A stretch of 64,000 nt of DNA, from the IMG/VR virus record IMGVR_UViG_3300037466_002257; one strand, 5' to 3'. The notes beneath the pieces were generated by a model. That model was not told where the DNA came from. It was given only the letters and a program-made list of their open reading frames with translations, and did no database searches. Positions 1 to 64,000 of this stretch are shown one piece after another. Numbering within the stretch: position 1 is the first letter of the stretch; the number at the start of each line of letters is the position of its first letter. The position numbers were made by a program, and so were the translations under genes. This stretch comes from an uncultured virus (IMG/VR IMGVR_UViG_3300037466_002257) (taxonomy: Duplodnaviria > Heunggongvirae > Uroviricota > Caudoviricetes).

Positions 1-2
1 TC

Positions 3-902
3 GAGGCCAAGGGCATCTACGTCAGCCCCTTCGACGCACCGGCCATCATCACGCCCACGTCGCTCCTGAAGGCGATGGTCGAGTACGCCCGGTTCTCCGA
101 GTTCGTCAACCAGAACCTCGGGCAGACCAGCGAGGAGGTGTCCGAGTCGCTCGTGCTGGAGGACATCGTCAACGCGACGACGACGGACGACCTGAGATCG
201 ACCACCGTGCACGCGTTCGGCGCCGACATGGGGCTGATCTGCCACGTCGTCATCTCGCGCATGACCCTCGAAGGGCAGTGGATCGTCGTGCACCGCGAGC
301 GGGTGCCGCTTGCGAAGTTCGATGAGCGGCGCAGGCAGCTCAAGGCGCAGTTCAACTGCGTCATCAGCGTGATCGACAGCCAGCCCTACGTCGATCTGGT
401 GCTGCGGGTGCAGCAGACCGACAAGAACGCGTTCGGCGCGGTGTACGTGAACTCGAAGCTGCCCGAGGTGTTCCGCGTGAAGATGGCCGACCCGGACGCC
501 GAGGCCGGGAAGCTGCCGATCCACGTCGTCCAGGTCATGAAGGACAAGGCGCTGGACGAGCTGCTGGGCAAGTTCAAGAACAAGGAGGTGGTGATCCAGC
601 ACTCGGGCGATCAGGACCTCGAAGACGAGTTCCAGAAGCAGCTTCTGGACATGAAGCGGGTGCAGGAGTTCGACGAGCATCAGGAGCTGAGCTATGTGTG
701 GGTGAAGTCGCCTGCGGCGAACGACCACTTCCACAACGCGATGCTCTACTCCTACATCGCCTGCCGCCTGCGCGGCACCGTCAGCCGCAGCGTGGGCCTC
801 GGCGGCGTGCCGCTGGTCTCGAAGGCCCGGATCGCGCCGATCCAGCGCCAGGCAGCCCACCTTGCGCCGCGCGGGCCGCAGATCATCGGATCGTCGCGCT
901 GA
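3..902 (+). CDS. terL: Terminase large subunit, C-terminal nuclease part (5'-truncated by window edge)
   Basis: Frame open from window start; FVNQNLG, GADMG acidic motif and C-terminal NDHFHNAMLY resemble TerL nuclease domains; directly upstream of portal. Confidence 0.8.
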   Translation, partial: EAKGIYVSPFDAPAIITPTSLLKAMVEYARFSEFVNQNLGQTSEEVSESLVLEDIVNATTTDDLRSTTVHAFGADMGLICHVVISRMTLEGQWIVVHRERVPLAKFDERRRQLKAQFNCVISVIDSQPYVDLVLRVQQTDKNAFGAVYVNSKLPEVFRVKMADPDAEAGKLPIHVVQVMKDKALDELLGKFKNKEVVIQHSGDQDLEDEFQKQLLDMKRVQEFDEHQELSYVWVKSPAANDHFHNAMLYSYIACRLRGTVSRSVGLGGVPLVSKARIAPIQRQAAHLAPRGPQIIGSSR

Positions 903-908
903 AACGAC

Positions 909-934
909 AAACCCCGGCGAGGACGCCGGGGTTT
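909..934 (+). terminator. Intrinsic terminator-like hairpin after terL
   Basis: AAACCCCGGCG-AGGA-CGCCGGGGTTT inverted repeat just after the stop. Confidence 0.6.
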
Positions 935-1027
935 GAAGGGTGCCGGAAGACGGGCGGCACCGATGGCAACACCAAACTCAAGGACTTGCGGCGCTTCACA
1001 GCGGGGCGCCCCGAATATAGCTGAGGT

Positions 1028-1056
1028 TTGACAGCTCAGCAATGGGTCGCGACAAT
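1028..1056 (+). promoter_or_regulatory. Sigma70-type promoter for portal, probably leaderless
   Basis: TTGACA-17-GACAAT; ATG 1064 lies 7 nt after the -10; GCTCAGCA box in spacer. Confidence 0.65.
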
Positions 1057-1063
1057 GCCGCCC

Positions 1064-2665
1064 ATGCTCGACCGTATCCGCTCCCTCTTCAGGCTGAAAG
1101 GCACTTTGCCCGCGTCCGGTGGCGGCAAGGTCAAGTCCGCGCCCGGCGCCAAGGCGGGGGCGAGCGGCATGCTGGCGCCACCGACGCCGCCGAAGGTCAA
1201 GAACGGCCAGATGACGGTCCCGTCGTACATGACGACGAACGCCGCGCAGACCTCGGCGCGGCCGAAGAACGACCTGAACCTGGCGAACGTGGACATCGTC
1301 AACACGTACCGGTTCGGCGCCGATACGGACACGACGATCCGCTCGCTCGCACGCGGCAACCCCGACTTCGCCGCTGCCATCTCCGGCCACCTGCGCCTCG
1401 GCATCCCCGAGAAGTACGTCGCCATCGCCTACGACCTGCAGGGCAACTTCAACCTCGAAGGCACGCAGTTCTGCCTGCAGTTCCTCGACCGGCTGAACAC
1501 GATGCCCGGCTACGACGTGGGCTTCAACCCGACGAACGCGATGCAGTCGCTCGGCGAGAGCCTTGCGAAGGAGATGCTGCTGGTCGGCGGCGTCGGCATG
1601 GAGCTGGTGCTGAACAAGGCGCGGCAGCCCGCCTTCTTCGCGCCCATCAGCGTCGGCGGCCAGCGCTTCCGCTTCTACGACGACTGGAGCGGCGGCACGA
1701 AGACGCTGCGGCCGGTGCAGGTCGTGGGCGGCGAGGAGATCGACCTCGACGTGCCGAACTTCTTCATGACGTGGCTCGACCCGAGCGTGATCGACCCGTA
1801 CCCGCAGCCGCCGCTGGAGTCGGCCATCCAGCCGGTGCTGGCCGGATCGACCTTCCTGAACGACCTGCGGCGCCTGTGCGAGCGGCACGTCTACCCGCGC
1901 ATCCACTGCACGGTGGACGGCGAGAAGCTCAAGGGCCTGATGTCCGAGGAGCAGCTTCTGGACAGCGACAAGCGCGTCGCCTTCCTGAACGAGACGTTCG
2001 CCACCATCCAGGACACGGTGAACAACCTCGGCGTCGAGGAAGCGCTGGTGCACTTCGACTTCCTCGACGTGCAGTACGTCGAGGGGCAGGACGGCGACGT
2101 GCCGAACACGTTCGACACCGTCAAGGGCATCTACGACGCGAAGATCGCCACCGGAGCGCGCTCGATGCCCTCCTTGCTCGGGCACGGCTCGGGCAGCCAG
2201 AACATCGCCTCGACCGAAACGCTGCTCGGGATGCTCACGGCCAACGGCCTCGTGCGGCTGAAGCTGCAGGAGATGTTCTCCAAGGGCCTGACGCTCGGCG
2301 CGAACCTGATGGGCCTGCCCGTGGTCGTGAAGTTCGAGTACGACGACATCGACCTGCGTCCGGCGACCGAGCTGGAGGCGTTCAAGGCGCAGCGGCAGTC
2401 GCGCTGGCTGGAGCTAGTCTCGCTCGGGTACATGACCGACGAGGAGTTCTGCCTGCGCACGCTGTACCGGCTGCCGCCGACTGGCTTCACGCCGCGCTGG
2501 AACACCGAGTTCATGCAGCAGGCCGGTCTCGGCCGCCAGGCCGACGCGATGGGCAACAACTACTCCGGCACAGGCGTCGGCGGCGGCCAGTCGGGCGGCG
2601 GCGCCGCCAACCAGTCGCGCACGCCGCAGACGCCCACCGGCAAGCGTGGAGGGAACGGCAAATGA
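1064..2665 (+). CDS. Portal protein (alternative starts 1055 or 1028)
   Basis: About 530 aa, follows TerL and precedes head genes; low-complexity Gly-rich C-terminus. Confidence 0.75.
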   Translation: MLDRIRSLFRLKGTLPASGGGKVKSAPGAKAGASGMLAPPTPPKVKNGQMTVPSYMTTNAAQTSARPKNDLNLANVDIVNTYRFGADTDTTIRSLARGNPDFAAAISGHLRLGIPEKYVAIAYDLQGNFNLEGTQFCLQFLDRLNTMPGYDVGFNPTNAMQSLGESLAKEMLLVGGVGMELVLNKARQPAFFAPISVGGQRFRFYDDWSGGTKTLRPVQVVGGEEIDLDVPNFFMTWLDPSVIDPYPQPPLESAIQPVLAGSTFLNDLRRLCERHVYPRIHCTVDGEKLKGLMSEEQLLDSDKRVAFLNETFATIQDTVNNLGVEEALVHFDFLDVQYVEGQDGDVPNTFDTVKGIYDAKIATGARSMPSLLGHGSGSQNIASTETLLGMLTANGLVRLKLQEMFSKGLTLGANLMGLPVVVKFEYDDIDLRPATELEAFKAQRQSRWLELVSLGYMTDEEFCLRTLYRLPPTGFTPRWNTEFMQQAGLGRQADAMGNNYSGTGVGGGQSGGGAANQSRTPQTPTGKRGGNGK

Positions 2666-2991
2666 CAGTCAAGCTCCCCTTCAAGAAGGGCGCCTCCTTC
2701 AGCTTCGGCGGCACCGTGGCGCTGCCTGCGGCGACGACCTGGACGGCGCAGTCGCAGGTGCGCGACGCGGGCGGCGGTCTGGTGGCCGACCTCACCGTCA
2801 CGCTCACGCCGTTGGCGCCGCCGACGGCCGACGCGACGCACGCGATCCTGCTCGTCACGGCGGCCGACACGAGCGCGTGGGAAGGCCCGCTGTTCTTCGA
2901 CGTGGTGTACGTGAGCGCCGATGGCACCTCGAAGGTGCCGTCGGACACCGTGGAAATCGACCTGCAGCCGGGAGTGACCGTCGTTGGCTAA
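2662..2991 (+). CDS. Virion structural protein, beta-rich, possible fibre anchor
   Basis: 109 aa [15 protein letters not shown]...FDVVY; ATGA overlap with portal stop; precedes collagen-like fibre. Confidence 0.55.
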
Positions 2992-4675
2992 TCTCGTCCT
3001 CACCCCAACGTACAGCGTCGCCACTGTCCTGCAGGACGGTGACTCGAAAGTCACTTTGCGCCCGTCCACGACGCCGGTCAGCCTGGAGCTGCAGGCGCTG
3101 CTGAAGGGCGACAAGGGCGTTCAGGGCGATCCGGGGCCGACCGGCGCGACCGGCGACACCGGGCCGACCGGCCCGCAGGGTCTGCAGGGACCACAGGGCG
3201 ACACGGGTCCGCAGGGGCCGAAGGGCGACACAGGCGCCACGGGTCCGCAGGGGCCTGCAGGCGCCACCGGACCGCAAGGCCCGCAGGGCGCCACTGGCCC
3301 GCAGGGTCCGCAAGGTGACACAGGCGCAACCGGCGCCACCGGCCCTGCCGGGCCGGGCCTTGCGCCGGGCGGCCTTGCGGGGCAGATTGCGGCCAAGGCG
3401 AGCGGCGCCGACTTCGACGTGATCTGGATCGACCCGCCGAACCCGAACTGGGGCCACATTGGCGGCAGCATTACGGACCAGGCTGACCTGCAAGCAGCGC
3501 TTGCGACGAACCTGAGCGACGCGAAGGGCTACACCGACACCAAGGTGGCCGCGCTGGCAGCGGTGGCCTCGACAGGCGCGTATGCAGACCTGACAGGCAA
3601 GCCGACGCTGTTCGATGGGACGTGGGCTTCGCTCACTGGCAAGCCGACCTTCGCGACGGTGGCAACCAGCGGGCTTTACAGCGACCTCTCGGGCAAGCCA
3701 GTTCTCGCCACCGTCGCCACCAGCGGCAGCTATACCGACCTGAGCAACAAGCCCACGGCGGCGAGCCTCGGCGCGCTCACCGGCCCGGCTGGCGCGGACC
3801 TGCAGGTCCAGTTCAATGACGGGGGCACGCTCGCAGGCAGCTCGGGCCTCACCTACGCCAAGGCATCGCAGACGCTCAGTGTGGGCGGGAACCTCAACGT
3901 CACGGCCAGCCTCAGCGCGCAGAACGTCGGGGCGACCAACTCGGTGTCCTCGCCGCTGTTCACGAACGCAGCGTTTACCGCCAAGTTCATCCCGGAGGCG
4001 GCCGATACGTGGGCGCTTCAACGCAGCACGAACGCGCAAGCCTTTCGCGCGTACAAGACGTACACGGATGCGTCCAACTATGAGCGCGGTGTCTTCGACT
4101 GGCAGGCGACCGCGAACGTCCTGACCATCGGCGCGCAGGCTGCTGGCACCGGCACGCTGCGCGCCGTGGCCTTCGTAGGCGCCTCATTCTCGTTCAACAA
4201 TCCGATCACGCAGGGCAACCTGACGCTCGCAAGCAACGGCATCACGTTGAGCGACTGGCTGGGCCCCATCGGCTGGAACGCGAACGCGAAGTTCTACCTC
4301 GCGGACTCAAGCAACGGAGCAGGCATCGAGCTGCGCACGACATGGAACAGCGCGGCCACGGTGATGCCCGGCTTCCGCGTGAAGGTGACGGACACCGCCA
4401 GCGCGGCGGGATCGCGCATCTTCGACGGCGTGGTGGGGGCCGCATCGGTGGCTTATATCGTGAAAACCGGGCAGATCGTCGGCTCGTCGATCACCACGCC
4501 TCCGGTCACAGTTGCAAACCTGCCAAACGCGGCCACCGTGGGCGATGGCACCCGCCACTGCGTGACGGACAGCACGCTGGCCCTCACCAGCGCAAACATC
4601 GGCGCCACCGTCACGGGTGGCGGCACGAACAAAACCCCGGTAATCACCCTTGGCGGCGCTTGGAAGATCGGCTAA
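2984..4675 (+). CDS. Collagen-like fibre protein (possible head fibre)
   Basis: 27 consecutive Gly-X-Y triplets, four (Y/W)xxLxxKP repeats, beta-rich C-terminus; TTG start with GGAG upstream. Confidence 0.8.
3107..3349 (+). repeat. Collagen Gly-X-Y coding repeat
   Basis: [24 protein letters not shown] ... GPA, 27 triplets. Confidence 0.95.
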
Positions 4676-4690
4676 CCAAAGGAGAACGAC

Positions 4691-4945
4691 ATGACGAAAC
4701 GAACGAATCCGCTGCCCCCGCAGCAACCCCCGCTCAAGCAGCCGGAGGCCCCGAAGGTCCCCGCCGTGAACATCGCATACACCCAGGAGGAACTCGAAGC
4801 GCTCCTGCAGGTCTGCGATGCGGCCCTCAGAGGCCACGGCCTCCAGATCGTCGGGCAGGCCCAGCACATCGCCGGTAAGGCGCTTGCCGCACGCCAGCAC
4901 CTCGCCGCGCTCGCCGCGCAGGGTGAGCAAGGAGACAGGGCATGA
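4691..4945 (+). CDS. Hypothetical protein (fibre cassette)
   Basis: 84 aa, strong SD AAAGGAG. Confidence 0.7.
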   Translation: MTKRTNPLPPQQPPLKQPEAPKVPAVNIAYTQEELEALLQVCDAALRGHGLQIVGQAQHIAGKALAARQHLAALAAQGEQGDRA

Positions 4946-5418
4946 CGCAATCGACCGCGACCATCACCTACGACTCCTCGCTGGAGCTGGGCATCACGGC
5001 GGCCCGTCTGGACCACAACAAGACGCTCCCCGCGACGATTCCCGACCCGGCCAACCCCGGTCAGGAGATTCCGAACCCGGACCTCATCGCGGACAACCTG
5101 ACGTACATCCAGCTTCGAGGCCTCTCGATGCTCCAGAGCTGGTACGACACCAACCAGGGGGCCTTCCGCATCCCGACCGGCGACTGGCTGCAGCGCTGGA
5201 CAGCCGAAGAGAAGAAGGCGATCCGCGCGATGGGCGCGGCCAACCCGCAGATTCAGGGCTGGCTGGACCGCCTCGACGTGGAGCCAGTCGTCAAGCTGTC
5301 CGATCCCGACGTTGTCACGGGCGTGCCCGCCATCTGCGCCGCGCTGGAGCAGCAGGGTCTGATTCCGGCCGGAAGTGCCAACGCCCGCGCCGCCGAAATC
5401 ACGGCGCTGGCGCTTTGA
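4942..5418 (+). CDS. Putative fibre assembly chaperone
   Basis: C-terminal VKLSDPDVVTGV...LEQQGLI...RAAEI pattern resembles small proteins found next to phage fibres; ATGA overlap. Confidence 0.5.
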   Translation: MTQSTATITYDSSLELGITAARLDHNKTLPATIPDPANPGQEIPNPDLIADNLTYIQLRGLSMLQSWYDTNQGAFRIPTGDWLQRWTAEEKKAIRAMGAANPQIQGWLDRLDVEPVVKLSDPDVVTGVPAICAALEQQGLIPAGSANARAAEITALAL

Positions 5419-5426
5419 TGAGCTGC

Positions 5427-5455
5427 TTGCGCAAAGTGACTTTTTAGTCCACACT
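5427..5455 (+). promoter_or_regulatory. Putative promoter with AAAG-N3-CTTT operator in spacer
   Basis: TTGCGC-17-CACACT, AAAGTGACTTT at 5433-5443, ATG 8 nt downstream, no SD. Confidence 0.5.
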
Positions 5456-5463
5456 CCGCGCCC

Positions 5464-6966
5464 ATGAAGCTCAGCCGTATCGCCCTCGCCTCTGCCCTCG
5501 CCTGCGGCTCGTGGTTCGGGTCCGAAGCCGCCCAGCACACGCTGCTGGAGGCGCTGTCGGCCGCCGCGACGCTGGAGGCCCAAGGCATCGAAGCCGTCAA
5601 GATGCACATCAAGGCGTCGGGCGGCGGCACCGGCAGCACCGGCTTCGAGCTGCCCCCGATGTACCAGGTCAAGGACGGCGTCGCCGTCCTGTCCATCGAC
5701 GGCCCGCTCGTGACCGGCTCCACCGGCTGGATGCGCCTGTTCGGCATCGTCGGCTACGACGACATCCGGCAGGCCGCCGACGACGCGGTGTCGCAGAAAA
5801 ACGTCAAGTCGGTCATGCTGCACGTCAATTCGCCGGGCGGCATGGCGGCGGGCTGCGAGGACTGCGCCGCGCATCTGAAGGCACTTTCCGAGAAGAAGCC
5901 GATGATGACCTACTCCGACACCATCATGGCGTCGGGCGGTTACTGGCTCGGCTCCGTCGGCAAGCCGATCATGGCCGGGGCCACCGCGCTGCTCGGCTCG
6001 GTGGGCGTCATCATGACGCACGTCGATGTCTCGAAGGCCAACGCGAATGCGGGCCGCACCGTCACGGTGATCCGCGCAGGCGAGCATAAGCAGCTTGCGA
6101 ATTCGAACGAGCCGCTCTCGGACAAGGCGCGTGCCCACCTCGAGGGTCTTGGCGAGCAGCTCTACTCGGTCTTCCGCGACAACGTGGCGGCCAACCTGGG
6201 CGTGTCCACCGAGAAGTTCGACAAGACGATGGGCCGTGGACGCGAGTTCATGGGCCAGCAGGCCGTGGATGCAGGCCTTGCGTCGAAGGTCGCCACCTTC
6301 GATCAGGCATTCGCGTATGCGAAAACGCTTGACGCGTCCAGCTCAGCAGTACAGAATCCGCGCAATCCGAAAGGGAACACGAACATGAAAGCCACTTTGT
6401 CCGTCGCGTACCTGATGAAGCTCTTCGCTGGCGCAGGTGTCGCCAGCCTCGACTTCGCCAAGGCCGAGGCCTGTGCCTCCGGCCAAGCGCCCGATGCCGA
6501 AGCGCAGCAGCTCCTGCGCGCGCAGGCCATCGAGATCAGCGCGGGCGTGAAGGACGCGAGCGCCGAAGCGGTGCGCGTCGCGACCGAAACGCTGAACGCC
6601 AAGGTCACCGACGTGGAGGCCAAGCTCTCCGTCGCCAACACCGAGCTGGGTGCCCTGCGTACCACGAACGCCGCGCTGCTCGAATCGAGCAAGACGCTCG
6701 AAGCGTCCGTCGCCGCCGCCGACTCCGTCGTGCACGCCTCGCTGTCGGCGATGTGCGTGGCGCTGAAGCAGGCCGAGCCGAAGGCCGAGCTGAAGGGCGC
6801 CGAGCTGCTCGCCGAGCACAAGCGCGTGGCCGACGAGTTCGCCGCCAAGTTCCCCGGCCAGCGCGTGAGCGCCGCGCCGTCCGCCGAGTCGCAGCAGACC
6901 CCGAACAAGGGTGCCAGCGCCGAGGTCCCGATGTTCGCCCGTGTGGCTGCCGCCGCCCGCGCCTAA
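5464..6966 (+). CDS. S49 (SppA-like) prohead protease with C-terminal scaffold region
   Basis: HVNSPGG, MASGGYWL (catalytic Ser), GSVGV motifs; helical C-terminal third. Confidence 0.9.
   Translation: MKLSRIALASALACGSWFGSEAAQHTLLEALSAAATLEAQGIEAVKMHIKASGGGTGSTGFELPPMYQVKDGVAVLSIDGPLVTGSTGWMRLFGIVGYDDIRQAADDAVSQKNVKSVMLHVNSPGGMAAGCEDCAAHLKALSEKKPMMTYSDTIMASGGYWLGSVGKPIMAGATALLGSVGVIMTHVDVSKANANAGRTVTVIRAGEHKQLANSNEPLSDKARAHLEGLGEQLYSVFRDNVAANLGVSTEKFDKTMGRGREFMGQQAVDAGLASKVATFDQAFAYAKTLDASSSAVQNPRNPKGNTNMKATLSVAYLMKLFAGAGVASLDFAKAEACASGQAPDAEAQQLLRAQAIEISAGVKDASAEAVRVATETLNAKVTDVEAKLSVANTELGALRTTNAALLESSKTLEASVAAADSVVHASLSAMCVALKQAEPKAELKGAELLAEHKRVADEFAAKFPGQRVSAAPSAESQQTPNKGASAEVPMFARVAAAARA
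6329..6357 (+). promoter_or_regulatory. Putative internal promoter for scaffold/capsid genes
   Basis: TTGACG-17-CAGAAT with GCTCAGCA in spacer, upstream of internal SD/ATG 6385. Confidence 0.45.
6385..6966 (+). CDS. Putative nested capsid scaffolding protein (in-frame internal start)
   Basis: GAAAGGGA SD 8 nt before in-frame ATG; analogous to lambda C/Nu3. Confidence 0.6.
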   Translation: MKATLSVAYLMKLFAGAGVASLDFAKAEACASGQAPDAEAQQLLRAQAIEISAGVKDASAEAVRVATETLNAKVTDVEAKLSVANTELGALRTTNAALLESSKTLEASVAAADSVVHASLSAMCVALKQAEPKAELKGAELLAEHKRVADEFAAKFPGQRVSAAPSAESQQTPNKGASAEVPMFARVAAAARA

Positions 6967-6993
6967 TTTCAACCCAGCCCACAGGAGATCGAC

Positions 6994-7533
6994 ATGGCTC
7001 GCAAGTTCTTCTACGGCCCCACCGCTCCGGCCTCCGCGTCCATCACGTCGCGGCTGGGCGTGCAGGGCACCCCCTACAACGACACCGAGATCGGCAAGCT
7101 CGTGAAGGAGTCCGGCGACTCCGGTCACGTCCTCTGCGCGGCCGGTGACCAGATCGCAGGCGTGATCTCCGGCGTGCAGACCGCCACGGCCGACGGCTAC
7201 ACCATCGGCGGCGTCAACAAGGCCGACCGCATCGTCGCGCTGGCCGACGGCCTGCAGGCCACGCCCGGCACCGGCACGCTCGCCATCGGCGATCAGGTCG
7301 TCGCCAGCTCGAACAACCCCGCGCTCGGCACCGCCCTTGCGACGTACCCGAAGGTGTGCAAGTCCACCATCCAGGTCGGCGTGACGGTTCCTGCCGACCT
7401 CACGGCCGCCGCCGCGCACATGGCGCTGCTGGCCTCCGGCAACATCTGGAAGGTGGTGTCCCTCGGCTCCGCCGGTACGGGCGCCGTCGGCACGCAGATC
7501 GTCATCGCTCGCACGATGGACCAGCCGGATTGA
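6994..7533 (+). CDS. Head decoration/cement protein
   Basis: 179 aa Gly/Ala/Thr-rich, between protease and capsid; SD CAGGAG. Confidence 0.6.
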   Translation: MARKFFYGPTAPASASITSRLGVQGTPYNDTEIGKLVKESGDSGHVLCAAGDQIAGVISGVQTATADGYTIGGVNKADRIVALADGLQATPGTGTLAIGDQVVASSNNPALGTALATYPKVCKSTIQVGVTVPADLTAAAAHMALLASGNIWKVVSLGSAGTGAVGTQIVIARTMDQPD

Positions 7534-7569
7534 TTCCACAACCGCAACTCTCCCAAGGAGCAAACTGAA

Positions 7570-8784
7570 ATGGCAAAGTTCCTCAACGCCGAAGGTGCGG
7601 TGCAGGATGTCGAAATCGGCGCCAAGGTTTACAGCGAAGCCAACGCTGCAAACCTGGGCATCGCCCAGTACATCAACCGCAAGTACCCCACGGACGCGGC
7701 CAAGTTCGGCACGACGTTCGACCAGATGCTGGCCTCTTGCGGGCTGGTGGTGCCCGATTCCAAGCTGCAGCGCGAGCTGGGCCTGCGTGCCCCGTCGATG
7801 GCCGATGTGCTGTCCGGCGCCGCGTCCTTCGAACTGGCGTCCAACACGGCGGGCATCGGTTCGCCCACCGGCTCGCAGTCGCGCACGCTGTTCCCGGCTG
7901 CCATCGTGCAGTACATGGAGACGGCGCTGGTCAAGGACTACCAGACCGACGCGAACGTGTTCGACAAGCTGATCGCGCAGACGCTGTCCATCGCGAGCGA
8001 CCGCTTCGAGCAGCCGCAGATCAACATGTCCACGCCGAACGGCCCGAACAGCGCGCTGGCCCAGCGCCGCGCCCAGCTCGCCGCGCCGGCCGCCATGATG
8101 ACCTTCACGACCAGCGACAAGATCCGCAAGGTGCCGACCTATGCGCTGGGCATGGAGTTCTCCAACGAAGCCCTGCGTGCGACCACGCTGGACCTCGTGG
8201 GTCTGTCGGTGCAGCGCCAACTGAACGTCGAGCGCGACGCGTGGGTGTACTCCTACCTGTCCGACATGTTCTCGGGCGACAACGACATCAATACCGGCTC
8301 GCTGGCCTCGCTCGGCTACACGGTGAACGCCTCGACGCTGGACGCGGCCTCCACGGGCGGCAGCCTGACGCAAGCGGCGTGGCTGAAGTTCCTGTTCCGC
8401 AACCGCAAGTACCGCAAGATCGACTGGGTGGTCTGCGATCTCGCGACGTACCTGAAGATCGAAGGTCGCTCGGGCCGCCCGTCGCTGACGGCCATCGACA
8501 CGCTCCTGCCGCGCCTGGAAGCGCAGGCCACGGTGCAGAACCCCGGCATCGGCGACGTGAAGGTCTTCCTCGTGGACGATGCTGCCAGCGGCGGCCCGAT
8601 CCCGGCAGGCACGATCCTCGGCCTGGACAGCCGCTACGCCATCGCCCGCGTGCGCAACACCAGCGCCGACGTGCAGGCCGCCGAGCAGTACGCGCTGCGC
8701 CAGGCCGAAGCCTTCTCGCTGCAGTTCGGCGAGATGTGCTACCGCCTGCACCCCGACGCGTTCGACACGCTGGTGCTCGCCTAA
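7570..8784 (+). CDS. Major capsid protein
   Basis: 404 aa, strong SD, highly biased codons, position after protease/decoration and before a terminator. Confidence 0.8.
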   Translation: MAKFLNAEGAVQDVEIGAKVYSEANAANLGIAQYINRKYPTDAAKFGTTFDQMLASCGLVVPDSKLQRELGLRAPSMADVLSGAASFELASNTAGIGSPTGSQSRTLFPAAIVQYMETALVKDYQTDANVFDKLIAQTLSIASDRFEQPQINMSTPNGPNSALAQRRAQLAAPAAMMTFTTSDKIRKVPTYALGMEFSNEALRATTLDLVGLSVQRQLNVERDAWVYSYLSDMFSGDNDINTGSLASLGYTVNASTLDAASTGGSLTQAAWLKFLFRNRKYRKIDWVVCDLATYLKIEGRSGRPSLTAIDTLLPRLEAQATVQNPGIGDVKVFLVDDAASGGPIPAGTILGLDSRYAIARVRNTSADVQAAEQYALRQAEAFSLQFGEMCYRLHPDAFDTLVLA

Positions 8785-8794
8785 GCAACCGACG

Positions 8795-8824
8795 GGGCCA
8801 GCCTTGCGGCTGGCCCTTCCTTTC
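8795..8824 (+). terminator. Intrinsic terminator after major capsid gene
   Basis: GGGCCAGCC-TTGC-GGCTGGCCC followed by TTCCTTT. Confidence 0.7.
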
Positions 8825-8849
8825 CCCACCAACCTAAAGGATAGAAAAA

Positions 8850-9212
8850 ATGCCGGAAGAAAAGAAGGACGCCGCCCCCGCGCCGGGCTACCGCTCGCTG
8901 GATCGCAAGGGCATGTGGTTCCTCTCCAAGGCGGTGTTCCCGCTGGAGGACCCCACCTTCGTGCACGAGCAGGGCAAGGGCGCCAACCTGCCGCGCTTCG
9001 AGCCGGGCAGCTACACGCAAGCCCCCGAGACCTCGTGGACCGAGGCGCAGTGGAAGGCCGGGGTGCTGGTCAAGCACACGGGCGACCCGCGCGACGAGGG
9101 CGTGCAGCCCATCGTGTACGAGGAGCCGAAGGCTGCCGCCGCGCCTGCCGCGCCTGCCGCGCCCGCCGCGCCCGAGAAGAAGGGCGAAGACGACAAGAAG
9201 GCCGCGAAGTAA
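8850..9212 (+). CDS. Hypothetical protein (head region)
   Basis: 120 aa, SD AAAGGA, Ala/Pro-rich tail. Confidence 0.75.
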   Translation: MPEEKKDAAPAPGYRSLDRKGMWFLSKAVFPLEDPTFVHEQGKGANLPRFEPGSYTQAPETSWTEAQWKAGVLVKHTGDPRDEGVQPIVYEEPKAAAAPAAPAAPAAPEKKGEDDKKAAK

Positions 9213-9232
9213 CTTTCGCCTGCCCCGCCGAC

Positions 9233-9259
9233 CAGCCGCCTGCGGGCGGCTGTTCTTTT
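9233..9259 (+). terminator. Intrinsic terminator-like hairpin
   Basis: CAGCCGCC-TGCG-GGCGGCTG followed by TTCTTTT. Confidence 0.65.
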
Positions 9260-9288
9260 GCCCGTTGCTGAGCTACACTGCCGCCATC

Positions 9289-9801
9289 ATGACCCTCGCC
9301 CTGTCCGACTTCACCAACAACGACACCGTTCGCGGCCTGTTGGGCGTGAGCGAGGACGAGATCGAGGACCAAGACTTCGACGCGCTCGCGGCGGGCAACC
9401 TGCTGAGCGTGACGATGGCGCTGGAGGACGTGAACAGCGGCATTCCCGACATGTTCGAGACCGTCAAGAACGTCTCGGTCGCCAGCCGCACCGCGCTGCA
9501 GACGCGCTTCTACAGCGTCGTGCGCCTGTTCGCCCAGTACACGGTCGCCGACCTGATCGCCAACGGCGCGGTGGCGATGTTCGCCCCGGTCGTCATCCAG
9601 GACGGCAAGACCGCGATGCAGCAGCGTGCGGACGACCCGTACACGCCCCTGCGCACGGCGATCAAGGCCTCGCTCGTGCTGTGGCGTTCGCGCCTGATCG
9701 ACGTGGCGGGCCGCCTGGACGCGAGCCTTGCGACGACACCCAAGACGCTCACCCTGATCGGGGCCGCAGGCCTGCCCGCCGATCCTGTCACCGGGAGCTG
9801 A
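9289..9801 (+). CDS. Putative head-tail adaptor
   Basis: 170 aa helical protein starting the joining cluster; TACACT -10-like box at 9274. Confidence 0.55.
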   Translation: MTLALSDFTNNDTVRGLLGVSEDEIEDQDFDALAAGNLLSVTMALEDVNSGIPDMFETVKNVSVASRTALQTRFYSVVRLFAQYTVADLIANGAVAMFAPVVIQDGKTAMQQRADDPYTPLRTAIKASLVLWRSRLIDVAGRLDASLATTPKTLTLIGAAGLPADPVTGS

Positions 9802-9803
9802 CC

Positions 9804-10640
9804 GTGCGCACGCGCGCTGCCGCCCGGTTCTTCGACCGCAACCCGGCCTACGACGGCTACACGGGCGCGTTCCTGTTCAACTGCTCGTTCACGAACTTCG
9901 ACGACGTGGCGGGCGACGGCTCGACGAACCGGCGCCGCGCCCTTGCGGTGGACCCGGATGTCGTCGGCCCGGCGCGGGGCTGCGTGCTGCTGGGAGCGCA
10001 GCGCTGGGTCATGGGCGACCCGACCGACGACATGTTCGAAGGTGCCCTGATCCGCCACACGTACAACGTCAAGCGCGTGACGGACAAGCTGACGATCCTC
10101 ACGCCCGCGCAGGCCTGCCTGGCGCAGGCGGGCACCGACGCCTACGTCAACAAGCTGTACTTCAAGGCCCAGCTCAACTCGATCTCCGACAGCGACTACG
10201 ACAACTTCTGGAACGTCTTCTTCGCCCGCAGCGAGCCGGTCACGAAGGGCCTTTTCCTGCGCGACGAGGGCGGCACGCACTTCCGGGTGCGCGACACGTA
10301 CCGCGTGCCCGAGGGCTTCCTGATCGTGCAGTGCGACGAGCTGGACGCCGACGCGAGCGCGAGCGCCACCTTCGAGACGGGCGGCATCGACCCGATCACC
10401 GACAAGCCTGTGGCGGGCAGCGTTGCGACCACCGTACTGCAGTTCGATCCGATGAAGCTGTACCGCTTCGAACAGCAGGCCGAGTCGCAGATCAAGCCCG
10501 GCGACCGCATCGTCGTGGCCGCCGCGAGCGCGCTGACGCCCAAGGTCGGCATGCGCTTCGCGATGGGCGGGCGCAACTGGCAGACCGTCCTCGTCAAGCC
10601 CGAGCAGGACGCCTACGCCCTGCTCGTGAGGCTGGCGTGA
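9804..10640 (+). CDS. Putative head-closure/joining protein
   Basis: GTG start after GGGAG; beta-rich, synteny. Confidence 0.5.
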   Translation: MRTRAAARFFDRNPAYDGYTGAFLFNCSFTNFDDVAGDGSTNRRRALAVDPDVVGPARGCVLLGAQRWVMGDPTDDMFEGALIRHTYNVKRVTDKLTILTPAQACLAQAGTDAYVNKLYFKAQLNSISDSDYDNFWNVFFARSEPVTKGLFLRDEGGTHFRVRDTYRVPEGFLIVQCDELDADASASATFETGGIDPITDKPVAGSVATTVLQFDPMKLYRFEQQAESQIKPGDRIVVAAASALTPKVGMRFAMGGRNWQTVLVKPEQDAYALLVRLA

Positions 10641-11170
10641 TCGAGGTCACATCCAACGCCGACGCCTTCAGCGCGCAGATCGAGGCCGCGCTCGCCGAGA
10701 TCGACCAGCAGATCAACACCGGCTACTGGAGCTGGTCGATGCGCGTCTTTCAGGACCTCGTGGAAAGCACGCCGCAGTGGTCCGGCAACCTTGCGGCGAA
10801 CTGGTTCTACAGCCTGAACAGCCCGAGCGGCGACTACGACCCGGTGCTGGGCAAGGCCGACGCGTGGGGCAAGCCGGGCGAGAACAGCTTTGAGCCGTTC
10901 CAGCGCGGCGCACCGATGGCGGTGATGATGTCGATCGGGCGGGCGATGGAAGGGCCGAGGCCCACGTACAACGACCGCATCTTCTTCAGCAACAACACGC
11001 CGCTGTCGTTCGCGGAGCTTGCCAGCCCCGAAGTCGCCGAGGACACCAAGCAGGACTGGCGGCGCGTGCGCCCGGTCAACTTGGTGGAGCGCAAGGTCGC
11101 CCTGAGCGAGTTCATGTCCTTCAAGTGGAGCAACCTGCCCTATGACGCTGCCGTCTACTCTTACTATTGA
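10637..11170 (+). CDS. Neck/tail-completion protein (HK97 gp10-like)
   Basis: TPQWSGNLAANW resembles the TPvdtGxLrxsW motif; GTGA overlap. Confidence 0.6.
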   Translation: MIEVTSNADAFSAQIEAALAEIDQQINTGYWSWSMRVFQDLVESTPQWSGNLAANWFYSLNSPSGDYDPVLGKADAWGKPGENSFEPFQRGAPMAVMMSIGRAMEGPRPTYNDRIFFSNNTPLSFAELASPEVAEDTKQDWRRVRPVNLVERKVALSEFMSFKWSNLPYDAAVYSYY

Positions 11171-11582
11171 CGAGGCCCGCGCCGAGATCGCAGGCTGGAT
11201 CGAGGCCGCCCGCGCCGCGTGGACCGCTTGGACCGTGCAGGTTGTCGGGCCGAACCGCTCGCAGATCGACCTTGCGTCGCCCGAGGCCGAGCAGCCGCAC
11301 ATCGAGTGGGGCATCAAGTGGCGGCCGGGCGGCCAGATGTCGCTGGGTGCGCAGCCGGTGGCCCGCCAGTTCGGCCAGCTCGTGATCGCCGCCAAGGTCA
11401 AGGAAGGCGCGGGCGCGGCCGACTGCCTGCAACTGCTTGCGTCGGTGGTGCCGTTCGTCGAGGCCAAGAACGGCACCTACGTGAGCACGCAGGTGGGCAG
11501 CATCGCCGACGAGGTGCACGCGCAGGGCTGGTACATGTTGCCCCTCGTCGTCAACTTCTGGATGGACCGGATCGTCCCCTGA
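11142..11582 (+). CDS. Putative tail terminator protein
   Basis: 146 aa immediately upstream of tail tube; GWYMLPLVVNF-type C-terminus. Confidence 0.55.
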   Translation: MTLPSTLTIDEARAEIAGWIEAARAAWTAWTVQVVGPNRSQIDLASPEAEQPHIEWGIKWRPGGQMSLGAQPVARQFGQLVIAAKVKEGAGAADCLQLLASVVPFVEAKNGTYVSTQVGSIADEVHAQGWYMLPLVVNFWMDRIVP

Positions 11583-11641
11583 CCCAGCTCAGCGTTGCGC
11601 CGAAACGACGCTCTGGTGCGGGTTCCCAGCTCATCAGGTTC

Positions 11642-11670
11642 TTGTAAAAAGGTACTTTGCTGGGCATAAT
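11642..11670 (+). promoter_or_regulatory. Sigma70-type promoter for tail tube with operator in spacer
   Basis: TTGTAA-17-CATAAT; AAAGGTACTTT at 11648-11658. Confidence 0.65.
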
Positions 11671-11696
11671 CCGCCGCAACCTCAGCAGGAGATTCC

Positions 11697-12911
11697 ATGA
11701 CGACCCTTGCCTCTTCCAACCGCGCGAGCCTGGCCTACGTCGCGGAAACTGCCTTCGGTTCCGTGCCGGTCGCCGGTTCCCCGGCCGCGCTGCGCTTCAC
11801 CGGCGAGAGCTTCGACTTCTCGCTGAGCAAGGAGGTCTCGAAGGAGATTCGCCAGGACCGCCAGAACAGCGGTGCGACGACCGTCGATGCCTCCGCGTCG
11901 GGTGGCTTCAACTTCGAGGCCCAGTACCGCGAATACGACACGCTGCTGGCCGCCGCCATGCAGGGCGCGTGGTCGGTGTTCGGCACGAACGGCATCAGCA
12001 CGAGCTTCACCGCCGACTTCACCGCGACGACCATCACCGCGTCGGTCGCGCCGACCGGCTCCAGCGCCCTGACCGGCCTGCAGAAGGGCCAGTGGTTCCG
12101 CATGACCACGGGCGGCGCCAACAACGGCAAGCTGTTCCGCGTCTCGACGACCACGGCGCCGACGACCACGGTCATCACCCTCGACCCGAGCACCCCGGCT
12201 GTCGTCGCCTCCGGCGTGGCGACCTGCGCCATCCAGGCCTCGCGTCTGACCAACGGCACGACCCTGACGACCTTCTCGGTCGAGAAGGCGTTCAACGACA
12301 TCGCCCAGTTCTTCACGTACCGGGGCATGGCCGTCAACAAGATGAGCCTCGCGTTCGCCTCCGGCGCGATGACGACCGGCTCGTTCGAGTTCATGGGCAA
12401 GGACGTGGTGCGCAACGGCGCCACGCAAATGCCGGGCGGCGCGGGCGCCATCGCGGCGTCGCAGACCTACAACGTCCAGAACGGCGTGAAGGGCATGAAC
12501 GTGCTGTGGGAAGGCGGCGCCCCGCTGACCAGCACGTTCGTGAAGAAGCTGGACCTGAGCGTGGACAACAGCCTGCGCGCGCAGACCGCGCTTGCGAACC
12601 TCGGCGCTGTCGGTCTCGGCGTGGGCGACTTCAACCCCACCGGCTCGTTCGACGTGTACCTCGCGGACGGTACGCTGTACGACAAGATGCTGGGCGATGT
12701 TTACACGTCCCTCTCGTTCGCCACGCAGGACACGGCGGGCAACGGCTACGTGGTGACGCTGCCGCGCATCCAGCTCATGACCGGCAAGATTCTCGCGGGC
12801 AGCAAGAATCAGGACGTGATGGCCCAGTTCACGTTCACCGGCTTCGCCGACCTGCAGAACGCCACCGCCGCCCTGCAGCAGACGATCTTCATCGACCGCG
12901 TCGGCGTCTAA
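11697..12911 (+). CDS. Major tail tube protein
   Basis: 404 aa; LAYVAETAFG...LRFTGES...SKEIRQDR N-terminus typical of siphovirus tubes; strong SD; terminator follows. Confidence 0.8.
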   Translation: MTTLASSNRASLAYVAETAFGSVPVAGSPAALRFTGESFDFSLSKEVSKEIRQDRQNSGATTVDASASGGFNFEAQYREYDTLLAAAMQGAWSVFGTNGISTSFTADFTATTITASVAPTGSSALTGLQKGQWFRMTTGGANNGKLFRVSTTTAPTTTVITLDPSTPAVVASGVATCAIQASRLTNGTTLTTFSVEKAFNDIAQFFTYRGMAVNKMSLAFASGAMTTGSFEFMGKDVVRNGATQMPGGAGAIAASQTYNVQNGVKGMNVLWEGGAPLTSTFVKKLDLSVDNSLRAQTALANLGAVGLGVGDFNPTGSFDVYLADGTLYDKMLGDVYTSLSFATQDTAGNGYVVTLPRIQLMTGKILAGSKNQDVMAQFTFTGFADLQNATAALQQTIFIDRVGV

Positions 12912-12941
12912 ACGGTTTCCGGGTAGTCTCCTCGACGACTT

Positions 12942-12966
12942 TGCCGCCCTTCGGGGCGGCATTTTT
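12942..12966 (+). terminator. Intrinsic terminator after tail tube
   Basis: TGCCGCCC-TTCG-GGGCGGCA-TTTTT. Confidence 0.9.
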
Positions 12967-12990
12967 ATTGCCAGAATTTCCAAAGTTCCT

Positions 12991-13018
12991 TTGACAAAAT
13001 TTCCAGCCTCTCTATACT
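12991..13018 (+). promoter_or_regulatory. Sigma70-type promoter for tail chaperone
   Basis: TTGACA-16-TATACT; AAAGTTCCTTT overlaps the -35. Confidence 0.75.
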
Positions 13019-13052
13019 GCTGAGCTTTCAACTCAGCAACACCGGAGAGATC

Positions 13053-13499
13053 ATGGACATCCGCAAAGCATTCGCCACCGACAAGCGTGCCGAGACCGAG
13101 GGCCGCAAGCTGGTGCTGGCCCCGGCCGCCAACGGCAAGCCCGAGGCCTTCCTGCTGATCGCACGCAAGGGCAACGCCAACTACAAGGCGTTCACCTCGA
13201 AGGCGTTCCAGGAGAACCAGACAGCCCTGTCCACGAAGACGCCCGAGGCCGAGGCGCTCGCCACGCGCATGTTCAAGGAAGCGGCGGCCCGCACCCTCCT
13301 GATCGGCTGGGGCGGCATCGACTGGACCGGCGCCGACGGCGTGGAGCAGGAGAACGTGCCGTACAGCGCCGAGCTGGCGCTGACCATGTTCGAAGCCGCG
13401 GACGACTTCTACCAACTCGTGGACAAGTACGCGAGCGAGATGTCCAACTACCGTGCTGAGGAGGTCGCCAAGGACGCAAAAAACTCGGCGACTTCCTGA
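13053..13499 (+). CDS. Tail assembly chaperone (G-like)
   Basis: 148 aa between tube and tape measure; LLIGWGGI motif; slippery site near end. Confidence 0.8.
   Translation: MDIRKAFATDKRAETEGRKLVLAPAANGKPEAFLLIARKGNANYKAFTSKAFQENQTALSTKTPEAEALATRMFKEAAARTLLIGWGGIDWTGADGVEQENVPYSAELALTMFEAADDFYQLVDKYASEMSNYRAEEVAKDAKNSATS
13478..13484 (+). other. -1 programmed ribosomal frameshift site A AAA AAC
   Basis: X XXY YYZ heptamer in correct phase; -1 frame is open to 13837. Confidence 0.8.
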
Positions 13500-13837
13500 C
13501 CTGGCAACTGGAGTGGGGGCCGAATCTGCAGACGCTTGCGGATGTGGCCGAACAGACTGGCAAGGTTCCGCAGGCGCTTGCGGATCGGCCCTCACTCCGG
13601 GAGCACCTCGATCTCTATCTGGACGCCTTCTACACGCTGTCGCAGCACAGGGCGCACTCGATGGGCGGTCTGCTGCCCATCCCGTTCAGCGAGATCAGGT
13701 GCTACGCCGACGAGTACGGTCTCGAGAGTCGTGACATGCGTGAACGTCTTTTCACCTACGTTGCCGCCCTCGACCGGACCTACATGGCGCACCACGCGAA
13801 GAAGCAGGCGGAGCCGACGAAGATCGCTGCAGGCTAG
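13484..13837 (+). CDS. Tail chaperone frameshift extension (T-like)
   Basis: -1 frame reads LGDFLTWQLEWGP... into ORF 13544..13837 (AFYTLSQHR...PIPFSEI). Confidence 0.75.
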   Translation, partial: LGDFLTWQLEWGPNLQTLADVAEQTGKVPQALADRPSLREHLDLYLDAFYTLSQHRAHSMGGLLPIPFSEIRCYADEYGLESRDMRERLFTYVAALDRTYMAHHAKKQAEPTKIAAG

Positions 13838-13860
13838 GACAAGTTTTCCGTCTTTCAGCC

Positions 13861-13910
13861 TTGTTCTCAAAGGGCCTTTCGGTGAGAATGCTCATCAGTA
13901 AAGGCCCTTT
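13861..13910 (+). promoter_or_regulatory. Putative tape-measure promoter with two AAAG-N3-CTTT sites
   Basis: TTGTTC-17-GAGAAT; palindromes at 13869 and 13900; GCTCATCA at 13890. Confidence 0.55.
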
Positions 13911-13913
13911 CTC

Positions 13914-16900
13914 ATGACCACTCCGACGCTCGAACTAAACATCAAGGCGACCGGCATCGAACAGGTGACGGCGCTGCGTGCTGCGCTCGCGGACCTGAAC
14001 AAGCAGTCGCAGGAGCTGAAGAACTTCGGGTCGAACGCAAGCTCGCTGGACCGCCTTGCGCAGGAGATGAAGGACATGCGCACGGAGGTCGTGGCCGCCG
14101 TGCGTGATGTGAAGACGGCGCTCGTGGACGGCCTGAAAGTGGCTTTGCAGGACGCCATCAAGACCGTGAACAGTGGCATGGGCGGCGTGGCCGACGCCTT
14201 CAGCGCGAAGATGAAGGCGCTGTCGGAGAAGATCGCCAGCGAGCAGCAGGAGGCGGCCCGCACGGCGATGGCCGCCAACGGCGCTGCTGCGACCACGCAG
14301 GCCCGCGTCGAGGGCGCCAAAGTCGGTCAGGCGTTCGCACAAGCAGAGGAAGAGGCCAAGGCCAAGGTGCGCGTCTCGTACAGCGTCGCGCTCGCTGGAG
14401 GTGCCCGCGCGTCCATCGGCGCGAACGGCCTGTCCAGCACGGACCTCGTGATGCAGGAGGCCAAGAAGGTCGAGCAGTCCACCCTTGCGATGCAGGCGGC
14501 CTATGACAAGGCCATTGTGACGCTGGACAAGCAGGTCGAGAAGGTGGTCGAGGCGGCCACCGTGGGACCGAACACTCTGCGCGGCAAGGGCTACATCGCG
14601 TGGTGGGACTCTGTCATCTCCGACATGGAGAAGGGCGAAGCCGCGCTGCTCGCTGCCTACGAGAAGTCCATCGTCACGCTGAACAAGCAAACGGCAGCCG
14701 TCATGAAGGCGGCGACTGAGCCTGCCTACCTGGCTGCAGGTCCCGCGTGGTGGGACAAGGTCCTCGCCGAGCAGGAAGCTGCCGCAGCGAAGCTCGAAGC
14801 GGAGTACGCGAAAGAGATCGGCAAGCTGGAGAAGCAGACCGCCGCTGTCATGAAGGCTGCGACGGAGCCCGCGTACAAGTACGCCGGGCCGAAGTGGTGG
14901 GAAGAGGTTCTCGCGGAGCAGGACGCCGCTTACGCGAAGATCGTGGCCGACAACGAGAAGTGGACGAAGGCCATTCAGGCGTCGGTGACCTCCGCCAACA
15001 ACGCGGCGTTCGGCGGTCGCAGCGGCCCGTTCAGCGCCCTGTTCTCGGGCACCGTTTACAACATGCCCAAGCCGGAGGACCTGGACAAGGTTCAGAAGGG
15101 CTTGAAGGGTGTCAAGGGTGCGGCCGACGAGGCCTCGGGAGCATTCGCGCATGTCGGTTCGCAGTCCGCGAAGATTCGCAACGAGACAGGCACGCTTCTC
15201 AGTGAAATCTTTGAAGGCCGTATGGCGAACGCACGCAAGTCCGTGTTCGCCCTCATCAACGCCTTCGGTCTGTTCTCCGCGCTCTTCACACCTGAAGGGG
15301 CAGTCCTTGGAGGTCTCCTCGCACTGGGCTTCGCCATGTATAAGGGCGAGGAGCAGGCCACCGCGTTCAACAACGCGCTCACGCTGACGGGCGGCTACGT
15401 CGGCATGACGCGCGGGGCGCTGGAAGACCTTGCGCGCACGGCCTCGCAGGACACGAGCGCCAGCATCGGCCAGGCGAAGGACGCTGTGTTGGCACTTGCC
15501 AAGAGCGGCAAGATCACTGGCGACGCGATGAAGGTCCTTTCCGAGGACGTGATCCTGCAGGCGCGGCTGACCGGCGACTCGCTGGACGCGGTCGCGGCCG
15601 ACTACGCGAAGATGCCCGACGGCGTGGCGAAGTGGGCCGCCGCACACAACGAGTCGATGCACTTCATGTCGGTTGCGCAGCTTGAGCACATCCGACTGCT
15701 GGAAGAACAAGGCCAGAAAGAGAAGGCCATGATCGAGGTCGGTGAGGCGCTGAACAAGCACTTCACCGAACAGGGTGAACATCTCGGGGCGCTGGAAAGG
15801 GCCGCTCGCGCCCTGCGCAACACGTACTCTGAGATGTGGGACGCCGCGCTTGGCGTGGGCCGCGAGAAGACCGTCGAGGACCAGATCAACAGCCTCCAAG
15901 CCAAGATCGACAAGGTCAATAGCAACAAGAAGTGGTACAACATCACAGGCCCGACGACGCTCGACGCCGAGGTCCAGATGTGGCAGGCGCAGATCGCGGA
16001 CCTGCAGGATCAGAAGAAGATGCTGGACCAGCAGGCCGCCGAGAAGGGCCGGGCGGTGCAGGACCAGCAGCGCGGACAGTCGGCCCTTGGGGACATCTCG
16101 CGCCTGACGGAGCAGACCGACAAGGCCACACGCCTGAGCGTCGCGCTCGTCAAGCTGAAGGGCGACATCGAGGCCTACAACAAGGCATGGCTTGGCAGCC
16201 ATCCGGGCGACACGAGCACGCCGTTCAACGCCGTCACGAAGCAGGGCTACATCAACGACGCGCAGGCCGCCGAGTTGATCCGCAAGCAGACCGACTACAT
16301 CAACGGCGGCTCGCACGGCAACGACGGCGCGCTGCAGGCCGCGAAGTCTGAGTACAAGGACCTCGAAGCCCTCGCGAAAAGTGACTTCGCAAACGAGCAG
16401 GCCTTGCGCGACGACCAGCATCGCAAGGGGTTGCTGGATAACGCGACCTACTTCTCGGAAAGCCTCAAGGCGCAGAAGACGTATTCGGACCAGCTCATTG
16501 ACGCGCTGGTGGACGAGTACGACAAGCAGCTTGCGCTGGAGAAGAAGCAAGAGGCCGCGATCAACGCAAGCACCACACTGAAGGCGGGCGCCAAGGCGGA
16601 TCAGATCGCCAGGCTGCGTTCGGGCCTCGACGCGTGGTACGACACCCAACGCACGAAGATCGACGTGGTGACCGACAAGGCTGCCACGCACCTTCAAGAG
16701 CAAGCCGATACGTCGGTGCAGGCCGTCAACAAGATCGTCGAGGCCGATGACAAATACTGGGCGAAGGCCGAGTTGAACTCGAAGAAGCTCGCCGACCAAG
16801 CGAAGACGAAGCGTGACCTTGCCAGCGCGACGGAGGAAGAGCGTGTGCAGGCCGAAGCCATCGCGAAGGTCGAAGACACGCGCGCAGGTGAGCTGGAGAA

Positions 16901-19568
16901 GCTGCAGACCGCCTACGACACCGCCCAGCAGTCGCTGCAAGCCTTCGCTGTCACGCTCACTGACTCGGAGAGCGTGACGCCGGAGCAGGCGGCCATCTAC
17001 CTCGCGTGGTCGAAGAATGTGGATGTGCTGCGCGAGCAGCTCGCGAAGGCCCGCGCTGAAGTGGAGAAGCTGAAGGGCGAGGCCGCGCAGACCGCGCTGG
17101 ACGACCTTGCGGACAAGAAGCTGCAGCAGGTCCGCAACTCCGCAAAGACCCTTTCCGACCAGCTCGACAAGGGCATCGTGGACGCCATCTTCACGCGCGG
17201 CAAGAACACTGCGCAGAAGCTGCGCACCGAGATCGAGAACGCCTTCTTGTCACCGATCCGCGTCGTGCTGCAGGCCATCATCCAGCCGATCACGAACGGC
17301 CTCGTGAACGCGGGCTACTCGATGCTCGGCATGGGCAACGCCATCGGCACGCCGGGGTCGTCGCTGATCGGCGGCCTGAACAGCGCGTCGTCTGCGTACA
17401 GCATGGCGGGCAACATCGGCTCGGCCTACACCGTCGGCTCACAGTACCTGGCGGGCACGATGTCCGGGGCGAACGCGGCGGGCACGATGTACGCGAACGC
17501 GACGGGCGGTGGCCTCGATGCGCTGCTGGCGACGAACGGCGCCTACGGCACGGCGGCGGGCGCGGCAGGCGGCGCTGCAACGACCTTCGGCGTCGTGGAC
17601 ACGGCTGCCGCTGCAGGCGCCGCAGAAGCGGGCGGCGCGATGGCCGCCGCAGGTGCGGCCTCCGCGATCCCGGTCGCTGGCTGGATCGCTGCTGCCGCCA
17701 TCCTCGCGTACAGCCTGTTCGGCGGCAAGGGTGGCGGCCCAAAGACGGGCGGCTACTACGGGGCGACGACGGCGAACCCGGAAGGCCAGTACGTCGGTAT
17801 GGAGAACAGCTCGGGTGCCATCGACAGTATGAAGTCTGCGGTGGACTCGCTCACGAGCACATACCAGAATTACCTGACCACCGTAGGCGGCTCTGGTGGC
17901 GCCAGCTTCGGTCTCGGCATGAGCATGGACCCGCAAGGCAGCTCGTCGTCTTTCGTCGAGGCCACGGCACGCGACAGCAACGGCAACGCCATCTACTCCA
18001 ATGTGAACACGGGTGTCGGCCGCGATCAGAAGGACGTGGAGGCCGAGATCAAGCTGCAAGGCGAGCGGGCCGTCCTTGCGGCTCTGCAAACGTCGGACCT
18101 GCCCTCGAAGGTCAAGGACTACCTCGCCAAGCTCGACCCGATGACCGCTTCGAGCGCGGACATCGAGAAGGCGATGGCGATCACGCAGGCCGTGGGCGCA
18201 CTTGACAAGGCGCTCGCCGCGCTCGGTCCCGACTTCACCAAGATCACGAACCTGTCCATCGACAGCGAGAGCGCGCTCATCGCTGCTGCGGGCGGCCTCG
18301 ACAAGTTCAACGCGTCGATCTCGTCGTACTACCAGAACTTCTACACCGACAGCGAACGCCAGTCGGCGACTTGGGCGCACCTGCAAAGTGAGTTTGCAGC
18401 GCTGAATCTCGCGATGCCCACGACGCGCGAAGGCTTCCGCGACATGGTGAACGGCATCAACGTGAGCACCGACGAAGGTCAGAAGCTCTACGCGGGCCTC
18501 ATCAACCTGTCCGGCGAGTTCGCCTCGGTGACGCAGGCCGTCACCGACACCGGCACGAGCCTGACCACGCTGCAGAACAACGTGAGCGACGCGACGCAGA
18601 AGCTCACGGACGCGTACAACGCGGAGAAGGACGCGCTCACGCAGGCGCACGACAAGTTCGCCGCCTTCGTCACCAGCTTCAAGGACTTCATGAAGCAACT
18701 GACGACGGGCGACCTTGCGGGTCTCACGCCGCAGCAGAAATACGACGCGACGAAGGCGCAGTTCCAGACGGACGTTGCGAACTTGAGCAGCACGGACAGC
18801 GCCACACGCGATCAGGCGCTTGCGGCGCTGCAGCAGGACAGCCAAGACTTCCTCTCGGCCAGCCGCGACTTCTTCGGCGCGAGCCAAGGCTACTACGACG
18901 ACCTGAATGCGGTGAAGGCCGCTGTGACGCAGGGTCAGAACATCGCGCAGCAGCAAGCGGACATCGCGACGCAGCAGCTCGCCGCGCTCGACCAGATGGT
19001 GAGCGGTCTCATCACGATCAACTCGACCATCGTCGCGTCGATGGACGCCGTGGTGACCGCGATCAACAACCTGCAGGCTGCCAAGGGTGCGCTCGCGCAG
19101 GGCACCGCACCGACGGCGCCGCTGCCCTCGGAGCTGATCTCGAACGTCAACACGGCGCTGCAGACGATCAGCCCTGCGGTTGTCTCTTCGAACCCGATCC
19201 TGTCCGGCCTTGTGACGACGTGGCAAGGCCTCGCCAACGCATCGCAAGGCTCCTTCGCGACCGGCCTCGACCGCGTGCCTGCCGACGGCTTCCGCGCGAC
19301 GCTGCATCAGGACGAAATGGTGCTGAACCGCGAGGCCGCGAGCGACTACCGCAGCAACCGCACCGGCATCTCCAACTCGCTGCTGCGCACGCTCGTGCAG
19401 CGCATCGAGAGCCTGGAGTCCACGGTGGGCGAAGGCCTTGCGGGCGTGATCGGCGCGACGCACAGCGCGAGCGACCGCGCTGCCGGGAAGATCGTGCAGG
19501 GCACGAAGGAAGCGCACAGCACCAGCAACTGGCAGGTGCATACGAAGAAGAAGGCTGAACTCAAATGA
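13914..19568 (+). CDS. Tail tape measure protein
   Basis: 1884 aa Ala-rich helical; lambda-H-like segment FNNALTLTGGYVG; C-terminal FATGLDRVP...LHQDEMVL. Confidence 0.93.
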   Translation: MTTPTLELNIKATGIEQVTALRAALADLNKQSQELKNFGSNASSLDRLAQEMKDMRTEVVAAVRDVKTALVDGLKVALQDAIKTVNSGMGGVADAFSAKMKALSEKIASEQQEAARTAMAANGAAATTQARVEGAKVGQAFAQAEEEAKAKVRVSYSVALAGGARASIGANGLSSTDLVMQEAKKVEQSTLAMQAAYDKAIVTLDKQVEKVVEAATVGPNTLRGKGYIAWWDSVISDMEKGEAALLAAYEKSIVTLNKQTAAVMKAATEPAYLAAGPAWWDKVLAEQEAAAAKLEAEYAKEIGKLEKQTAAVMKAATEPAYKYAGPKWWEEVLAEQDAAYAKIVADNEKWTKAIQASVTSANNAAFGGRSGPFSALFSGTVYNMPKPEDLDKVQKGLKGVKGAADEASGAFAHVGSQSAKIRNETGTLLSEIFEGRMANARKSVFALINAFGLFSALFTPEGAVLGGLLALGFAMYKGEEQATAFNNALTLTGGYVGMTRGALEDLARTASQDTSASIGQAKDAVLALAKSGKITGDAMKVLSEDVILQARLTGDSLDAVAADYAKMPDGVAKWAAAHNESMHFMSVAQLEHIRLLEEQGQKEKAMIEVGEALNKHFTEQGEHLGALERAARALRNTYSEMWDAALGVGREKTVEDQINSLQAKIDKVNSNKKWYNITGPTTLDAEVQMWQAQIADLQDQKKMLDQQAAEKGRAVQDQQRGQSALGDISRLTEQTDKATRLSVALVKLKGDIEAYNKAWLGSHPGDTSTPFNAVTKQGYINDAQAAELIRKQTDYINGGSHGNDGALQAAKSEYKDLEALAKSDFANEQALRDDQHRKGLLDNATYFSESLKAQKTYSDQLIDALVDEYDKQLALEKKQEAAINASTTLKAGAKADQIARLRSGLDAWYDTQRTKIDVVTDKAATHLQEQADTSVQAVNKIVEADDKYWAKAELNSKKLADQAKTKRDLASATEEERVQAEAIAKVEDTRAGELEKLQTAYDTAQQSLQAFAVTLTDSESVTPEQAAIYLAWSKNVDVLREQLAKARAEVEKLKGEAAQTALDDLADKKLQQVRNSAKTLSDQLDKGIVDAIFTRGKNTAQKLRTEIENAFLSPIRVVLQAIIQPITNGLVNAGYSMLGMGNAIGTPGSSLIGGLNSASSAYSMAGNIGSAYTVGSQYLAGTMSGANAAGTMYANATGGGLDALLATNGAYGTAAGAAGGAATTFGVVDTAAAAGAAEAGGAMAAAGAASAIPVAGWIAAAAILAYSLFGGKGGGPKTGGYYGATTANPEGQYVGMENSSGAIDSMKSAVDSLTSTYQNYLTTVGGSGGASFGLGMSMDPQGSSSSFVEATARDSNGNAIYSNVNTGVGRDQKDVEAEIKLQGERAVLAALQTSDLPSKVKDYLAKLDPMTASSADIEKAMAITQAVGALDKALAALGPDFTKITNLSIDSESALIAAAGGLDKFNASISSYYQNFYTDSERQSATWAHLQSEFAALNLAMPTTREGFRDMVNGINVSTDEGQKLYAGLINLSGEFASVTQAVTDTGTSLTTLQNNVSDATQKLTDAYNAEKDALTQAHDKFAAFVTSFKDFMKQLTTGDLAGLTPQQKYDATKAQFQTDVANLSSTDSATRDQALAALQQDSQDFLSASRDFFGASQGYYDDLNAVKAAVTQGQNIAQQQADIATQQLAALDQMVSGLITINSTIVASMDAVVTAINNLQAAKGALAQGTAPTAPLPSELISNVNTALQTISPAVVSSNPILSGLVTTWQGLANASQGSFATGLDRVPADGFRATLHQDEMVLNREAASDYRSNRTGISNSLLRTLVQRIESLESTVGEGLAGVIGATHSASDRAAGKIVQGTKEAHSTSNWQVHTKKKAELK

Positions 19569-21064
19569 CCGACGCACAATTCCTCGCCTGGCTGCAGGAC
19601 CCCAGCTCGCACCGCGTGCTGCTGGTCGAGGCCACCGCGAGCATCGGCGGCGTGGACACGCCGATGTACCTGTCCAACCGCCCGTACATCACGGGCGGCG
19701 CCGACACGCCCGCCAACACGGCCTACCTCGCGTGCATCCAAGGCGGGGGCGTCGCGACCGAGGAATTGGCGCTCGACGGCTCGCCCAGCATCGGCTTCAG
19801 CGACATCGAGATCGACAACGCAGGCGGCGTGCGCGACGCATGGTTCGGCTACGTGTGGACGAACCGACGCGTGCAGGTCTTCCTCGGCGACGCGCGCTGG
19901 GCGCGAAGTTCCTTTCGGCAGGTCTATGACGGGGTCGTGGACGACCTTGACTCGCGTGACGCGGAGACGCTCAACCTGCGCATGCTCAGCAAGCTGCAGC
20001 GCTTGAACAACCCAATCAGCGAGCAGACGCTGGGCGGCACGACGCAGAACAAGGACGCGCTCATCCCGCTCACGTTCGGCGAGTGCTTCAACGTCACGCC
20101 CTTGCTGAAGGACCCGGCGACGCTGGAGTACCTGTACCACAACGGCGCGGCCGAGGGCGTTATCGAGGTGCGCAGCAACGGCGCGGTGCCGGTGAATGCG
20201 ACCGACGCGCCCACCTCGGGCAAGTTCACGCTCAACGTCGCGCCCGCAGGCACCGACATCACCGCGAGCGTGCAGGGCGACAAGACGGGCGGCGTCTACG
20301 CGAACGACATCTCGACGCTGTGTCAACGCATCGCGACGCAGTACGGCCCGGCCAACTCGCGCTTTTCGACGAGTGACCTGGATACGACGCAGCTCGCCGC
20401 CTTCAAGGCGGCCTGCCCGCAGCCGGTGGGCCTGAACTGCACCGACCGCGTGAACCAGCTCGACGGGATGCAGCAGCTTGCGGCCAGCGTCGGAGCGAGT
20501 GTCGTCACCACGGCGCTCGGGCTGCTGCGCATCGTGCAGCTCGCGCTGCCCGCGCTCGGTACGCCCACGGCCATCGGCCAGCAGGACATCGCGTATCACA
20601 CGCTGAAGATCGAGCAGCGCGTGCCGGTGAAGGCTGCCGTCAAGCTCGGCTACTGCAAGAACTGGACGGTGCAGAACAACATCGCGGCGGGCGTACCGGT
20701 GGGCAGCGCCGCACTCTTCACGCAGGGCAGCGCCACAGGCAGTTCGCCCTTCATGACGAAGACCGTGAGCGATCCGACGGTCGCCGCGACTTACAAGCTC
20801 GACCAGCTCCCCGTCGAAGAGGACACGCTGCTGCTGGTCGAGAGCGACGCGACGGCCGAAGCGAACCGACGACTTGCGTTGTGGAAGGTGCCTCGCACCA
20901 TCTACTCGATGCAGTGCATGCCGTGGCTGTTTCTCGTTGAACTGGGTGACCCCGTGACGCTCACATTCCCGCGCTTCAACCTGGGCGCAGGCGTGACGGG
21001 CATCGTGGTCGGAGTTGCACGCGACTGGCTCAATGGTCGCATCACGTTGAAGGTGCTTTGCTAA
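19565..21064 (+). CDS. Tail tip/hub protein
   Basis: 499 aa after TMP; PLTFGECFNV and VELGDPVTL motifs. Confidence 0.65.
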   Translation: MTDAQFLAWLQDPSSHRVLLVEATASIGGVDTPMYLSNRPYITGGADTPANTAYLACIQGGGVATEELALDGSPSIGFSDIEIDNAGGVRDAWFGYVWTNRRVQVFLGDARWARSSFRQVYDGVVDDLDSRDAETLNLRMLSKLQRLNNPISEQTLGGTTQNKDALIPLTFGECFNVTPLLKDPATLEYLYHNGAAEGVIEVRSNGAVPVNATDAPTSGKFTLNVAPAGTDITASVQGDKTGGVYANDISTLCQRIATQYGPANSRFSTSDLDTTQLAAFKAACPQPVGLNCTDRVNQLDGMQQLAASVGASVVTTALGLLRIVQLALPALGTPTAIGQQDIAYHTLKIEQRVPVKAAVKLGYCKNWTVQNNIAAGVPVGSAALFTQGSATGSSPFMTKTVSDPTVAATYKLDQLPVEEDTLLLVESDATAEANRRLALWKVPRTIYSMQCMPWLFLVELGDPVTLTFPRFNLGAGVTGIVVGVARDWLNGRITLKVLC

Positions 21065-22105
21065 ATGGCCGCCATCGTCAATGCCGCCGACACGATCCTG
21101 CAGGCCACGTCTCCGCGCATGGCGGCTGCGGTGACGCTGCCCAGTGGTGTCATCGTCCCGGCCACGCGCTCGATTCTGCTCACTTCGACAAGCCCCGTGT
21201 TCGCAGTGACGCCTGCGGGCGTCGCTTCGCCCAGCTCGATCACGCTCACGGCGACGAACGTGGCGATCACCGGTTCGATCTCGTGGAGCGTGGTGAGTGG
21301 CTCTGCGACCCTGACCAGCACGACGAGTGCGTCGCCCGCGTCGGCCACGCTGCAGTATTCGGACATGGTCTCGGCGCAGGTCACCGTTCGCGCGACCTGC
21401 GTGGACTCGGTGAGCGGCAACACGTACACGTCCGACTACACGATCACGAGGCTCGCGAGCGGCGCGAGAAGCGGCTACGGCCCGACCTACGGGATCAGCA
21501 GCTCGACGTGGAGCGACGCGCAGGCCAACGCCGTCATCTACAACATGGCCTACGGCACGAGCCTCACGTCGCAGGCGAGCACGGCGGCGAACGTGCTGGG
21601 CGACACGGTGGTGCTGTCCAACAGCTCGACGTACACGCAGTCGAAGACATGGAACGGGTCGGCCTGGGTGTCGCCCACTCAGTATTACGACGGCGCCTTC
21701 ATCGCGAACGCGTCGGTCAATACGTTGTCGATTGCGGGCAATGCGGTGACGGTGCCTGTGACGTACAGCAACACCCCAAACCAAGTCAGCGACGGCTTCA
21801 CGACGTACTCGTACACCTTCACGGTCACGACATCGCAGCCTGGGACTTTGTTTGTATCGGTCGTGTTGCAGCAGGCTATCTCTGCGAGCAACCCCGACGC
21901 GAACTGGGCGACCAACTTGCTCATTGACGGTGTGTCTGTGTTCTCAAACCCTGTACCTGTTCGAGGGCAGACGCTCTTGCCGCTCTCAGGCTCACTGGCA
22001 GTCGGAGCAGGAACCCACACCATCGAGGTTCGTTGGCTTTACACGGTCGCCAGCGGTGCGACCCTCATGGCGATTTCAGGCTACGCAGTGGCAGCAAAAC
22101 GATGA
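21065..22105 (+). CDS. Tail protein, Ser/Thr-rich, lower-GC C-terminus
   Basis: 346 aa; IANASVNTLSIAGNAVT segment typical of tail tip proteins. Confidence 0.6.
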   Translation: MAAIVNAADTILQATSPRMAAAVTLPSGVIVPATRSILLTSTSPVFAVTPAGVASPSSITLTATNVAITGSISWSVVSGSATLTSTTSASPASATLQYSDMVSAQVTVRATCVDSVSGNTYTSDYTITRLASGARSGYGPTYGISSSTWSDAQANAVIYNMAYGTSLTSQASTAANVLGDTVVLSNSSTYTQSKTWNGSAWVSPTQYYDGAFIANASVNTLSIAGNAVTVPVTYSNTPNQVSDGFTTYSYTFTVTTSQPGTLFVSVVLQQAISASNPDANWATNLLIDGVSVFSNPVPVRGQTLLPLSGSLAVGAGTHTIEVRWLYTVASGATLMAISGYAVAAKR

Positions 22106-22707
22106 ACCACTACCTCATTTACGACAGCTTCGGCAACATCGTTCAAACCGGGCACTGCCCCGACGAGGACATCCCGCAACCCGGCCCCGGCTTGCGGGTC
22201 ATTGCGGGTGTGGAGGCCGTGCCTTCGCTCTACTACGTGAAGGACGGGGAGCTGGCGCCGTACACGCCCGAGCAGGTGACCGCCCGCGCCACGCACCCCG
22301 GCTTCAACGCGCACTGGGACAACGCCGCGATGGCGTGGATCGACGACCGCTCGCTCGACGAGTTCCGCGCCGCGAAGTGGTCCGAGATCAAGCAGGCTCG
22401 CGACGCCGCCGAGTGGGCAGGCTTCGTGTGGGACGGCAGCACGTTCGACTCCGACGAGGTGAGCCAAGGGCGTGTCCAGGGCGCAGCGCTTGCGGCCACG
22501 GTGGCGGCCGGGAACGCGCAGCCGTTCTCCGTGGACTGGACCCTTGCGGACAACACGGTGCGCACGCTGGACGGCCCTTCCATGATTCAGGTCGGCATGG
22601 CCCTGCTCACGCACATCAACACGCAGCATGAGAAGGGGCGCCAGCTCCGCGTGCAGATCGAGGACCCGAACGCAACGCGCGAGCAGATCGCCGCGATTGC
22701 GTGGTAG
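22102..22707 (+). CDS. Tail fibre assembly-type protein (DUF4376-like)
   Basis: KWSEIKQARD...FDSD...WTLADNTVRTL pattern. Confidence 0.7.
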   Translation: MNHYLIYDSFGNIVQTGHCPDEDIPQPGPGLRVIAGVEAVPSLYYVKDGELAPYTPEQVTARATHPGFNAHWDNAAMAWIDDRSLDEFRAAKWSEIKQARDAAEWAGFVWDGSTFDSDEVSQGRVQGAALAATVAAGNAQPFSVDWTLADNTVRTLDGPSMIQVGMALLTHINTQHEKGRQLRVQIEDPNATREQIAAIAW

Positions 22708-22747
22708 GTGAAAAGGGACTTTCCAGCTAAGATTCCAGCTCAACAAT

Positions 22748-23575
22748 ATGGCAAACCTTCGCGTCATTTGGGACAACGCAATCGACCGCGCCACGTCGCT
22801 CGCGGCGAGCACGACTGCGGGCGCCCTTGCGGCGTCGAACATGCAGAACGACTTCAAGGGTCAGGTGCACCGTTCGACCGGCACGAGCGTGACGTACACC
22901 GCGACGTGGAGTGCAGGCGAGGTGATCGGGGGCGTCGTGCTGCCGATGACGAACCTGTCTTCCGCAGCGACGATCCGGGTGCGGCGCTACGCCGACACGG
23001 CCTGCACCAACCTGATCGACGACAGCGGCACCGTCTACGCCTGCCCCGGCCTGACGCTGGGCATGTGGAACTGGAGCCAGCCGCTGGATGCGAACGCATT
23101 CCCGTATGCGGGCTTCTCGAAGTCCTCGGTCTGGATGACGCCGCAGACCGTCTACGGCCTCGTCGTCGATCTCGTGGACACGTCCAACGCGGCGGGCTAC
23201 ATCGACTGCGCCAGGCTGATCGCAGGCAACTACTGGGAGTCCTCGAAGAACCCGTCCTACGGTGCGAAGATGAGCGTGTCGGACACCTCGAAGTCCGCGC
23301 GCAACGACGCGGGCGACCTGCTGTCCGACCTCGGCGTGAAGTACGAGACGCTGAACGTGAACCTTGCGCTGCTGTCCACGAGTGACCGCGCCTACCTGCT
23401 GCGCATCCTGCGTTCGGCGGGCACGGGGCGCAACATCCTCGCGAGCGTCTATCCCGACAGCGGCAACAGCACGCTCGAACAGGATCACACGATCTACGGC
23501 AAGCGGTCCAACTCGGACATCAGCACGGACTTCTACAACCAATACTCGAACACTCTGCAGATGGAGAGCTGGTAA
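22748..23575 (+). CDS. Minor tail structural protein
   Basis: 275 aa; GYIDCARLIAGNYW; in tail cluster. Confidence 0.6.
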   Translation: MANLRVIWDNAIDRATSLAASTTAGALAASNMQNDFKGQVHRSTGTSVTYTATWSAGEVIGGVVLPMTNLSSAATIRVRRYADTACTNLIDDSGTVYACPGLTLGMWNWSQPLDANAFPYAGFSKSSVWMTPQTVYGLVVDLVDTSNAAGYIDCARLIAGNYWESSKNPSYGAKMSVSDTSKSARNDAGDLLSDLGVKYETLNVNLALLSTSDRAYLLRILRSAGTGRNILASVYPDSGNSTLEQDHTIYGKRSNSDISTDFYNQYSNTLQMESW

Positions 23576-25798
23576 ATGGCATCGGTCTTCACTACCAACA
23601 TCAAAGGGCCGGACGCCGTCGCGGCCCTGAACTCGCTGTGGGACCTTGCGACTTCGCAGTTCTCCTCGTACAGCACGACGAGCCTTGCCGTCGGCACTGG
23701 CAGCAAGTCGCTCACCATCGAGGCCGGAAAGTCCCTTTCTGTCGGGCAGGCCATCGCGCTGTACGACACGGCCGATGTGACGCAGAACATGCAGGGTACG
23801 GTCACGTCGTACAACTCGACGACCGGCGCTCTCGTCGTGAACGTCACCTCCGTCGGTGGTGCGGGCACCTACGCGACGTGGACGGTCGTCTCGCCCGGCT
23901 CCTCGCGCCTGAGCGTGGACATCCACGGCGCTGCGACGAAGGCGACGCCTGCCGACAACGACGAGTTCGGCTACCTCGACAGCGGCGCCACGTTTGGCCT
24001 GAAGAAGTTCACCTGGCGCGGCTTGCTCAGCGCCATCGGCGCCGCCTTCGGCGCGACGTTGAACATGGGCAGCGGCGTGTCCACGGGCGACGTGACCGTC
24101 GAGGTCGGCGGCCTGCGCACGGGCGACGGCAACGCGATCATCGACCTGCACGGCACGACCGGCACCAGCTATGAGGCGCGGCTGATTCGCGCTGCCGGGG
24201 CGAACGGGGACTTGTCGCTGCTGCAGACTGGCACCGGCAACTTGGACCTTAATCACGCAGGGGCTGGCCCCTTGCGGGTGCTGCTGCGTGGCGTGGTGCA
24301 GTTCGTTTTCAGCTCGGTCGCATCCGCCGTCAACTACCTGCAGGTCGCAGCCGCCGCAGCCGGGTCTGGACCGACTCTTTCGGCGCAGGGCACGGACGGC
24401 ACCATCAGCATCGCGTATGTCACGAAGGGGGCAGGAGGCCACTACCTCCAGACGAGTGGCGGGACGACGCAGCTTCTGGTTGCGCACACGCCCAGCGCGG
24501 TGAATTACGCGCAGCTCACGGGCGCCGCGACAGGCAATGCGGTGGCCCTGTCCGCGCAGGGCAGCGACACGAACGTCCCCTTCAACTACCAGACGAAGGG
24601 CGCAGGCGCGCACAACTTCTACGCTGCGGGCGCCCTGCAGTTCCAGATCACCGCCGTCGCGAGCGCGGTGAACTACCTGAACTTCAACGGCGCGGTCTCG
24701 GGCGGTGCGGTGACGCTGTCGGCGCAGGGCGGCGACACGAACATCGACCTGAACCTGCAGTCCAAGGGCACGGGGGTCGTCAAGGCGAACGGTAACCAAG
24801 TTGCGACGCTTGGGCAGGTTGGCGCTCTCTCGTACCGCAACAAAATTCGCAATGGCCGCATGGACATTGCACTGCGCGGGACTTCGCTCGCACAGACCGC
24901 CAACAGCGCCAGCTATACGCTGGACGGGTGGATCTGCTCGAACAGTGGCACGCAGGTTGTCACGGTCTCGCAGCAGGCGGACACGATGGCTGGCAGCGAG
25001 ATGCAGTACAGCTTGCGCGTCACGGTGAACACGGCCAATGCCGCCATCGCGGCTGGAAACTACGCCCTCATTGAGCAGCCCATCGAGGGTTATCTCGTTC
25101 GGGACCTCATTGGCAATCCCATCGCCATCCGGTTCGAGGTCAAGTCGCCGAAGGCTGGCACGCACTGCGTGGCGATCCGCAACGGCGGCACCGCCGACCG
25201 CAGCTATATCCTCACGTACAGCGTTGCGGCAGCCAACACATGGCAGGCGGTGAACCTCACGCTGCCCGCAGGTCTTATCACCGCTGGCAGCGGGTGGAAC
25301 TGGACGAATGGTTCGGGCGTGCGTGTCGGCTTCGTTCTGGCCGCTGGCAGCACGTTCCAGACCACTGCAGGCGCCTGGCAAACGGGCAGCTTCCTCGCCA
25401 CGTCGGCGCAGGTGAACTGCATGGACACCGTCGGCAACGTGTTCGCGGTTACCGGCGTGCAGCTCGAAAAAGGCAGCGCCTCGACGGCGTTTGAGCATCG
25501 AACTATTGCCAATGAGCTATTGTTCAATCAGCGGTACTTTGTGACGGGACAGAGCCGGTGGGACGGCTACGCTACAACCGGAATGACGGTATCAAACTCC
25601 AATCCGTTCAAGGTGACGATGCGGGCTACACCAGCGGTGGCGTTTCCCTCTGGCGTGACTGGCAGTGGTGCAGTGGCAGGTACGACTCCTGCAACCACTA
25701 ACCTTGATGCGAATGGATTTTGGGAATACCGCACCACTACGGCAACTGGATCGGGAACTTTTACTAGCAACTGGACGGCTTCTGCGGAGCTGTCGTAG
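23576..25798 (+). CDS. Tail fibre/receptor-binding protein
   Basis: 740 aa; three 56-57 aa AVNY...LSAQG..TKG repeats; RNKIRNG...GVQLEKGSASTAFEHR domain. Confidence 0.8.
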   Translation: MASVFTTNIKGPDAVAALNSLWDLATSQFSSYSTTSLAVGTGSKSLTIEAGKSLSVGQAIALYDTADVTQNMQGTVTSYNSTTGALVVNVTSVGGAGTYATWTVVSPGSSRLSVDIHGAATKATPADNDEFGYLDSGATFGLKKFTWRGLLSAIGAAFGATLNMGSGVSTGDVTVEVGGLRTGDGNAIIDLHGTTGTSYEARLIRAAGANGDLSLLQTGTGNLDLNHAGAGPLRVLLRGVVQFVFSSVASAVNYLQVAAAAAGSGPTLSAQGTDGTISIAYVTKGAGGHYLQTSGGTTQLLVAHTPSAVNYAQLTGAATGNAVALSAQGSDTNVPFNYQTKGAGAHNFYAAGALQFQITAVASAVNYLNFNGAVSGGAVTLSAQGGDTNIDLNLQSKGTGVVKANGNQVATLGQVGALSYRNKIRNGRMDIALRGTSLAQTANSASYTLDGWICSNSGTQVVTVSQQADTMAGSEMQYSLRVTVNTANAAIAAGNYALIEQPIEGYLVRDLIGNPIAIRFEVKSPKAGTHCVAIRNGGTADRSYILTYSVAAANTWQAVNLTLPAGLITAGSGWNWTNGSGVRVGFVLAAGSTFQTTAGAWQTGSFLATSAQVNCMDTVGNVFAVTGVQLEKGSASTAFEHRTIANELLFNQRYFVTGQSRWDGYATTGMTVSNSNPFKVTMRATPAVAFPSGVTGSGAVAGTTPATTNLDANGFWEYRTTTATGSGTFTSNWTASAELS

Positions 25799-25816
25799 AG
25801 CTAAATAGCTACCACA

Positions 25817-25853
25817 GCGAAGAGGCCTTGTCTGTCGGACAGGGCCTCTTCGC
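25817..25853. terminator. Strong hairpin between tail and lysis modules
   Basis: GCGAAGAGGCCTTGTC...GACAGGGCCTCTTCGC inverted repeat; weak U-tract. Confidence 0.55.
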
Positions 25854-25882
25854 TTGTAGGCGCGCACTTACGCAAGTACACT
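25854..25882 (+). promoter_or_regulatory. Putative lysis-cassette promoter
   Basis: TTGTAG-17-TACACT; GCTCAACA at 25886 and GAAGTGACTTT at 25898. Confidence 0.55.
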
Positions 25883-25920
25883 CCGGCTCAACAATACGAA
25901 GTGACTTTCAAGGGTGCCGC

Positions 25921-26304
25921 ATGGATTGGCTGGAAAAAGTTTTCGGTGACCGCGCGACCCTTTACACGGTCGTCGGCAGCGCCATCACCGGCCTGATCGG
26001 CAGCCTCTCGCAGGGCGTCATGCAGAAGAAGCACGGCGGCTGGCCGGGCTTCTTCTCCGCGCTGATTGTCGGCGTCTCCGTCTCAGTGATCGTCGGCCTG
26101 GGCATCAAGGACTACATCGCCAGCGACACCCTGCGCCTTGCCATCGTCGGCGCCGCCGCCGTCATCTCCGACGACATCCTCGCAGGCTTGCGAGCCGTGG
26201 GACGCCTCGTGCGCGAGGACCCGCTCGGCTCGCTCGGCCGCCTGATCGACGCGCTGCGCGGCGCCAAAGCCCCGACAACGACGAAGCCACCGGAGGCATC
26301 TTGA
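25921..26304 (+). CDS. Putative holin
   Basis: 127 aa, 2-3 hydrophobic segments, upstream of endolysin. Confidence 0.65.
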   Translation: MDWLEKVFGDRATLYTVVGSAITGLIGSLSQGVMQKKHGGWPGFFSALIVGVSVSVIVGLGIKDYIASDTLRLAIVGAAAVISDDILAGLRAVGRLVREDPLGSLGRLIDALRGAKAPTTTKPPEAS

Positions 26305-26618
26305 CCCTGATCTTCGAACTCGCTGCGATCCTCGCCTGCGCCGCTGCAGGTGTTCTTCTCCTGTGCGCCGTGCGCCGCCCCTTCGGGGAGCAGCCGATCC
26401 TGCGCGTGGCGCGGCGTATCGGCGCGGTGGCGATGTTCTCGGCCACGGCCTACATGGTCTACGAGCTGGTCGAGTACGGCAGCGTCCACACGGTCTATTG
26501 CTGGCTGCTCGGCCTCTTCGGCTTGAGCCAGCTCCTGTTCTCCATGCACACGTTCATGGAGCCGCACTGCGCCACGCGCCTGATCGTTCGGAAGCCCTGT
26601 GAAGCCCCTCACGCCTGA
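26301..26618 (+). CDS. Membrane protein (lysis cassette)
   Basis: 105 aa, three hydrophobic segments. Confidence 0.6.
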   Translation: MTLIFELAAILACAAAGVLLLCAVRRPFGEQPILRVARRIGAVAMFSATAYMVYELVEYGSVHTVYCWLLGLFGLSQLLFSMHTFMEPHCATRLIVRKPCEAPHA

Positions 26619-27201
26619 CCTGCTGCAAGCAGCCACCGGCTGCACCCCGGAGCGCGCTGCGCTCTTCTTCACGCCCGTCGTCGAGGCGATGCAACGCTTC
26701 ACCATCGACGGCCTGTGGCCCACCAGCGCGTTCCTCGCGCAGGTCACCGTCGAATCGGGCCATCTGGCCTGTCTGGAGGAGTCGCTGTACTACCGCGACC
26801 CGGCCCGCCTTGCGCAGGTGTTCCGTCGCGTTTTCGACACGAACCACGACAAAATTCTCGAACCTGCCGAAATCGCCGCGTGCGAGCCGTACCTGTGCGG
26901 CAAGGGCGATCTCTCGAAGGTCCTTTACGGCGGCTTCCACGGCCGAGGCCTGCTCGGGCTGACGTGGGAGCGCAACTACGCGGCGGCCAGCCTTGCCTGC
27001 GACGCCGACTACGTGAATCACCCGGACCTCGTGAAGCTGCCCAAGCACGCGGCCCTCACGGCAGCCTGGTTCTTCAGCAGCTCAGGCTGCTGCCAGGTCG
27101 CCGGGAACATCGACGCTGTCACACGCATCATCAACCCCGCCATGATGGCCGCCGACGAGCGGCGCCAGCACTACGCCCGCATCAAGGAGCTGCTCGCATG
27201 A
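26599..27201 (+). CDS. Endolysin, glycoside hydrolase family 19
   Basis: FLAQVTVESG...LEE, GRGLLGLTW.RNY, AAWFF, VTRIIN motifs. Confidence 0.88.
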   Translation: MKPLTPDLLQAATGCTPERAALFFTPVVEAMQRFTIDGLWPTSAFLAQVTVESGHLACLEESLYYRDPARLAQVFRRVFDTNHDKILEPAEIAACEPYLCGKGDLSKVLYGGFHGRGLLGLTWERNYAAASLACDADYVNHPDLVKLPKHAALTAAWFFSSSGCCQVAGNIDAVTRIINPAMMAADERRQHYARIKELLA

Positions 27202-27641
27202 TGGACGACGAAGTGACTTTGCTGTGGCCGGTGCGCCCGACCTGCCACGACCGCGATCCGCACGCGCAGACGTTCGAGCCGACACGCTGGGAGCGCCGGG
27301 CCGAGGGCTACCGTCACTGCAGCTACTGTGGCAGCCTGCACCCGGAGGACCTGCACAAAGTCCTGCTCGCTGGCGCCCGCCTGGGTGGGGCCGACTGGAA
27401 GTACGGGCATCCGCACAAGTTCTACGTCTACGACGCGCCCAGCGCGAACGTGGGCCTTTTCGACAGCGAGCCGCCGAAGGTGCCGATGATGAAGTGGTAC
27501 AACGCCCACCTCAACGACCTCGACGCGGTCGCCTTCTCCGTGATGTCGGACCTGCTGATGAAGCACTCCAACATCCGTTTCGACCGGGATGCGCAGGGCT
27601 TGCGCTACCTCGCACCGTATGCCGGGTATCAGAAAGCCTGA
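27198..27641 (+). CDS. Hypothetical protein
   Basis: ATGA overlap with endolysin; CSYCGSLHP and ADWKYGHPHKFY. Confidence 0.65.
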   Translation: MMDDEVTLLWPVRPTCHDRDPHAQTFEPTRWERRAEGYRHCSYCGSLHPEDLHKVLLAGARLGGADWKYGHPHKFYVYDAPSANVGLFDSEPPKVPMMKWYNAHLNDLDAVAFSVMSDLLMKHSNIRFDRDAQGLRYLAPYAGYQKA

Positions 27642-28071
27642 GAAGCTCACCTGTGTCTGCCCTGAACCGGGCTGTGGCGCCGTCCGTGAGGTCTCCAGCG
27701 CGGGGCACTACCGGCGCCTCCCGCGCGACGTGCTCGGGCGGGTGCTGCGCCGCTGCAAGTCGTGCGCCCGCACGCAGGGCTACATCACGCTGTTCCCGGC
27801 CGCCGTCGCCGCTCGCTCGCGCGGCGTGCACCACCGCAAGGTGCAGCGCGTGTGGGCCATCTGCTACTTGGGCGGAAAGTGCAAGTCGTGCGGCGTCGGC
27901 TACGACGGACGCAACGGCTACATCTTCGACTTCCATCACCGCGACCCGGCGCAGAAGGAGTTCGCCTTCAACCGGGTGCGCACCACGTATGCGGCCTTGC
28001 GCCGCGAGCTGGACAAGTGCGACCTGCTGTGCTGCGCTTGCCATCGCGGTGAGCACAGCGAACCCTACTGA
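27619..28071 (+). CDS. HNH endonuclease-like protein
   Basis: CKSCG...FDFHHRDP...ELDKCDLLCCACHRGEH. Confidence 0.75.
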   Translation: MPGIRKPEKLTCVCPEPGCGAVREVSSAGHYRRLPRDVLGRVLRRCKSCARTQGYITLFPAAVAARSRGVHHRKVQRVWAICYLGGKCKSCGVGYDGRNGYIFDFHHRDPAQKEFAFNRVRTTYAALRRELDKCDLLCCACHRGEHSEPY

Positions 28072-28083
28072 AAGGAGCTTTCT

Positions 28084-28524
28084 GTGAACCCGTTTCCCCT
28101 GATCGCTGCGGCATTCGACGTGCTGCGCAAAGGCGGCGCCGTCGCCGATGCCGTGAAGCATCGCAATGCGACCGATCTTGGCAAGCTGGTCGGCTTGTTG
28201 ATCGTCGCTCTCGTTCAACTCGTGCAAGGCACCCGCTATGCGCAGTACGTCTCTTTCGTCACGCCGGAGATGGCGACGAGCTTTGGCCTGGCTGTGGCTG
28301 GCGCTTGCACCGCTTGGGGCCACTGGGCAACCAGCCCCGACAACGGCATCCCCTTCCTTCCTGCCAAGGCCGCTGACGCTGGACCAGCTCGGAACGATCC
28401 TGCACCGGCAGGAGCAGCGGCTGCAGGACCGGTGGCAGGACAGCCAGCCGTCGGCCAGCCGCCCGTGGAAGTGCGGAACGGCGGTGACGCTGCGCAGGCT
28501 CCCGACGGATACCTGCGAGGCTGA
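28084..28524 (+). CDS. Membrane protein, possibly lysis-related
   Basis: Two hydrophobic segments, Pro/Ala-rich tail; SD GAAAGGAG inside palindrome. Confidence 0.65.
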   Translation: MNPFPLIAAAFDVLRKGGAVADAVKHRNATDLGKLVGLLIVALVQLVQGTRYAQYVSFVTPEMATSFGLAVAGACTAWGHWATSPDNGIPFLPAKAADAGPARNDPAPAGAAAAGPVAGQPAVGQPPVEVRNGGDAAQAPDGYLRG

Positions 28525-28592
28525 GGACCGTTACGCGCCGCGCTGCTACGCGCTGACGCTGCTGCTGACGTGCAAGAACCTGTGAGCGGGGC

Positions 28593-28621
28593 TTGACAGA
28601 ATTGCTGAGCTTCGGCATTGT
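28593..28621 (+). promoter_or_regulatory. Putative sigma70-type promoter
   Basis: TTGACA-17-CATTGT with TGCTGAGC and TGTTGAGC boxes. Confidence 0.5.
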
Positions 28622-28652
28622 TGAGCTTCCCTAGAGAAGGAGCTTCCGTGAA

Positions 28653-28934
28653 ATGAACCTCGTCACCTTCATCCGCATCATCTCGCTGCTGAAGCTGCTG
28701 GCACCGCTGGTGCCGCAGATTTACGCCGCCGTCAAGGAGACGTTCGGCGACCTGCCGGGCGAAGCCAAGTTCGACGCCTTCCTCGCGCAGGTGCACAACG
28801 CCGTCGCCGTGGTGGACGAACTGCGACCCTACGCCGACATTGTGGAAGCGGCGGTCCCGTCCCTGAAGAAGCTCGTGGACAAGTACCACGCCGCCGTCCA
28901 GGCGGCTGCGCTACCGGCACCGGCTTCGAGTTGA
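28653..28934 (+). CDS. Hypothetical protein
   Basis: 93 aa, SD GAAGGAG, good codon usage. Confidence 0.7.
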   Translation: MNLVTFIRIISLLKLLAPLVPQIYAAVKETFGDLPGEAKFDAFLAQVHNAVAVVDELRPYADIVEAAVPSLKKLVDKYHAAVQAAALPAPASS

Positions 28935-28963
28935 CCCTGATCGCGCCACAAGCGCACCCAGCG

Positions 28964-28991
28964 AAAAGGCCGCCCCACCGGGCGGCCTTTT
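28964..28991. terminator. Bidirectional intrinsic terminator where the two arms converge
   Basis: AAAAGGCCGCCC-CACC-GGGCGGCCTTTT. Confidence 0.9.
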
Positions 28992-29290
28992 CAGTTGGTG
29001 CCCTGCTCGAGCCTGCCCTCCAGCCACAGCCGGATCGCAGGCAGGTTCACCCACGCCGGGCTGCCCTGCGGCGCGACGTAGTGGACCTGTTTGCGCCACA
29101 CGCCGCTCTGCACGCGCTTGTAGACCGCGTTGGCGCTCTCGTCGGGAAACATGCGCAGGTACTGGGCCAGCGGAATCCAGCCGCCCATCAGGTCGCCGAG
29201 GCACCGCTCGACGAACTGCTCTTCGTTCAGGACCTCGTCGGCCCTGATCTTGGCGAGCAGGTCCTGCGCCTTGCGGATGTCGTCGGTCAC
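28991..29290 (-). CDS. Excisionase-like small DNA-binding protein
   Basis: WIPLAQY...SANAVYKRVQSGVW...WVNLPAIRLW pattern; GTG start overlapping upstream stop. Confidence 0.6.
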   Translation of the reverse strand: MTDDIRKAQDLLAKIRADEVLNEEQFVERCLGDLMGGWIPLAQYLRMFPDESANAVYKRVQSGVWRKQVHYVAPQGSPAWVNLPAIRLWLEGRLEQGTN

Positions 29291-29676
29291 TTCGTCTCTC
29301 CCGTGCCAGGCAGCGGCGACGTGCCGATCTTCGAGGCTTGCTTGCGCCTGATCTTCTCCATCACCTCGGGCTGCTCGCAGCGGCGCTGCTCGATCCACCC
29401 GCACTGCGTCATGTCGAGGCCGTGGGCTTCGGCCCACGCGGCGAGCGTGACCATCGTGCCGCCCAGCTCCTGCGGCAGCTCGCCCACGGGCCGGTTGTAG
29501 ACGTAGTCCACGAGCTGCAGCGCTTCTTCCTTCGTGCAACCTGCCGCCTGCACCAGCTCCAGAGCCTCTTCGAGGAAGCGGAAGTTGCGGATGCGCCGGT
29601 CGGCTGCGACCTTGTCGCCGAAGCACAGGCGTGCCCACAGCCCCACCGAGTGCTGAAATCCGTTGCTGACCATCAT
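29287..29676 (-). CDS. MazG-like all-alpha NTP pyrophosphohydrolase (putative)
   Basis: RFLEEALELVQA...QELGGTMVTL acidic helical motif. Confidence 0.5.
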   Translation of the reverse strand: MMVSNGFQHSVGLWARLCFGDKVAADRRIRNFRFLEEALELVQAAGCTKEEALQLVDYVYNRPVGELPQELGGTMVTLAAWAEAHGLDMTQCGWIEQRRCEQPEVMEKIRRKQASKIGTSPLPGTGETK

Positions 29677-29691
29677 TTCGGAAGTTCCTTT

Positions 29692-31809
29692 TCAGAGTTG
29701 AATGACCTGCTGCGCGAAGGCGTCGCTCAGGTCCGAGTGGGTGACCAGCACGATCTGGTCGAAGCCGATGGAGGCCACGAGGCCCAGCATGTTCGTCTCG
29801 CGACCGTCGTCGCACGCGGCGGCTGGTTCGTCGAGCACCATGAAGCCGCAGTTGGGCAGGAAGGTCTTCACGAGCGCCACGCGGATCGCAAGCCCCAGCG
29901 CGTCGAGCGTCGATCCCGACAGGCCCTCGACCGGCTGGCCGTCCACGCGGAAGCCGTTGTCCTCGCGCGTCACGATGGACGCCTTGCCCCGGATCGTGCT
30001 GAAGTAAGTGCTCACGGACGTGAGCACCACCTTCCACAGGCGGTCGGCGATCTGCGGCCGGGCACCTTGCAGCTTCTCCAGCAGTCGGTTGCCCTTGGCT
30101 GTGTCCTCCAGCGTGCGCAGCTCGCGATCCAAGTCGGCCTGCAGACGCTCGCGGGCGGCCTGCCGCTCCCTCTGCACTGCCAAGGCCGTCTCGTGGGCGC
30201 CACGGGCCGTCTGGACGGCCTGCTGGGCGTCCCGCAGGGCGACTTCGGCGGCGGCCAGCTTGTTCGCCAGCTCGCGGGCCGTCTCCAGCTCCCCGGCGAC
30301 GGCGGCGGCAGCGTCGTTGGCAGCCTGCAGCGCCTGCGCCAGCTCCTCGGCCTTGGCCTGCGCCGCCGCGAGCGTCTGCTCGGCCTGCGCCTTGGCGCCG
30401 GAGAGCTGGTCGTGGTTGCGCTGCTGCTGCTCCAGGCGGCGCAGCTCGCCCGCCACGTCCGGCCGGTCGCCCTCGGTCAGGCTCGGGCCGGTCCACGTCC
30501 ACCGCGCCGGAACGAACGCGTCGTCCAGCGTGATGAACTCGGCGCACCTCTGGTACACGCGGTCGCGGATGTTGGACTCGGCGACGACGGCGCGCAGCGC
30601 GTCGATCTCCTCCTCGGCCTCGTTCAGGGCCTCCTGCCACGACTGGACGTGCGCCTTGGCCGATGCGATCTCCTGCTGCAGGCCTGCGTTATGGAAGCCG
30701 ACCTCCGGCACGTCGGTGAGGTCCTTCGCGCAGAAGGCGCAGCTCGTCTCCTTGATGAGCATCGCCTCCTTGCGCGTGGCCGTCTGCTGCCACTCGGCTT
30801 TCTTGCTGCGCAAGTCCTCCACCGAGGCCTCGGCCTGCGAGATGGTCGCGAGCAGCTTCTCCATGCCCTCGTCCCATTCGGCATCAGGCGGCAGCAGACC
30901 GTCCAGCAGCTTGCGTGCCGTCCACGCCCGGTTCAAACGCTGCTCGTCCTCCACGTCGCGGCGCAGCGCCGCGATCCGCTGCGCGTCAGGCGCCTCGGGC
31001 ACCGTGATCTGCGCGAGCGCGTTCTCGGTCTGCGCCACGCGCACCTTGGCGTCGTGCGTGCGCGTCGCGAGCGTCGCGACCTCGTTGGCTTTGCGCTGCG
31101 CGTCCTCGGCACGCGGGCGCTGCGCGTCGCAGGCCTTCTGTGCGGCGTCGCGAATCTCCTTCGCGCTGAACTGCGCGAGGTCGGCGGCGTCGAACGCCTC
31201 CTTCAGAGCCGTGACGTTCAGGTCCTCGACCGGCGCATCCAGGCGGGCCTGCAGGTCGGCGATGCGCAGGGACAGCGGCTTGAGCTGGCCGTTGGGCACG
31301 TCTTCCTTCACGAGGCTGATGATGCGGTCGATGACGGAGAAGTTCGCGAGCTTCTCGATCAGCAGCACGGGCGCATTGGCGCCGCCTTCCAGCGCCCCAC
31401 GGATGCTCGTCTGGTTCGCCAGCATCAGGTCGCTCGCCACCTTGCCCGAGACGCCGAGGATCGACTCGAAGAACTTCGTGCACTCGTCCTGCCCGACGAC
31501 CAGCGGCTCGGCGCCGCCTTCAAGCCACACTTCGGCCCCGGCCTTGCTGCGCTTGCCGCAGTACGTGACGCCGTTGATCTCGACATCCAGCTCGGTCTTG
31601 AGCGTGGACACCTTCTCGCCGTAGGTGACGACTTGGTCGAGCGATTCGCGCAGCGCAAGGCGCGAGCCGAACATCGTGTAGGCCGCGGCCTCCAGCAGTG
31701 TCGTCTTGCCCGCCTCGTTCTGGCCCCGGATCGTGTTGACGCCCGGCAGGTACGTCAGTTCGAGGTCCCGGTGCTGCCGGAAATTAATCAGCCGTTGCCG
31801 TTTGAACAT
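29692..31809 (-). CDS. SbcC/Rad50-like SMC ATPase
   Basis: Walker A GQNEAGKT, CAFC zinc hook, LSGS signature, VLDEP Walker B, VTH. Confidence 0.92.
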   Translation of the reverse strand: MFKRQRLINFRQHRDLELTYLPGVNTIRGQNEAGKTTLLEAAAYTMFGSRLALRESLDQVVTYGEKVSTLKTELDVEINGVTYCGKRSKAGAEVWLEGGAEPLVVGQDECTKFFESILGVSGKVASDLMLANQTSIRGALEGGANAPVLLIEKLANFSVIDRIISLVKEDVPNGQLKPLSLRIADLQARLDAPVEDLNVTALKEAFDAADLAQFSAKEIRDAAQKACDAQRPRAEDAQRKANEVATLATRTHDAKVRVAQTENALAQITVPEAPDAQRIAALRRDVEDEQRLNRAWTARKLLDGLLPPDAEWDEGMEKLLATISQAEASVEDLRSKKAEWQQTATRKEAMLIKETSCAFCAKDLTDVPEVGFHNAGLQQEIASAKAHVQSWQEALNEAEEEIDALRAVVAESNIRDRVYQRCAEFITLDDAFVPARWTWTGPSLTEGDRPDVAGELRRLEQQQRNHDQLSGAKAQAEQTLAAAQAKAEELAQALQAANDAAAAVAGELETARELANKLAAAEVALRDAQQAVQTARGAHETALAVQRERQAARERLQADLDRELRTLEDTAKGNRLLEKLQGARPQIADRLWKVVLTSVSTYFSTIRGKASIVTREDNGFRVDGQPVEGLSGSTLDALGLAIRVALVKTFLPNCGFMVLDEPAAACDDGRETNMLGLVASIGFDQIVLVTHSDLSDAFAQQVIQL

Positions 31810-32860
31810 TGTTCTTCTCCACGATGTTTTTGACAGTGTCGCGCTCGAAGCCTTCGTCGAGCAGCTCGTACAGGGCCGAGAGCACGTCGAAGCCCTTCGC
31901 CGCTTCGAGCGAGAGCTTCACCTCGTCGTCGGCCTTCACGCCGTCGATGGCGACGGCGTTGGTGATGACGAAGGCGTCGCTCGCCTTGCGCAGCTTGGCG
32001 ATGGCGGCCACGACTTGCGTGGCCTCTTCCTTGCTGGCTTCGCCCTGCACGCGGATGAAGCGCTGCGGGTCGCCCTCGACGGCGACGCTGGAAAGCGCTC
32101 GCCAATCGACGCGCAGGAAGTCTACGTCGGCGTCCCACACCGCTTCGTGCACCAGCTTGTCGGCCTTGACGCGCAAAAGGTACTTCGCATCGTTGCCCAG
32201 GCAGTCGGCCACGGAGGTCGGAATCTGGTTGCCTACGATCACGACCTTGCCCTTCAGCTCGTCACGCCGCTGGTGCTCGTGGCCGAAGATGATGTGGTCC
32301 ACCGGCAGCTCGCGGGCCTGCTCGGGCGACACGTTCAACGAGTGGTCGGCCTCGATGGCGAACTTGTTGTCGTAATTCGCGTGCACGAAGAGGTGCTTGC
32401 ACTTCGGCACAGCCTTCAGCGCCTCGTTGAAGAGGTCCTGATTCGCCATGTGCGGCACCACGTAGGCGTCGTGCTCGGACAGCTCCAGCGGCACGAGGAT
32501 CGGAACGAACTGGCTGCCAAGCATCGTGCTCATGAACTTCACGTACAGGTCGAACGACGACATGAGCGTGCTGTTCTTCGCGATGTCGTGGTTGCCCCGC
32601 GCGGCGAACAGCGTGCAGCCCGCATTGCGCCGCGCCCACTCCACGCTGATGTTGACCGCTTCCCACAGGTCGGTGAGCGGGACCATGAAAGTGTCGAACA
32701 GGTCCCCGTTGATGAGGATGTCCGAACCATCGGCCCTTGCGAGCAGCGAGCGAAAGCTGTCCAGCGTCGCTTGCCGCAAGGCAAGGGCCGTCACGGGCGT
32801 CGTGCCGCCCGAGCGGATTGCTCCAATGTGCGTATCGTTTATCACGCAGAGGCTTCTCAT
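31784..32860 (-). CDS. SbcD/Mre11-like metallophosphoesterase nuclease
   Basis: DTH, GDLFD, GNHD, GHEH motifs; adjacent to SbcC-like gene. Confidence 0.9.
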   Translation of the reverse strand: MRSLCVINDTHIGAIRSGGTTPVTALALRQATLDSFRSLLARADGSDILINGDLFDTFMVPLTDLWEAVNISVEWARRNAGCTLFAARGNHDIAKNSTLMSSFDLYVKFMSTMLGSQFVPILVPLELSEHDAYVVPHMANQDLFNEALKAVPKCKHLFVHANYDNKFAIEADHSLNVSPEQARELPVDHIIFGHEHQRRDELKGKVVIVGNQIPTSVADCLGNDAKYLLRVKADKLVHEAVWDADVDFLRVDWRALSSVAVEGDPQRFIRVQGEASKEEATQVVAAIAKLRKASDAFVITNAVAIDGVKADDEVKLSLEAAKGFDVLSALYELLDEGFERDTVKNIVEKNNVQTATAD

Positions 32861-33111
32861 TGCGAAGTTCCTTTCTTGTCGAGTTGCTCGAAGAATTTGC
32901 CGGTCAGCGCCCGGCCGTGCCGCACGTCCACTTCGACGGCGTAGTAACCCATGCGAAGCGGCTGCAGCGGCTTCAGCGACACCGTGGGCACGAAGCCCGC
33001 CTGCATCGCCTGCACCGCCCAGTAGCCGAGCTGGCGCTCGATGTGCCTGCGGATTTTCTCGACATGCTCGAAGTTGTCGGCGTCGAAGTTGGGGACGATC
33101 TCGTTGCTCAT
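32857..33111 (-). CDS. Hypothetical protein
   Basis: 84 aa, coupled by 4-nt overlaps. Confidence 0.6.
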   Translation of the reverse strand: MSNEIVPNFDADNFEHVEKIRRHIERQLGYWAVQAMQAGFVPTVSLKPLQPLRMGYYAVEVDVRHGRALTGKFFEQLDKKGTSQ

Positions 33112-33506
33112 TGCTTTCTCTTTCTCGGAACGGGGAACCAGCCTTGCCACTGCGTGTCGTGGCCGTCGTAAGAGGCGAGCGTCGCCACGCCGCCCGGCCC
33201 GAGCAGCAGCACCTTCACGCCGCGCGGGCAGGTGTCCATGTCGTAGAACTCGTGTTCGCCGACGGCGACGGTCTTGTCGGTGTTGAGGTGAAAGGACTCG
33301 TCTTCGACCTTGGGCTTGACGCAGTCGGGGCACAGGCAGATGAGGTGCGCCCGCTCGTCGCCCATGCCGAGGTCCGACACGCTCAGCTCGTTGGCGAACC
33401 ACTCGACGGCGTCGAGCGTGTCCTTCGAGCAAGAGGCGAAGACCTCGCGCCCGAGGTCCCTGACGCGGTATGCGAGCCGCTGCAACGCTTCTTGCGTCTC
33501 GCTCAT
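33108..33506 (-). CDS. Hypothetical protein
   Basis: 132 aa; CPRGVKVLLL...WQGWFPVP. Confidence 0.6.
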   Translation of the reverse strand: MSETQEALQRLAYRVRDLGREVFASCSKDTLDAVEWFANELSVSDLGMGDERAHLICLCPDCVKPKVEDESFHLNTDKTVAVGEHEFYDMDTCPRGVKVLLLGPGGVATLASYDGHDTQWQGWFPVPRKRKQ

Positions 33507-33997
33507 CGCACGATCCCCCGCACCACGTCTTCCATCTTCACCAGCGGGAACGGCGACAGGTCCCACGACGCCACACCCTTCACGTACTGTGTCTCGTTGA
33601 AGAACGCGAGCGGCACGCTGCGCCAGGTCACGTTCGGCTTGCGCATGCCCTTGAGCTTGTGGGCCACAAGGACCAGCGCCTCGCACCCGGCCATGTGCCG
33701 TAGCCAGGCACGCGCGATCTTGTCGCGGCTGTAGTTCTGGTGCGGCAGCCGCGACAGGTGCTCGACCTCCTTGACCTCGATGATGCCGTTGCGGGTGTAG
33801 GGCACTCGGTCACGGGCCTGCCCCACCTCGCACTCACCAGCACGCAGGAACCACTGGAAGTCCGAGTCGGCGGGCTGCATGAAGCCGCCGTGCGCGTCGG
33901 GGATGCGGTTGAACTTGAAGCCCGCAACTTCCTTTTCGAGGTCCGCGAGCACGTCGCGGACTTGGCCTTCGGCCCACTTGCCACGGTCAGCGGCCAT
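33503..33997 (-). CDS. PD-(D/E)xK nuclease, RecU-like Holliday junction resolvase (putative)
   Basis: RGKWAE, SDF, IEVKE motifs. Confidence 0.6.
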   Translation of the reverse strand: MAADRGKWAEGQVRDVLADLEKEVAGFKFNRIPDAHGGFMQPADSDFQWFLRAGECEVGQARDRVPYTRNGIIEVKEVEHLSRLPHQNYSRDKIARAWLRHMAGCEALVLVAHKLKGMRKPNVTWRSVPLAFFNETQYVKGVASWDLSPFPLVKMEDVVRGIVR

Positions 33998-34187
33998 CGT
34001 CCCTCCTCGGCCTGACGGCCTCTTTGAAGTTGTCCTTCGCGCTCTTCACGAGCGCTGCAGTGTTGTCGAACGGCCCGCGATGCGGGTCGTAGCTGGATGC
34101 GGGCAGCGTGACGATGTCGGCGACGACGCCCACGGGCGTCGCCAGCGCCGACACGGCAGCCTTGATGAGGTTGCCGAGCATGGTCAC
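33987..34187 (-). CDS. Hypothetical protein
   Basis: 66 aa, PVGVVADIVTL. Confidence 0.55.
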   Translation of the reverse strand: MTMLGNLIKAAVSALATPVGVVADIVTLPASSYDPHRGPFDNTAALVKSAKDNFKEAVRPRRDDGR

Positions 34188-34378
34188 ACCACCTCGCCGT
34201 CGAGGTCGGTGTCGTACACGGTGCCGCCGTAGGCTTTGCCGAGAACGTTCTCGCGCACGGCCAGCTTGGCGGCTTCCTTGCTGCGGAAGGTGGCGACGCG
34301 CTCGTTGCCGTGCCCGTCGGTGTCCATCAGCGGCACGACACCGCCGTTCGGGTGATACAGAGTCGCGAAGAACATCAC
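34184..34378 (-). CDS. Hypothetical protein
   Basis: 64 aa, overlapping stop/start. Confidence 0.55.
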   Translation of the reverse strand: MMFFATLYHPNGGVVPLMDTDGHGNERVATFRSKEAAKLAVRENVLGKAYGGTVYDTDLDGEVV

Positions 34379-35109
34379 TTCCTCACATGCTTGTCGAACA
34401 GGGCCATCAGGCCGGGCAGGTGCGGGCGCAGCAGCGAGACGATGGCCTCGGCGTAGCGCTGCGCCTCGATCTGCGCGTGGGTGTGGGCGCGCAGCCTGCA
34501 GAACTTGAAAAGGTTCGCGAGGTCCACGTTCCCGAGCCAGTGCACGTAGTGGTTCAGGTGCAGGAACATGCGGGCGTGTTCAGGGGCGACGCCTTGCTCG
34601 ATCCAATATAGATACGAGGCGTAGCTTTCAGAGCACGTAGCATTGAGCGAGGCCCTGAAGCCTGTCTGCAGCTCGGGCGAGAGGTTGTCCTCCTGCCCCT
34701 GCTTCTTGTTGGCGGCCTTGCCGCCGACGACTTCAGGGATGTACCACTCGCCAGGCAGCGTGATGTAGCGGCCCGACGACTCGTTGCGCCGCCATGTGCG
34801 GTGCCGCACCATTTGGCGGTCCACGAAGATCGGCACCTTCACCTCGATCCAGACCGAGATCATCTCGAAGGGCGACGTGTGCTCGTTCACAAGCAGGTAC
34901 TCGTTGAGCTTCATGTCCTGCTCGTAGGTGCGCTCGCTGTCCATCTGCTCGAAGGACATGCGCGCGGCTTGCGCCGGGTCGATGTCGTCGGCGTCGAAGT
35001 CGCGCCATGTCACGTCGCCGCCGCGAATTTCGGAGGGCCTGCGTGTCGGCCCCGCAAGGTTGCGCAGCGTGACGAAGCCGTGATCGAGGACCTTGATCGT
35101 GTTGCTCAT
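34375..35109 (-). CDS. thyX: Flavin-dependent thymidylate synthase
   Basis: AARMS, HTSPFE, RQMVRHR...NESSGRY signature, HAQIE. Confidence 0.93.
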   Translation of the reverse strand: MSNTIKVLDHGFVTLRNLAGPTRRPSEIRGGDVTWRDFDADDIDPAQAARMSFEQMDSERTYEQDMKLNEYLLVNEHTSPFEMISVWIEVKVPIFVDRQMVRHRTWRRNESSGRYITLPGEWYIPEVVGGKAANKKQGQEDNLSPELQTGFRASLNATCSESYASYLYWIEQGVAPEHARMFLHLNHYVHWLGNVDLANLFKFCRLRAHTHAQIEAQRYAEAIVSLLRPHLPGLMALFDKHVRK

Positions 35110-35309
35110 GCCTGCACCTCCGAAAAGCCGCGCTGCGCGTTCGAGTAGAAGGCCTCGACGCGCACCCACGTCTCGGACTTGCCGTGCGCGTTCTTCACGC
35201 GGGCGCGGCGGTTTGTCGTGTCGTGCGACACCACAACGACCTCGCGCGTCATGCGCGGGTCGTTGTCCTTCCAGCGCGAGCCGATGGGCGGGTACTTCTC
35301 GTTCTTCAC
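35106..35309 (-). CDS. Hypothetical protein
   Basis: 67 aa, coupled overlaps. Confidence 0.55.
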   Translation of the reverse strand: MKNEKYPPIGSRWKDNDPRMTREVVVVSHDTTNRRARVKNAHGKSETWVRVEAFYSNAQRGFSEVQA

Positions 35310-35620
35310 GCCTTCACCTCCGCATTCGCCTTCTGCGCATCCGCCAGCATCCAGAGCTGCACGGTGCGCACGGCCATCGTGTCGATGAAGGCGACGACGG
35401 GCTTCAGACCCTCCTCGGGCACGTCCTGCGCGACGCCCTTGAACACGCCGATGGACAGCGACAGCGAGCCGTCTTCCTTCAACTTGTTCGGGATCACGAC
35501 GCGGTCGCCGACGACGCGGTTCAGCAAGCCCACTTCGCTCGCAACGTAGTGGTACAGCTTCGGGCTGCCGGAGAGTTCAACGGCAATGACCTTCTTGCCG
35601 AGATTTTTGGGTTCGAGCAT
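35306..35620 (-). CDS. Hypothetical protein
   Basis: 104 aa, SD GAAAGGA. Confidence 0.65.
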   Translation of the reverse strand: MLEPKNLGKKVIAVELSGSPKLYHYVASEVGLLNRVVGDRVVIPNKLKEDGSLSLSIGVFKGVAQDVPEEGLKPVVAFIDTMAVRTVQLWMLADAQKANAEVKA

Positions 35621-35636
35621 TTGAAAGTTCCTTTCT

Positions 35637-36572
35637 TCAGTTGGACATGTCTTCGGCCAGCCGTTTGCTGACGAAGGTGGGGAAGCGCGGCTCGTCCTTC
35701 ACGCCGTGCGTCATGTGCTTGATCTTGGCGATGTGGCCGACGATATGGCTCGGGTCCTCGAACCAGGCCTTGGCCTCGGCCACCGTCATCTCGCCCGAGC
35801 CTGCCTTGATCTCGCGACCCTTCTCGAACAGGACGCGCCCGTGGTGGTCCAGCACGTCGTTCAGGATGATCCCGTAGATTGCGCCGATCTCGCCGTTCGG
35901 CACGAGGCCTGCCTTGGCCGACGAGCGCTCGGTGCGCCCCAGCTCGTTCGTCTTCGCCTCGTTCGTGTTCTTCGCGCCCTCTTCGAGCCGCGTCACCTTG
36001 ATCTCGAAGTCGCCCCACGGCTTGATGCGCCAGAGCTGCTGACCCTTGCTCGTGGCCCGGCCTTCCTTGTAGGTGGCGTTCGGGTTGCGCAGGATCAGGC
36101 CCTCGAAGCCCTCGTCCAGGCAGAGGGCCATGTACGCATCGACCTCGGCGCGATTGAGCAGCACCTTGTACGGCACGAGCCGCAAGCGGTCGTCGCCGGA
36201 CTGGGCCACGGCTTCGCGTGCCGCCACATAGCGCTGCATGTACGTGTGCGACGGGTGTTCGAGGTAGTCGAAAATCCACCAGACCACGTCCGGCATCTGC
36301 GTGACGCCCTTGAACGCGCCCATCGCGCCGGTCGTGAGGCTGCACAGGCGCGGTGCCGTGGGGTCGTACCCGAGCGTCATCTCGCCATCGAGGAACTTGT
36401 GGTGCGGTTGCGAGAAGCGCTCGGTGATGCCGGTGCCCGTGAACTTCTTGAGCGACCGGCCGGTGAGCGTGCCATCCAGGTTGACGGCGCGCACGCCGTC
36501 GATCTTGGGCTGGCCCCACACCGGGTAGATGATGCTGTCGAGGATCGCGTCCTCAGCGAGTTGCGGTTTCAT
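35637..36572 (-). CDS. ATP-dependent DNA ligase
   Basis: KIDGVR, LDGE, IFD, EGLILR, RIKP, RFP motifs. Confidence 0.92.
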   Translation of the reverse strand: MKPQLAEDAILDSIIYPVWGQPKIDGVRAVNLDGTLTGRSLKKFTGTGITERFSQPHHKFLDGEMTLGYDPTAPRLCSLTTGAMGAFKGVTQMPDVVWWIFDYLEHPSHTYMQRYVAAREAVAQSGDDRLRLVPYKVLLNRAEVDAYMALCLDEGFEGLILRNPNATYKEGRATSKGQQLWRIKPWGDFEIKVTRLEEGAKNTNEAKTNELGRTERSSAKAGLVPNGEIGAIYGIILNDVLDHHGRVLFEKGREIKAGSGEMTVAEAKAWFEDPSHIVGHIAKIKHMTHGVKDEPRFPTFVSKRLAEDMSN

Positions 36573-36587
36573 TCTGGAAAGTTCCTT

Positions 36588-36791
36588 TCAATTGTTGTTG
36601 ACCGGGTGTCCGTAATGCCACTTGGAGCAGAAGCGGCACTTGTATGCTTTCATGAAGCTGCCTGTCCGCAGCATCCGGTGCGGACGGTAGGCAGCGGCCT
36701 CCGCTGCTGCCTCCGTCTCGAACTGCTGTTTGCCGTCACAGGAGCGAGCCTTAGGCGGCTTGCCCCTGATCCGCTTTCGCGGCTTGCCCAC
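36588..36791 (-). CDS. Small basic zinc-binding protein
   Basis: C..K..F...AYKCRFCSKWH. Confidence 0.6.
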   Translation of the reverse strand: MGKPRKRIRGKPPKARSCDGKQQFETEAAAEAAAYRPHRMLRTGSFMKAYKCRFCSKWHYGHPVNNN

Positions 36792-36805
36792 GAAAAGTTC
36801 CTTTC

Positions 36806-36967
36806 TTAGGGGTGATATCGGAAATACGCCCTGACAAAGGGCTCGACGACGGCAATGACCAGCGACAGCACCGCGCAGGCAAGCGAGGCGGCTCGCCCAT
36901 TCTTCTGCGAGAGGTGGGGCGCGATGAAGATCATTGTGCCCAGCAGGTAGAGTTCGGAGAGCTTCAT
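36806..36967 (-). CDS. Small membrane protein
   Basis: 53 aa, two hydrophobic stretches, ATGA overlap with polA. Confidence 0.5.
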   Translation of the reverse strand: MKLSELYLLGTMIFIAPHLSQKNGRAASLACAVLSLVIAVVEPFVRAYFRYHP

Positions 36968-39900
36968 GCCGCCACCTTCTCGCCCTTGAGGTACGCGAAG
37001 TACGCTTCGAGGCCCTTGTCGATGGCTTCGTCCGTCGGCTCCTCGCCGATCTCGAACTGCACGCCGAAGTTGGGGCCGAACGAGATCGAGGAGACGATGG
37101 GAACCTGCATGCCTGCGTAGTTCGCCACCATCGCGGCGTGCTTGCGCTTGATGAAAGGCTTCAGGTCCTTGATCGCGCAGGACGACACCACTTCGTCGTG
37201 AATCGGACCGTAGCTGACGGCGTCGAACTCGAAGAAGATTCCGTCGCGCCACATGCGACCCTCGGCCAGCTTCGTCTGCTCGCCGCACGAGCCCTGCACC
37301 TTGAAGTTCACAGCCTGGCGCTCGGCCTTGCTCGCGTCCATGAAGTTGTCCGAGTCGAGCGCGGCACGCAGGTGACGGCGGGCGCCCATCATCGTGCAGA
37401 CGAAGCCGTTGTTCTTCGCTTCCTCGATGATCTCTTCCTTCCACTCGGCGACACGCGGGAACGCGGCCTCGCGGGCGTCGATGAACATCTGCGCTTCTTC
37501 CTCGGTCACGAGCATCGTGGCTGCGAGCTTGGGAGCCATCGCGCCGTACTCGGTCGTGAAGTTCGTCTTCTTGCCGCGAGCGCGGAAGTCGCCGATCAAC
37601 TGACCCAGTTCGGTCTTCTTGAACTCCTTGTCGAGGTCACGCTGGCGAACGTAGCCTGCGAACTCCTCGTAGGTCATCTCGCCGTACTCGCTGGCCTTGA
37701 GCGCCAGCAGAATCGCATGCCCCGTGATCGAGTGCATGTCCTTCTTGTTCTCGCCCACGTAGCAGGCGATCAGGTTCGGGTCCTGCGACTGCTCGCCGAT
37801 GTTGCGCAGCTCCTGCGCGTTGAAGTCCATCGACACCACGACAGCGTCTTCGTGGTGCGGCAGGATCGCTTCGCGAAAGCGCGGGGTCACGGAAGCCTTG
37901 ATCTCGGCGTCCGTGATCGTCGCAAGCTCGACCTTCTGGTGCTTGGGAAGCTGCTGCTTGTTCGGCTTGCTCTCCGAAGCGCGGCGCGTGTTCGTCGCGC
38001 ATTGGTTGTGCGACGGGTGGATGCGGCCGGTCTTCCAGTGCACGAAGTACGGGTACTTCGTGTAGTACAGCTCGCGGCGCGTGCCGACCATGCGAACGAG
38101 CCAGATGCAGTCCAGAATCTCCTTGATCTCGGGCGATGCGACGCGCATCGAGTAGCGGATCGCAAGCTCGTCGGTCTTCGGGGACCCCTTCTCGCCGCGC
38201 TGCTTCATCGCCGGGGTCGGCTTGTTGCGAATCTGGACCGGCAGCGCCATCGTCTCGTAAAGGAGCTTTTGAATCTGCTTCGGGCTGTCCATGTTCAGCG
38301 TCGGCTCGGGCTTGAAGTGCGAGGTCACCCAGGCGGTGAACTGCATCGCGCCTTCCTCGCTCGCCGCACAGGCTTCGAGCATCCCGGCGAACTCGTCGGC
38401 GCCCTCGTCGCGCAGCATCTTCACCAGCTTGCTCACCGTGCGCACCGCCGTGTCCAGCGTGTCGCCTGTGACGATGTTGAAGGCCTGCTTGATCTCGGGC
38501 AGCGTGATGTCCTTCGTGAAGACGGGCGGCACCGTGCCGTCCCACTCTTTCTCGATCAGGAAGGCGCGCAGCTTGCCCCACGCCATGTCGTAGACCTTGT
38601 CGTCGGCCTTCTCCAGCTCGCGGCAGGTTTGCAGCGAGAAGGCAAGGCCGCGCACGAAGTTCAGCGCGTGCAGGTAGCTCGCGTCGATCTCGACTTCGCG
38701 GTAGATGTCCCACGTCCCCTCCAGCTCCATGATGAGCCGGTAGAAGACGTGCTGGGCCGCCGTGCAGATGGTGTCGTCGCAGCCGTAGTCGAAGACGTGC
38801 GTGGCGGGCAGCTCGCGCATCTTGTAGCGGCGCACCTCGACTTCGACGCCGTCCACCTCCTGCACGCCGATCTCGCGCCCGCCAGGCGGCAGGTCGTGGC
38901 CGCGCAGGGTCGTCACGTCGTCGTACTCGACCTGCTTGTAGCCGAGGTGCAGCATCGAGCGGTGCTTCAGGCCGAGGGCCTCGTTCTCGTTGACATACGA
39001 GGCTTCGAGCTTCGTGTCGAGCGAGCGCGGCAGGAAGCCGTGGAAACCGTTCTCGGCCCAGTGGTCACGCCAGTAGGTGCCGTCCTCGTCCTGCGCCATG
39101 TAGATCACGGGCAGCTCGAAGTGGTTGTTGTGGATCACGAGGTCGTGGTCCACGGACACGCGCAGGTCGGGGTGCTGGTTCGTGAACGCCTCGATCATGA
39201 AGCGGGCCTGCGACATGCGAATGTTCTTCGTGTTCGCGTGGTCCACCGACACGTAGATCGTGCGGTTCATGTTCGCGCCGAACGTGAAGCTGAAGCCGGT
39301 GAGCGTGCTGCCGATCTGATCGACGCCGTCCGGGTCGCCCTGCGCGGCCAGCCACTCGTCGCTCTCGTCGGCCGACGACGATTCGATGTCGAAAGCCAGA
39401 AAGGGACTTTTCTTGACGTGCGGCAGGCACGCGTTCAGCACCTCGGCGAAGTTGTCGGCCGTCACCAGCACCTTCTGCTGATACCATTGCTTCAGGCGCT
39501 CGTCGCACGGCGACGGCGCCTCCAGCACGACGCCCGCCGTCCACTCCAGCGCATGCGTGCGCGTCTCGACCCATTCGGGGTGCAGCTTGGCGAGCTTGAA
39601 GCAGCGGATGACCTGCTCCTCCTGATCGCAGATTTTGCGGATCAGGGGGTGCGCCACCTTCTTGCCGTTCATCTCCTGCGCCATCTCGTGCAGCGCCGGA
39701 TCGAGGCGGCCCGCGTCGAGCATGTCGTACAACTCCTGCAGGCCGTCCTCGCCGTAGGCGGCGCAGAAGTCGGCCCACGCCTTCGGGCCGAACCCCTCGC
39801 AGCCCTTGATGTTGTCCGACGAGTCGCCCACCAGCGCCTTGTAGACGGTGATGAGGTGGTGCGCGAACGTGCCGTACTTGTTGACGCCGACGAGGCCGTC

Positions 39901-40398
39901 GTTCCAGACCTCGATCAGGGCGCCGTGCTCGTTCACGCCGTTCAGCGCCGACAGGTCGTTGTCGAAGGTCGCGATGGTCAGCGGACTGCGGGTGTGCTTG
40001 GCGAGCCAGGCGAGCGTGTCGTCACCTTCGGCCATCGGCTGACGGCAGGCGAGGGCGCCGAGGTCGTGCCACGTTTTCTCCAGCATCTCGCGCAGCTTGC
40101 CGAACTCGATGTAGGCCTCGGGCGGGCGGCTGTCGCGCGTCTGCTTGTAGGTCTTGTCGATCATCGTGCGCCGGGCCTTGGAGTTCATGCCCTCGTACAC
40201 GAAGATGCAGTTGATCGGCTGCATGCCGGTCTCACGCAGCACGCGGCACAGCGAGTTGATGACGTTCTCGTAGCCGTACATGGCCGTGGCAACAAGGACC
40301 TTCTTGCCCTCGTGCTCGACCTCGATGCCGTCGGGGTCCTTCCCGGCCAGCAGCGCCCGCCACATGAAGCTGGACGCGTCGATTGCCAGTCTCTTCAT
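36964..40398 (-). CDS. polA: DNA polymerase I (family A) with 5'-3' and 3'-5' exonuclease domains
   Basis: N-terminal IDAS, EGDD, DNDL, LVGDSSDNIKG; FDIES/HN/YGCDD exo motifs; DFNAQELR, RARGKKTNFTTEYG, IHDE. Confidence 0.95.
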   Translation of the reverse strand: MKRLAIDASSFMWRALLAGKDPDGIEVEHEGKKVLVATAMYGYENVINSLCRVLRETGMQPINCIFVYEGMNSKARRTMIDKTYKQTRDSRPPEAYIEFGKLREMLEKTWHDLGALACRQPMAEGDDTLAWLAKHTRSPLTIATFDNDLSALNGVNEHGALIEVWNDGLVGVNKYGTFAHHLITVYKALVGDSSDNIKGCEGFGPKAWADFCAAYGEDGLQELYDMLDAGRLDPALHEMAQEMNGKKVAHPLIRKICDQEEQVIRCFKLAKLHPEWVETRTHALEWTAGVVLEAPSPCDERLKQWYQQKVLVTADNFAEVLNACLPHVKKSPFLAFDIESSSADESDEWLAAQGDPDGVDQIGSTLTGFSFTFGANMNRTIYVSVDHANTKNIRMSQARFMIEAFTNQHPDLRVSVDHDLVIHNNHFELPVIYMAQDEDGTYWRDHWAENGFHGFLPRSLDTKLEASYVNENEALGLKHRSMLHLGYKQVEYDDVTTLRGHDLPPGGREIGVQEVDGVEVEVRRYKMRELPATHVFDYGCDDTICTAAQHVFYRLIMELEGTWDIYREVEIDASYLHALNFVRGLAFSLQTCRELEKADDKVYDMAWGKLRAFLIEKEWDGTVPPVFTKDITLPEIKQAFNIVTGDTLDTAVRTVSKLVKMLRDEGADEFAGMLEACAASEEGAMQFTAWVTSHFKPEPTLNMDSPKQIQKLLYETMALPVQIRNKPTPAMKQRGEKGSPKTDELAIRYSMRVASPEIKEILDCIWLVRMVGTRRELYYTKYPYFVHWKTGRIHPSHNQCATNTRRASESKPNKQQLPKHQKVELATITDAEIKASVTPRFREAILPHHEDAVVVSMDFNAQELRNIGEQSQDPNLIACYVGENKKDMHSITGHAILLALKASEYGEMTYEEFAGYVRQRDLDKEFKKTELGQLIGDFRARGKKTNFTTEYGAMAPKLAATMLVTEEEAQMFIDAREAAFPRVAEWKEEIIEEAKNNGFVCTMMGARRHLRAALDSDNFMDASKAERQAVNFKVQGSCGEQTKLAEGRMWRDGIFFEFDAVSYGPIHDEVVSSCAIKDLKPFIKRKHAAMVANYAGMQVPIVSSISFGPNFGVQFEIGEEPTDEAIDKGLEAYFAYLKGEKVAA

Positions 40399-40667
40399 CG
40401 CCGTTTCTCCTTTCGTGTTTGGCAGTCCACGCAGCGCACCTTGCCCATCGCAAGGCGGGCCTGCGGGATCGCGGTGCCACAGTCGTCCTCGACGCAGTGC
40501 ACCCCGTCGAAGCCGGGGTGCTGCTCGGCCTCCAACGCCTTGCGCACCTCCTCGACGCCGCGCTTGTTGAACTCGTCCTGCAGCTCGGCCGCGAAGTCGA
40601 GCTGGTCGGTGTTGCGGCTACGGTTCACGTAGCCGAGGTCCATCTTCGTGTCGTCGCCTGGACTCAC
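40395..40667 (-). CDS. DksA/TraR-family C4 zinc-finger protein
   Basis: DQLDFA acidic tip, CVEDDCGTAIPQARL...CVDCQ. Confidence 0.8.
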   Translation of the reverse strand: MSPGDDTKMDLGYVNRSRNTDQLDFAAELQDEFNKRGVEEVRKALEAEQHPGFDGVHCVEDDCGTAIPQARLAMGKVRCVDCQTRKEKRR

Positions 40668-41194
40668 AGGTACTCCCCGAGCACCGCCCCGAGCTTGTCG
40701 TGCAGCGCGTCGATGCCTTGGGCGTCGTTCCAGACGGTCACGTCGCCGGGGAAGAAGGCCAGCGGCTGCTCACTTGCGTGCTGCAAAGTGCCTTCGTGCT
40801 TGCGGCCCCGCAGGTGCACCACAAGGCCGCCCGTCTCGCGGATCATCTTGGCCTCGTTCTCGAAGCGCACGTCGGTGATGACGAAGCGGCTGTCGGGGTC
40901 GGCCGCGACCTTCGACATCGCCAGCTTCGTCCACAGCTCGGAATCGACCATGTTGCGGCCCCACTCGGTGCCGATGGTCTGCCCGAGGAAGCGCCACGAC
41001 TTGCCCAGCCACGGGATCACGGCCTCCTTCTCGGCTTGCGTCGTCGGGCGCCCGAAGCCCATCGCTTCGAGGCCGTCGTAGATGGGCGCTGCGAACGACA
41101 GGCGCTTGAAGCCGTGCTGCTCGATCAGGTACGCGCCGCTCGTGTCCTTGCCCGAGCCTGCGGGGCCGTGGAATCCAATGAGTTGCTTCTTCAT
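40664..41194 (-). CDS. Deoxynucleoside monophosphate kinase
   Basis: GPAGSGKDT, SFAAP, QTIGTEWGR, ITDVRFENE, HASE. Confidence 0.9.
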   Translation of the reverse strand: MKKQLIGFHGPAGSGKDTSGAYLIEQHGFKRLSFAAPIYDGLEAMGFGRPTTQAEKEAVIPWLGKSWRFLGQTIGTEWGRNMVDSELWTKLAMSKVAADPDSRFVITDVRFENEAKMIRETGGLVVHLRGRKHEGTLQHASEQPLAFFPGDVTVWNDAQGIDALHDKLGAVLGEYL

Positions 41195-41208
41195 GTTGTG
41201 CTCCTCCT

Positions 41209-41703
41209 TCAGAGCGTGGTGAGGTCGCGCGGTTGGTACGCGCCCGTGTCGTGGTGGATGGCAAGCTGGCAGGCACCGATGCCGAAGGCGTGGTACATGC
41301 TGATGATCGAGGGCAGGTCGTCGAAGGCGCCGACGATGTCGAAGACGGGGACGCGATGCATGTTCAGCAGGGCGCACAGCATGTCGCGCTTGACCTGCAC
41401 GGGCGTGCCTTCGTCGTCGTCCGGGCGCATGAAGACAATCGGATGCTCGATGGCGAGGTGCCGCTGAACCCACTCCGTCGTGAGCGCCCTCCAGCGCTCA
41501 CGACGGCCGGTGAAGAACACCGGTTGGGCGAAGCGTTGCATGAATTTGAACTCGGTGACGTGATGCGGCTTGTCGTGCAGCATCTGCGAGTCGTATTCAC
41601 GGTAGCGCTCGGCACCTTCGACTGTGAAGTTGATGAGGGGCTGACGCCACTTGTCGTCGGCCAGGCAGTTATCCAAGTCCCAAATGGACCACTTCGTCGT
41701 CAT
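41209..41703 (-). CDS. HAD-family phosphatase (PNKP phosphatase-like)
   Basis: DLDNCL, FTGR, MRP, K, FDD motifs. Confidence 0.8.
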   Translation of the reverse strand: MTTKWSIWDLDNCLADDKWRQPLINFTVEGAERYREYDSQMLHDKPHHVTEFKFMQRFAQPVFFTGRRERWRALTTEWVQRHLAIEHPIVFMRPDDDEGTPVQVKRDMLCALLNMHRVPVFDIVGAFDDLPSIISMYHAFGIGACQLAIHHDTGAYQPRDLTTL

Positions 41704-42713
41704 TTTTTCCTTTCTTCTTCAAGGAGAAGGTACAGCCCCTCTCTCAGTTTCTCCCTGGAACGATCGGTCATCGCCGGAGGAATCCGGTCGGCCGAGAACA
41801 GCTTGCGCTTGAACGCCGAGGGCGCAAGGATTTCCGGCACCAGCAAGGCGCGGATCGCGACGACGCGGGCGCGGTCGCTGATGGCGAACGCCTGCGACAC
41901 CTCGATAGCCTCCTGAATGGTCTTCAGGCGGTGCTCGTTGACGCGCTGCGCGACGTGCAGGTGGCTGATGGCCGCCTGCAGCTCCGGCAGATGCTTGCCG
42001 TTGGCGAGCACGCGCAGCGCCTGCAGCGCCATGTCCACGCCGTCGAAGTCCTGCACCATGTCCTTGTGCGACCACGCAACGGAGCGCAACTTGGCAAGCA
42101 GGTCGTAGTCGCAGCCGTTGAAGGGCACGCCGCGCGTGATGCGCATCAGGTCCTGCACCATGCCGCTGACCGGCAGGTCCCATTGGTCGCCCTCGACGAT
42201 GGGCAGGCCGTCGCGCACGCCGATCTCGTGGCCCTCTTCGGTCACCACGTAGAAGTTGTCCTCGTCATCGACGATCTCCTGCACGGGGCAGGCGAGCGAG
42301 ATCACGAAGGCCGCTTCGATGGACAGGCGGGCACCGACGTACTCATCGACTTGCGGAAAGCCCTCGGGTGCGGTGAACCAATACAGGCGCTCGCCCTGCG
42401 TCACCTTCGGCAGGCAGTACGACAGGGCGCGGTAGCCGTGGTGGCTGCAGACCTTGTAGGGCGCGTGGCGGATGGTGCGCATCACGTCCACCCACATTTC
42501 GTAGACCTTGTCGGGGTTGACGAAGGGCGGGCGCGATTGCAGGTACTGCGCGACCGGTGCGCCGTGCAGCATCACGTCGGAGCGCAGCGGCGGCACCTGC
42601 CACACGAGGTCGGTGTGCTCAATCGTCCCGCCCAAAAGTTCCTTCTGCGTGACGCCCGCCAGAGCCAGCGCCCGGATGACGGGCTTGATGAGCGAGACGG
42701 TGAGCTGGCTCAT
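41700..42713 (-). CDS. Hypothetical protein, 337 aa
   Basis: Coupled overlaps at both ends; no motif recognised. Confidence 0.75.
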   Translation of the reverse strand: MSQLTVSLIKPVIRALALAGVTQKELLGGTIEHTDLVWQVPPLRSDVMLHGAPVAQYLQSRPPFVNPDKVYEMWVDVMRTIRHAPYKVCSHHGYRALSYCLPKVTQGERLYWFTAPEGFPQVDEYVGARLSIEAAFVISLACPVQEIVDDEDNFYVVTEEGHEIGVRDGLPIVEGDQWDLPVSGMVQDLMRITRGVPFNGCDYDLLAKLRSVAWSHKDMVQDFDGVDMALQALRVLANGKHLPELQAAISHLHVAQRVNEHRLKTIQEAIEVSQAFAISDRARVVAIRALLVPEILAPSAFKRKLFSADRIPPAMTDRSREKLREGLYLLLEEERKK

Positions 42714-43093
42714 GCCTTCTCCGCGACTTCCAAACGCCCCTGCGTGTCCGTGCGGATCACCAGCTCGTTCACCTCGGCGTAGTGTGCGAGCTTGGTGAGC
42801 ACACCCTGCATCGCCGCCTTCACATCGTCACGCGACCTGCCGGGCTTGGGCATGACCTGCATGTAGACGGGCGGGTGCCCGCTGCCGATGACACCCAGGC
42901 GGATGTCTGCAAGGTTGAGCGCCAGCGAGATCGGCTCGAAACCTTCCAGCTCCCAGCAGCTCTCCATCTTCGCAGGCTGCTGGTCACGCATGTCGTGGAT
43001 CGACAGCGCGCCACACGGGCCGTCGCGCTGCTCGTTCCAGCCGAGCGGGGCGCCGAGGTAGCGCGTGTGCTGCGGGTGCGTGACGAACTTCAT
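42710..43093 (-). CDS. Hypothetical protein
   Basis: 127 aa LGAPLGW...CGALSI...GHPPV. Confidence 0.65.
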   Translation of the reverse strand: MKFVTHPQHTRYLGAPLGWNEQRDGPCGALSIHDMRDQQPAKMESCWELEGFEPISLALNLADIRLGVIGSGHPPVYMQVMPKPGRSRDDVKAAMQGVLTKLAHYAEVNELVIRTDTQGRLEVAEKA

Positions 43094-43689
43094 GCAGACC
43101 TCACTTGCAGGTCCGCTTCCAGCCCGTTGCGCTCGGCCGCCGTGTCGCGGTTCAGCGCGGCGTAGTCGCTGTACTTGTCGCCGTAGCGCTTGGCGAGCTT
43201 GTTCACGTTCGCCGTGAGCGAGGCCGACAGGTCGAGGCCGAAGCGCCCGTACAGCACGCCCATCTCGAAGCACAGCGCGTTGACGTAGTGCGGGCCGCTG
43301 TCGCGCGTGTCGCCGCCGAAGACCATCAGCGAGTCCAGGTTGAGCGCCACGTTGCGCTGCACGCGCACCACGAGACGGATGTCCGACATGCCCAAGTAGT
43401 CCGGGTTGTCCTTCACGGCCCGCACACCGTCATTGAAGCAACGCTCCATGATGGCGATCCCGGCCCGCGTCTCGGGCTGCAGGCCGACGATGTACCACCA
43501 GCAGTCCCCGCCTTCTTCGGCGAGGTTCACGAGGTCCAGCGGCTTGCCGTAGATGACGTGCTTCTTCACGGCGTCGGCGATCTCGCCCAGCTCGCCGGTC
43601 ACACCGATTGCCATGTGCTCGATGTGCGCCGCAAGCGGCAGCTCCTTCAGCGTGCGACGCGCCAGCGGCTGGTACTGTTCGAGGTTCAC
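43090..43689 (-). CDS. MazG-like nucleotide pyrophosphohydrolase
   Basis: GELGEIADAVKK...EEGGDCWWY...NVNKLAKRY. Confidence 0.85.
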   Translation of the reverse strand: MNLEQYQPLARRTLKELPLAAHIEHMAIGVTGELGEIADAVKKHVIYGKPLDLVNLAEEGGDCWWYIVGLQPETRAGIAIMERCFNDGVRAVKDNPDYLGMSDIRLVVRVQRNVALNLDSLMVFGGDTRDSGPHYVNALCFEMGVLYGRFGLDLSASLTANVNKLAKRYGDKYSDYAALNRDTAAERNGLEADLQVRSA

Positions 43690-44384
43690 TTGGAAGTTCC
43701 TTTTTTCAGGTTGAGTTGGTAGTCGGCAGCGCCGACCAATTCGAGGCTGCGCCTCAAATTCGGATCGAGATCGAGCTTCGACAGCCACTCGCGGTAGCCC
43801 TTGGGCAGCTCCGCAAGCAGCAGGCCTTTGTGCTTGCCCCAAGGCATGCGGTGCACCATCTCAAACGGGGTCTTGACGTGCTGCACGATGGAGCGGCCCG
43901 AGCGCGGGATCATGTGCAGCAGTGCCTGGTGCGTCGTCACCACGTCGCCCATCGCGCGGTGGGCCGTGCCGCCTTCGAGCTGCAGGTGCGCCCGCAGCGT
44001 CTGCAGCTTGTGGTTCTCGAGGTCGGGGAACATCTTCTGCACGAGCGGCAGCACGTCCCACGACTTCACGAAGTTGGTGAAGCAGTGCTTGAGCATCGGC
44101 TCGTCGAATGCGACGCGGTAGCCGATCAGGTAGGCGTCGCCGTCGATGGTGCCGCCGAAGGTGTCCTGCAGCCACTCCTCGAACGTGGGGCAGTCCTTGA
44201 CCATCTCGTCGCTGATGCCGTGAATCTCGGCGGCGGTGGGGTCGATGGGTTTGCCGGGGTTCAGGAGTGCTTCGGCCGTGCCGAGGATGTTCAGGTCCTC
44301 GTCGATCTCCATGAGCGCAAGGTCGCACGCCTTGCGGTCCTTTTCGAGGCCGGTCGTTTCAGTGTCGCCGATGAACAGGCGCAT
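43686..44384 (-). CDS. DEDDh 3'-5' exonuclease (ExoX/DnaQ-like)
   Basis: DTETTG, IHGI, FD, HRAMGD; C-terminal MPWGKHKG...YREWL. Confidence 0.88.
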   Translation of the reverse strand: MRLFIGDTETTGLEKDRKACDLALMEIDEDLNILGTAEALLNPGKPIDPTAAEIHGISDEMVKDCPTFEEWLQDTFGGTIDGDAYLIGYRVAFDEPMLKHCFTNFVKSWDVLPLVQKMFPDLENHKLQTLRAHLQLEGGTAHRAMGDVVTTHQALLHMIPRSGRSIVQHVKTPFEMVHRMPWGKHKGLLLAELPKGYREWLSKLDLDPNLRRSLELVGAADYQLNLKKGTSK

Positions 44385-44396
44385 GAAGGTCCTTTC

Positions 44397-44426
44397 AAAA
44401 AGGGACCCTCGTTTCCGAGGGTCCCT
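44397..44426 (-). terminator. Intrinsic terminator after putative SSB
   Basis: minus strand AGGGACCCTCG-GAAA-CGAGGGTCCC-TTTTT. Confidence 0.85.
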
Positions 44427-44450
44427 GCAGTTGCCGCTTGCGTGTGTCGA

Positions 44451-45272
44451 TCAGGCCTCGGGCAGGATCGTCGGCTCGAACAGCACCTTCGTCCACGAGT
44501 CGGTGCCCTTCGTGGCGATCTCGGTCTTCATGGTCATCAGCGACACCTGCTCGGCCGTCAGGATGCCCTTGCCGACCTTGTAGGCGCAGCCCAGGCGGTA
44601 CTTGTCGAACTCCTTCTTCGAGGTGTTCGACAGGTCGATCTGGACCATCTCGCCTTGCAGGCGGCTGTCCTTCTCGGTGCCTTCGAGGATGCCGACGATC
44701 ACCACACGCTGCGTCAGCTTCGCGTTCTTGTACCCCAGCTCGTTCTTGAGCATGTTCAGGAACTCGATGCAGTCTTCGCCCTTGTTGGTGATCTTGCCGT
44801 CATCGGAGTAGCGCACGTACTCGGCGGCCTCGGCGCCGGAGACGCCGGGGCTGATCTGCCACAGGTCCTGCCACGACAGGAGCCGGAGCTGGATCGTCTC
44901 GCCCATGTTGGCCTTCTGCTTGCCCACGTCGAGGAACTTGCCGTTGTTCGCCTGCACGCGGTCCAGCGTGTCCCAGTCCACCCGGTAGGCGTTCTTGGCC
45001 GCTTCGATCACGTCCATGAGCTGCAGCGACGGAGCGGCCACGACGGCGGTCTGCTTGGGGGCAGCGACGGCGCGGGACTCGGACGGCTGCGGCGCAGCGG
45101 CCGGAGCAGGGGCAGGGGCAGCAGCGGGTGCCGACGCCGTCGGGGTATCGACGACTGCGGTGTCACCGCCCGGCTCGTCCTCGAACTTGCCAGCAGCACC
45201 GCTCAGGGTCGCGCCCTTCTCGGGCACGGGAGCAGCGGCAGCGCGGTCGGAGTTCTTCTTAATCAAACCCAT
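44451..45272 (-). CDS. Highly expressed replication protein, possibly ssDNA-binding
   Basis: 273 aa with own promoter and terminator next to primase; Ala/Pro-rich N-terminus; function inferred from context only. Confidence 0.45.
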   Translation of the reverse strand: MGLIKKNSDRAAAAPVPEKGATLSGAAGKFEDEPGGDTAVVDTPTASAPAAAPAPAPAAAPQPSESRAVAAPKQTAVVAAPSLQLMDVIEAAKNAYRVDWDTLDRVQANNGKFLDVGKQKANMGETIQLRLLSWQDLWQISPGVSGAEAAEYVRYSDDGKITNKGEDCIEFLNMLKNELGYKNAKLTQRVVIVGILEGTEKDSRLQGEMVQIDLSNTSKKEFDKYRLGCAYKVGKGILTAEQVSLMTMKTEIATKGTDSWTKVLFEPTILPEA

Positions 45273-45361
45273 GATGTTTCTCTCTTTCAGTATCGTCTTC
45301 GTTGTGACCGTTCTTGGCGATCTCTACCCCCAGTGGAAGCGCTGAGGAACCGCTCATCCGT

Positions 45362-45389
45362 ATTATCTAAAATACGGAAATTCTGTCAA
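45362..45389 (-). promoter_or_regulatory. Sigma70-type promoter
   Basis: TTGACA-16-GATAAT; -35 contains the primase stop codon; CCGTATT/AATACGG inverted repeat over -10. Confidence 0.7.
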
Positions 45390-48385
45390 GCCTTGAAGGG
45401 CGTCACGCCCAGCTCGGCCAGCCGCTGCACGTCGAAGGTGAAGACGTTGGGCATCTTCAGCTTCACGCCCATCGCCTGCCCCTTCATCAGGGCCGGGCAG
45501 TCGCGCATCGCGAACATGAACTGCTGGTCGCCCGAGAACAGGATCTTCGACTTCGTCGTGTTGGCGTACCTGCGGTACTTCAGGTAGGCCGTGCGGATGT
45601 TCAATTCGAGGAAGTCGCGCCCGCCTTCGGTGCGCAGCGCATACTCGTGACCGGGGCGGATCGCCTCGGGCGCCGCGCCATCGACGTTCCACGACATGTC
45701 CGCAAGCTGCAGCATGACCTTCGCCCACTCGGGCTGCGTCACGCTTGCAAGGTCGGACATGCGGTCGAACACCGAGGCCTCCAGCTTGCCGAGCAGCTCG
45801 CGAAACTCCTGCTCGCCGTAGATCGCCTCGACCAGGCTGCGCCACTTGCGCATGCCGAACGCGGCGACGCTGTAGTTGAAGACGCTGCGCTCCTTCGCGC
45901 TGGACTTCTCGGCGAGCTGCTCGGGGCTGAGCTGGCCCACGTCGTCGTCCTGCAAAAGGTACTTTTTGCGGGCCGCGTTGAAGAGCGGGTCGAACTCGTC
46001 GCGCAGCTTGTCGATGCTGCTCTCGTTCACCGCCTCGGTCGCGAGGTAGGAGCCGAGGATCGCGAGCAGCTTCTGGTTGCGCTGCAGCACGTTGAAGTGT
46101 GCAAGCTGGCGCTGTGCCAGCGACGAGGCGGGCTTGCTGATCGTCACGAGCACGACGCGCTCTGCCACCGCCGACTCCTCCTCGGCCGCTTCGGCGATGA
46201 ACACCGCAGGCGCCGAGAGCTGCGTGGAGTGCAGCATGCGGTAGTCGTCCGACTCACGCGTGCCGCCGCCCTTGGTCACGTCGCGACAGTTGTACGCGTC
46301 GCGGAACATCAGCTTCAGGCGGTTGTGGTACTCCACCGTCATCTCGTGCGGCTTGTACTCGTCGATGATGAGCGGGATCGAGGCCGAGCCGCTCATGTGC
46401 TGCGTGATCGAGAAGAACGTCGAGACCGGCGAGGTCATCTTCGGCTCTTGGTTGTAGAAGAACAGGTGCGCCAGCGCCAGGTTCATCTCGGTCTTGCCGC
46501 TGCCCGCAGGCCCGTTGATGTGCAGCAGCGGGAACTTGCCGTAGGCACGGTGGAACAGCATGCGGTAGAACGCCGCCACGTACCAGCCGATCATCTTGGC
46601 GACCACGCCCGGCTGCTGCATCTGCATCGTGCTCACCAGCACGTCGCGCAGCACGTCCTTGTTGGTGCCCTCGTCGATCCACTGCGCAAGCGCCGGGGCA
46701 TCGTGCAGGTCCGAGCGGAACACGCCGCGCGGGTCGGGGTAGCCTTGGAAGCACACGTCGAGGCCCGTCTCCCGCACGCGCGGATCGAGCAGCACGCCAG
46801 CCTGCGACGCATACACCATGAACGGCTCGCGCAGCTCGGTCTTCTCGTGGTTCGGGATGTTGACCAGGTCAAGGCCCTCCCGCTTGGCGATGTAAAGCAT
46901 CTTGCCCTTCTTCTTGCCCTCCTCCACGAAGCGCATCATCAAGCCTCGAATGTGCTGCTCGGCGCCCTGCATGGCGTGACCGAAGCGGACGAGGAAGCGG
47001 TTGAACATGACGAGCGAGGAGAACGTGTCCAGCTCCATCGTGTGGCGGCCCACGCCCTTGCCGTTGACCATCACCTCGGCCTCGTAGGCGGTGATGTTGC
47101 CGGTGTCCATCGAGTACAGCAGGTGCACGTTGCGAAACGACACCGCGCAGATGCGCTTCTTGCCGTTCTCGGTGTCCACGTAGACGCCGTAGCGGGCCAT
47201 CGTCACGCCGCCCGTCACGTCCTCGTACTCGTCGGGCGCCTTCACCGCGTCGCTGGCCGCCGTCGCCTCGGCATCGGCGATCACCTCGACGATGTCCTTT
47301 TCGGAGACCGGCAGGTTGTCCAGGTCAGGCGCCTCGTGCACGAGGATCGACTTGATGGCGCCCACGCTGAACTCGTAGCCGGGGTTGTCCAGCATGTAGT
47401 CGTACAGGCGCAGCAGCTCGGCGCGGCGCTTGTCCGGCGTGTTGTAGCGGTCGCCGTCGCTCACATGGTTCTGCACCAGCGGCTCGCACTCGGCGATCAT
47501 GTCCTCGGGCTTCATGCCCGCAGCGACGGCGGCGATGGTGACCTGCATCGCGATCTGGTGGAAGCCCACGTCGGCCTTGATGCCCCGGCCCTGCATCATC
47601 AGCATGACCGAAGGCATCGAGGCCTTCTTCTTCGCTTCGGGGTCGCGCTTGCGCTTGGAGCGCTGCGCAAGGCGCTCCTCGATCTTCTGCTGCGCAGTGA
47701 CGTACAGCAGATGCAGGTCCACGTTGAACTCGGGAGCGTGCAGCGCGAACGGCTCGCGCGGCATGCCGCACAGCGCGTCGTAGCGCTTCTGCACCAGCTC
47801 GCGCAGCTCGTCGCGCGGCAGCTCGGCCTCGGCGTCGGTGGGTTCGAGTGCGCGAAGTTCCTTTGCGCTGACCTGCACCTTGAAGAGGCCGTTGTCGGGG
47901 CGCTTGACGTTCGGCACGCGCCACATGCGCCCCTTGCCCTGCGAGTAGATTTTCAGGTCGAGCGTGTCAACGGCCAGCTCGTACACCATCTCCTTGTAGA
48001 TGTACGGCAAGCCGACCACGCCCGCCTTGGGCACCTTCTCCATGAAGAGCTGCATCGGCAGCTCCGCGTGGAAGCCCTTCTTGCCGGTCGCATAGAACGC
48101 GATGGCATCCAGGTTCAGGCCCATCGCCTCGAATTTGTCGAGGACTTCGTTGACCTTGCGCACCGACTTCGTGATGTCGGTGGAGTCCCAGTCGAGGTAG
48201 AAGGGGCCGCTGTACGCCAGCTTGTCCTTCTCGCCTGCTTCCAGGCCGTCCACCAGCTTGCTCACCGCAAGCACGGTGGTGAACACGGCGCCGGTCTCGC
48301 GCAGGACCTTGTCCTTCTGCGAAACCGGCACCGGCTTCCATGCCGATTCTTTTTCAGCGCCTTGCCAGTAGACGTAATTCGGCAT
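45386..48385 (-). CDS. Primase-helicase (AEP primase-polymerase plus P-loop ATPase)
   Basis: FYLDWD, TGKKGFH, RMWRVPN; GPAGSGKT, IIDEYK. Confidence 0.88.
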   Translation of the reverse strand: MPNYVYWQGAEKESAWKPVPVSQKDKVLRETGAVFTTVLAVSKLVDGLEAGEKDKLAYSGPFYLDWDSTDITKSVRKVNEVLDKFEAMGLNLDAIAFYATGKKGFHAELPMQLFMEKVPKAGVVGLPYIYKEMVYELAVDTLDLKIYSQGKGRMWRVPNVKRPDNGLFKVQVSAKELRALEPTDAEAELPRDELRELVQKRYDALCGMPREPFALHAPEFNVDLHLLYVTAQQKIEERLAQRSKRKRDPEAKKKASMPSVMLMMQGRGIKADVGFHQIAMQVTIAAVAAGMKPEDMIAECEPLVQNHVSDGDRYNTPDKRRAELLRLYDYMLDNPGYEFSVGAIKSILVHEAPDLDNLPVSEKDIVEVIADAEATAASDAVKAPDEYEDVTGGVTMARYGVYVDTENGKKRICAVSFRNVHLLYSMDTGNITAYEAEVMVNGKGVGRHTMELDTFSSLVMFNRFLVRFGHAMQGAEQHIRGLMMRFVEEGKKKGKMLYIAKREGLDLVNIPNHEKTELREPFMVYASQAGVLLDPRVRETGLDVCFQGYPDPRGVFRSDLHDAPALAQWIDEGTNKDVLRDVLVSTMQMQQPGVVAKMIGWYVAAFYRMLFHRAYGKFPLLHINGPAGSGKTEMNLALAHLFFYNQEPKMTSPVSTFFSITQHMSGSASIPLIIDEYKPHEMTVEYHNRLKLMFRDAYNCRDVTKGGGTRESDDYRMLHSTQLSAPAVFIAEAAEEESAVAERVVLVTISKPASSLAQRQLAHFNVLQRNQKLLAILGSYLATEAVNESSIDKLRDEFDPLFNAARKKYLLQDDDVGQLSPEQLAEKSSAKERSVFNYSVAAFGMRKWRSLVEAIYGEQEFRELLGKLEASVFDRMSDLASVTQPEWAKVMLQLADMSWNVDGAAPEAIRPGHEYALRTEGGRDFLELNIRTAYLKYRRYANTTKSKILFSGDQQFMFAMRDCPALMKGQAMGVKLKMPNVFTFDVQRLAELGVTPFKA

Positions 48386-48387
48386 GT

Positions 48388-48903
48388 TCAGACGGTTTCT
48401 TCATTCGTGTTGTAGTGCTCGGCGAACTTCTTCGCCGTGCTGATGTAGTGCGCTCCCTCGACGAGGGGGTCGTTCAGACCACGCGCCGTGTTGATGTGGA
48501 ACGTCACGCCCAGCTTGCGGGGGCCGCCCGAGTCGCGCCAGTTCACGGGCGTCCAGCGCACCTCGCTCACGCCGGAGACCCAAAAGAAAACGTCCAGACC
48601 TTCGGGTCTGGACGGCTTCTGGCCGATGGTGAAGCGCTGGCCGCGTGCACGCTCGAAGGTGAGCTGCAGGCCGCCAGCGAGGGCGGCCTGCACGTCGGCA
48701 AGCCGGATGGTGTCGATGACCTCGGGGCGCCCGTCCTTCACGCAGAAGACGACGAAGGCGCTGTCGGGGCTGGCAAGCAGCCGCGTGATGTGGTGGAAGG
48801 AGAAGTAGCGCTCCCGCTCGGCTTCGGGGAGCAGGCGGGCCGCATGATTGGCCCACCGGTATTCAAAAGAAGGAAAGCGCTCGGCAGTTGTTGTTTCGCT
48901 CAT
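48388..48903 (-). CDS. Hypothetical protein
   Basis: 171 aa between promoter and primase. Confidence 0.65.
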   Translation of the reverse strand: MSETTTAERFPSFEYRWANHAARLLPEAERERYFSFHHITRLLASPDSAFVVFCVKDGRPEVIDTIRLADVQAALAGGLQLTFERARGQRFTIGQKPSRPEGLDVFFWVSGVSEVRWTPVNWRDSGGPRKLGVTFHINTARGLNDPLVEGAHYISTAKKFAEHYNTNEETV

Positions 48904-48952
48904 AGGCCCTCGACACACTCATCCGTTGGCTCATGCTCAACAGAAGGCGCGA

Positions 48953-48982
48953 ATTGTCGAGGACGTAGGAGAAGTCTGTCAA
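48953..48982 (-). promoter_or_regulatory. Sigma70-type promoter
   Basis: TTGACA-18-GACAAT; GCTCAACA box downstream. Confidence 0.6.
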
Positions 48983-48997
48983 GACGTAAGAACGCGC

Positions 48998-50437
48998 CTA
49001 CGTTGTTGCCGAGCTATAGACGAGCGCCCGCAGGTCGAAAGCATTACCCTGCACCTGCTGCACCATACCATCGTTTCTCAGCAGGTCTCGGTACATTTGC
49101 CCTTGCACAGTCCCTGCGGCTGTGGCAATGCGGATGTTCGGCCGGAAGCGCTGGCCCTCGCGGTCGATGCGCCCGGCCGACTGGCGAAACGGGATCGAGC
49201 GGGTGGGCACCTCGGCGAAGACGCACTCCCAGCAGATGTGCTGGGGGTTCAGCCCCGCCCCGGCGCTGCCTGGCTGCGCCACCAGCGCGCGAATCTCCGG
49301 GTTGTCCATGAACAGGTCCACGCTCTTGCGGCTGTTCGCCTCGCTGTACGCGGCCACCGCAGGCACGCCGATCTCGTTCAGGTAGTCGGTGATGTAGCGC
49401 GTCGTGTTCTTGAACCACGTCCACACGATCAGCTTGCTGGAGGTGACCTGCTGCACGTCGATCTCGTCCATCACCGTGTCCAGCAGGTCGAGGAACGAAG
49501 GGCGCAGCGTCGGGTTCTCGGCGAACAGCGGCCAGTTGATGACGAGCTGCTGCAGCGCGTTGCGCAACTTGCCCGGCGTCGTGCCGTCGATCTTGCCGCC
49601 CGCTTCCGTTTCCAGGATGAGCTGTTCGGCAAGCTCGTCGTACATCCGTTTATGCGCCGGGTCGAGGTCGTACTCGATGATCTGGTAGTTCGGCTGCGGC
49701 AGGTGCTTGTGCACCTCCTCCTTCGTGCGCTGCACCGAGGACAGGTACAGGTTGCGATTGAGCACGTCCAGACCCATCCAGCGCACCGGCTTGTCGAAGA
49801 AGTCGCGCTCCTCGACGTGCATGTTGTCGAAGTGCGCCCGGCTGCGATAGATCGACGGCGTCTTGAGCCGGATGTAAGCGTAGGCGTCGCCGGGGTTGTT
49901 CAACTCCGTGCCGGTGAGCAGCGCAAGGTGGCGCCCCGCCGAGAACATCTCGACGTTCTTGAACAGCTTGCTCGACGTGTTCTTCAGCCCTTGCGCCTCG
50001 TCCACGAGCGTCGTGTACGTGCGGCCCTTGAGCATCGACAGCAGGTACTGCAGGTCGTTCTTGAAGATGCCATACGACATGATCCACCACGAGTACGCAT
50101 GCAGGTCCACGTCGCGACGCTGCGCGGGCGACTGGGGACGCGCCACGCCGTCCTTGCCGGTGCGCACGCCGTAGCCGACGGCGCCGCCCGAGTTGGGGAT
50201 CGAGTTGATCCACTTCACCCACTGCTTCACGAGAATGGGCGGCACGCACACGATGCGGTGCTGGTCGCCCCACGCAAGGGCGACCATCGTGGAGATCACG
50301 GTCTTGCCGTAGCCCACCGGCAGGAACATGCCCACGCGGTCCAGCCCGATGCAGGTGATGATGTCCTCGACCTGGATGTCGTGCAGCGTGAAGGGCAGCG
50401 GATGTTTAGCGAGCAGCTCGTCGAAGTTGAAGTTCAT
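48998..50437 (-). CDS. SNF2-like SF2 helicase
   Basis: GYGKT, DEAQ, LTGT, GAGLN, QSAGRIDREGQ. Confidence 0.9.
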   Translation of the reverse strand: MNFNFDELLAKHPLPFTLHDIQVEDIITCIGLDRVGMFLPVGYGKTVISTMVALAWGDQHRIVCVPPILVKQWVKWINSIPNSGGAVGYGVRTGKDGVARPQSPAQRRDVDLHAYSWWIMSYGIFKNDLQYLLSMLKGRTYTTLVDEAQGLKNTSSKLFKNVEMFSAGRHLALLTGTELNNPGDAYAYIRLKTPSIYRSRAHFDNMHVEERDFFDKPVRWMGLDVLNRNLYLSSVQRTKEEVHKHLPQPNYQIIEYDLDPAHKRMYDELAEQLILETEAGGKIDGTTPGKLRNALQQLVINWPLFAENPTLRPSFLDLLDTVMDEIDVQQVTSSKLIVWTWFKNTTRYITDYLNEIGVPAVAAYSEANSRKSVDLFMDNPEIRALVAQPGSAGAGLNPQHICWECVFAEVPTRSIPFRQSAGRIDREGQRFRPNIRIATAAGTVQGQMYRDLLRNDGMVQQVQGNAFDLRALVYSSATT

Positions 50438-50807
50438 GGGCGATTCGTTTGAGTCCTGATGCGTGGAGGGTGAGAAGCAGCGGGCTGCTGCGCATCATCA
50501 TCTCGGGTGAGCGCGCCAGCACGCGGCAGAAGTCCGGCAGTGTGAGGATCGAGGCGAGGTGCTCAATCGTGCGGCTGCCGATGTAGTAGTGCTGCGCCGA
50601 GGTCAACATGTACGCGATGTTCGCCTCGCGGTACACGCGCGGCTCGGGCGGCGTGTCGCAGTTGAGCGTGAGGAAGGCGACGTTGAACGCACCCGCACGG
50701 CACTCCTTGGCGAAGAACGCGATGCCTGCGCCCTCGCTCTGCCAGGCCATCGGATCGCGCACCCAGTACGGATGCTCGATGGCCCGCTTGAATTGTTCCC
50801 AGTTCAA
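50406..50807 (-). CDS. Hypothetical protein
   Basis: 133 aa, SD GAAAGGAG, TTG start. Confidence 0.55.
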   Translation of the reverse strand: MNWEQFKRAIEHPYWVRDPMAWQSEGAGIAFFAKECRAGAFNVAFLTLNCDTPPEPRVYREANIAYMLTSAQHYYIGSRTIEHLASILTLPDFCRVLARSPEMMMRSSPLLLTLHASGLKRIAHELQLRRAAR

Positions 50808-51025
50808 TCGCTGCTCCTTTCTGTCCTGACAGGACGTGGCAAATTCTCGTATTCGCGCTCCATCAGCGCGATGGCTGTCTTCAAGGCTCGGAACTCCGCG
50901 AGGTCCCAGTCCGTCTTGTACTGCGCAAGGCGCTGCCCGAGGAAGTCGCGGCGGCGCGTGAGCGCCTTGATCTCGCGCTTGAGCACCTTCGCAGGGCTGT
51001 ATGCCTTGTCTGCACTGTGCGGCAT
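50804..51025 (-). CDS. Hypothetical protein
   Basis: 73 aa, SD inside AAAG-N3-CTTT. Confidence 0.55.
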   Translation of the reverse strand: MPHSADKAYSPAKVLKREIKALTRRRDFLGQRLAQYKTDWDLAEFRALKTAIALMEREYENLPRPVRTERSSD

Positions 51026-51039
51026 GAAAAGTCCCTTTC

Positions 51040-51453
51040 TTACTTCACCTGTTCGACCCGGTGCCAGGCGTTGTTGAGCGCTACGGCGCTGATCTTCGGC
51101 ACGAGCAGCAGCGCCGCCTCGATGCCGTCGCTCACGTCCTGTGCCTTGCTGTAGTCCCATGCGAAACCGTTCTTCGACATGTCGGCGATGTGGCAAAGCG
51201 CCTTGTAGATCACGTCCATCAACTCGCGGAAGTTGAAGTCGTCGCGCTTTTGCAGGCCGTCCGCTTCGGCCGCGACATCCACCGCCGTGAAGAACCGCGC
51301 CACGGTGGTGAGGAAGTCCTCCGCCTGATCGCCGTCGTGCATCGAGAACACACGGGTGCGGGCGTTCACCATCTCCTTGCGCAAGGTGTTGATCGCCATC
51401 GCCCGTGCGACCGGGTTCAGGGCAACAACCTTGCGCACCTTCTTCGGCTTCAC
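51040..51453 (-). CDS. Hypothetical protein
   Basis: 137 aa, good codon usage. Confidence 0.65.
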   Translation of the reverse strand: MKPKKVRKVVALNPVARAMAINTLRKEMVNARTRVFSMHDGDQAEDFLTTVARFFTAVDVAAEADGLQKRDDFNFRELMDVIYKALCHIADMSKNGFAWDYSKAQDVSDGIEAALLLVPKISAVALNNAWHRVEQVK

Positions 51454-51456
51454 CGC

Positions 51457-51726
51457 TCAGCTCTCCCCTTCGTCGAAGAAGTGCCACACGAAGGAGCCAC
51501 CGTTCATCTGCACGCTGGCGATGTACTCGCCCTGGCTCACGCCGTTGCCGGTGCCGTGGCAGACGATGCAGCGGCTGACCATCCGAGCGCCGGGGTTCAC
51601 CCGCGCCCACAGCACGAGCCCTTGGTTGCCCTGGAATTGGAGGTCCAGCAGGTCGGCGCCAGCAGGCATCAGGATCGCCTGCTGGGGCGCCAGCCGCACC
51701 GGAAACTTCCAGATGGTGCGGTACAC
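51457..51726 (-). CDS. Conserved phage-type hypothetical protein
   Basis: IWKFP...MPAGA...LWARV...GTG...YIASVQ...FVWHFF. Confidence 0.7.
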   Translation of the reverse strand: MYRTIWKFPVRLAPQQAILMPAGADLLDLQFQGNQGLVLWARVNPGARMVSRCIVCHGTGNGVSQGEYIASVQMNGGSFVWHFFDEGES

Positions 51727-51730
51727 CGCA

Positions 51731-52660
51731 TCACTCCTCGACGACGCCGCAGGTGATGAACAGCGGTTCCACCTCGCGGTGGAAGCTCTCGGCGATCACC
51801 TTGCCGTGCTTCTTGAAGATGCGCTGCAGCAGGTCGAACGCCTCGGGGCCGTGCTTCTTCTGCTGCTTCAGGGCCTTCTCCGCAAGCTCAGCCTTCGTGG
51901 GCTTCTTGCGCTTGGCCGCCGCCGCCTTGACGGTCTTGCCCGTCACGCGCTTGCCCGTCTTCTTGGCTTCCTCGCGGGCTTCCTTGAAGACTTCCTCGGC
52001 CGCGTCCTTGTGCTCCTGCACCGTCTCGATGGCGAGCGTGGCGCTGATCTCGCCCGCCTTCACCGCCTCGCGGATCGTGGCGGGCGCCGACATCAGCGTC
52101 TGCAAGTGGCGCACGTAGGTCGTGGTCATGCTCAGCTTGGCGGCGATCTCGCCTTCGTTCAGGCCGAACTTCTCCATGCGCTGCACGATGATGCCCAGCT
52201 CCAGCGGCGTGAACTTCTCGCCGTCGTTGTTGCTGTGGACCATGTGCACGAGGCGCTCGACTTCGCTCGTCGAGCGCGGCATGACGACCACGGGCACCGT
52301 CTCGATGGGAGCACCCTTCTCGACAGCGATCAGCGCGGCGGCGCGGCGGCGGTGGCCGTCTTCCACGTACAGCACGTTCTTGCCGTTCTCGCTGGCGACG
52401 CTGACGGCGATGGGTTTGCTGTCGTAGAAGCCGTTCTCGATCATCGAAGCGGCCAGCGCGGTGAGGCCCTCGCGGTAGCCGTCGGTCTCCAGGCGCGGGT
52501 TGTAGCCTTCGCGCACCTTGATCTCGGACAGCGGCACGCGCCACAGGTCGCTGGACTTCGCGTTGCTGTCCTTCATGGCGACCTTGACGGCACCGGGGAC
52601 CAGCTTGTCCTCGAACGCGGCGAGGTGCTTGACTTGCTTTTCGATTTCTTGGGTGTTCAT
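51731..52660 (-). CDS. ParB/Srx-like domain protein with HTH
   Basis: YNPR, DGHRRRAA, HTH-like EGEIAAKLSMTTTYV, GEISAT. Confidence 0.85.
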   Translation of the reverse strand: MNTQEIEKQVKHLAAFEDKLVPGAVKVAMKDSNAKSSDLWRVPLSEIKVREGYNPRLETDGYREGLTALAASMIENGFYDSKPIAVSVASENGKNVLYVEDGHRRRAAALIAVEKGAPIETVPVVVMPRSTSEVERLVHMVHSNNDGEKFTPLELGIIVQRMEKFGLNEGEIAAKLSMTTTYVRHLQTLMSAPATIREAVKAGEISATLAIETVQEHKDAAEEVFKEAREEAKKTGKRVTGKTVKAAAAKRKKPTKAELAEKALKQQKKHGPEAFDLLQRIFKKHGKVIAESFHREVEPLFITCGVVEE

Positions 52661-52691
52661 GTTGAAAGTTCCTTTCGTTGGTTGCTGTGAG

Positions 52692-52919
52692 TCAGGAGAG
52701 AGGGTTGGGGTCGTCTTCTTCGTTCAGCCGCCAGAACGGGGTCGTCCTGACTTCCTCCAGTCGCCGGTCGCAGGCTCGCTGCTGCGAGACGGACATCGGC
52801 ACGGCGGCCGGGCGCTCGGCGGTGAAGATGTGGCCCTCGCCCTTGCACCCGGGGCAAGGCTCAGTGGCTCCGACCCTGCGGCTTGCGCCGCCGCAGTCGG
52901 GGCAGACACGTCTGAACAT
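52692..52919 (-). CDS. Small zinc-finger protein
   Basis: CPDCGG...CPGCKGEG. Confidence 0.55.
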   Translation of the reverse strand: MFRRVCPDCGGASRRVGATEPCPGCKGEGHIFTAERPAAVPMSVSQQRACDRRLEEVRTTPFWRLNEEDDPNPLS

Positions 52920-52957
52920 GGTGGAAAGCTCCTTTCTGGCCGTGTGGCCGTAGCTCG

Positions 52958-52987
52958 ACTATACGTGGACTTCGGAAAATCTGTCAA
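52958..52987 (-). promoter_or_regulatory. Sigma70-type promoter for parB-like unit
   Basis: TTGACA-18-TATAGT; -35 contains upstream stop codon. Confidence 0.7.
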
Positions 52988-53226
52988 CCGGGCGGTAACT
53001 TGTAGTTGCCGTCGTACCGTGGCCGCAGCGCGATCAGCTTCTCGGCCCGCTCGATCAAGCCCTTGTACTGAGGGTAGTGACGCAGCATGTGCGTCGTCAC
53101 GATCAGGCAGTCGGACAGGCGCACGCCGTACAGCATCGCAAGGTGGTCGTGCGAGACGAAGTGCCTTTGCCCGTCGTTCTGGCTGACGACGTAGCCGGGG
53201 TACAAAGCGTACTTCGGCTCGCTCAT
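52984..53226 (-). CDS. Hypothetical protein
   Basis: 80 aa PGYVVSQNDGQRHF...LRPRYDGNY. Confidence 0.65.
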   Translation of the reverse strand: MSEPKYALYPGYVVSQNDGQRHFVSHDHLAMLYGVRLSDCLIVTTHMLRHYPQYKGLIERAEKLIALRPRYDGNYKLPPG

Positions 53227-53576
53227 GCTGACACCGCGATGACGTAGATGTGAGCATGATCGCCGTTCGGCTCGAAGATCGAGCACACGTAGTTCGCCGC
53301 CTCGGGGATCGGCGAGCCGTCGCGGAAGCCCGCCACCTTGATCTTCATCGGCGGCGCGGGCTCCATCGGCTCCTCGACGTACAGCAGCACGCGCGAGGAG
53401 CCTCTGAAGCGCGGCCCGTACTCGGGCTGGCCGGTGAGCACGCGCCCTCGCGGGTGCACTTCGAGCACGACACCGCCGCCCATGACGGCGCTGATGTCGT
53501 GCGCGATCACGACCTTCTTGGGCACGTTGAAGCGGGCAGGCGTGCCGCCGCTGTCGAGGATGGTGATGTCGCTCAT
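53223..53576 (-). CDS. Hypothetical protein
   Basis: 117 aa, coupled overlaps. Confidence 0.6.
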   Translation of the reverse strand: MSDITILDSGGTPARFNVPKKVVIAHDISAVMGGGVVLEVHPRGRVLTGQPEYGPRFRGSSRVLLYVEEPMEPAPPMKIKVAGFRDGSPIPEAANYVCSIFEPNGDHAHIYVIAVSA

Positions 53577-53782
53577 GTCTGCTTCCTTTCATCTTCCTCG
53601 CCTCGCTCGGTCATGATCGTGTCGATCACCAGCTCGGCGTTCTTCAGTTGCGCAAGGGCGAGCGAGAGCTGCGGGTCGTTGCGCGCCGACTCGGGGTAGT
53701 AGTCTTCGAGCGCGGTCTTGATGCTGTACTTGTCGCGCCAGTAGCTCCACATGCGCGGCTCAACGTCGGTCGGTCGGCTCAT
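53573..53782 (-). CDS. Hypothetical protein
   Basis: 69 aa, coupled overlaps. Confidence 0.55.
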   Translation of the reverse strand: MSRPTDVEPRMWSYWRDKYSIKTALEDYYPESARNDPQLSLALAQLKNAELVIDTIMTERGEEDERKQT

Positions 53783-54059
53783 CCCGTGGCCCTCCTTCCT
53801 CGCACTTCTTCGATGGCGGCAAATTCCCGCAGCGTGCGGTTCAACAACTGCAGCTCGTGAACGAGCCGCTCGTGCTGCTCGTACTGGGCGATCCACAGTA
53901 CCTCTTCGGGTGTTGCCTGACGCGCCCAAAGGAACACGCCACGCCCGTCCTTGCGGTAGATGCGCACGCTACCGTCAGCGTATGCACCTTCGTGTGGTCG
54001 ATCCCAGCCGCAGGTCGCCGGATCGAAAGTCATATCGGTGTTGCTCATCCCGTGGCCCT
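53777..54059. repeat. 17-bp direct repeat GCTCATCCCGTGGCCCT flanking one gene
   Basis: Exact copies at 53777-53793 and 54043-54059. Confidence 0.9.
53779..54048 (-). CDS. Hypothetical protein
   Basis: 89 aa between the direct repeats. Confidence 0.6.
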   Translation of the reverse strand: MSNTDMTFDPATCGWDRPHEGAYADGSVRIYRKDGRGVFLWARQATPEEVLWIAQYEQHERLVHELQLLNRTLREFAAIEEVRGRRATG

Positions 54060-55445
54060 TCCCAGCGAGTACGCAACACGCGTCACATGGTCACGCTGCT
54101 CCCATGCCCGCAGGTTCTCGGCGATGCGCTTGAAGAGGGCTCGCACCGGCCGCGTGTCCACGCTTTGGCCGAGGAGCTGGTGCGCAGCGGTGGCCGACAG
54201 GTCGCCCAGGCACGCAGCCGGGAAGCCCTTGATGCGGGCATGCTCCTGCGGCGTGAGCAAGCGCAGCCACTCGGGCTGCGTCGGGTGCTGCACCTTCGGC
54301 TCGGTCGAGCGGTTCTTCATGTAGTCCTTGCCGATGGTGCCCACCTTGACGGTGTCCTCGTTCACGATCTGCATGCGAAAGCCCTTGCCCGCTTCCTTGT
54401 CGCGAATCTCCTTCGCCTTCAGACCTTCCATCTTGGACCACGTCAGCTTGCTCTGGTCGGTCTCCAGATAGTCGCCCAACTTCGGCCTGCGCTTGAGCTT
54501 GGGCTCGAGATTGGACAGGTCCATCGGGATGCCGTGCGTCGCGGCCACGAGGAACCAGCGCTTGCGCTCCTCCAGCGAGCCGAAGTCCCACGAGTTCAAA
54601 GTGACTTCGTGCACGTCGTAGCCCATGTCGCGGAACATCTGGCGCATGAGCAGCGCGCTCACCGTGTTCGAGTACGGCACGACGCACTCGACGACGGCCA
54701 CGGCCGGATTGAACTTGTTCACCAGCATCAGGTAGGGCACGACGAGGTGCCCGACCTCGGGGTGCTCCTCGGCGCAGTCGATGGCGTTCTTGGTGCGCCC
54801 GCTGATCGAGGCGCCGCTGCACGGGATGCCCGTGACGAACACGTCCACCTTCGGCAGCTCCTTCATGGCTTCCTCGTCCTGCACCAGCTCCTGCATGGGC
54901 GCGGCGATGAGCCGGGTGTTGCTGGTGACGACGGGGTTGAACTGCGCCGCGTGGTCCAGCAGGTCGCCGTCGATCTCGATGGCGGCCACCAGCTCGCTCT
55001 TGACGCCCGCATCGAGCATGCCCGCATGCGCCGCGTTGTCCATCACGCCGCCGCCGAAGCACAGCGCCGCCACCGCAAGGGCGGTGCACAGGCCCTTCGC
55101 CAGGCGGTTCTTGCGGGCGTGCTGCTTCTCGGCCGACGACAGGCGCTCGATGCGGATCGCACCCTCGATCATGCGCACCTTGACGGCCGGCTCGTTCGCC
55201 AGCTTGCCGAGGACGGCGTTGTCATTGATGTCGATGATGGGGATGGTCTTGTCGCCCTTCGTCTTGCCGGAGACGATGCGCTTGCCGTCTTCGGCCAGCG
55301 TGAGCAGCAACACGCCCTGCTTGTCGTCGTAGTTCGCGTCGTAGCGCTTGCCGCGCTCGAAGCCGTACTCGGCGAGCTGCATGCTCTCGAACCAGAGGCG
55401 GGCGTTGCCGCGATGCTGACCGATGTGCTTGACTTGGTAGTCCAT
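54045..55445 (-). CDS. DNA (cytosine-5)-methyltransferase with N-terminal extension
   Basis: LCFGGG (motif I variant), GIPC catalytic motif, VECV, ERKRW, LLTPQEHARIKGFP, GQSV. Confidence 0.85.
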   Translation of the reverse strand: MDYQVKHIGQHRGNARLWFESMQLAEYGFERGKRYDANYDDKQGVLLLTLAEDGKRIVSGKTKGDKTIPIIDINDNAVLGKLANEPAVKVRMIEGAIRIERLSSAEKQHARKNRLAKGLCTALAVAALCFGGGVMDNAAHAGMLDAGVKSELVAAIEIDGDLLDHAAQFNPVVTSNTRLIAAPMQELVQDEEAMKELPKVDVFVTGIPCSGASISGRTKNAIDCAEEHPEVGHLVVPYLMLVNKFNPAVAVVECVVPYSNTVSALLMRQMFRDMGYDVHEVTLNSWDFGSLEERKRWFLVAATHGIPMDLSNLEPKLKRRPKLGDYLETDQSKLTWSKMEGLKAKEIRDKEAGKGFRMQIVNEDTVKVGTIGKDYMKNRSTEPKVQHPTQPEWLRLLTPQEHARIKGFPAACLGDLSATAAHQLLGQSVDTRPVRALFKRIAENLRAWEQRDHVTRVAYSLGRATG

Positions 55446-55472
55446 GAAGTTCCTTTCTGGCCGTGAGGCCGT

Positions 55473-55727
55473 TCAGTTGGTGATGGTGGGTTGCGCGCTG
55501 AGCGTCAGCTCGACTTCCTTGTCTTCGTCCAGGTCGATGCCCGCCTTCACGGCGAGGTTAATCACCTCCTGCCAGTCGAGCGTGACGTGGCGGCCCGTCT
55601 GCTTGCTGCGCACCGCGCAGGCGCCGCCGACAGGGTGCAGGACCTCGTAGGCGTTGCCTGTTTCCGGGTCACGCGCACTGCCTCCGATGGAGGCGAGGAG
55701 GAAATACTTCTTGCTGGTGAGTTTCAT
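55473..55727 (-). CDS. Hypothetical protein
   Basis: 84 aa, SD AGAAAGGA. Confidence 0.65.
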   Translation of the reverse strand: MKLTSKKYFLLASIGGSARDPETGNAYEVLHPVGGACAVRSKQTGRHVTLDWQEVINLAVKAGIDLDEDKEVELTLSAQPTITN

Positions 55728-55754
55728 GGGTTCCTTTCTGCGCGTTTCAGCGCG

Positions 55755-56366
55755 TTAGTCGAGTGCGTACTTCACCGCGTTGTCGATGACCTTCTCGAAC
55801 GACGACGCGGTCCACGTCGTTCCAGAGCTGAGCCGCAGCGACCACTCACCCGGCTGGTGGTGCGTGATCGTGAGGGACGGTTGCTTGCTCGCCTCCTCCA
55901 GCATCCGGTACAGGCCCGCAAGGCGGGACGCATCCTTGCCGATGTCCTGATGCTCGGCGAGCGTCTGCTCGAACGCCTTGCGCATGAAGTCCACGCATTG
56001 CTGCTGGCTGAACTTGATGTGCAGCACGCACTTGTCGGCAGGCGCAAGCACCATCGGCACGACTTCGAGGTCGTCCTTCGTGCGGCCCACGTCGCGGGCC
56101 TTCACGTAGTCGTCGCCGCCGAGGTCTTCGAGCGTCGGGCCGGTGTAGCTGCGCTCGTGGATGCCGCGTGCCCACGCCACGCGGGCGTTGTCGGCGCCCT
56201 TGTACGTGGCGAAGAGGCGCACGGTGCCCGTCATCCCGCTGTCGTTGCCGGTGTTCTGCAGGTCTGCCGTCGGCGTCCAGTGGCTGTAGCCACGCCCGTT
56301 CTCGAACTCGGGCATGAGCTGGCCCGTCGCCTTGTGGCGCAGTGCGAAGTATGAAAATTCACTCAT
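55755..56366 (-). CDS. Hypothetical protein
   Basis: 203 aa from ATG 56366. Confidence 0.6.
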   Translation of the reverse strand: MSEFSYFALRHKATGQLMPEFENGRGYSHWTPTADLQNTGNDSGMTGTVRLFATYKGADNARVAWARGIHERSYTGPTLEDLGGDDYVKARDVGRTKDDLEVVPMVLAPADKCVLHIKFSQQQCVDFMRKAFEQTLAEHQDIGKDASRLAGLYRMLEEASKQPSLTITHHQPGEWSLRLSSGTTWTASSFEKVIDNAVKYALD

Positions 56367-56530
56367 ACCTTCTCCTCGACCTTGTGGATGACGATGCTCT
56401 CGTCCTTGTAGCCCTGCCTGCGCATCTCCTGCAGGCACAGGTTCTTCGCGTGGTCCTCGTTGTCGGCGACGCACTCGAATTGCTCGCTCATGGCGGGCCA
56501 ACGCATGAAGGTGACGATGTAGCGCTTCAT
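56363..56530 (-). CDS. Hypothetical protein (below ORF-track cutoff)
   Basis: 55 aa MKRYIVTFMRW...; ATGA overlaps at both ends fill the gap. Confidence 0.55.
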   Translation of the reverse strand: MKRYIVTFMRWPAMSEQFECVADNEDHAKNLCLQEMRRQGYKDESIVIHKVEEKV

Positions 56531-57078
56531 TGCTTCGGGTCCTCCACGTCGTCGAACGCCCTCGCAGGCGCCGTCGGGGCGGCCGGTGCCGCAAGTGCTT
56601 GGAAGTTCGCCTGCGGCAGGTTGCCGCCGAGCGCCTCGCGGAACTGCTCGACCATCGACTTGCGCTTGATCGCGCGCTCGGCTTCGAGGACCTTCTTTTC
56701 CAGCGCCTGCTCGTGAGCGAGGATTTGCTGGTGGCGGGCGGTCTCGACCTTGCCGACGTACCAGCGGTAGTCATAGTCGCTGTCGGGGTCGATCTGCGGC
56801 TCGTCGTGCACGGCCGCCACGACGGCCAGCGACAGGCCGTGCCGCGTGTCCACCACGACGATGTCGTCCGGCACGAGCTGCTTCGCGTCTTCCTTCAGCG
56901 CCTTGAAGGTGTAGGCGAGCGTGTTGCCCGGCCCCGGCTTGATGATCCTGTGGGGCGTGATGCGCGCCCGCACGCTGCCGCCGCCGTCGTCCTCGTCGAT
57001 CTCACGCCTGCGCAGGAAGTGCACGGCGATGGTGGTGATGTCGTCGCGCAGCAGCGCGGCAATCTGTTTCGTCTTCAT
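56527..57078 (-). CDS. Hypothetical protein
   Basis: 183 aa, YTFK...DDIVVV...YRWYVGKV; strong SD. Confidence 0.7.
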   Translation of the reverse strand: MKTKQIAALLRDDITTIAVHFLRRREIDEDDGGGSVRARITPHRIIKPGPGNTLAYTFKALKEDAKQLVPDDIVVVDTRHGLSLAVVAAVHDEPQIDPDSDYDYRWYVGKVETARHQQILAHEQALEKKVLEAERAIKRKSMVEQFREALGGNLPQANFQALAAPAAPTAPARAFDDVEDPKQ

Positions 57079-57108
57079 TGGAAGTTCCTTTCTTGGGTTG
57101 GTGGGTCT

Positions 57109-57354
57109 TCAGAACTGCCTGTCGTGGCAGTAAACGCATCGAGCCATCTCGGCCTCGGTGATCTGGAAAATGTGCTTGCCCTTGCGGACCAGCCTGCTCG
57201 CCGCGTGCAGCTTCACGCCGGTCCAGCGCCGAAAGGCGATGGCCGACTTGTCGCTGAGCGCGGGCCAGTCGGCGACCAGCTCCTTGTGGATCAGGTCGCC
57301 GTTCTTGCAGTCTTCGGGTTTGCGCTCAGGAGGTTGCACGGTCCTCCTCCGCAA
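57109..57354 (-). CDS. Hypothetical protein
   Basis: About 80 aa, start uncertain. Confidence 0.45.
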   Translation of the reverse strand: MRRRTVQPPERKPEDCKNGDLIHKELVADWPALSDKSAIAFRRWTGVKLHAASRLVRKGKHIFQITEAEMARCVYCHDRQF

Positions 57355-57601
57355 GCTGGTCGTTCAGTTGCCGCACGACCTGGACCAACACCCACGGGTC
57401 GGGGTCTACCCGGTGGTAGCCGGTGTATCCCATCTGCGTGAGGCAGCCCAGTATCTGCAGTTGGCTGATGATCGCGTTCGGCGTCCGGCCGTGCAGTCGG
57501 CACATCTCTTCGAGCTGCATGCCCTGCACAAACCGATCGTGCAGCAGCCGCTTCTCGTCGAGTGACCACGTCTTCCCTGCGTTGAAGAGGACGCGGCTCA
57601 C
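57326..57601 (-). CDS. Small HTH-like protein
   Basis: GKTWSLDE...GMQLEEMCRLHGRTPNAIISQL. Confidence 0.6.
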   Translation of the reverse strand: MSRVLFNAGKTWSLDEKRLLHDRFVQGMQLEEMCRLHGRTPNAIISQLQILGCLTQMGYTGYHRVDPDPWVLVQVVRQLNDQLAEEDRATS

Positions 57602-58029
57602 AGGTCGCGCTCCCGATCCACATCGGTCACGCTGTAGGTGCCGTGCAGCACCTCGCGCAGGTAGATCGTGCCCATGTGGTGCCCCTCGTGCGGCGGCAGC
57701 TCGCGATTGGCCTTCAGCCAGGCGAAGGCCGTGTCGAGGAACTGCTCGCCGTAGCCGTAGCTCCTGCCGCTCGTGTGCACCAGCTCGCCGTTCTCGAAGA
57801 TGCGCACGGTGTGGTACGTGTTGCCCGCGCTGCGCTGGAACCAGCGCCTGCCCTCGATGTGGTACTTCGGGATGCGGGCCACGGCCAGCAGCGGTTCGAG
57901 CTGCTCGGCAAGCGCCTTGCAGTTCTCGGCCGAGCCGTGCAGCCACTTCTCGCCAGCAAAGCGCAAGAGGCTCACGGCCTCTTGCAGCAGGTGTGAAGGC
58001 ACTTCCACCTTCGGTCTGAGTTGGGTCAT
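57598..58029 (-). CDS. Hypothetical protein
   Basis: 143 aa, RRWFQ...GNTYH...YGYGEQF. Confidence 0.65.
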   Translation of the reverse strand: MTQLRPKVEVPSHLLQEAVSLLRFAGEKWLHGSAENCKALAEQLEPLLAVARIPKYHIEGRRWFQRSAGNTYHTVRIFENGELVHTSGRSYGYGEQFLDTAFAWLKANRELPPHEGHHMGTIYLREVLHGTYSVTDVDRERDL

Positions 58030-58415
58030 CGCTTCCACCTTTCGTTTCGGAATCGTTGTTGGTCCTTGTGCACGACGACGATCTCCAGCTCGATGTCCTT
58101 CGTGCCCTGCGACATCTCGTAGCCGTAGATGGCCCAGCGCTTGTAGCGCTCGACGAAGTCGGCCAGCCCGAGGGCTTTGGCGTCGGCGCTGCCGGGGCGC
58201 ACGAGCTTGCCCCGCCAGTAGTAGCCCATGCTGGCCTCGCCGTAGCACATGGGAGCGTCGCTGTCGGGGCGAAAGCCCTTGGGCTCGTTCTCGTAGCTCA
58301 CGAGCGTGGACCAGCAGCAGACCCTGCCGGGGTTGGCCGGGTCCTCCAGCGGGAACAGGGCAAGGCCCTGCTTGCCATAGTCGCGCACGACGACGTGTTC
58401 GGTGAACTTCTTCAT
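58026..58415 (-). CDS. Hypothetical protein
   Basis: 129 aa, LALFP...GEASMGYY. Confidence 0.6.
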   Translation of the reverse strand: MKKFTEHVVVRDYGKQGLALFPLEDPANPGRVCCWSTLVSYENEPKGFRPDSDAPMCYGEASMGYYWRGKLVRPGSADAKALGLADFVERYKRWAIYGYEMSQGTKDIELEIVVVHKDQQRFRNERWKR

Positions 58416-58588
58416 GGTCGGTTCTTCCTTTCTTGCGCAGCCGCCCGCAGGCGCTCGTGGGCCTCCACGAGCTGCCCCGAGCCGACGCATGTGTGGACGC
58501 CGTTCTTGTGCTGCTTGGGCCGCAAGCCGTTCTTCGTGAGTTCGACCTGCTTGCCGCACCACGCGCACTTAACCGTCTTGGCGGCCAT
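58412..58588 (-). CDS. Small zinc-binding protein
   Basis: CAWCG...H...CVGSG. Confidence 0.5.
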   Translation of the reverse strand: MAAKTVKCAWCGKQVELTKNGLRPKQHKNGVHTCVGSGQLVEAHERLRAAAQERKNRP

Positions 58589-59001
58589 CACAGCCACTTG
58601 TGTTCGAGGGCGTAGCCGCCGTCGGAATCCGGCTGGCCGTTGCGCGTGCCGTGCGGCTCGGGCGTACCGTTCGGCCACATGGCTTGTCCGAGCCGGTAGA
58701 CCAGCTCGAAGCCCATGTCCATCCCGGCGCCCGACATCACAAGGCCCTCCTCGTAGGACTTCCACGACTGGCCGCTGCCGCCGTAGCGCGTCACCGTCTT
58801 GCGCTTGGCGATGCCGATAGCCTCGACCAGGCCGTCCAACTGGAAGGGCCGCACCTTCTTGCAGTGCTCGTCGTACACCAGCGCGATCAGGCTGATGCGG
58901 CGCGACATGTTGCCGCGCGAGACGTGGCGCACGATGGTGTAGATCGTGTCGTTCGGCTTGAGCACCTCGTGCAGGCGCTTCATGGCTTCGTCTTTCTTCA
59001 T
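58588..59001 (-). CDS. Conserved phage-type hypothetical protein
   Basis: IYTIVRHVSR.NMSR...GAGMDMGF. Confidence 0.7.
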   Translation of the reverse strand: MKKDEAMKRLHEVLKPNDTIYTIVRHVSRGNMSRRISLIALVYDEHCKKVRPFQLDGLVEAIGIAKRKTVTRYGGSGQSWKSYEEGLVMSGAGMDMGFELVYRLGQAMWPNGTPEPHGTRNGQPDSDGGYALEHKWL

Positions 59002-59031
59002 GTCAAAGATCCTTTCTGGCCGTGTGGCCGT

Positions 59032-59451
59032 TCACTCGTCGAAATAGAACCAGCCTGCGTGCTGGTAGTGGTAGCACTCGCCGACCTTCTTCGCCTCCTC
59101 GGTGAGCAAGTCACCCAGGCTCGGGTTGCCGACGCGCAGCGGCTCGCGGTCCCAAAAGCCCACGCCGTGCCCCTGCCGCGTCAGCCAGAAGTCGTGACCG
59201 AAGGCGGCCTCGGCGCTGCCAGCGTCGGGGTGCGTGCCGTAGCCGTGCTCGAAGCGCTCCATCGCCTTCGTGAAGAGGCCGCCCGCGTCCTCGCACTGGC
59301 GCATGAACTTCTCGCAGGCTTCGCGGGCCGTGGCCTTCTGTTTGTTGTCGCACCTTGGGTTGGTGCCCTCCTCGCAGTCGGCCCACAGCGCCGCGATGAT
59401 GTAGTGGCGGGTGACGATGTCCACCTGCTCATCCCATGTGCTCTTGCTCAT
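59032..59451 (-). CDS. Conserved phage-type hypothetical protein
   Basis: GHDFWLTRQGHGVGFWDR. Confidence 0.7.
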   Translation of the reverse strand: MSKSTWDEQVDIVTRHYIIAALWADCEEGTNPRCDNKQKATAREACEKFMRQCEDAGGLFTKAMERFEHGYGTHPDAGSAEAAFGHDFWLTRQGHGVGFWDREPLRVGNPSLGDLLTEEAKKVGECYHYQHAGWFYFDE

Positions 59452-59453
59452 GG

Positions 59454-59750
59454 TCAGGCGCTCAGCGTGAAAGTGATCTCGCCGCCGTCGTGCTTCTCGG
59501 CCACGAGGTGCGGTGCACCCTTGTCCACGCACACCCACGTCATCTGACCGGGACCGCTCCAGCCGCCGACGTAGTGGCCGTCCCACTTCATCTTGCGCAT
59601 CAGCGCCTCGCACGCCTTCGCGTGCCGCGCATCGTCGTTCGAGCCGTAGTCGTAAGGAACGGTCGCCTCGTTGCCGTCGTGGTCGCTCGCCTTCATGCGA
59701 GCGCCCCGGACGTTGCCCGGTGAGAGGTACTTCGTTGTGATGCTCTTCAT
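59454..59750 (-). CDS. Conserved phage-type hypothetical protein
   Basis: ITTKYLSPGNVRGARMKA. Confidence 0.7.
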   Translation of the reverse strand: MKSITTKYLSPGNVRGARMKASDHDGNEATVPYDYGSNDDARHAKACEALMRKMKWDGHYVGGWSGPGQMTWVCVDKGAPHLVAEKHDGGEITFTLSA

Positions 59751-59772
59751 GCAAAGCTCCTTTCTGTCACGC

Positions 59773-60231
59773 TCAGGTGACGTTGACGTGGATGAACCGG
59801 TGTTTCGCAAGCACCCGCCCCAGCTCCAGCGACGGCTCGGGCGGCAGCAGAAAGATGGCGTGCTGCGCGTGGTCCACGAGGAACACGTCGAGCGCGGCCA
59901 GGTACTTCTGCGGGTACTCGATCTGCCGGTCGAAGCAGACGATGCCCACCGGCTTGAGCGGCATCGGCGCGTTCATGAACTTGACGCTCGTGAGGTACGC
60001 GCCCTTCCAGCCGCCGTCCCACCAGCGGTGCATGTTCGCGGCCGGGCCGATCACGAGCGCTTGCGGCGTCTCGCCTGCCGCCTGCTGGTAGTTGACCTCC
60101 TCGGTCATGTACGCGGCCATGATGCGGTAGACGTAGGCCTGCGCAGCGTTCGACACGTTCAGGCACCAGCGGGCCGGGCCGGTGCCGCGCAGCGCTTGCA
60201 CGAGCTTCTGTTCGGTCGGATAGAGGTTCAC
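59773..60231 (-). CDS. Hypothetical protein
   Basis: 152 aa, GTGA overlap. Confidence 0.6.
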   Translation of the reverse strand: MNLYPTEQKLVQALRGTGPARWCLNVSNAAQAYVYRIMAAYMTEEVNYQQAAGETPQALVIGPAANMHRWWDGGWKGAYLTSVKFMNAPMPLKPVGIVCFDRQIEYPQKYLAALDVFLVDHAQHAIFLLPPEPSLELGRVLAKHRFIHVNVT

Positions 60232-60596
60232 AGCAGGGCCTCCATGCGCATCGCGTTGAACGCGTTGATCTGGTGGCGCAAGGCGGTGACCTCGTCGGGG
60301 CGCATCGGGAACTCGCTCGCGGGGCCGTGCGCGATGCTCGCGAAGCGGATCGCGGCGTCCTGCACCGCCGCGAAGATGGCCCGCTCCGGATCGGGGCCGA
60401 AGCGCAACCAGCGGATCACGTAGCCGTCGTGGCCGACGCGCCGCACGGCCGTCAGGTTGCGCTCGGCGAGCCAGGTGATGATGCCGGGCGGCAGGGCGCC
60501 GTGCAGCAGGCCCACGTCCCAGGTGTCGCGGCCTTCCCATTCGCCGACGGAGAAGCGGCATTGCGGGAAGGCCTGCATGAGGCGGTAGAGGATCAT
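60228..60596 (-). CDS. Hypothetical protein
   Basis: 122 aa, SD GAAAGGA. Confidence 0.6.
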   Translation of the reverse strand: MILYRLMQAFPQCRFSVGEWEGRDTWDVGLLHGALPPGIITWLAERNLTAVRRVGHDGYVIRWLRFGPDPERAIFAAVQDAAIRFASIAHGPASEFPMRPDEVTALRHQINAFNAMRMEALL

Positions 60597-60823
60597 TGCG
60601 GAAGTTCCTTTCGCAGGTGGGGGTTGCCGTCCAGCCATTCGTTCAGCGCCTGCACGCGCTTCTCGGACATGTGCAGGTCGAACTTCTGGCGCTCGATGGA
60701 CGCCTTCGTGAGCGCGATCAGCGCCTCCTCGTTCGCGAGCATCTCCGCAAGGAGTTGCTTGAACGACTTGCGCGGGTGCAGCCTTTCGAGCCAGCGGTCG
60801 ATGAAGGTGGTCTTGAAGAACAT
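60593..60823 (-). CDS. Hypothetical protein
   Basis: 76 aa coiled-coil-like, SD AGAAAGGA. Confidence 0.6.
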   Translation of the reverse strand: MFFKTTFIDRWLERLHPRKSFKQLLAEMLANEEALIALTKASIERQKFDLHMSEKRVQALNEWLDGNPHLRKELPQ

Positions 60824-60873
60824 TGTTCTTGTTCCTTTCTGGCGTGACGCCGTTGATGCCCTCGAATGGGCGC

Positions 60874-61131
60874 TTACAGTTTCTTCAGGTCGTACTCGAC
60901 TTCGTCGAGCAGTTCTTTCGTGCTGTGCAGCGTGTCGTCGCGCACGGCCGTCAGGATCACCGTGCGCTCGTCCAGCCTGCCGTCGCTGCCGGGGTGCGAG
61001 GCGCGGGCGATGTACCAGCCGTTGCTGCGCAGGTACTCGACCACGTCGTCGCGCTTCTCGCGCGGCAGCGTCACCGTGATCTGCTCGACCAGCTTGGCCT
61101 TGACGGAGATGGGGAAAGTGCCTTTCGGCAT
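60874..61131 (-). CDS. Hypothetical protein
   Basis: 85 aa, SD AGAAAGGA. Confidence 0.6.
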   Translation of the reverse strand: MPKGTFPISVKAKLVEQITVTLPREKRDDVVEYLRSNGWYIARASHPGSDGRLDERTVILTAVRDDTLHSTKELLDEVEYDLKKL

Positions 61132-61168
61132 GGAGAGTCCTTTCTGGCCTTGCGGCCGGATCGCGATT

Positions 61169-61426
61169 CTAGTGCAGCACGAGCGGGCACATCGCAAGCG
61201 CGGTGTACGCGTTCAGGTAGCTCTCGACTTCCTCCTCCGACGGCGCTTCCTGCTTCCACGCTTCGAGTTGCGCCTCGAAGGCGGTGCACAGGTCGCCGTG
61301 GAGGAAAAGCGACGCCTCGGCAACCTTGTCCACGATCTCGGCGCCCGTGCAGGCACCGCCGACCCACACGACCACGAAGCGCTCGTTGTCGAACAGCATG
61401 GACAGGGACATCTCGGCGGTGTTCAT
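61169..61426 (-). CDS. DUF3567 (BTH_I0359)-like protein
   Basis: MLFDNERFVVV...GAEIVDK...LFLHG...PSEEEVESYL...PLVLH matches the family pattern as I recall it. Confidence 0.7.
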   Translation of the reverse strand: MNTAEMSLSMLFDNERFVVVWVGGACTGAEIVDKVAEASLFLHGDLCTAFEAQLEAWKQEAPSEEEVESYLNAYTALAMCPLVLH

Positions 61427-61432
61427 GCCCTC

Positions 61433-61460
61433 ATTATTGCTGAGCAGGGGCATCCGTCAA
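61433..61460 (-). promoter_or_regulatory. Sigma70-type promoter, probably leaderless
   Basis: TTGACG-16-AATAAT, ATG 6 nt downstream, GCTCAGCA abutting -10. Confidence 0.6.
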
Positions 61461-62120
61461 TCAGGCCGTCGCCTTGGCATCCAGCCATTCGAGGGCCTTC
61501 TGCGCAATCGGCGCCTCCCAGCCGAACATCGAGGCGCCAATCGCCGAGTCGATCACGTCCTTGGGCATCGGCCCGCCGTTGAGCGTATCCACGGAGGCGC
61601 TCGTCGTGATCTTGTAGTAGCCCTTCTCGCCGCGCTTGACCGCGATGACCCTGACACCTTCGACGTGGTGCTCCAGGCTCGTGTCGCGCACATCGACGAA
61701 GATGGTGTCGGGGTTCTGGCCGCGCACGATGTTCAGCTCGGTGAACTCGCTGTTGCGCACCGCGTTCGTCTCCGGGTCCAGCTCGATGAACTGGATGCCC
61801 ACGAGCTTGTCGCCGTCCATGTAGACGTTGCGGGCCAGCTCGTTCGTCTTGGCCGCTTCGAAGATGTGGTAGACGGTGGCGCCCCAGCGGCGCGAGCCGT
61901 CGTTCATCTCGATCAGGGCCAGGTAACCCTTGATGCCGGGCTTCTGGATGCGGAAGTCGTAGGTGCGCGCGGCGTTGCGCAGCAGCATCTCGCGCACCGC
62001 GTCGCTGCCCTTGTCGAACGCGTGCCAGTCGTTCTCGTCCTTGTTGCTGTACTCGATGGGCTCGCCGCGCAGCGCAGCGTCGATCATGGGGCGCAGCTCT
62101 TCGGGGATGTCGTTCTGCAT
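61461..62120 (-). CDS. Hypothetical protein
   Basis: 219 aa; C-terminal KRGEKGYY...ASMFGWEAP. Confidence 0.7.
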   Translation of the reverse strand: MQNDIPEELRPMIDAALRGEPIEYSNKDENDWHAFDKGSDAVREMLLRNAARTYDFRIQKPGIKGYLALIEMNDGSRRWGATVYHIFEAAKTNELARNVYMDGDKLVGIQFIELDPETNAVRNSEFTELNIVRGQNPDTIFVDVRDTSLEHHVEGVRVIAVKRGEKGYYKITTSASVDTLNGGPMPKDVIDSAIGASMFGWEAPIAQKALEWLDAKATA

Positions 62121-62148
62121 GGAAGTTCCTTTCGTTGGTGGGTTGGAC

Positions 62149-62442
62149 TTACTTGCGCTTGCTGCCGCGCTTGGCCGCAGGCTTGCTGCGGGCGTTCGCA
62201 CGGAACGGGTTGAGCGAGAACTTCAGGTGGCCCTCGCCCTCGGTGCGGTAGTAGACGGCGACGCTCTTGTGCCGCTGCGCCCACATGTTGAACAGCCGCG
62301 CTTGCGGCACCGTGCAGGCGAAGACCGGCTCCTCGCCCTTGGCAAGGCGGGCGTACACGGCGTCCCAGTCGATGGCCTCGACCTTCATGGTCGGCAGCTC
62401 GAACAGCTTGTAGCTGCGGGTGATCGTTTGTGCTTGGGTCAT
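62149..62442 (-). CDS. Hypothetical protein
   Basis: 97 aa, SD GAAAGGA. Confidence 0.6.
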   Translation of the reverse strand: MTQAQTITRSYKLFELPTMKVEAIDWDAVYARLAKGEEPVFACTVPQARLFNMWAQRHKSVAVYYRTEGEGHLKFSLNPFRANARSKPAAKRGSKRK

Positions 62443-62455
62443 CTCGTTGTTCCTT

Positions 62456-62722
62456 TCATGTCTGCGGGAAGGTGTGGTTGCGGAATGCCTTCTCGAACTC
62501 CGCGTAGGTGCGCGGGTTCATGTGGATTTCGCCACGCCCCTTCATCTGGATGTAGTGGCCGTCCGGGATCAGGTTCGTCACGCCGAAGAACTCGATCATC
62601 CACGCGTTGATCTCGGCGCGGAAGTCGTCGGTCACCGGGCAGTCCGGCGAGAGCTGCATCTTTGGTCTGTCCGGCGAGACGAAAATCTTGCAGCCGTACA
62701 AGGTGCCTGGCATTTGCGGCAT
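62456..62722 (-). CDS. Hypothetical protein
   Basis: 88 aa, SD GGAGG. Confidence 0.6.
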   Translation of the reverse strand: MPQMPGTLYGCKIFVSPDRPKMQLSPDCPVTDDFRAEINAWMIEFFGVTNLIPDGHYIQMKGRGEIHMNPRTYAEFEKAFRNHTFPQT

Positions 62723-62725
62723 GCC

Positions 62726-62965
62726 CTACCTCCAGTGCTTCGCGAGCAGAAACTTCGCTCGCGTGGTTGAAATATCGGGCGGCGGCACGTACTCGGGGAC
62801 GGCCCTGCGGGCGTCACGCCGCATCATCGCGCGGTGATCCTGAGCGAAGACGACGAGGCTGTCGGGGTGCTCACGCGTCGCTGCGCGGTAGGCCTTGCGT
62901 GCCTCGTCGTAGTCCTCGCCCTTGTGGATCGTCGTCGTGTCGTTGACGGTGACGGTGAAGGTCAT
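62726..62965 (-). CDS. Hypothetical protein
   Basis: 79 aa, ATGA overlap. Confidence 0.55.
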   Translation of the reverse strand: MTFTVTVNDTTTIHKGEDYDEARKAYRAATREHPDSLVVFAQDHRAMMRRDARRAVPEYVPPPDISTTRAKFLLAKHWR

Positions 62966-63336
62966 GCGTCTCCATCCAGGCCGCACTTGAGGCAGTAGAT
63001 GCGCCCGCCGTTCTCGTCGGCCTCGCCTTCGCTCTGGTTCCACTCGTGGCGGCAGGTGAGCTGCTCCACGGTGATGCCCTGCTCGGCGGCCTGCTGTTCG
63101 AGCTTCTCGCGGTGTTCGCTGCGCTCGGCCTGGTTGCGCACCTGCGCAGCCCTCAGCAGGTCCAGGCACTTGTTGTGCCCGACGGAGAGCATGGCGCAGC
63201 GTGCGCACAGAAAGGCCTTGTACGGTTCGCCGTCGAGGTCGGCAAAGCCGTCGTCACACTTCACATCCCCACCGCAGGACGTGCAGCCCTTGGGGATGAT
63301 GTGCGACGAAGGCGGATAGATTGCTTGCAGGTTCAT
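62962..63336 (-). CDS. Cys-rich hypothetical protein
   Basis: CTSC, CARC, CRH, CLKC. Confidence 0.6.
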   Translation of the reverse strand: MNLQAIYPPSSHIIPKGCTSCGGDVKCDDGFADLDGEPYKAFLCARCAMLSVGHNKCLDLLRAAQVRNQAERSEHREKLEQQAAEQGITVEQLTCRHEWNQSEGEADENGGRIYCLKCGLDGDA

Positions 63337-63623
63337 GTGAAGTCCTTCGTGACGATGTTGCCGCCCGCGCCGCGCTTATACAACCGCACGGGCCTGCCCG
63401 CATGCCGGTCGAAGACTATGGCCTGTGCGTACTCGTCTTCCTGCAGCTCGCTGCGGGCGCAGTGCGAGGCGGCGTTGGCGAACGCGTTGACGAGTTCGTC
63501 GGTGCTGCCGGACGTGTCCTGCTTCACCGTGAAGTCGCCGACGATGTGGTAGTAGTACGTGCCGTAGCGCTTGCGGGCCTTGCGGTCACGCTTGAAGGCG
63601 AGCTTGATCGGTTGTTGTTTCAT
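63333..63623 (-). CDS. Hypothetical protein
   Basis: 96 aa, coupled overlaps. Confidence 0.6.
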   Translation of the reverse strand: MKQQPIKLAFKRDRKARKRYGTYYYHIVGDFTVKQDTSGSTDELVNAFANAASHCARSELQEDEYAQAIVFDRHAGRPVRLYKRGAGGNIVTKDFT

Positions 63624-63988
63624 TTCAGAAGGTCCTCGGGGATGTCGATCTCGACGGTCTTGGACTTGTGGTGCATCGCGACGGCGGCGCGGCACACCGC
63701 TTCGAGCGGCGTGTCGCCTTCAAGCATGTCGTCACCGAACGGCCCGGCCCGCCAGCCTTTCGGCATGCCGCTCCAGTCGGTCGTGCGAATGAGCGACATC
63801 TCGTACAGGTCGATCAGCCTGCCGCACAGGCGCCACGACTGCGTGAATCGCGTCTCGCCCGTGTCGTGGTAGCTGTTGAAGGTCTCGGGCACGAGGAACG
63901 ACTCGTGCCAGCCGCGCGACTGCACCTTGACCTGCGTCACGGCCCAGTTGAGGGCCTTGCCTTTGAGTTCGGTGACCTTGATCTTCAT
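63620..63988 (-). CDS. NinX-family (DUF2591-like) protein
   Basis: KVTELKGKALNWAV...GDTPLEAVCRA...VEIDIPEDL. Confidence 0.75.
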   Translation of the reverse strand: MKIKVTELKGKALNWAVTQVKVQSRGWHESFLVPETFNSYHDTGETRFTQSWRLCGRLIDLYEMSLIRTTDWSGMPKGWRAGPFGDDMLEGDTPLEAVCRAAVAMHHKSKTVEIDIPEDLLK

Positions 63989-64000
63989 GCTGCCTCCGTC

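Follow-up and report, generated by a model that had tools for sequence, protein, structure and literature searches.

A dispersed palindrome in the genome of an uncultured phage, a candidate docking site for an orphan ParB/KorB-like protein

A palindrome repeated through the window

The window considered here, to which counts refer unless another element is named, is the whole stretch of 64,000 nt analysed from an uncultured GC-rich phage. The contig that carries its ParB-like protein reaches 82,855 nt, and about 19 kb of the phage lies beyond the window. Copies of a short palindrome are scattered through its genes and the gaps between them (Table 1).

The sequence AAAG-N3-CTTT occurs 25 times, compared with 0.21 expected (the mean of 100 dinucleotide shuffles, none of which reached 25 and the richest of which held 3), and no other gapped 4+4 palindrome of the window comes close to it in enrichment (Poisson p ~1e-47). 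With x ranging from 0 to 12 in AAAG-Nx-CTTT, the only copy apart from those at x=3 is a single one at x=11. Allowing A or G as the outer base gives RAAG-KNM-CTTY, 11 letters long, with 52 copies or about one per 1.2 kb, genes included, as against 0-11 copies of RAAG-Nx-CTTY at other spacings. The sharp peak at x=3 foreseen by the first-pass annotation is thus present, its estimate of about 50 sites is close to the count, and every one of its 25 perfect sites and 24 one-end variants was found where it had placed them, with no additional perfect ones. Its description of the network as genome-wide holds for the window and the near-identical record G001, and the claim can be carried no wider than that.

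The half-sites admit no variation beyond the A/G wobble at the outer bases. One-sided variants number 24 (19 GAAG..CTTT and 5 AAAG..CTTC) against about 1 expected, the remaining single mismatches are represented by 0-2 copies each, and the double variant GAAG..CTTC (635, 28636 and 57995) occurs at about the chance rate (3 copies; 1.03 expected). The bases flanking the copies carry no information. The copies are more evenly spaced than random (CV 0.62 vs 0.97, with none of 5000 random sets as low), and the largest gap between them is 3174 nt (P=0.004).

Table 1. Features of the window. Perfect, AAAG-N3-CTTT; one-end, one outer base changed; RBS, ribosome-binding site; (-), gene on the minus strand.
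Feature	Position	Strand	Context
Perfect AAAGGCACTTT	1097..1107		portal gene 5' end, ~40 nt past predicted promoter 1028-1056
Perfect	3047..3057		collagen-repeat tail-fibre gene 2984-4675, 63 nt in
Perfect	5433..5443		intergenic, S49 protease gene starts 20 nt on; position kept in G12
One-end GAAG..CTTT	5877..5887		within protease gene
Perfect	6388..6398		directly follows internal ATG 6385, protease/scaffold gene; G12 position identical, codons differ
One-end	9206..9216		end of gene 8850-9212; terminator-like hairpin 9233-9252 follows
One-end	10244..10254		within gene 9804-10640; G12 has site at that position
Perfect	11648..11658		spacer of predicted promoter (TTGTAA-17-CATAAT), upstream of tail-tube gene
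Perfect	12982..12992		overlaps -35 of predicted promoter TTGACA-16-TATACT
Perfect	13869..13879		intergenic, upstream of tape-measure gene
Perfect	13900..13910		tape-measure start codon 3 nt on
Perfect	14136..14146		within tape-measure gene
One-end	15530..15540		within tape-measure gene
One-end AAAG..CTTC	16378..16388		within tape-measure gene
Perfect	17144..17154		within tape-measure gene
One-end	19905..19915		within gene 19565-21064
One-end	21049..21059		gene 21065 starts 5 nt on
Perfect	22712..22722		intergenic, gene 22748 begins 25 nt on
Perfect	23728..23738		within tail-fibre gene 23576-25798
One-end	25898..25908		intergenic, holin-like gene 25921 12 nt on
One-end	26916..26926		within endolysin gene
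One-end	27210..27220		gene 27198-27641, 12 nt in
Perfect	28071..28081		RBS, ORF 28084 (GTG start)
One-end	29681..29691		RBS, gene 29287-29676 (-); position kept in G12
One-end	32176..32186		within SbcD-like gene
One-end	32864..32874		upstream of ATG, SbcD-like gene (-)
Perfect	35624..35634		RBS, gene 35306-35620 (-); position kept in G12
Perfect	36578..36588		RBS, DNA ligase gene (-); position kept in G12
Perfect	36794..36804		RBS, gene 36588-36791 (-)
Perfect	38259..38269		within DNA polymerase A gene
Perfect	39400..39410		within DNA polymerase A gene
One-end	40785..40795		within dNMP-kinase-like gene
One-end	42635..42645		gene 41700-42713 (-), 78 nt in
One-end	43693..43703		RBS, MazG-like gene 43090-43689 (-)
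One-end	44385..44395		abuts ATG, exonuclease gene 43686-44384 (-); terminator-like hairpin just before
Perfect	45955..45965		within primase gene
One-end	47854..47864		within primase gene
Perfect	51028..51038		RBS, gene 50804-51025 (-)
Orphan (partner-less) ParB/KorB-like gene, 309 aa	51731..52660	-	candidate motif binder
Perfect	52665..52675		RBS, ParB-like gene; position kept in G12
Perfect	52925..52935		RBS, ORF 52692-52919; ~16 nt past predicted promoter 52987-52958 (-)
One-end	53158..53168		within gene 52984-53226 (-)
One-end	54598..54608		within C5 methyltransferase gene
One-end	55446..55456		abuts ATG, C5 methyltransferase gene (-)
One-end	57081..57091		RBS, gene 56527-57078 (-)
Perfect	59005..59015		RBS, gene 58588-59001 (-)
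Perfect	59753..59763		RBS, gene 59454-59750 (-)
One-end	60601..60611		RBS, gene 60228-60596 (-)
Perfect	61115..61125		gene 60874-61131 (-), 16 nt in
One-end	62122..62132		RBS, gene 61461-62120 (-)
Six small proteins with the ParB-like pattern of occurrence	29287-29676, 34184-34378, 35306-35620, 50406-50807, 51040-51453, 61169-61453		

Where the copies lie

Coding sequences hold 29 copies of RAAG-N3-CTTY, compared with 2.00 +/- 1.36 (maximum 7) in 500 synonymous-codon shuffles; for perfect copies the figures are 10 and 0.12 +/- 0.34 (maximum 2). The first-pass annotation had staked its idea on the enrichment surviving removal of the copies at ribosome-binding sites, and it does: no more than 4 of the 29 fall in the 25 nt that precede the start of another gene, and the other 25 are deep in genes. 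Where synonymous codons permit the motif, 29 of 108 positions (27%) are used, in both arms and along genes alike. The motif is under DNA-level selection throughout the window.

There are 18 copies at ribosome-binding sites, ending 0-8 nt before the start codon, and there half of the palindrome comes from the Shine-Dalgarno sequence AAAGGA. These copies suggest a translational operator or enhancer that works in mRNA, where a protein or RNA would recognise it at the ribosome-binding site, the remaining copies being by-products. Such a signal would resemble the start-associated sites (SAS) that PMC3203893 describes in Cluster K mycobacteriophages, along with ESAS, and a GGCC-N4-GGCC hairpin resembling the latter precedes four of the start-associated copies here. 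Moreover, of 38 genes that carry RAAGG in the last 25 nt before the start, 19 continue it as nnCTTY, mostly genes of the early arm that come first after a short gap, and mostly with ATG. I nonetheless consider a translational signal very unlikely. The other 34 copies are not at starts, the 25 deep in genes are in 12-fold excess, the copies at 11648 and 12982 belong to promoter DNA that precedes the predicted transcript start, and the element G030 has 26 copies with none at a ribosome-binding site. The symmetry is of sequence: the compensatory stem changes that an RNA hairpin would show are absent among the variants, and the commonest ribosome-binding-site variant, AAAGGAACTTC, breaks the outer pair. 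A stem of 4 bp, mostly A-U, with a 3-nt loop would probably be unstable by itself.

The proposal of operators in promoters holds for a few sites, those at 11648 and 12982, but those at 5433 and 13869 fell below the scan threshold; -10-like hexamers at a constant offset from the sites are few. As a promoter element or translation signal the motif was rejected, ribosome-binding sites accounting for only 18 of 52.

The motif in other elements

The capsid relatives G002-G006 (~70% identity) have 0-1 sites and no ParB-like homologue. G12, a distant member of the family (42 orthologues, 25-77% amino acid identity), has 19 perfect sites vs 0.21 expected, 34 with the wobble, and uses 21 of 92 coding positions. 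Eight sites are co-located in the window and G12, compared with about 0.14-1.2 expected, one of them written with different codons.

Phages unrelated to this one in other respects carry the same motif family, as does a Bordetella/Achromobacter island. G029 has 5 copies vs 0.18 expected; G030 has 26 of GAAG-N3-CTTC vs 3.0 and 19 of AAGT-N-ACTT vs 0.45; G008 has 13 of the latter vs 0.74; and CAAA-N5-TTTG occurs 14, 11 and 8 times in G022, G018 and G024 vs ~1-2 expected. The ParB-like gene is the sole window gene common to all motif-rich elements, partly by construction, because the other elements were found by ParB homology. In the otherwise unrelated elements it is essentially the one window gene shared at E<1e-4; G030 and G008 additionally share a generic S49 protease, and G008 weak helicase-like matches. 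In six of the seven motif-rich elements (the window, G12, G030, G008, G029 and the near-identical Bordetella and Achromobacter islands) a site lies on the ribosome-binding site of the ParB-like gene or within 110 nt upstream, and in G029 a site lies within the gene. Among 25 IMG/VR records with a ParB-like gene, 4 are strongly motif-positive, about 3 moderately so, and most are without the motif, as are G010 and G013, both fetched whole, and the cultured phages AH2, RG-2014 and ST79, so the motif cannot be predicted from the presence of a homologue at 32-42% identity.

That the motif is missing alongside most ParB-like homologues would fit a different phage protein as binder, either a small early one or one encoded in the ~19 kb beyond the window, the ParB-like link being coincidental or indirect. 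Six small proteins without known function share the ParB-like pattern, present in the window and G12 and not in G2 or G3, but none has a recognisable DNA-binding domain or a tblastn homologue (E<1e-4) in the motif-bearing G029, G030, G008, G022 or Bordetella/Achromobacter island. Such a binder is unlikely.

It could also be that a nucleoid-associated or regulatory protein of Burkholderiales-type hosts recognises RAAG-N3-CTTY, and that phages and islands accumulate the site to exploit it. Every named ParB-like homologue and every positive bacterial locus comes from Burkholderiales (Polaromonas, Bordetella, Achromobacter), the positive elements may all infect such hosts, and the AAAG and GAAG variants could track host lineage. 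G12 has tail, holin and endolysin genes in common with the window, and therefore probably host range too; the motif-free G2 does not. A host regulator, however, would be expected to have a chromosomal regulon of its own, and the Bordetella bronchiseptica chromosome (5.2 Mb) shows no excess, 27 sites vs 65 for the reversed control, and 13 of the 27 lie in a 105-kb low-GC island with a ParB-like homologue (1.34 expected; spacing 3 only). The Achromobacter MAG has 46 vs 72 in the control, and 9 of the 46 are clustered around the ParB-like locus. Nor is the motif enriched in the cultured phages AH2, RG-2014 and ST79, of Burkholderia, Delftia and Bordetella type (1-2 RAAG..CTTY vs 3-8 in the control). 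The first-pass annotation had thought a host factor as possible as a phage protein; that is not borne out, and I judge it improbable.

The ParB/KorB-like protein

By sequence and predicted structure, the 309-aa protein is a true ParB-family member. It matches ParB-like proteins in PHROG (E 4.9e-53), HTH_ParB in Pfam, Spo0J (E 2e-4) and KorB, its GHRRRAAA stretch aligning with the GxxR box. Its AF2 model (pLDDT 82) has KorB 8qa9 as best fold match (E 5.6e-9, TM 0.70), then ParB and Noc. An N-terminal domain of ParB-CTPase type is joined to a helix-turn-helix; SNNDGE stands in place of the ENxxR box of ParB CTPases, which makes nucleotide hydrolysis doubtful. The motif classes do not cluster in the ParB tree, being spread among its long branches, and no HTH-region residue shows visible covariation with AAAG vs GAAG. 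The homologues P0002-P0017 are 50-80% identical.

Of three binders named earlier, the distribution of the ParB-like gene tracks the motif. Neither of the others fits, because the Xis-like gene has homologues in the motif-free relatives G2 and G3, and G12, which is motif-rich, lacks a homologue of the HTH-like gene (57326-57601).

The near-zero mismatch tolerance is more like recognition by restriction or modification enzymes than by operator-binding proteins, and raises the idea that an enzyme acts on the palindrome, such as a methyltransferase, a site-specific nickase or nuclease, or a base-modifying system. Among the phage genes are those for a C5 cytosine methyltransferase and an HNH endonuclease, and ParB-fold proteins can act with DNA-modifying enzymes, according to bioRxiv 10.1101/2025.08.14.668559. 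I hold an enzyme target to be extremely improbable. Such targets are usually avoided or neutral, and this motif is 100-fold enriched and evenly spaced; homologues of the methyltransferase and HNH genes are absent from the motif-rich G12, G030 and G008; none of 90 proteins was identified as TET/JBP-type; and the window protein retains the DNA-binding domain that the modification-system ParBs described in that preprint lack.

A proposed mechanism

I propose that the RAAG-KNM-CTTY sites are probably where the phage's orphan ParB/KorB-like protein docks or loads, which agrees with the core of the first-pass annotation, palindromic dimer sites dispersed for a DNA-organising or regulatory protein. 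The 52 copies would be bound as double-stranded DNA by a symmetric dimer. KorB on RK2 and Noc serve as models: each palindrome would be a point where the protein docks, may close into a nucleotide-dependent clamp, and slides onto adjacent DNA. With a site every ~1.2 kb, the entire phage chromosome would be loaded, and host DNA hardly at all; selection would therefore have written the site wherever affordable, that is, in nearly all larger intergenic gaps, in about a quarter of synonymous-compatible coding positions, and at AAAGGA Shine-Dalgarno sequences, which give a half-site at no cost. Most likely, the protein would control transcription throughout the phage genome, including, by autoregulation, that of its own gene, and/or organise or mark the phage DNA.

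Comparison with known systems

The first-pass annotation had likened the sites to mycobacteriophage stoperators. The likeness extends to layout and stops there, because the phage sites are symmetric. The ParB-family sites described are compact, palindromic and 13-16 bp long. At 11 bp, with its half-site centres 6 bp apart, the phage site is shorter than any of them. The KorB operators of plasmid RK2 have a similar layout, with the phage sites about four times denser.

A palindrome dispersed over the phage genome

The window is a segment of a tailed-phage genome with 65% GC, and its features are collected in the table below. The first-pass annotation had picked out by eye 25 perfect copies of AAAG-N3-CTTT and 24 variants changed at one end. 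The recount agrees exactly with the first set, coordinates included (shuffles average 0.21 and never exceed 3), and all 24 variants were found. The peak predicted at a spacing of three is there as well: over x=0-12, AAAG-Nx-CTTT occurs 25 times at x=3, once at x=11, and nowhere else. With the order inverted to CTTT-Nx-AAAG, the count is 0-1. Perfect sites take up 26% of all AAAG and CTTT tetramers in the window, as against 1% in G002, a relative found by way of its capsid protein.

Only the outermost base of the site is free to vary. GAAG..CTTT or AAAG..CTTC is seen 24 times where about one is expected, and the eleven remaining single changes appear 0-2 times each, which is the level of chance. 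Of 104 symmetrised readings, 92 have G or T as the first central base, and the flanks carry no sequence information. This tolerance, together with the preference at the centre, gives the motif R-A-A-G-K-N-M-C-T-T-Y (three versions of the site are AAAGGAACTTT, AAAGTGACTTT and GAAGTAACTTC). There are 52 copies, one every 1.2 kb, and the distances between them are more regular than chance would have it (CV 0.62 vs 0.97, with none of 5000 random sets so low). The widest gap free of sites is 3174 nt (P=0.004).

Where the sites lie

Eighteen of the 52 copies end 0-8 nt ahead of a start codon, and in these the left half is the Shine-Dalgarno sequence, AGAAAGGA, which would pair with a 16S tail ending CCUUUCU. 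RAAGG is found within 25 nt ahead of the start of 38 genes, and in half of them (19/38) it is followed by nnCTTY, where a rough estimate from base composition puts chance at well under one. A scan of IMG/VR with a 17-mer of this ribosome-binding type gave at least 113 single matches, on unrelated contigs, and was uninformative.

Such placement calls to mind a start signal acting at the level of mRNA, like the SAS and ESAS repeats of Cluster K mycobacteriophages. SAS is described as a short repeat with a Shine-Dalgarno core and symmetric outer bases, lying 3-7 bp before the start codons, mostly ATG, of non-structural genes, rare in the host and often preceded by an inverted repeat (PMC3203893). 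The 18 sites at ribosome-binding sites and four GGCC hairpins of the window resemble these. SAS differs in being asymmetric, in a single orientation, almost always at a start, and limited to one arm; the window motif cannot be counted a member, being palindromic with a free centre, present in both arms, and away from starts in 34 of 52 instances. Moreover, the unrelated motif-rich phage G030 has no sites at starts. The enrichment does not depend on ribosome-binding sites, the excess being equally strong far from starts. I therefore consider a start signal of this kind quite unlikely. Nor does an RNA hairpin explain the symmetry, since the stems show no co-variation and the commonest variant at ribosome-binding sites breaks the outer pair.

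The four GGCC-N4-GGCC hairpins (0.02 expected) have 4-bp stems of G+C and adjoin the Shine-Dalgarno sequences of early genes; three of them stand ahead of a copy of the motif. The one at 52931-52949 may serve to stabilise a 5' end, because it comes just after a predicted promoter (52987-52958).

Then there are the sites within genes. Their excess held up against 500 synonymous-codon shuffles: 29 copies lie wholly in coding sequence vs 2.00 +/- 1.36, and 10 perfect ones vs 0.12. Four of the 29 are near the start of another gene. Synonymous change could place the motif at 108 coding positions, so that 27% of these are occupied, to a like degree in the two arms (15/49 vs 14/59) and along genes. 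Non-coding DNA totals no more than 2.5 kb, and 23 copies touch it; 22 of the 42 gaps of at least 10 nt have one. Such a pattern fits a site that is favoured throughout the genome and put where it is cheapest.

Eight sigma70-like promoters are predicted in the window, and for five of them a copy lies no more than about 45 nt from where the transcript is predicted to begin; the remaining three have none nearby, the distance exceeding 300 nt. Site 11648 falls within a predicted promoter spacer, site 12982 over a -35, and sites 1097, 6388 and 52925 lie 16-34 nt downstream of the expected transcript start. The motif is not itself a promoter element, given that its distance from promoters ranges from -43 to +34. 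Hexamers like a -10 do occur 1-6 nt downstream of it (9 vs about 1.2), but several of these are start codons and no more than 3-4 resemble promoters.

Some of these regions have features of their own. The in-frame ATG inside the S49 protease gene is probably the start of a nested scaffold gene, and both it and the motif copy after it are kept in the distant family member G012 (nt 3316). Transcription would begin at about the third ATG of the portal ORF, which means that the portal mRNA may have no leader or that the start may lie further downstream. A terminator-like hairpin is directly ahead of a motif copy that adjoins the exonuclease ATG, the two fitting together in a 66-nt gap.

Features of the window and of compared records (nt of the window unless another record is named)
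Feature	Position	Strand	Remarks
Rightward block	1-28.9 kb	+	terminase, portal, S49 protease, tail tube, chaperones, fibres, holin, endolysin, HNH
Major capsid gene	7570-8784	+	
Tape measure gene	13914-19568	+	
Leftward block, first part	29-64 kb	-	SbcCD-like nuclease, ThyX, ligase, family A polymerase, DksA-like protein
Leftward block, rest	29-64 kb	-	dNMP kinase, MazG, primase, SNF2 helicase, ParB-like protein, C5 methyltransferase
Small unknowns of leftward block	29-64 kb	-	some 35
ParB-like gene	51731-52660	-	309 aa
GGCC-N4-GGCC-AG-AAAGG, 4 copies	52931-52949, 55452-55470, 59011-59029, 61139-61157	-	4-nt loops ACAC, TCAC, ACAC, GCAA
Predicted promoter inside S49 protease gene	6329-6400		TTGACG-17-CAGAAT, then GAAAGGGAAC; in-frame ATG 6385
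Predicted promoter at portal ORF	1028-1066		TTGACA-17-GACAAT; overlaps first two in-frame ATGs; third ATG 1064
Terminator-like hairpin and T run	44396-44430	-	GGGACCCTCG-GAAA-CGAGGGTCCC TTTTT
Same-place site, window/G012	26/25 nt upstream of protease gene		
Same-place site, window/G012	just after internal protease-gene ATG		codons differ: M-K-A-T-L vs M-K-V-A-F
Same-place site, window/G012	within gene 9804		
Same-place sites, window/G012	RBS of four early genes		one is the ParB-like gene
Same-place site, window/G012	upstream of tube gene		less exact
Palindrome of G013 (L204-L207), 3 copies	G013: 52-74, 10963-10985, 55071-55093		ATATATTCASTGAATAYAT, 19 bp
Bordetella island (L213-L218)	chromosome: about 3.555-3.660 Mb		56-61% GC vs 65-69% GC flank

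Phage relatives with and without the motif

No close cultured relative of the window phage was found, and the phage database had no near match; the nearest cultured phages are Vibrio SHOU24-like and Pseudomonas PMBT3/Lana, at 26-31% amino-acid identity. Capsid searches of IMG/VR and metagenomes gave identical fragments or relatives at 71% identity or less. G001, an IMG/VR record of 63.9 kb, keeps all of the sites and is near-identical to the window, too similar to inform on their conservation. The ParB-like protein is present on a contig of 82,855 nt, from which it follows that about 19 kb of the phage lies outside the window. Neither repressor nor integrase was found in the window, and from the part covered the phage looks lytic.

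Five capsid relatives (G002-G006, about 70% capsid identity; G002 is a complete record of 85.9 kb and the others are partial) have 1, 0, 0, 0 and 0 perfect sites, and the two scanned de novo, G002 and G003, have no alternative strong palindrome. They possess structural and replication genes like those of the window, at 27-71% identity, and no homologues of the region 50.4-64 kb, the ParB-like gene included.

The more distant G012 (61.6 kb) has 19 perfect sites vs 0.21 (p 6e-31), 34 with wobble. It belongs to the same broad phage family, sharing 42 orthologues with the window at 25-77% identity, and is nearer to the window than G002 is for the tail, lysis, ligase and ThyX genes and more distant for the capsid. 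Eight sites are in the same place in the two genomes, where site density leads to an estimate of about 0.14-1.2 by chance. As controls, codon-compatible positions are used in 2 of 102 cases in G002 and in 2 of 75 in G010, a record with a ParB-like homologue.

The motif follows some lineages of the ParB-like gene

Logan assemblies alone have homologues that are 49-80% identical to the ParB-like protein. The single sequence found no match in IMG/VR, and an alignment-based search there turned up 31 loci, none above 42% identity, of which 25 were counted for the motif as whole records, six short fragments being excluded. In several elements the ParB-like gene is the only gene in common with the window (tblastn E<1e-4), and they bear the same palindrome family. 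The exceptions are G030 and G008, which also match the generic S49 protease, G008 with weak helicase-like matches besides.

A provirus piece of 13.7 kb (G029) has 5 sites vs 0.18. G030 (L190-L192), a phage of 56.8 kb unrelated to the window, has 26 copies of GAAG-N3-CTTC vs 3.0 and lacks the AAAG form altogether; the exact 11-mer GAAGTWACTTC accounts for about 20 of the 26. Its sites occupy 16 of 35 coding positions, and no ribosome-binding site carries one. The GAAG form appears to be a version of the same site peculiar to this lineage. AAGT-N-ACTT occurs 13 times vs 0.74 in G008, and CAAA-N5-TTTG 14, 11 and 8 times vs about 1-2 in G022, G018 and G024.

In a chromosome of Bordetella bronchiseptica, 13 of 27 perfect sites fall in one island of 105 kb and 59% GC around the homologue, where 1.34 are expected and other spacings number 0-2. 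Many of the island's sites are AAAGCWGCTTT, and a near-identical stretch is present in an Achromobacter MAG (L219-L221), which has 9 of its 46 sites within 35 kb around its own ParB-like copy. Over the whole Bordetella chromosome there is no excess (27 vs 65 for the reversed control). With no excess outside the island, a host-wide motif is ruled out for this, the one chromosome testable. That a host factor binds the sites, which the first-pass annotation had left as an equal choice, I regard as unlikely.

In the majority of the 25 records the count is 0-2. The full records of G010 and G013 show no enrichment, nor do the cultured phages AH2, RG-2014 and ST79, with homologues at 33-38% identity. 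The motif is thus tied to some lineages of the ParB-like clade and not to all. Those lineages are scattered on the ParB tree, which is poorly resolved and dominated by long branches, and no HTH residue was clearly seen to change together with AAAG or GAAG. G013 lacks the AAG-N3-CTT motif and has a palindrome of its own, possibly the site of its ParB-like protein. After the HTH that protein has the residues SAS, and the protein of the GAAG-type G008 has SAT.

The ParB-like protein as candidate binder

I propose that the array consists of docking or loading sites for the phage's own orphan ParB/KorB-like protein, and I judge this putative binder to be the probable one. Sequence comparison links the protein to Spo0J (E 2e-4), to KorB and to PHROG 1033 (E 4.9e-53). 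Its AF2 model (pLDDT 82.3) has the N-terminal ParB/sulfiredoxin-type fold. Foldseek finds its best match in KorB of the KorB-KorA-DNA complex (8qa9; E 5.6e-9, TM 0.70), and further matches in M. xanthus ParB (7bnk), Noc (7nfu) and, for the N-domain, sulfiredoxin. The central HTH is present (Pfam PF17762 HTH_ParB, E 3.8e-5, residues 160-229), and there is also a match to the KorB DNA-binding domain 1r71. Alignment with Spo0J (1vz0) locates Box I (YNPR for NPR) and Box II (DGHRRRAAA for GERRYRAA), and N54, R56, G102 and R105 are invariant among 21 homologues. Box III, ENxxR, is not conserved: SNNDGE lies opposite ENLQRE of Spo0J and the ENLQRN type of KorB. The whole clade has (S/G/T)-N-x-(D/E/S)-G in its place, keeping only the N, and retains NPR and GxxR, a pattern of residues that suggests that nucleotide is bound and that its hydrolysis is altered or absent.

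The gene itself has sites on or near it, one on its ribosome-binding site (52665) and one upstream (52925), and the same is true in G012, G008, G030 and the Bordetella/Achromobacter island. In six of seven motif-rich elements a copy lies on the ribosome-binding site of the ParB-like gene or no more than 110 nt upstream of the gene, as expected for an autoregulated gene of the ParB/KorB type. None of the 90 window proteins is a ParA-type ATPase, the neighbours of the gene being small unknowns. The part of the phage covered does not fit a ParABS partition system, there being no adjacent ParA in it and the sites being dispersed instead of clustered near parAB.

Might another phage protein bind the sites? 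The first-pass annotation had offered two besides the ParB-like one. The Xis-like gene is also found in the motif-free G002 and G003, and the HTH-like gene (57326-57601) has no homologue in G012. The small early proteins have weak Pfam matches and no DNA-binding candidate among them. Another phage binder seems to me improbable. An enzyme target is less probable still; the C5 methyltransferase and HNH genes of the window, considered as partners, are both missing from G012.

What the array may do

The function of the array itself I infer from its layout. The copies on promoters and on the ParB-like gene speak for transcriptional control of the KorB kind, and the even spacing and saturated codon-compatible positions speak for a function that needs coverage of the whole genome. 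The two are compatible.

A bolder idea, which I hold tentatively and with some doubt, is that the array is a self-marking lattice, by which the ParB-like protein coats the entire phage chromosome and essentially none of the host's. It would load at a site every 1.2 kb, host DNA would carry chance copies only, and the resulting protein "chromatin" would separate self from host DNA. It could act as a shield against nucleases or defence systems, in counter-silencing, or in gathering genomes for replication and packaging. Selection on site density would account for a quarter to half of the codon-compatible positions being filled in four independent lineages and for Shine-Dalgarno sequences being taken up as half-sites. 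With drifting specificity, it would also account for the outer base switching between AAAG and GAAG from lineage to lineage.

Phages and other mobile elements commonly carry orphan ParB-like proteins; a 2025 survey records many of them on prophages and assigns them no role (PMC12704722). In the literature searched, no paper was found that describes ParB-like sites arrayed over a whole phage genome. The window offers one clade of such proteins a concrete candidate DNA target, an 11-bp palindrome with lineage-specific variants, in an array that saturates codon-compatible positions in several unrelated phages and in the Bordetella/Achromobacter island. If the proposed binding is true, it extends the paradigm of the sliding-clamp global regulator from plasmids to apparently lytic phages and shows how strongly a DNA-binding protein shapes synonymous sites and ribosome-binding sites. 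The motif is also a simple sequence signature by which such systems may be found.

Comparison with known systems

By layout, one short site dispersed over a phage genome, the array is like the stoperators of Cluster A mycobacteriophages and the conserved inverted repeats of phiC31. A genome has two to three dozen of these, most of them in short gaps between genes, with one phage protein binding all of them; stoperators are asymmetric 13-bp sites that follow the direction of transcription, and the protein on them is a temperate phage's immunity repressor. By this definition the window sites are not stoperators, for they are symmetric and the window has no repressor or integrase.

Among dispersed palindromes, MatP/matS and SlmA/SBS are grouped with Noc/NBS. 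Noc of B. subtilis, which is among the fold matches of the window protein, is described as acting without ParA: an orphan ParB-like protein, it nucleates at scattered palindromes and from there loads across a large domain (PMC8429893; bioRxiv 10.1101/2022.02.28.481274). It differs in being chromosomal, in the N-terminal helix that ties DNA to the membrane, and in the 16 bp of NBS.

BisD of ICEclc is described as a ParB-like CTP clamp that loads at a palindrome and controls transcription over a long distance (PMC12409273), and VirB of Shigella, loading at virS on a mobile element, is described in like terms. Neither has a dense array: BisD has an extra activator domain and two copies of the 23-bp bisS, rejected as a counterpart because its sequence is unrelated to the window motif, and VirB counters H-NS at few sites. 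The ParBs of phage T-dioxygenase systems were set aside as well, lacking the DNA-binding domain.

The closest comparison is with KorB and its operator OB on RK2. OB is palindromic and short, and its outer arms are rich in A/T: the OB oligo contains TTTTAGC-G-GCTAAAA (PMC11790492). On RK2, 12 OB are reported for KorB in about 60 kb; they lie as near as a few bp to a promoter or more than 1 kb away, and are conserved in R751 (PMC13768133). RK2 is a plasmid, whereas here there is a phage, lytic-looking in the part covered, with 52 sites in 64 kb, about four times denser. The site here measures 11 bp and its centre is free, and it often falls inside a gene or on a Shine-Dalgarno sequence. The window protein does not keep the ENxxR box, and neither a ParA (IncC) nor a clamp-locking partner like KorA or TrbA was identified. 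What the two have in common is a ParB-family protein as binder, in the window a proposed one, KorB being the best structural match of the window protein; many copies of one palindrome across a replicon, near to promoters and far from them; and positions conserved between diverged relatives, here the window and G012.

Follow-up and report, generated by a model that had tools for sequence, protein, structure and literature searches.

A hairpin set flush against the Shine-Dalgarno sequence recurs before early genes of an uncultured phage and may favour translation initiation

In ompA and papA of E. coli, and in the aprE leader, STAB-SD and SP82 polypurine elements of Bacillus, a small stem-loop combined with a strong polypurine Shine-Dalgarno sequence heads the message; what defines these stabilisers is that they sit at the RNA 5' end and have been measured to lengthen half-life. 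In RiboJ-type engineered insulators, a hairpin is placed immediately 5' of the ribosome-binding site (RBS) and expression becomes independent of upstream sequence; such synthetic parts are combined with a self-cleaving ribozyme. The element described here lies in a 64,000-nt stretch of DNA from an uncultured soil virus of the Caudoviricetes (the window) and joins the same two components. However, most of its copies lie between cistrons, and its conserved feature is the zero spacing to the Shine-Dalgarno sequence; for one site, a position at about +3 of a transcript is predicted, as in those stabilisers. The placement of its hairpin is that of the RiboJ-type parts, but this is a natural element of much smaller size that lacks a ribozyme.

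Short repeats at the RBS of many genes are likewise found in cluster K mycobacteriophages, as the start-associated sequences (SAS) and extended SAS treated in the sections consulted of Pope et al. (2011, PMC3203893). According to those sections, the SAS shares with the present element its confinement to the non-structural genome arm, the inclusion of a Shine-Dalgarno core and an extension beyond what rRNA pairing explains; about half of the SAS copies have an inverted repeat just upstream, as here, and the function of the SAS is given as unknown. The SAS is a fixed 13-bp sequence, GGGATAGGAGCCC, whereas the present stem has 4-5 bp, varies while staying paired and directly abuts the Shine-Dalgarno sequence. 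In the extended SAS, the repeats measure 17 bp and are imperfect; the authors, in the same sections, counted their variation against RNA pairing and favoured a DNA-binding protein. The PeSLs (promoter-early stem-loops) of T4-type phages, as presented in the consulted part of Arbiol et al. (2010, PMC2839356), are also repeated intergenic cassettes of stem-loop and Shine-Dalgarno sequence which, like the present element, flank small ORFans of the plastic early region and are possible substrates of modular shuffling. They measure about 100 bp and include, besides a strong sigma-70 promoter, a stem-loop acting as terminator, whereas the present unit spans about 25 nt, has a promoter-like sequence at one of eight sites and has no stem with a U-tract. 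Our literature search found no paper describing a flush hairpin-AGAAAGGA element, and no matching Rfam family was found.

The initial annotation had listed hairpins before seven genes, each ending exactly at AGAAAGGA. All seven were found in the sequence, on the minus strand, but the count was incomplete, since an eighth (50823-50835) precedes a gene starting with TTG at 50807. That annotation did not identify AGAAAGGA as a Shine-Dalgarno sequence. The sites and one putative promoter are as follows:

61138-61157, minus strand: site 1, GGCC-gcaa-GGCC (61146-61157) with a GNRA loop, flush with AGAAAGGA (61138-61145); ATG at 61131.
60833-60851, minus strand: site 2, GGCG-tca-CGCC (60841-60851), flush with AGAAAGGA (60833-60840); ATG at 60823.
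59758-59781, minus strand: site 3, GTCAC-ctgagc-GTGAC (59766-59781), whose loop contains the TGA stop of the upstream gene, flush with AGAAAGGA (59758-59765); ATG at 59750.
59010-59029, minus strand: site 4, GGCC-acac-GGCC (59018-59029), starting 2 nt after the upstream TGA, flush with AGAAAGGA (59010-59017); ATG at 59001.
55732-55753, minus strand: site 5, GCGC-tgaaac-GCGC (55740-55753), starting 1 nt after the upstream TAA, flush with AGAAAGGA (55732-55739); ATG at 55727.
55451-55470, minus strand: site 6, GGCC-tcac-GGCC (55459-55470), flush with AGAAAGGA (55451-55458); ATG at 55445, of a DNA methyltransferase (466 aa).
52930-52949, minus strand: site 7, GGCC-acac-GGCC (52938-52949), flush with AGAAAGGA (52930-52937); ATG at 52919.
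50815-50835, minus strand: site 8, GTCCT-gtc-AGGAC (50823-50835), within the 3' end of an upstream 73-codon ORF (51025-50804), flush with AGAAAGGA (50815-50822); TTG start at 50807.
52958-52987, minus strand: putative sigma-70-like promoter TTGACA-18-TATAGT, matching 11 of 12 consensus positions (consensus only).

The -10 box of this putative promoter ends 8 nt upstream of hairpin 7, which, by consensus only, would therefore start at about +3 of the transcript.

Within the window, AGAAAGGA occurs 14 times, always on the minus strand and before a start codon, against 0.86 copies expected; at least 14 copies were reached in none of 100 shuffles. A stem was scored as flush when it was perfect, had at least 4 bp and a loop of 3-6 nt, and ended at offset 0 of AGAAAGGA. 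Such stems end at 1322 of 36,970 minus-strand positions (3.6%) and were present at 8 of the 14 copies (binomial P=6.6e-9 against this positional background), all of them among the ten copies located between 50.8 and 61.2 kb, in the early region. The position of the stem is fixed relative to the Shine-Dalgarno sequence only: the spacing between them is 0 nt in 8/8 stems, while the start codon follows AGAAAGGA by 4-10 nt and the stem by 12-18 nt, and the upstream stop codon lies anywhere from within the loop up to 22 nt away. Five distinct stem sequences, perfectly paired throughout, are found among the eight sites. In a model-fitted alignment, 30 of 30 cells were paired, both sides had changed in two of four pairs, and the observed score was reached by 0 of 500 shuffles; GGCC (four sites) and GCGC (one site) are self-complementary and hence also direct repeats, and only three stems, GTCAC/GTGAC, GGCG/CGCC and GTCCT/AGGAC, tell inverted from direct repeats. 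The flush hairpin at AGAAAGGA is real and not a product of chance.

Conservation extends past the stem. As had been noted, the triplet AAC precedes five of the stems (TAC and CAC precede two others, and TCC one); in three of these five cases its AA is supplied by the stop codon of the upstream gene. Also as noted, two copies, 52930-52951 and 59010-59031, are identical over 22 nt. The motif kept across sites (AC, stem, C-AGAAAGGA, A/G-CTT) exceeds what rRNA pairing requires.

Complementarity to the 3' tail of 16S rRNA marks AGAAAGGA as the Shine-Dalgarno sequence. The 16S gene end CCTCCTTTCT is complementary to it over its final 8 bases; in a Comamonadaceae genome that carries a relative of the phage helicase and may not be that of the host, AGAAAGGA is the reverse complement of the 8 nt that close the 16S gene just ahead of the spacer. 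Among the genomes sampled from the order to which this one belongs, 14 had a complete 16S 3' end, and 11 of these carried CCTCCTTTCT. The stem was part of the minimum-energy fold in native context at seven of the eight sites; at site 8, UCCU paired with the AGGA of the Shine-Dalgarno sequence and the hairpin did not form.

Sites that lack a flush stem, two of them with a near-flush variant, are the following:

41708-41729, minus strand: CTTC-tcctt-GAAG (41717-41729), then one A, then AGAAAGGA (41708-41715); ATG at 41703.
32869-32891, minus strand: TCGAG-caa-CTCGA (32879-32891), then CA, then AGAAAGGA (32869-32876); ATG at 32860, of an SbcD-like gene.
57086-57108, minus strand: A/C-rich leader agacccaccaaccca, then AGAAAGGAACTTCC; ATG at 57078.
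62121-62148, minus strand: gtccaacccaccaac, then GAAAGGAACTTCC; ATG at 62120.
52661-52687, minus strand: cagcaaccaac, then GAAAGGAACTTTCAAC; ATG at 52660, of a ParB-like gene.
58426-58433, minus strand: AGAAAGGA without a flush stem, inside the coding sequence of an upstream 58-codon gene; ATG at 58415.
35629-35636, minus strand: AGAAAGGA without a stem, directly abutted by the upstream TGA stop; ATG at 35620.
36799-36806, minus strand: AGAAAGGA without a stem, overlapped by a TAA and resembling the copy at 35629-35636.

By our own reading of the sequence, the 11 gene junctions between 50 and 62.5 kb that have a real untranslated gap comprise seven with a hairpin, three with an A/C-rich tract of the CCACCAAC type and one with a promoter-like leader. 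Hairpin and A/C-rich tract alike leave the flank unable to pair with the purine Shine-Dalgarno sequence.

Recurrence in IMG/VR is given in dereplicated clusters, restricted to those in which a start codon follows the motif at 3-11 nt and at least 20 codons are open. GGCC-N4-GGCC flush to AGAAAGGA was found in 50 clusters against 3 for the non-pairing CCGG-N4-GGCC, and GGGC-N4-GCCC in 28 against 7 for the non-pairing GGGC-N4-GGGC, so that pairing arms were 4- to 17-fold commoner than controls at RBS-like places; with a 1-nt spacer the flush count of 50 fell to 12. YNMG or GNRA loops made up 28/63 and 10/28 cluster-loop pairs in the hairpin sets versus 0/11 in the controls, with about 9% expected by chance. 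UNCG/YNMG and GNRA tetraloops are RNA-specific stabilisers. The earlier proposal of a selected RNA structure is thus supported by this excess, by the tetraloop enrichment and by the five stems that keep pairing and position. Of the roles suggested along with it, namely translational enhancer, RNA-binding-protein site and processing or stabilising element, any may apply. The unrelated phages that share the design range from 37 to 67% in GC content, and their stems reach 8 bp. Major head proteins accounted for 7 of 35 downstream proteins tested, and Microbacterium phages, among them the cultured phage Koji, carry the element ahead of their major capsid gene. At this capsid site L273 has the A/C-rich form instead of the hairpin, the same alternation as in the studied phage. 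The variant Shine-Dalgarno sequences of the capsid site, AGGAAGGAG, AGAGAGGAG and GGAAAGGAG, would in our reading all still pair with the same 16S tail through G-U pairs.

Closer relatives gave a different picture. In the nearest one compared (L128), whose methyltransferase is 61% identical, the hairpin is absent at the orthologous methyltransferase site and is thus dispensable there; relatives at 65-82% helicase identity also exist. In relatives at 40-54% helicase identity, flush stems numbered about 1-5 among 36-100 crude sites, near background and with no overall enrichment. Some of their stems abut shorter Shine-Dalgarno sequences (AAGGAG in L128), which do not fit a strict need to meet the rRNA 3' terminus.

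The reading that we favour, with somewhat less than even confidence, is that the hairpin is a cis-acting mRNA structure, an "RBS cap" lying 5' of the RBS, that would strengthen and insulate initiation; perhaps it would also protect the 5' end. A maximal Shine-Dalgarno sequence, AGAAAGGA, able to base-pair with the eight 3'-terminal nucleotides of a 16S rRNA whose tail reads ...CCUCCUUUCU-3', would be closed on its 5' side by a GC-rich stem-loop of 4-5 bp. As the last base of the stem adjoins the first Shine-Dalgarno base, the upstream flank would be prevented from pairing with the RBS. The stem could also pre-stack the purine tract, or stack end-on-end on the Shine-Dalgarno:anti-Shine-Dalgarno helix. 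Either insulation or stacking could give strong, upstream-independent initiation at the first gene of each translationally coupled block. When the 5' arm was broken in silico, the energy needed to open the RBS rose by about 1 kcal/mol at four of the eight sites. Several observations count against an RBS cap. The same break had no effect at the other four sites (with only 5 variants at six sites), predicted Shine-Dalgarno accessibility was equal at 8 hairpin and 6 other sites (mean paired probability about 0.38 in both), and covariation at the orthologous capsid site was modest (77 of 84 cells paired, one double change, three U-G cells). In standby-site models, moreover, structure directly 5' of the Shine-Dalgarno sequence can hinder 30S binding.

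It is possible, but on balance unlikely, that the stem-loop is instead a 5' mRNA stabiliser located within a few nt of an RNA 5' end. Such an end would come from a promoter or from endonucleolytic processing in the A/C-rich flank, and the stem-loop plus a ribosome parked on the Shine-Dalgarno sequence would block 5'-end-dependent decay (RppH/RNase E, or RNase J where present). The putative start of hairpin 7 at about +3 agrees with this, GC clamps with UNCG/GNRA loops would suit a nuclease-resistant cap, and the head proteins downstream, including that of Koji, point the same way, capsid genes normally ranking among the phage genes with the highest expression. Precedents named in the reference list of PMC3997798 are the ompA and papA 5' stem-loops, the aprE leader (a 5' stem-loop plus ribosome binding), STAB-SD, SP82 polypurine and hbs. 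However, a promoter-like sequence at the right distance was seen at only one of eight sites, and processing sites at the stems are hypothetical. Zero spacing is unneeded for a 5' cap, yet flush stems outnumber those with a 1-nt spacer; the alternative A/C-rich flank is no barrier to nucleases and a 4-bp stem only a weak one, and two of the eight stems overlap upstream coding sequence wholly or in part, so that translating ribosomes would melt them.

Improbable, in our estimate, is a role as operator, in which an RNA-binding protein of phage or host would recognise the stem plus the adjacent purine tract and switch early genes on or off jointly at translation, as with T4 RegA or gp43. The concentration of sites in the early region and the extended motif are consistent with it, and the T4 gp43 operator, in the part of PMC3014915 consulted, is a hairpin plus sequence overlapping the RBS. 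Yet stem sequence, stem length (4-5 bp, elsewhere up to 8) and the unrelated loops of 3-6 nt vary freely, leaving little for specific protein recognition; the same design occurs in unrelated phages, also before late capsid genes, and the 25 small genes scanned included no candidate RNA-binding protein (18 without a PHROG match, 6 matching only families of unknown function). We give the same low probability to a DNA-level linker, in which the main use of a 22-27 bp repeat (AC-stem-loop-AGAAAGGA-NCTT) would be as short homology for swapping gene blocks, with the hairpin as by-product or recombination target, much as in the T4-type PeSLs. The cassettes border groups of ORFans that overlap one another, two copies, taken in the initial annotation as possible recombination points, agree over 22 bases, the order of the methyltransferase and of the homologue of the gene at 59451 differs in L128, and PeSL-mediated shuffling is documented in the consulted part of PMC2839356. 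But recombination needs identity, whereas the five different stems stay paired and not identical; tetraloop enrichment and U-G pairs point to RNA, and no breakpoint mapped to a cassette, the metagenome contigs compared giving the same arrangement only. That the stems are chance or recent-duplication artefacts without selected structure is very unlikely: four of the eight are identical GGCC stems, three of these share at least 20 bases and may be recent copies, and GGCC and GCGC are self-complementary, but the positional P value, the perfect pairing of the three non-self-complementary stems and the IMG/VR excess of hairpin-forming arms all argue against it.

For the RBS cap, the recurrence of the design in many unrelated phages suggests that a flush hairpin is probably a general way to make a start signal strong and independent of its surroundings.

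The initial annotation had reported seven minus-strand hairpins, each ending exactly at AGAAAGGA, and all of them were found where it had placed them. Besides these, an eighth flush stem that it had not listed, GTCCT-gtc-AGGAC, lies at 50823-50835, and two further stems stand 1 and 2 nt off the motif (41717-41729 and 32879-32891). The flush hairpins are numbered as follows.

61146-61157, minus strand: flush hairpin, site 1
60841-60851, minus strand: flush hairpin, site 2
59766-59781, minus strand: flush hairpin, site 3
59018-59029, minus strand: flush hairpin, site 4
55740-55753, minus strand: flush hairpin, site 5
55459-55470, minus strand: flush hairpin, site 6
52938-52949, minus strand: flush hairpin, site 7
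50823-50835, minus strand: flush hairpin, site 8

The motif AGAAAGGA occurs in 14 copies, on the minus strand only and each 4-10 nt 5' of a start codon; 0.86 copies are expected from shuffling, and 14 copies were attained in none of 100 shuffles. If any perfect helix of at least 4 bp with a loop of 3-6 nt is counted as a stem, 8 of the 14 copies are directly abutted by one (P=6.6e-9), compared to a background of 3.6% of minus-strand positions at which a stem ends. At offset -1 there are stems in 4 of the 14 copies, mostly inner registers of the flush stems, and the remaining offsets gave 0-2. The spacing between stem and motif is 0 throughout. At the eight flush sites the start codon follows the stem by 12-18 nt, and the upstream stop codon is located anywhere from within the loop to 22 nt away from the stem. 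The base 5' of the motif is C at all eight stem sites, A at all six other copies and T at none.

Since MAFFT failed to align the stems structurally, a covariance model was built on the four GGCC sites, which share the same geometry, and was then used to align the others; this model picked up all eight sites. In the resulting alignment, which is fitted to structure and misplaces one pair of site 2, 30 out of 30 cells are paired and both sides change in two of the four pairs. The pairing and covariation scores were attained by none of 500 shuffles, and, when read by hand, the fourth pair is also variable (G-C at site 2, A-U at site 3). The aligned copies are paralogues within one genome, four of them with GGCC, and as GGCC and GCGC each pair with themselves, the evidence for an inverted and against a direct repeat comes from the three remaining stems only. 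A methyltransferase or restriction site as the reason for GGCC and GCGC was rejected, as three stems are not palindromic tetramers. When four metagenome runs were compared, they yielded only identical low-depth fragments and foreign methyltransferase contigs, with no variation at the stems among the differences listed (162 further differences lie beyond these).

Judged from its sequence and position, AGAAAGGA is a Shine-Dalgarno sequence: it is complementary to the 16S tail, and 14/14 copies stand at the appropriate distance before a start codon. The 16S gene of a Comamonadaceae genome that also carries a relative of the phage helicase ends in GGATCACCTCCTTTCT, followed by spacer; among 14 sampled genomes of the same order in which the 16S 3' end is complete, 11 have CCTCCTTTCT there. 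Reversed and complemented, AGAAAGGA reads TCCTTTCT, with which the 16S gene ends in 11/14 sampled genomes, used here in place of the rRNA of the phage's own host. From these gene ends, AGAAAGGA would complement the last eight bases, provided that the mature rRNA ends in ...UCU-3', an end point known for Bacillus and mycobacteria. The shorter GAAAGGAACTTYC serves many other minus-strand genes. An extended ribosome-binding site, (A)GAAAGGAACTTYC, which is longer than rRNA pairing accounts for, was also observed at many minus-strand genes between 27000 and 64000, for example:

62121-62134, minus strand: extended ribosome-binding site
60597-60612, minus strand: extended ribosome-binding site
52661-52676, minus strand: extended ribosome-binding site
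36573-36590, minus strand: extended ribosome-binding site
35621-35636, minus strand: extended ribosome-binding site
29677-29692, minus strand: extended ribosome-binding site

The form AAAGGA(A/G)CTTT is also in use in the relatives L123, L128 and L129 and, as GAAAG is complementary to CTTTC, the Shine-Dalgarno sequence may lie within a weak self-hairpin.

The window holds most of a siphovirus-type phage genome with a GC content of ~65%. Structural genes occupy the plus strand to ~26 kb (head protease, major head protein, a tape measure protein of 1884 aa, tail fibre), and replication and early genes the minus strand from ~27 kb to the window end, with products including an SbcCD-like nuclease, DNA polymerase, primase, SNF2 helicase, a ParB-like protein and a cytosine methyltransferase. 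The nearest cultured phages are Vibrio SHOU24-like phages and Pseudomonas PMBT3/Lana, with protein identities of merely 26-31%; a Comamonadaceae chromosome carries a helicase 43% identical to that of the phage, and phage DNA was present in 11 DNA runs from soil and rhizosphere metagenomes and in no RNA run among those listed. In a PHROG scan of 25 small genes between 50 and 62.5 kb, 18 had no match, 6 hit nothing but families of unknown function, and the one left was weakly similar to a transcriptional regulator.

Genes of the window are grouped in blocks with overlapping members (ATGA, GTGA), and the first gene of a block is preceded by a true untranslated gap. When the junctions between 50 and 62.5 kb were read by eye, 11 such gaps were found, 7 with a hairpin, 3 with an A/C-rich tract and 1 with a promoter-like leader. 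The A/C-rich tract is of the CCACCAAC type and lies directly 5' of the Shine-Dalgarno sequence, and an insert of ~12 nt in the hairpin-less cassette, AAC joined to GAAAGGAACTT, gives the form with the hairpin. Two stems, those of sites 3 and 8, overlap the upstream coding sequence. Before hairpin 7 there is a near-consensus promoter, TTGACA-18-TATAGT (11/12 positions). With 8 nt between the end of its -10 box and the hairpin, the latter would begin at about +3 of the predicted transcript. Three sigma-70-like promoters of the window all begin with TTGACAGA:

52958-52987, minus strand: sigma-70-like promoter
45362-45389, minus strand: sigma-70-like promoter
48953-48982, minus strand: sigma-70-like promoter

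They resemble a promoter family belonging to the phage itself. Two of the three go on with (A/T)TTTCCG, and the promoter at 45389 has an 85-nt leader. Another promoter-like site on the minus strand, TTGACG-16-AATAAT, overlaps an inverted repeat, ATGCCC...GGGCAT (61426-61460), which includes a candidate ATG at 61426; the alternative start of that gene is at 61453. One terminator deserves a line of its own:

44386-44413, minus strand: intrinsic terminator, GGGACCCTCG-gaaa-CGAGGGTCCC-TTTTT

It runs directly into the GAAAGGACCTTC-ATG of the next gene, so that terminator and ribosome-binding site are fused. A further strong terminator is located at 48591-48614. At 50823-50835 and 41717-41729, an anti-Shine-Dalgarno-like UCCU or CUCCUU forms part of the stem or loop; in the minimum-energy fold at 50822, UCCU pairs with the Shine-Dalgarno AGGA instead of forming the mini-hairpin, and a two-state switch is therefore possible there.

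Close relatives were not obtained from megablast of 52800-61400 against GenBank phages, which gave no match, nor from a ParB query in IMG/VR, which found no relative. Helicase relatives at 65-82% identity exist; those compared here are 40-54% identical. The closest of them, L128 (helicase 54%, methyltransferase 61% identity), has TAAccactgAAAAGGAACTTTT without a stem at the orthologous methyltransferase start, and in three relatives the homologue of the gene at 50807 is preceded by true terminators. The 40-54% relatives use mostly AGGAG and have flush stems at about background numbers, with a few long ones standing out (L113, 7 bp; L125, 8 bp; L128, 8 bp). The stemless ortholog in L128 and these near-background numbers indicate that the hairpin set is, by sequence comparison, lineage-specific and not an ancient conserved site. 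The methyltransferase (54045-55445; 61% identical) and the homologue of the 59451 gene (59032-59451; 60%) occur in reversed order in L128, at these positions:

L128 2537-3886: counterpart of window 54045-55445
L128 5164-5595: counterpart of window 59032-59451

This reversal indicates block shuffling in the early region.

Searching IMG/VR for the pattern GGCC-N4-GGCC-AGAAAGGA yielded 112 loci, all of them unrelated to the window. Matches of this and of the control patterns were dereplicated into clusters, and those were retained in which a start codon 3-11 nt past the motif was followed by 20 or more open codons.

IMG/VR pattern matches before and after filtering (pattern; type; raw matches; clusters kept)
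GGCC-N4-GGCC flush; hairpin; 112; 50
CCGG-N4-GGCC flush; non-pairing arm; 13; 3
GGCC-N4-GGCC, 1-nt spacer; spacing; 30; 12
GGGC-N4-GCCC flush; hairpin, arm not self-complementary; 36; 28
GGGC-N4-GGGC flush; direct repeat; 17; 7

The contrast with the direct repeat is conservative, since several matches of that control are longer-loop hairpins. YNMG and GNRA tetraloops stabilise RNA, not DNA. They make up 28/63 (GGCC) and 10/28 (GGGC/GCCC) of the cluster-loop pairs in the flush hairpin sets, 6/12 in the 1-nt-spacer hairpins and 0/11 in the non-pairing and direct-repeat controls, with ~9% expected by chance. The 15 nt 5' of the stem in the GGCC set are 66% A+C, with A at -3 in 31 and G at -1 in only 2 of the 49 clusters, in agreement with the AAC and CCACCAAC flanks of the window. 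Proteins downstream were compared with PHROGs for 35 of the 50 cluster representatives, the omitted 15 being among the shortest; seven are major head proteins, others match head decoration, scaffold or methyltransferase families, and many have no match. GGCC-N4-GGCC-AGAAAGGA was absent from 401 bacterial genomes of one order, an absence that carries no weight because merely ~2 copies are expected at the IMG/VR rate. Across 4067 crude sites in 1.18 Mb of phage loci, the distance from stem 3' end to GGA core showed only a broad bump at 5-7 nt (67-71 vs about 40-50), which is too noisy to be of use. In six loci (L017, L027, L034, L036, L056 and L060; mostly ~41-43 kb, GC ~47%) each contig has two different flush modules of hairpin and ribosome-binding site, GGCC-N4-GGCC and either GTTGYG-atat-CRCAAC or a 7-bp version, and the orthologous site GTTGYG-atat-CRCAAC, flush with AGAAAGGAAATGG, displays a compensatory change across six loci. 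A separate set of ~22 loci (e.g. L005, L010, L012, L033 and L047; contigs of 23-52 kb) shares a conserved ...gaaccgtaaccgggg-GGCC-atat-GGCC-AGAAAGGA-tgccagcctagcgctgcgtaaggc; as a ribosome-binding site, the gaaccgtaaccgggg-GGCC-atat-GGCC stretch was ruled out, as no start codon follows it.

A capsid group from IMG/VR shares 73-85% identity with the capsids of cultured Microbacterium phages. One such phage, Koji, has ...accctcaacC-GGCC-ttcg-GGCC-AGAAAGGAG-tcagtcac-ATG after the scaffold stop, the ATG being that of the major capsid gene. From 40 loci, 28 distinct upstream regions of capsid homologues were readable, after 8 duplicates and 4 loci without a readable start had been dropped. A flush Watson-Crick stem (GGCC, GGCA/TGCC, GGCCC/GGGCC or GGCCCT/AGGGCC) is present in 20 of the 28, a GGCU/GGCC stem with a U-G pair in two and an A/C-rich tract instead of a stem in one; the other five lack a convincing flush stem (four have none, one an AT-only stem 1 nt off). 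Covariation at this site is modest, with 77/84 cells paired, one double change and three U-G cells.

Two described systems were compared with the window element. According to the excerpted text of PMC3203893, the SAS of cluster K mycobacteriophages is a conserved 13-bp asymmetric GGGATAGGAGCCC located 3-7 bp before start codons, and its authors consider RNA pairing unsupported for the 17-bp imperfect inverted repeats of the ESAS. The position before start codons is common to both, but the repeated core is AGAAAGGA in the window versus GGGATAGGAGCCC in the SAS, and the 4-5 bp stems of the window are paired (30/30 cells, two pairs changed on both sides), unlike the ESAS repeats. Given the different sequence and repeats that do not pair as RNA, the window element is not SAS/ESAS as those excerpts describe them. 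PeSL cassettes, in the excerpted text of PMC2839356, each contain a strong sigma-70-like promoter, and their stem-loop is a terminator or attenuator. In the window, a consensus scan places a promoter-like site next to just one of the eight hairpins, none of the 16 terminator-like sites in the scan is any of the eight stems, and no stem is followed by a T-run; with 7/8 sites devoid of a predicted promoter or terminator, the element does not appear to be a PeSL as portrayed in those excerpts. An intrinsic (rho-independent) terminator was likewise ruled out, as each stem is followed by AGAAAGGA rather than a U-tract, and the geometry, read from the sequence against the respective consensus, spoke against sigma-54 promoters, N4-type hairpin promoters and RNase III sites, which were therefore rejected. 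Rfam cmscan of 27000-64000 (E<=1) gave three weak matches, none in or near the sites. In its presumed working, the element comes closest to engineered hairpin insulators and to strong ribosome-binding sites combined with a 5' stem-loop. In a literature search that left most subscription journals uncovered, no published account was found of a hairpin flush with the Shine-Dalgarno sequence or stacking on its duplex; new here are the flush geometry, the predicted reach of Shine-Dalgarno pairing to the rRNA end, and how broadly the design recurs.

Four facts bear on function: the zero spacing to the Shine-Dalgarno sequence alone, a stem and loop free to vary under the pairing constraint, the stable RNA tetraloops, and the fact that an A/C-rich flank unable to pair can take the hairpin's place. 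One reading fits all four: the stem-loop would cap the mRNA just 5' of the ribosome-binding site and block pairing of the flank with that site. The main rival, a stem-loop acting as 5' mRNA stabiliser, is somewhat unlikely; it is favoured by strong precedent, by the promoter-proximal site 7 and by the association with capsid genes, but it leaves the zero spacing and the A/C-rich alternative unexplained. Such stabilisers lengthen mRNA half-life and sit at the 5' terminus of the RNA, a position that is predicted, from promoter consensus, at 1/8 sites. The cap and stabiliser roles could coexist. A protein operator is less likely, and so is a recombination linker, a use the initial annotation had suggested for swapping small genes.

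In the cap reading, the Shine-Dalgarno sequence would pair with a 16S tail ending in CCUCCUUUCU, and stacking needs the ...UCU-3' end. Because this pairing would reach the 3'-terminal nucleotide of the 16S rRNA, we propose that the closing G-C pair of the hairpin would form a coaxial stack with the end of the Shine-Dalgarno:anti-Shine-Dalgarno helix, as a nicked continuous helix. Such a stack would contribute roughly 2 kcal/mol by nearest-neighbour values. The flush stem may thus pre-order the purine tract, and a 12-nt insertion would make any ribosome-binding site maximal and context-proof. Stacking agrees with the 50 clusters of flush hairpins versus 12 with a 1-nt spacer, and with Shine-Dalgarno variants that still pair to the rRNA terminus via G-U. 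Support from folding models is weak: predicted accessibility of the Shine-Dalgarno sequence is equal with and without the stems, and breaking an arm in silico costs ~1 kcal/mol at only 4/8 sites. The full proposal, that the flush mini-hairpin is an undescribed, widespread class of translation-initiation element of phages and other mobile DNA across phyla that stacks coaxially, we regard as unlikely.

The element is simple, widespread and testable in cultured phages, its recurrence before the capsid genes of cultured Microbacterium phages making the idea directly testable. In present ribosome-binding-site models, structure upstream counts mainly as a cost. If true, a helix that stacks onto the Shine-Dalgarno duplex where the rRNA ends would be a new structural rule for such models in bacteria, and possibly a compact engineering tool for high-GC hosts. 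If the hairpin raises or insulates initiation, it would be a natural part of 12 nucleotides that makes gene expression portable across genomic contexts, which would help to explain how phages swap small genes without loss of expression.
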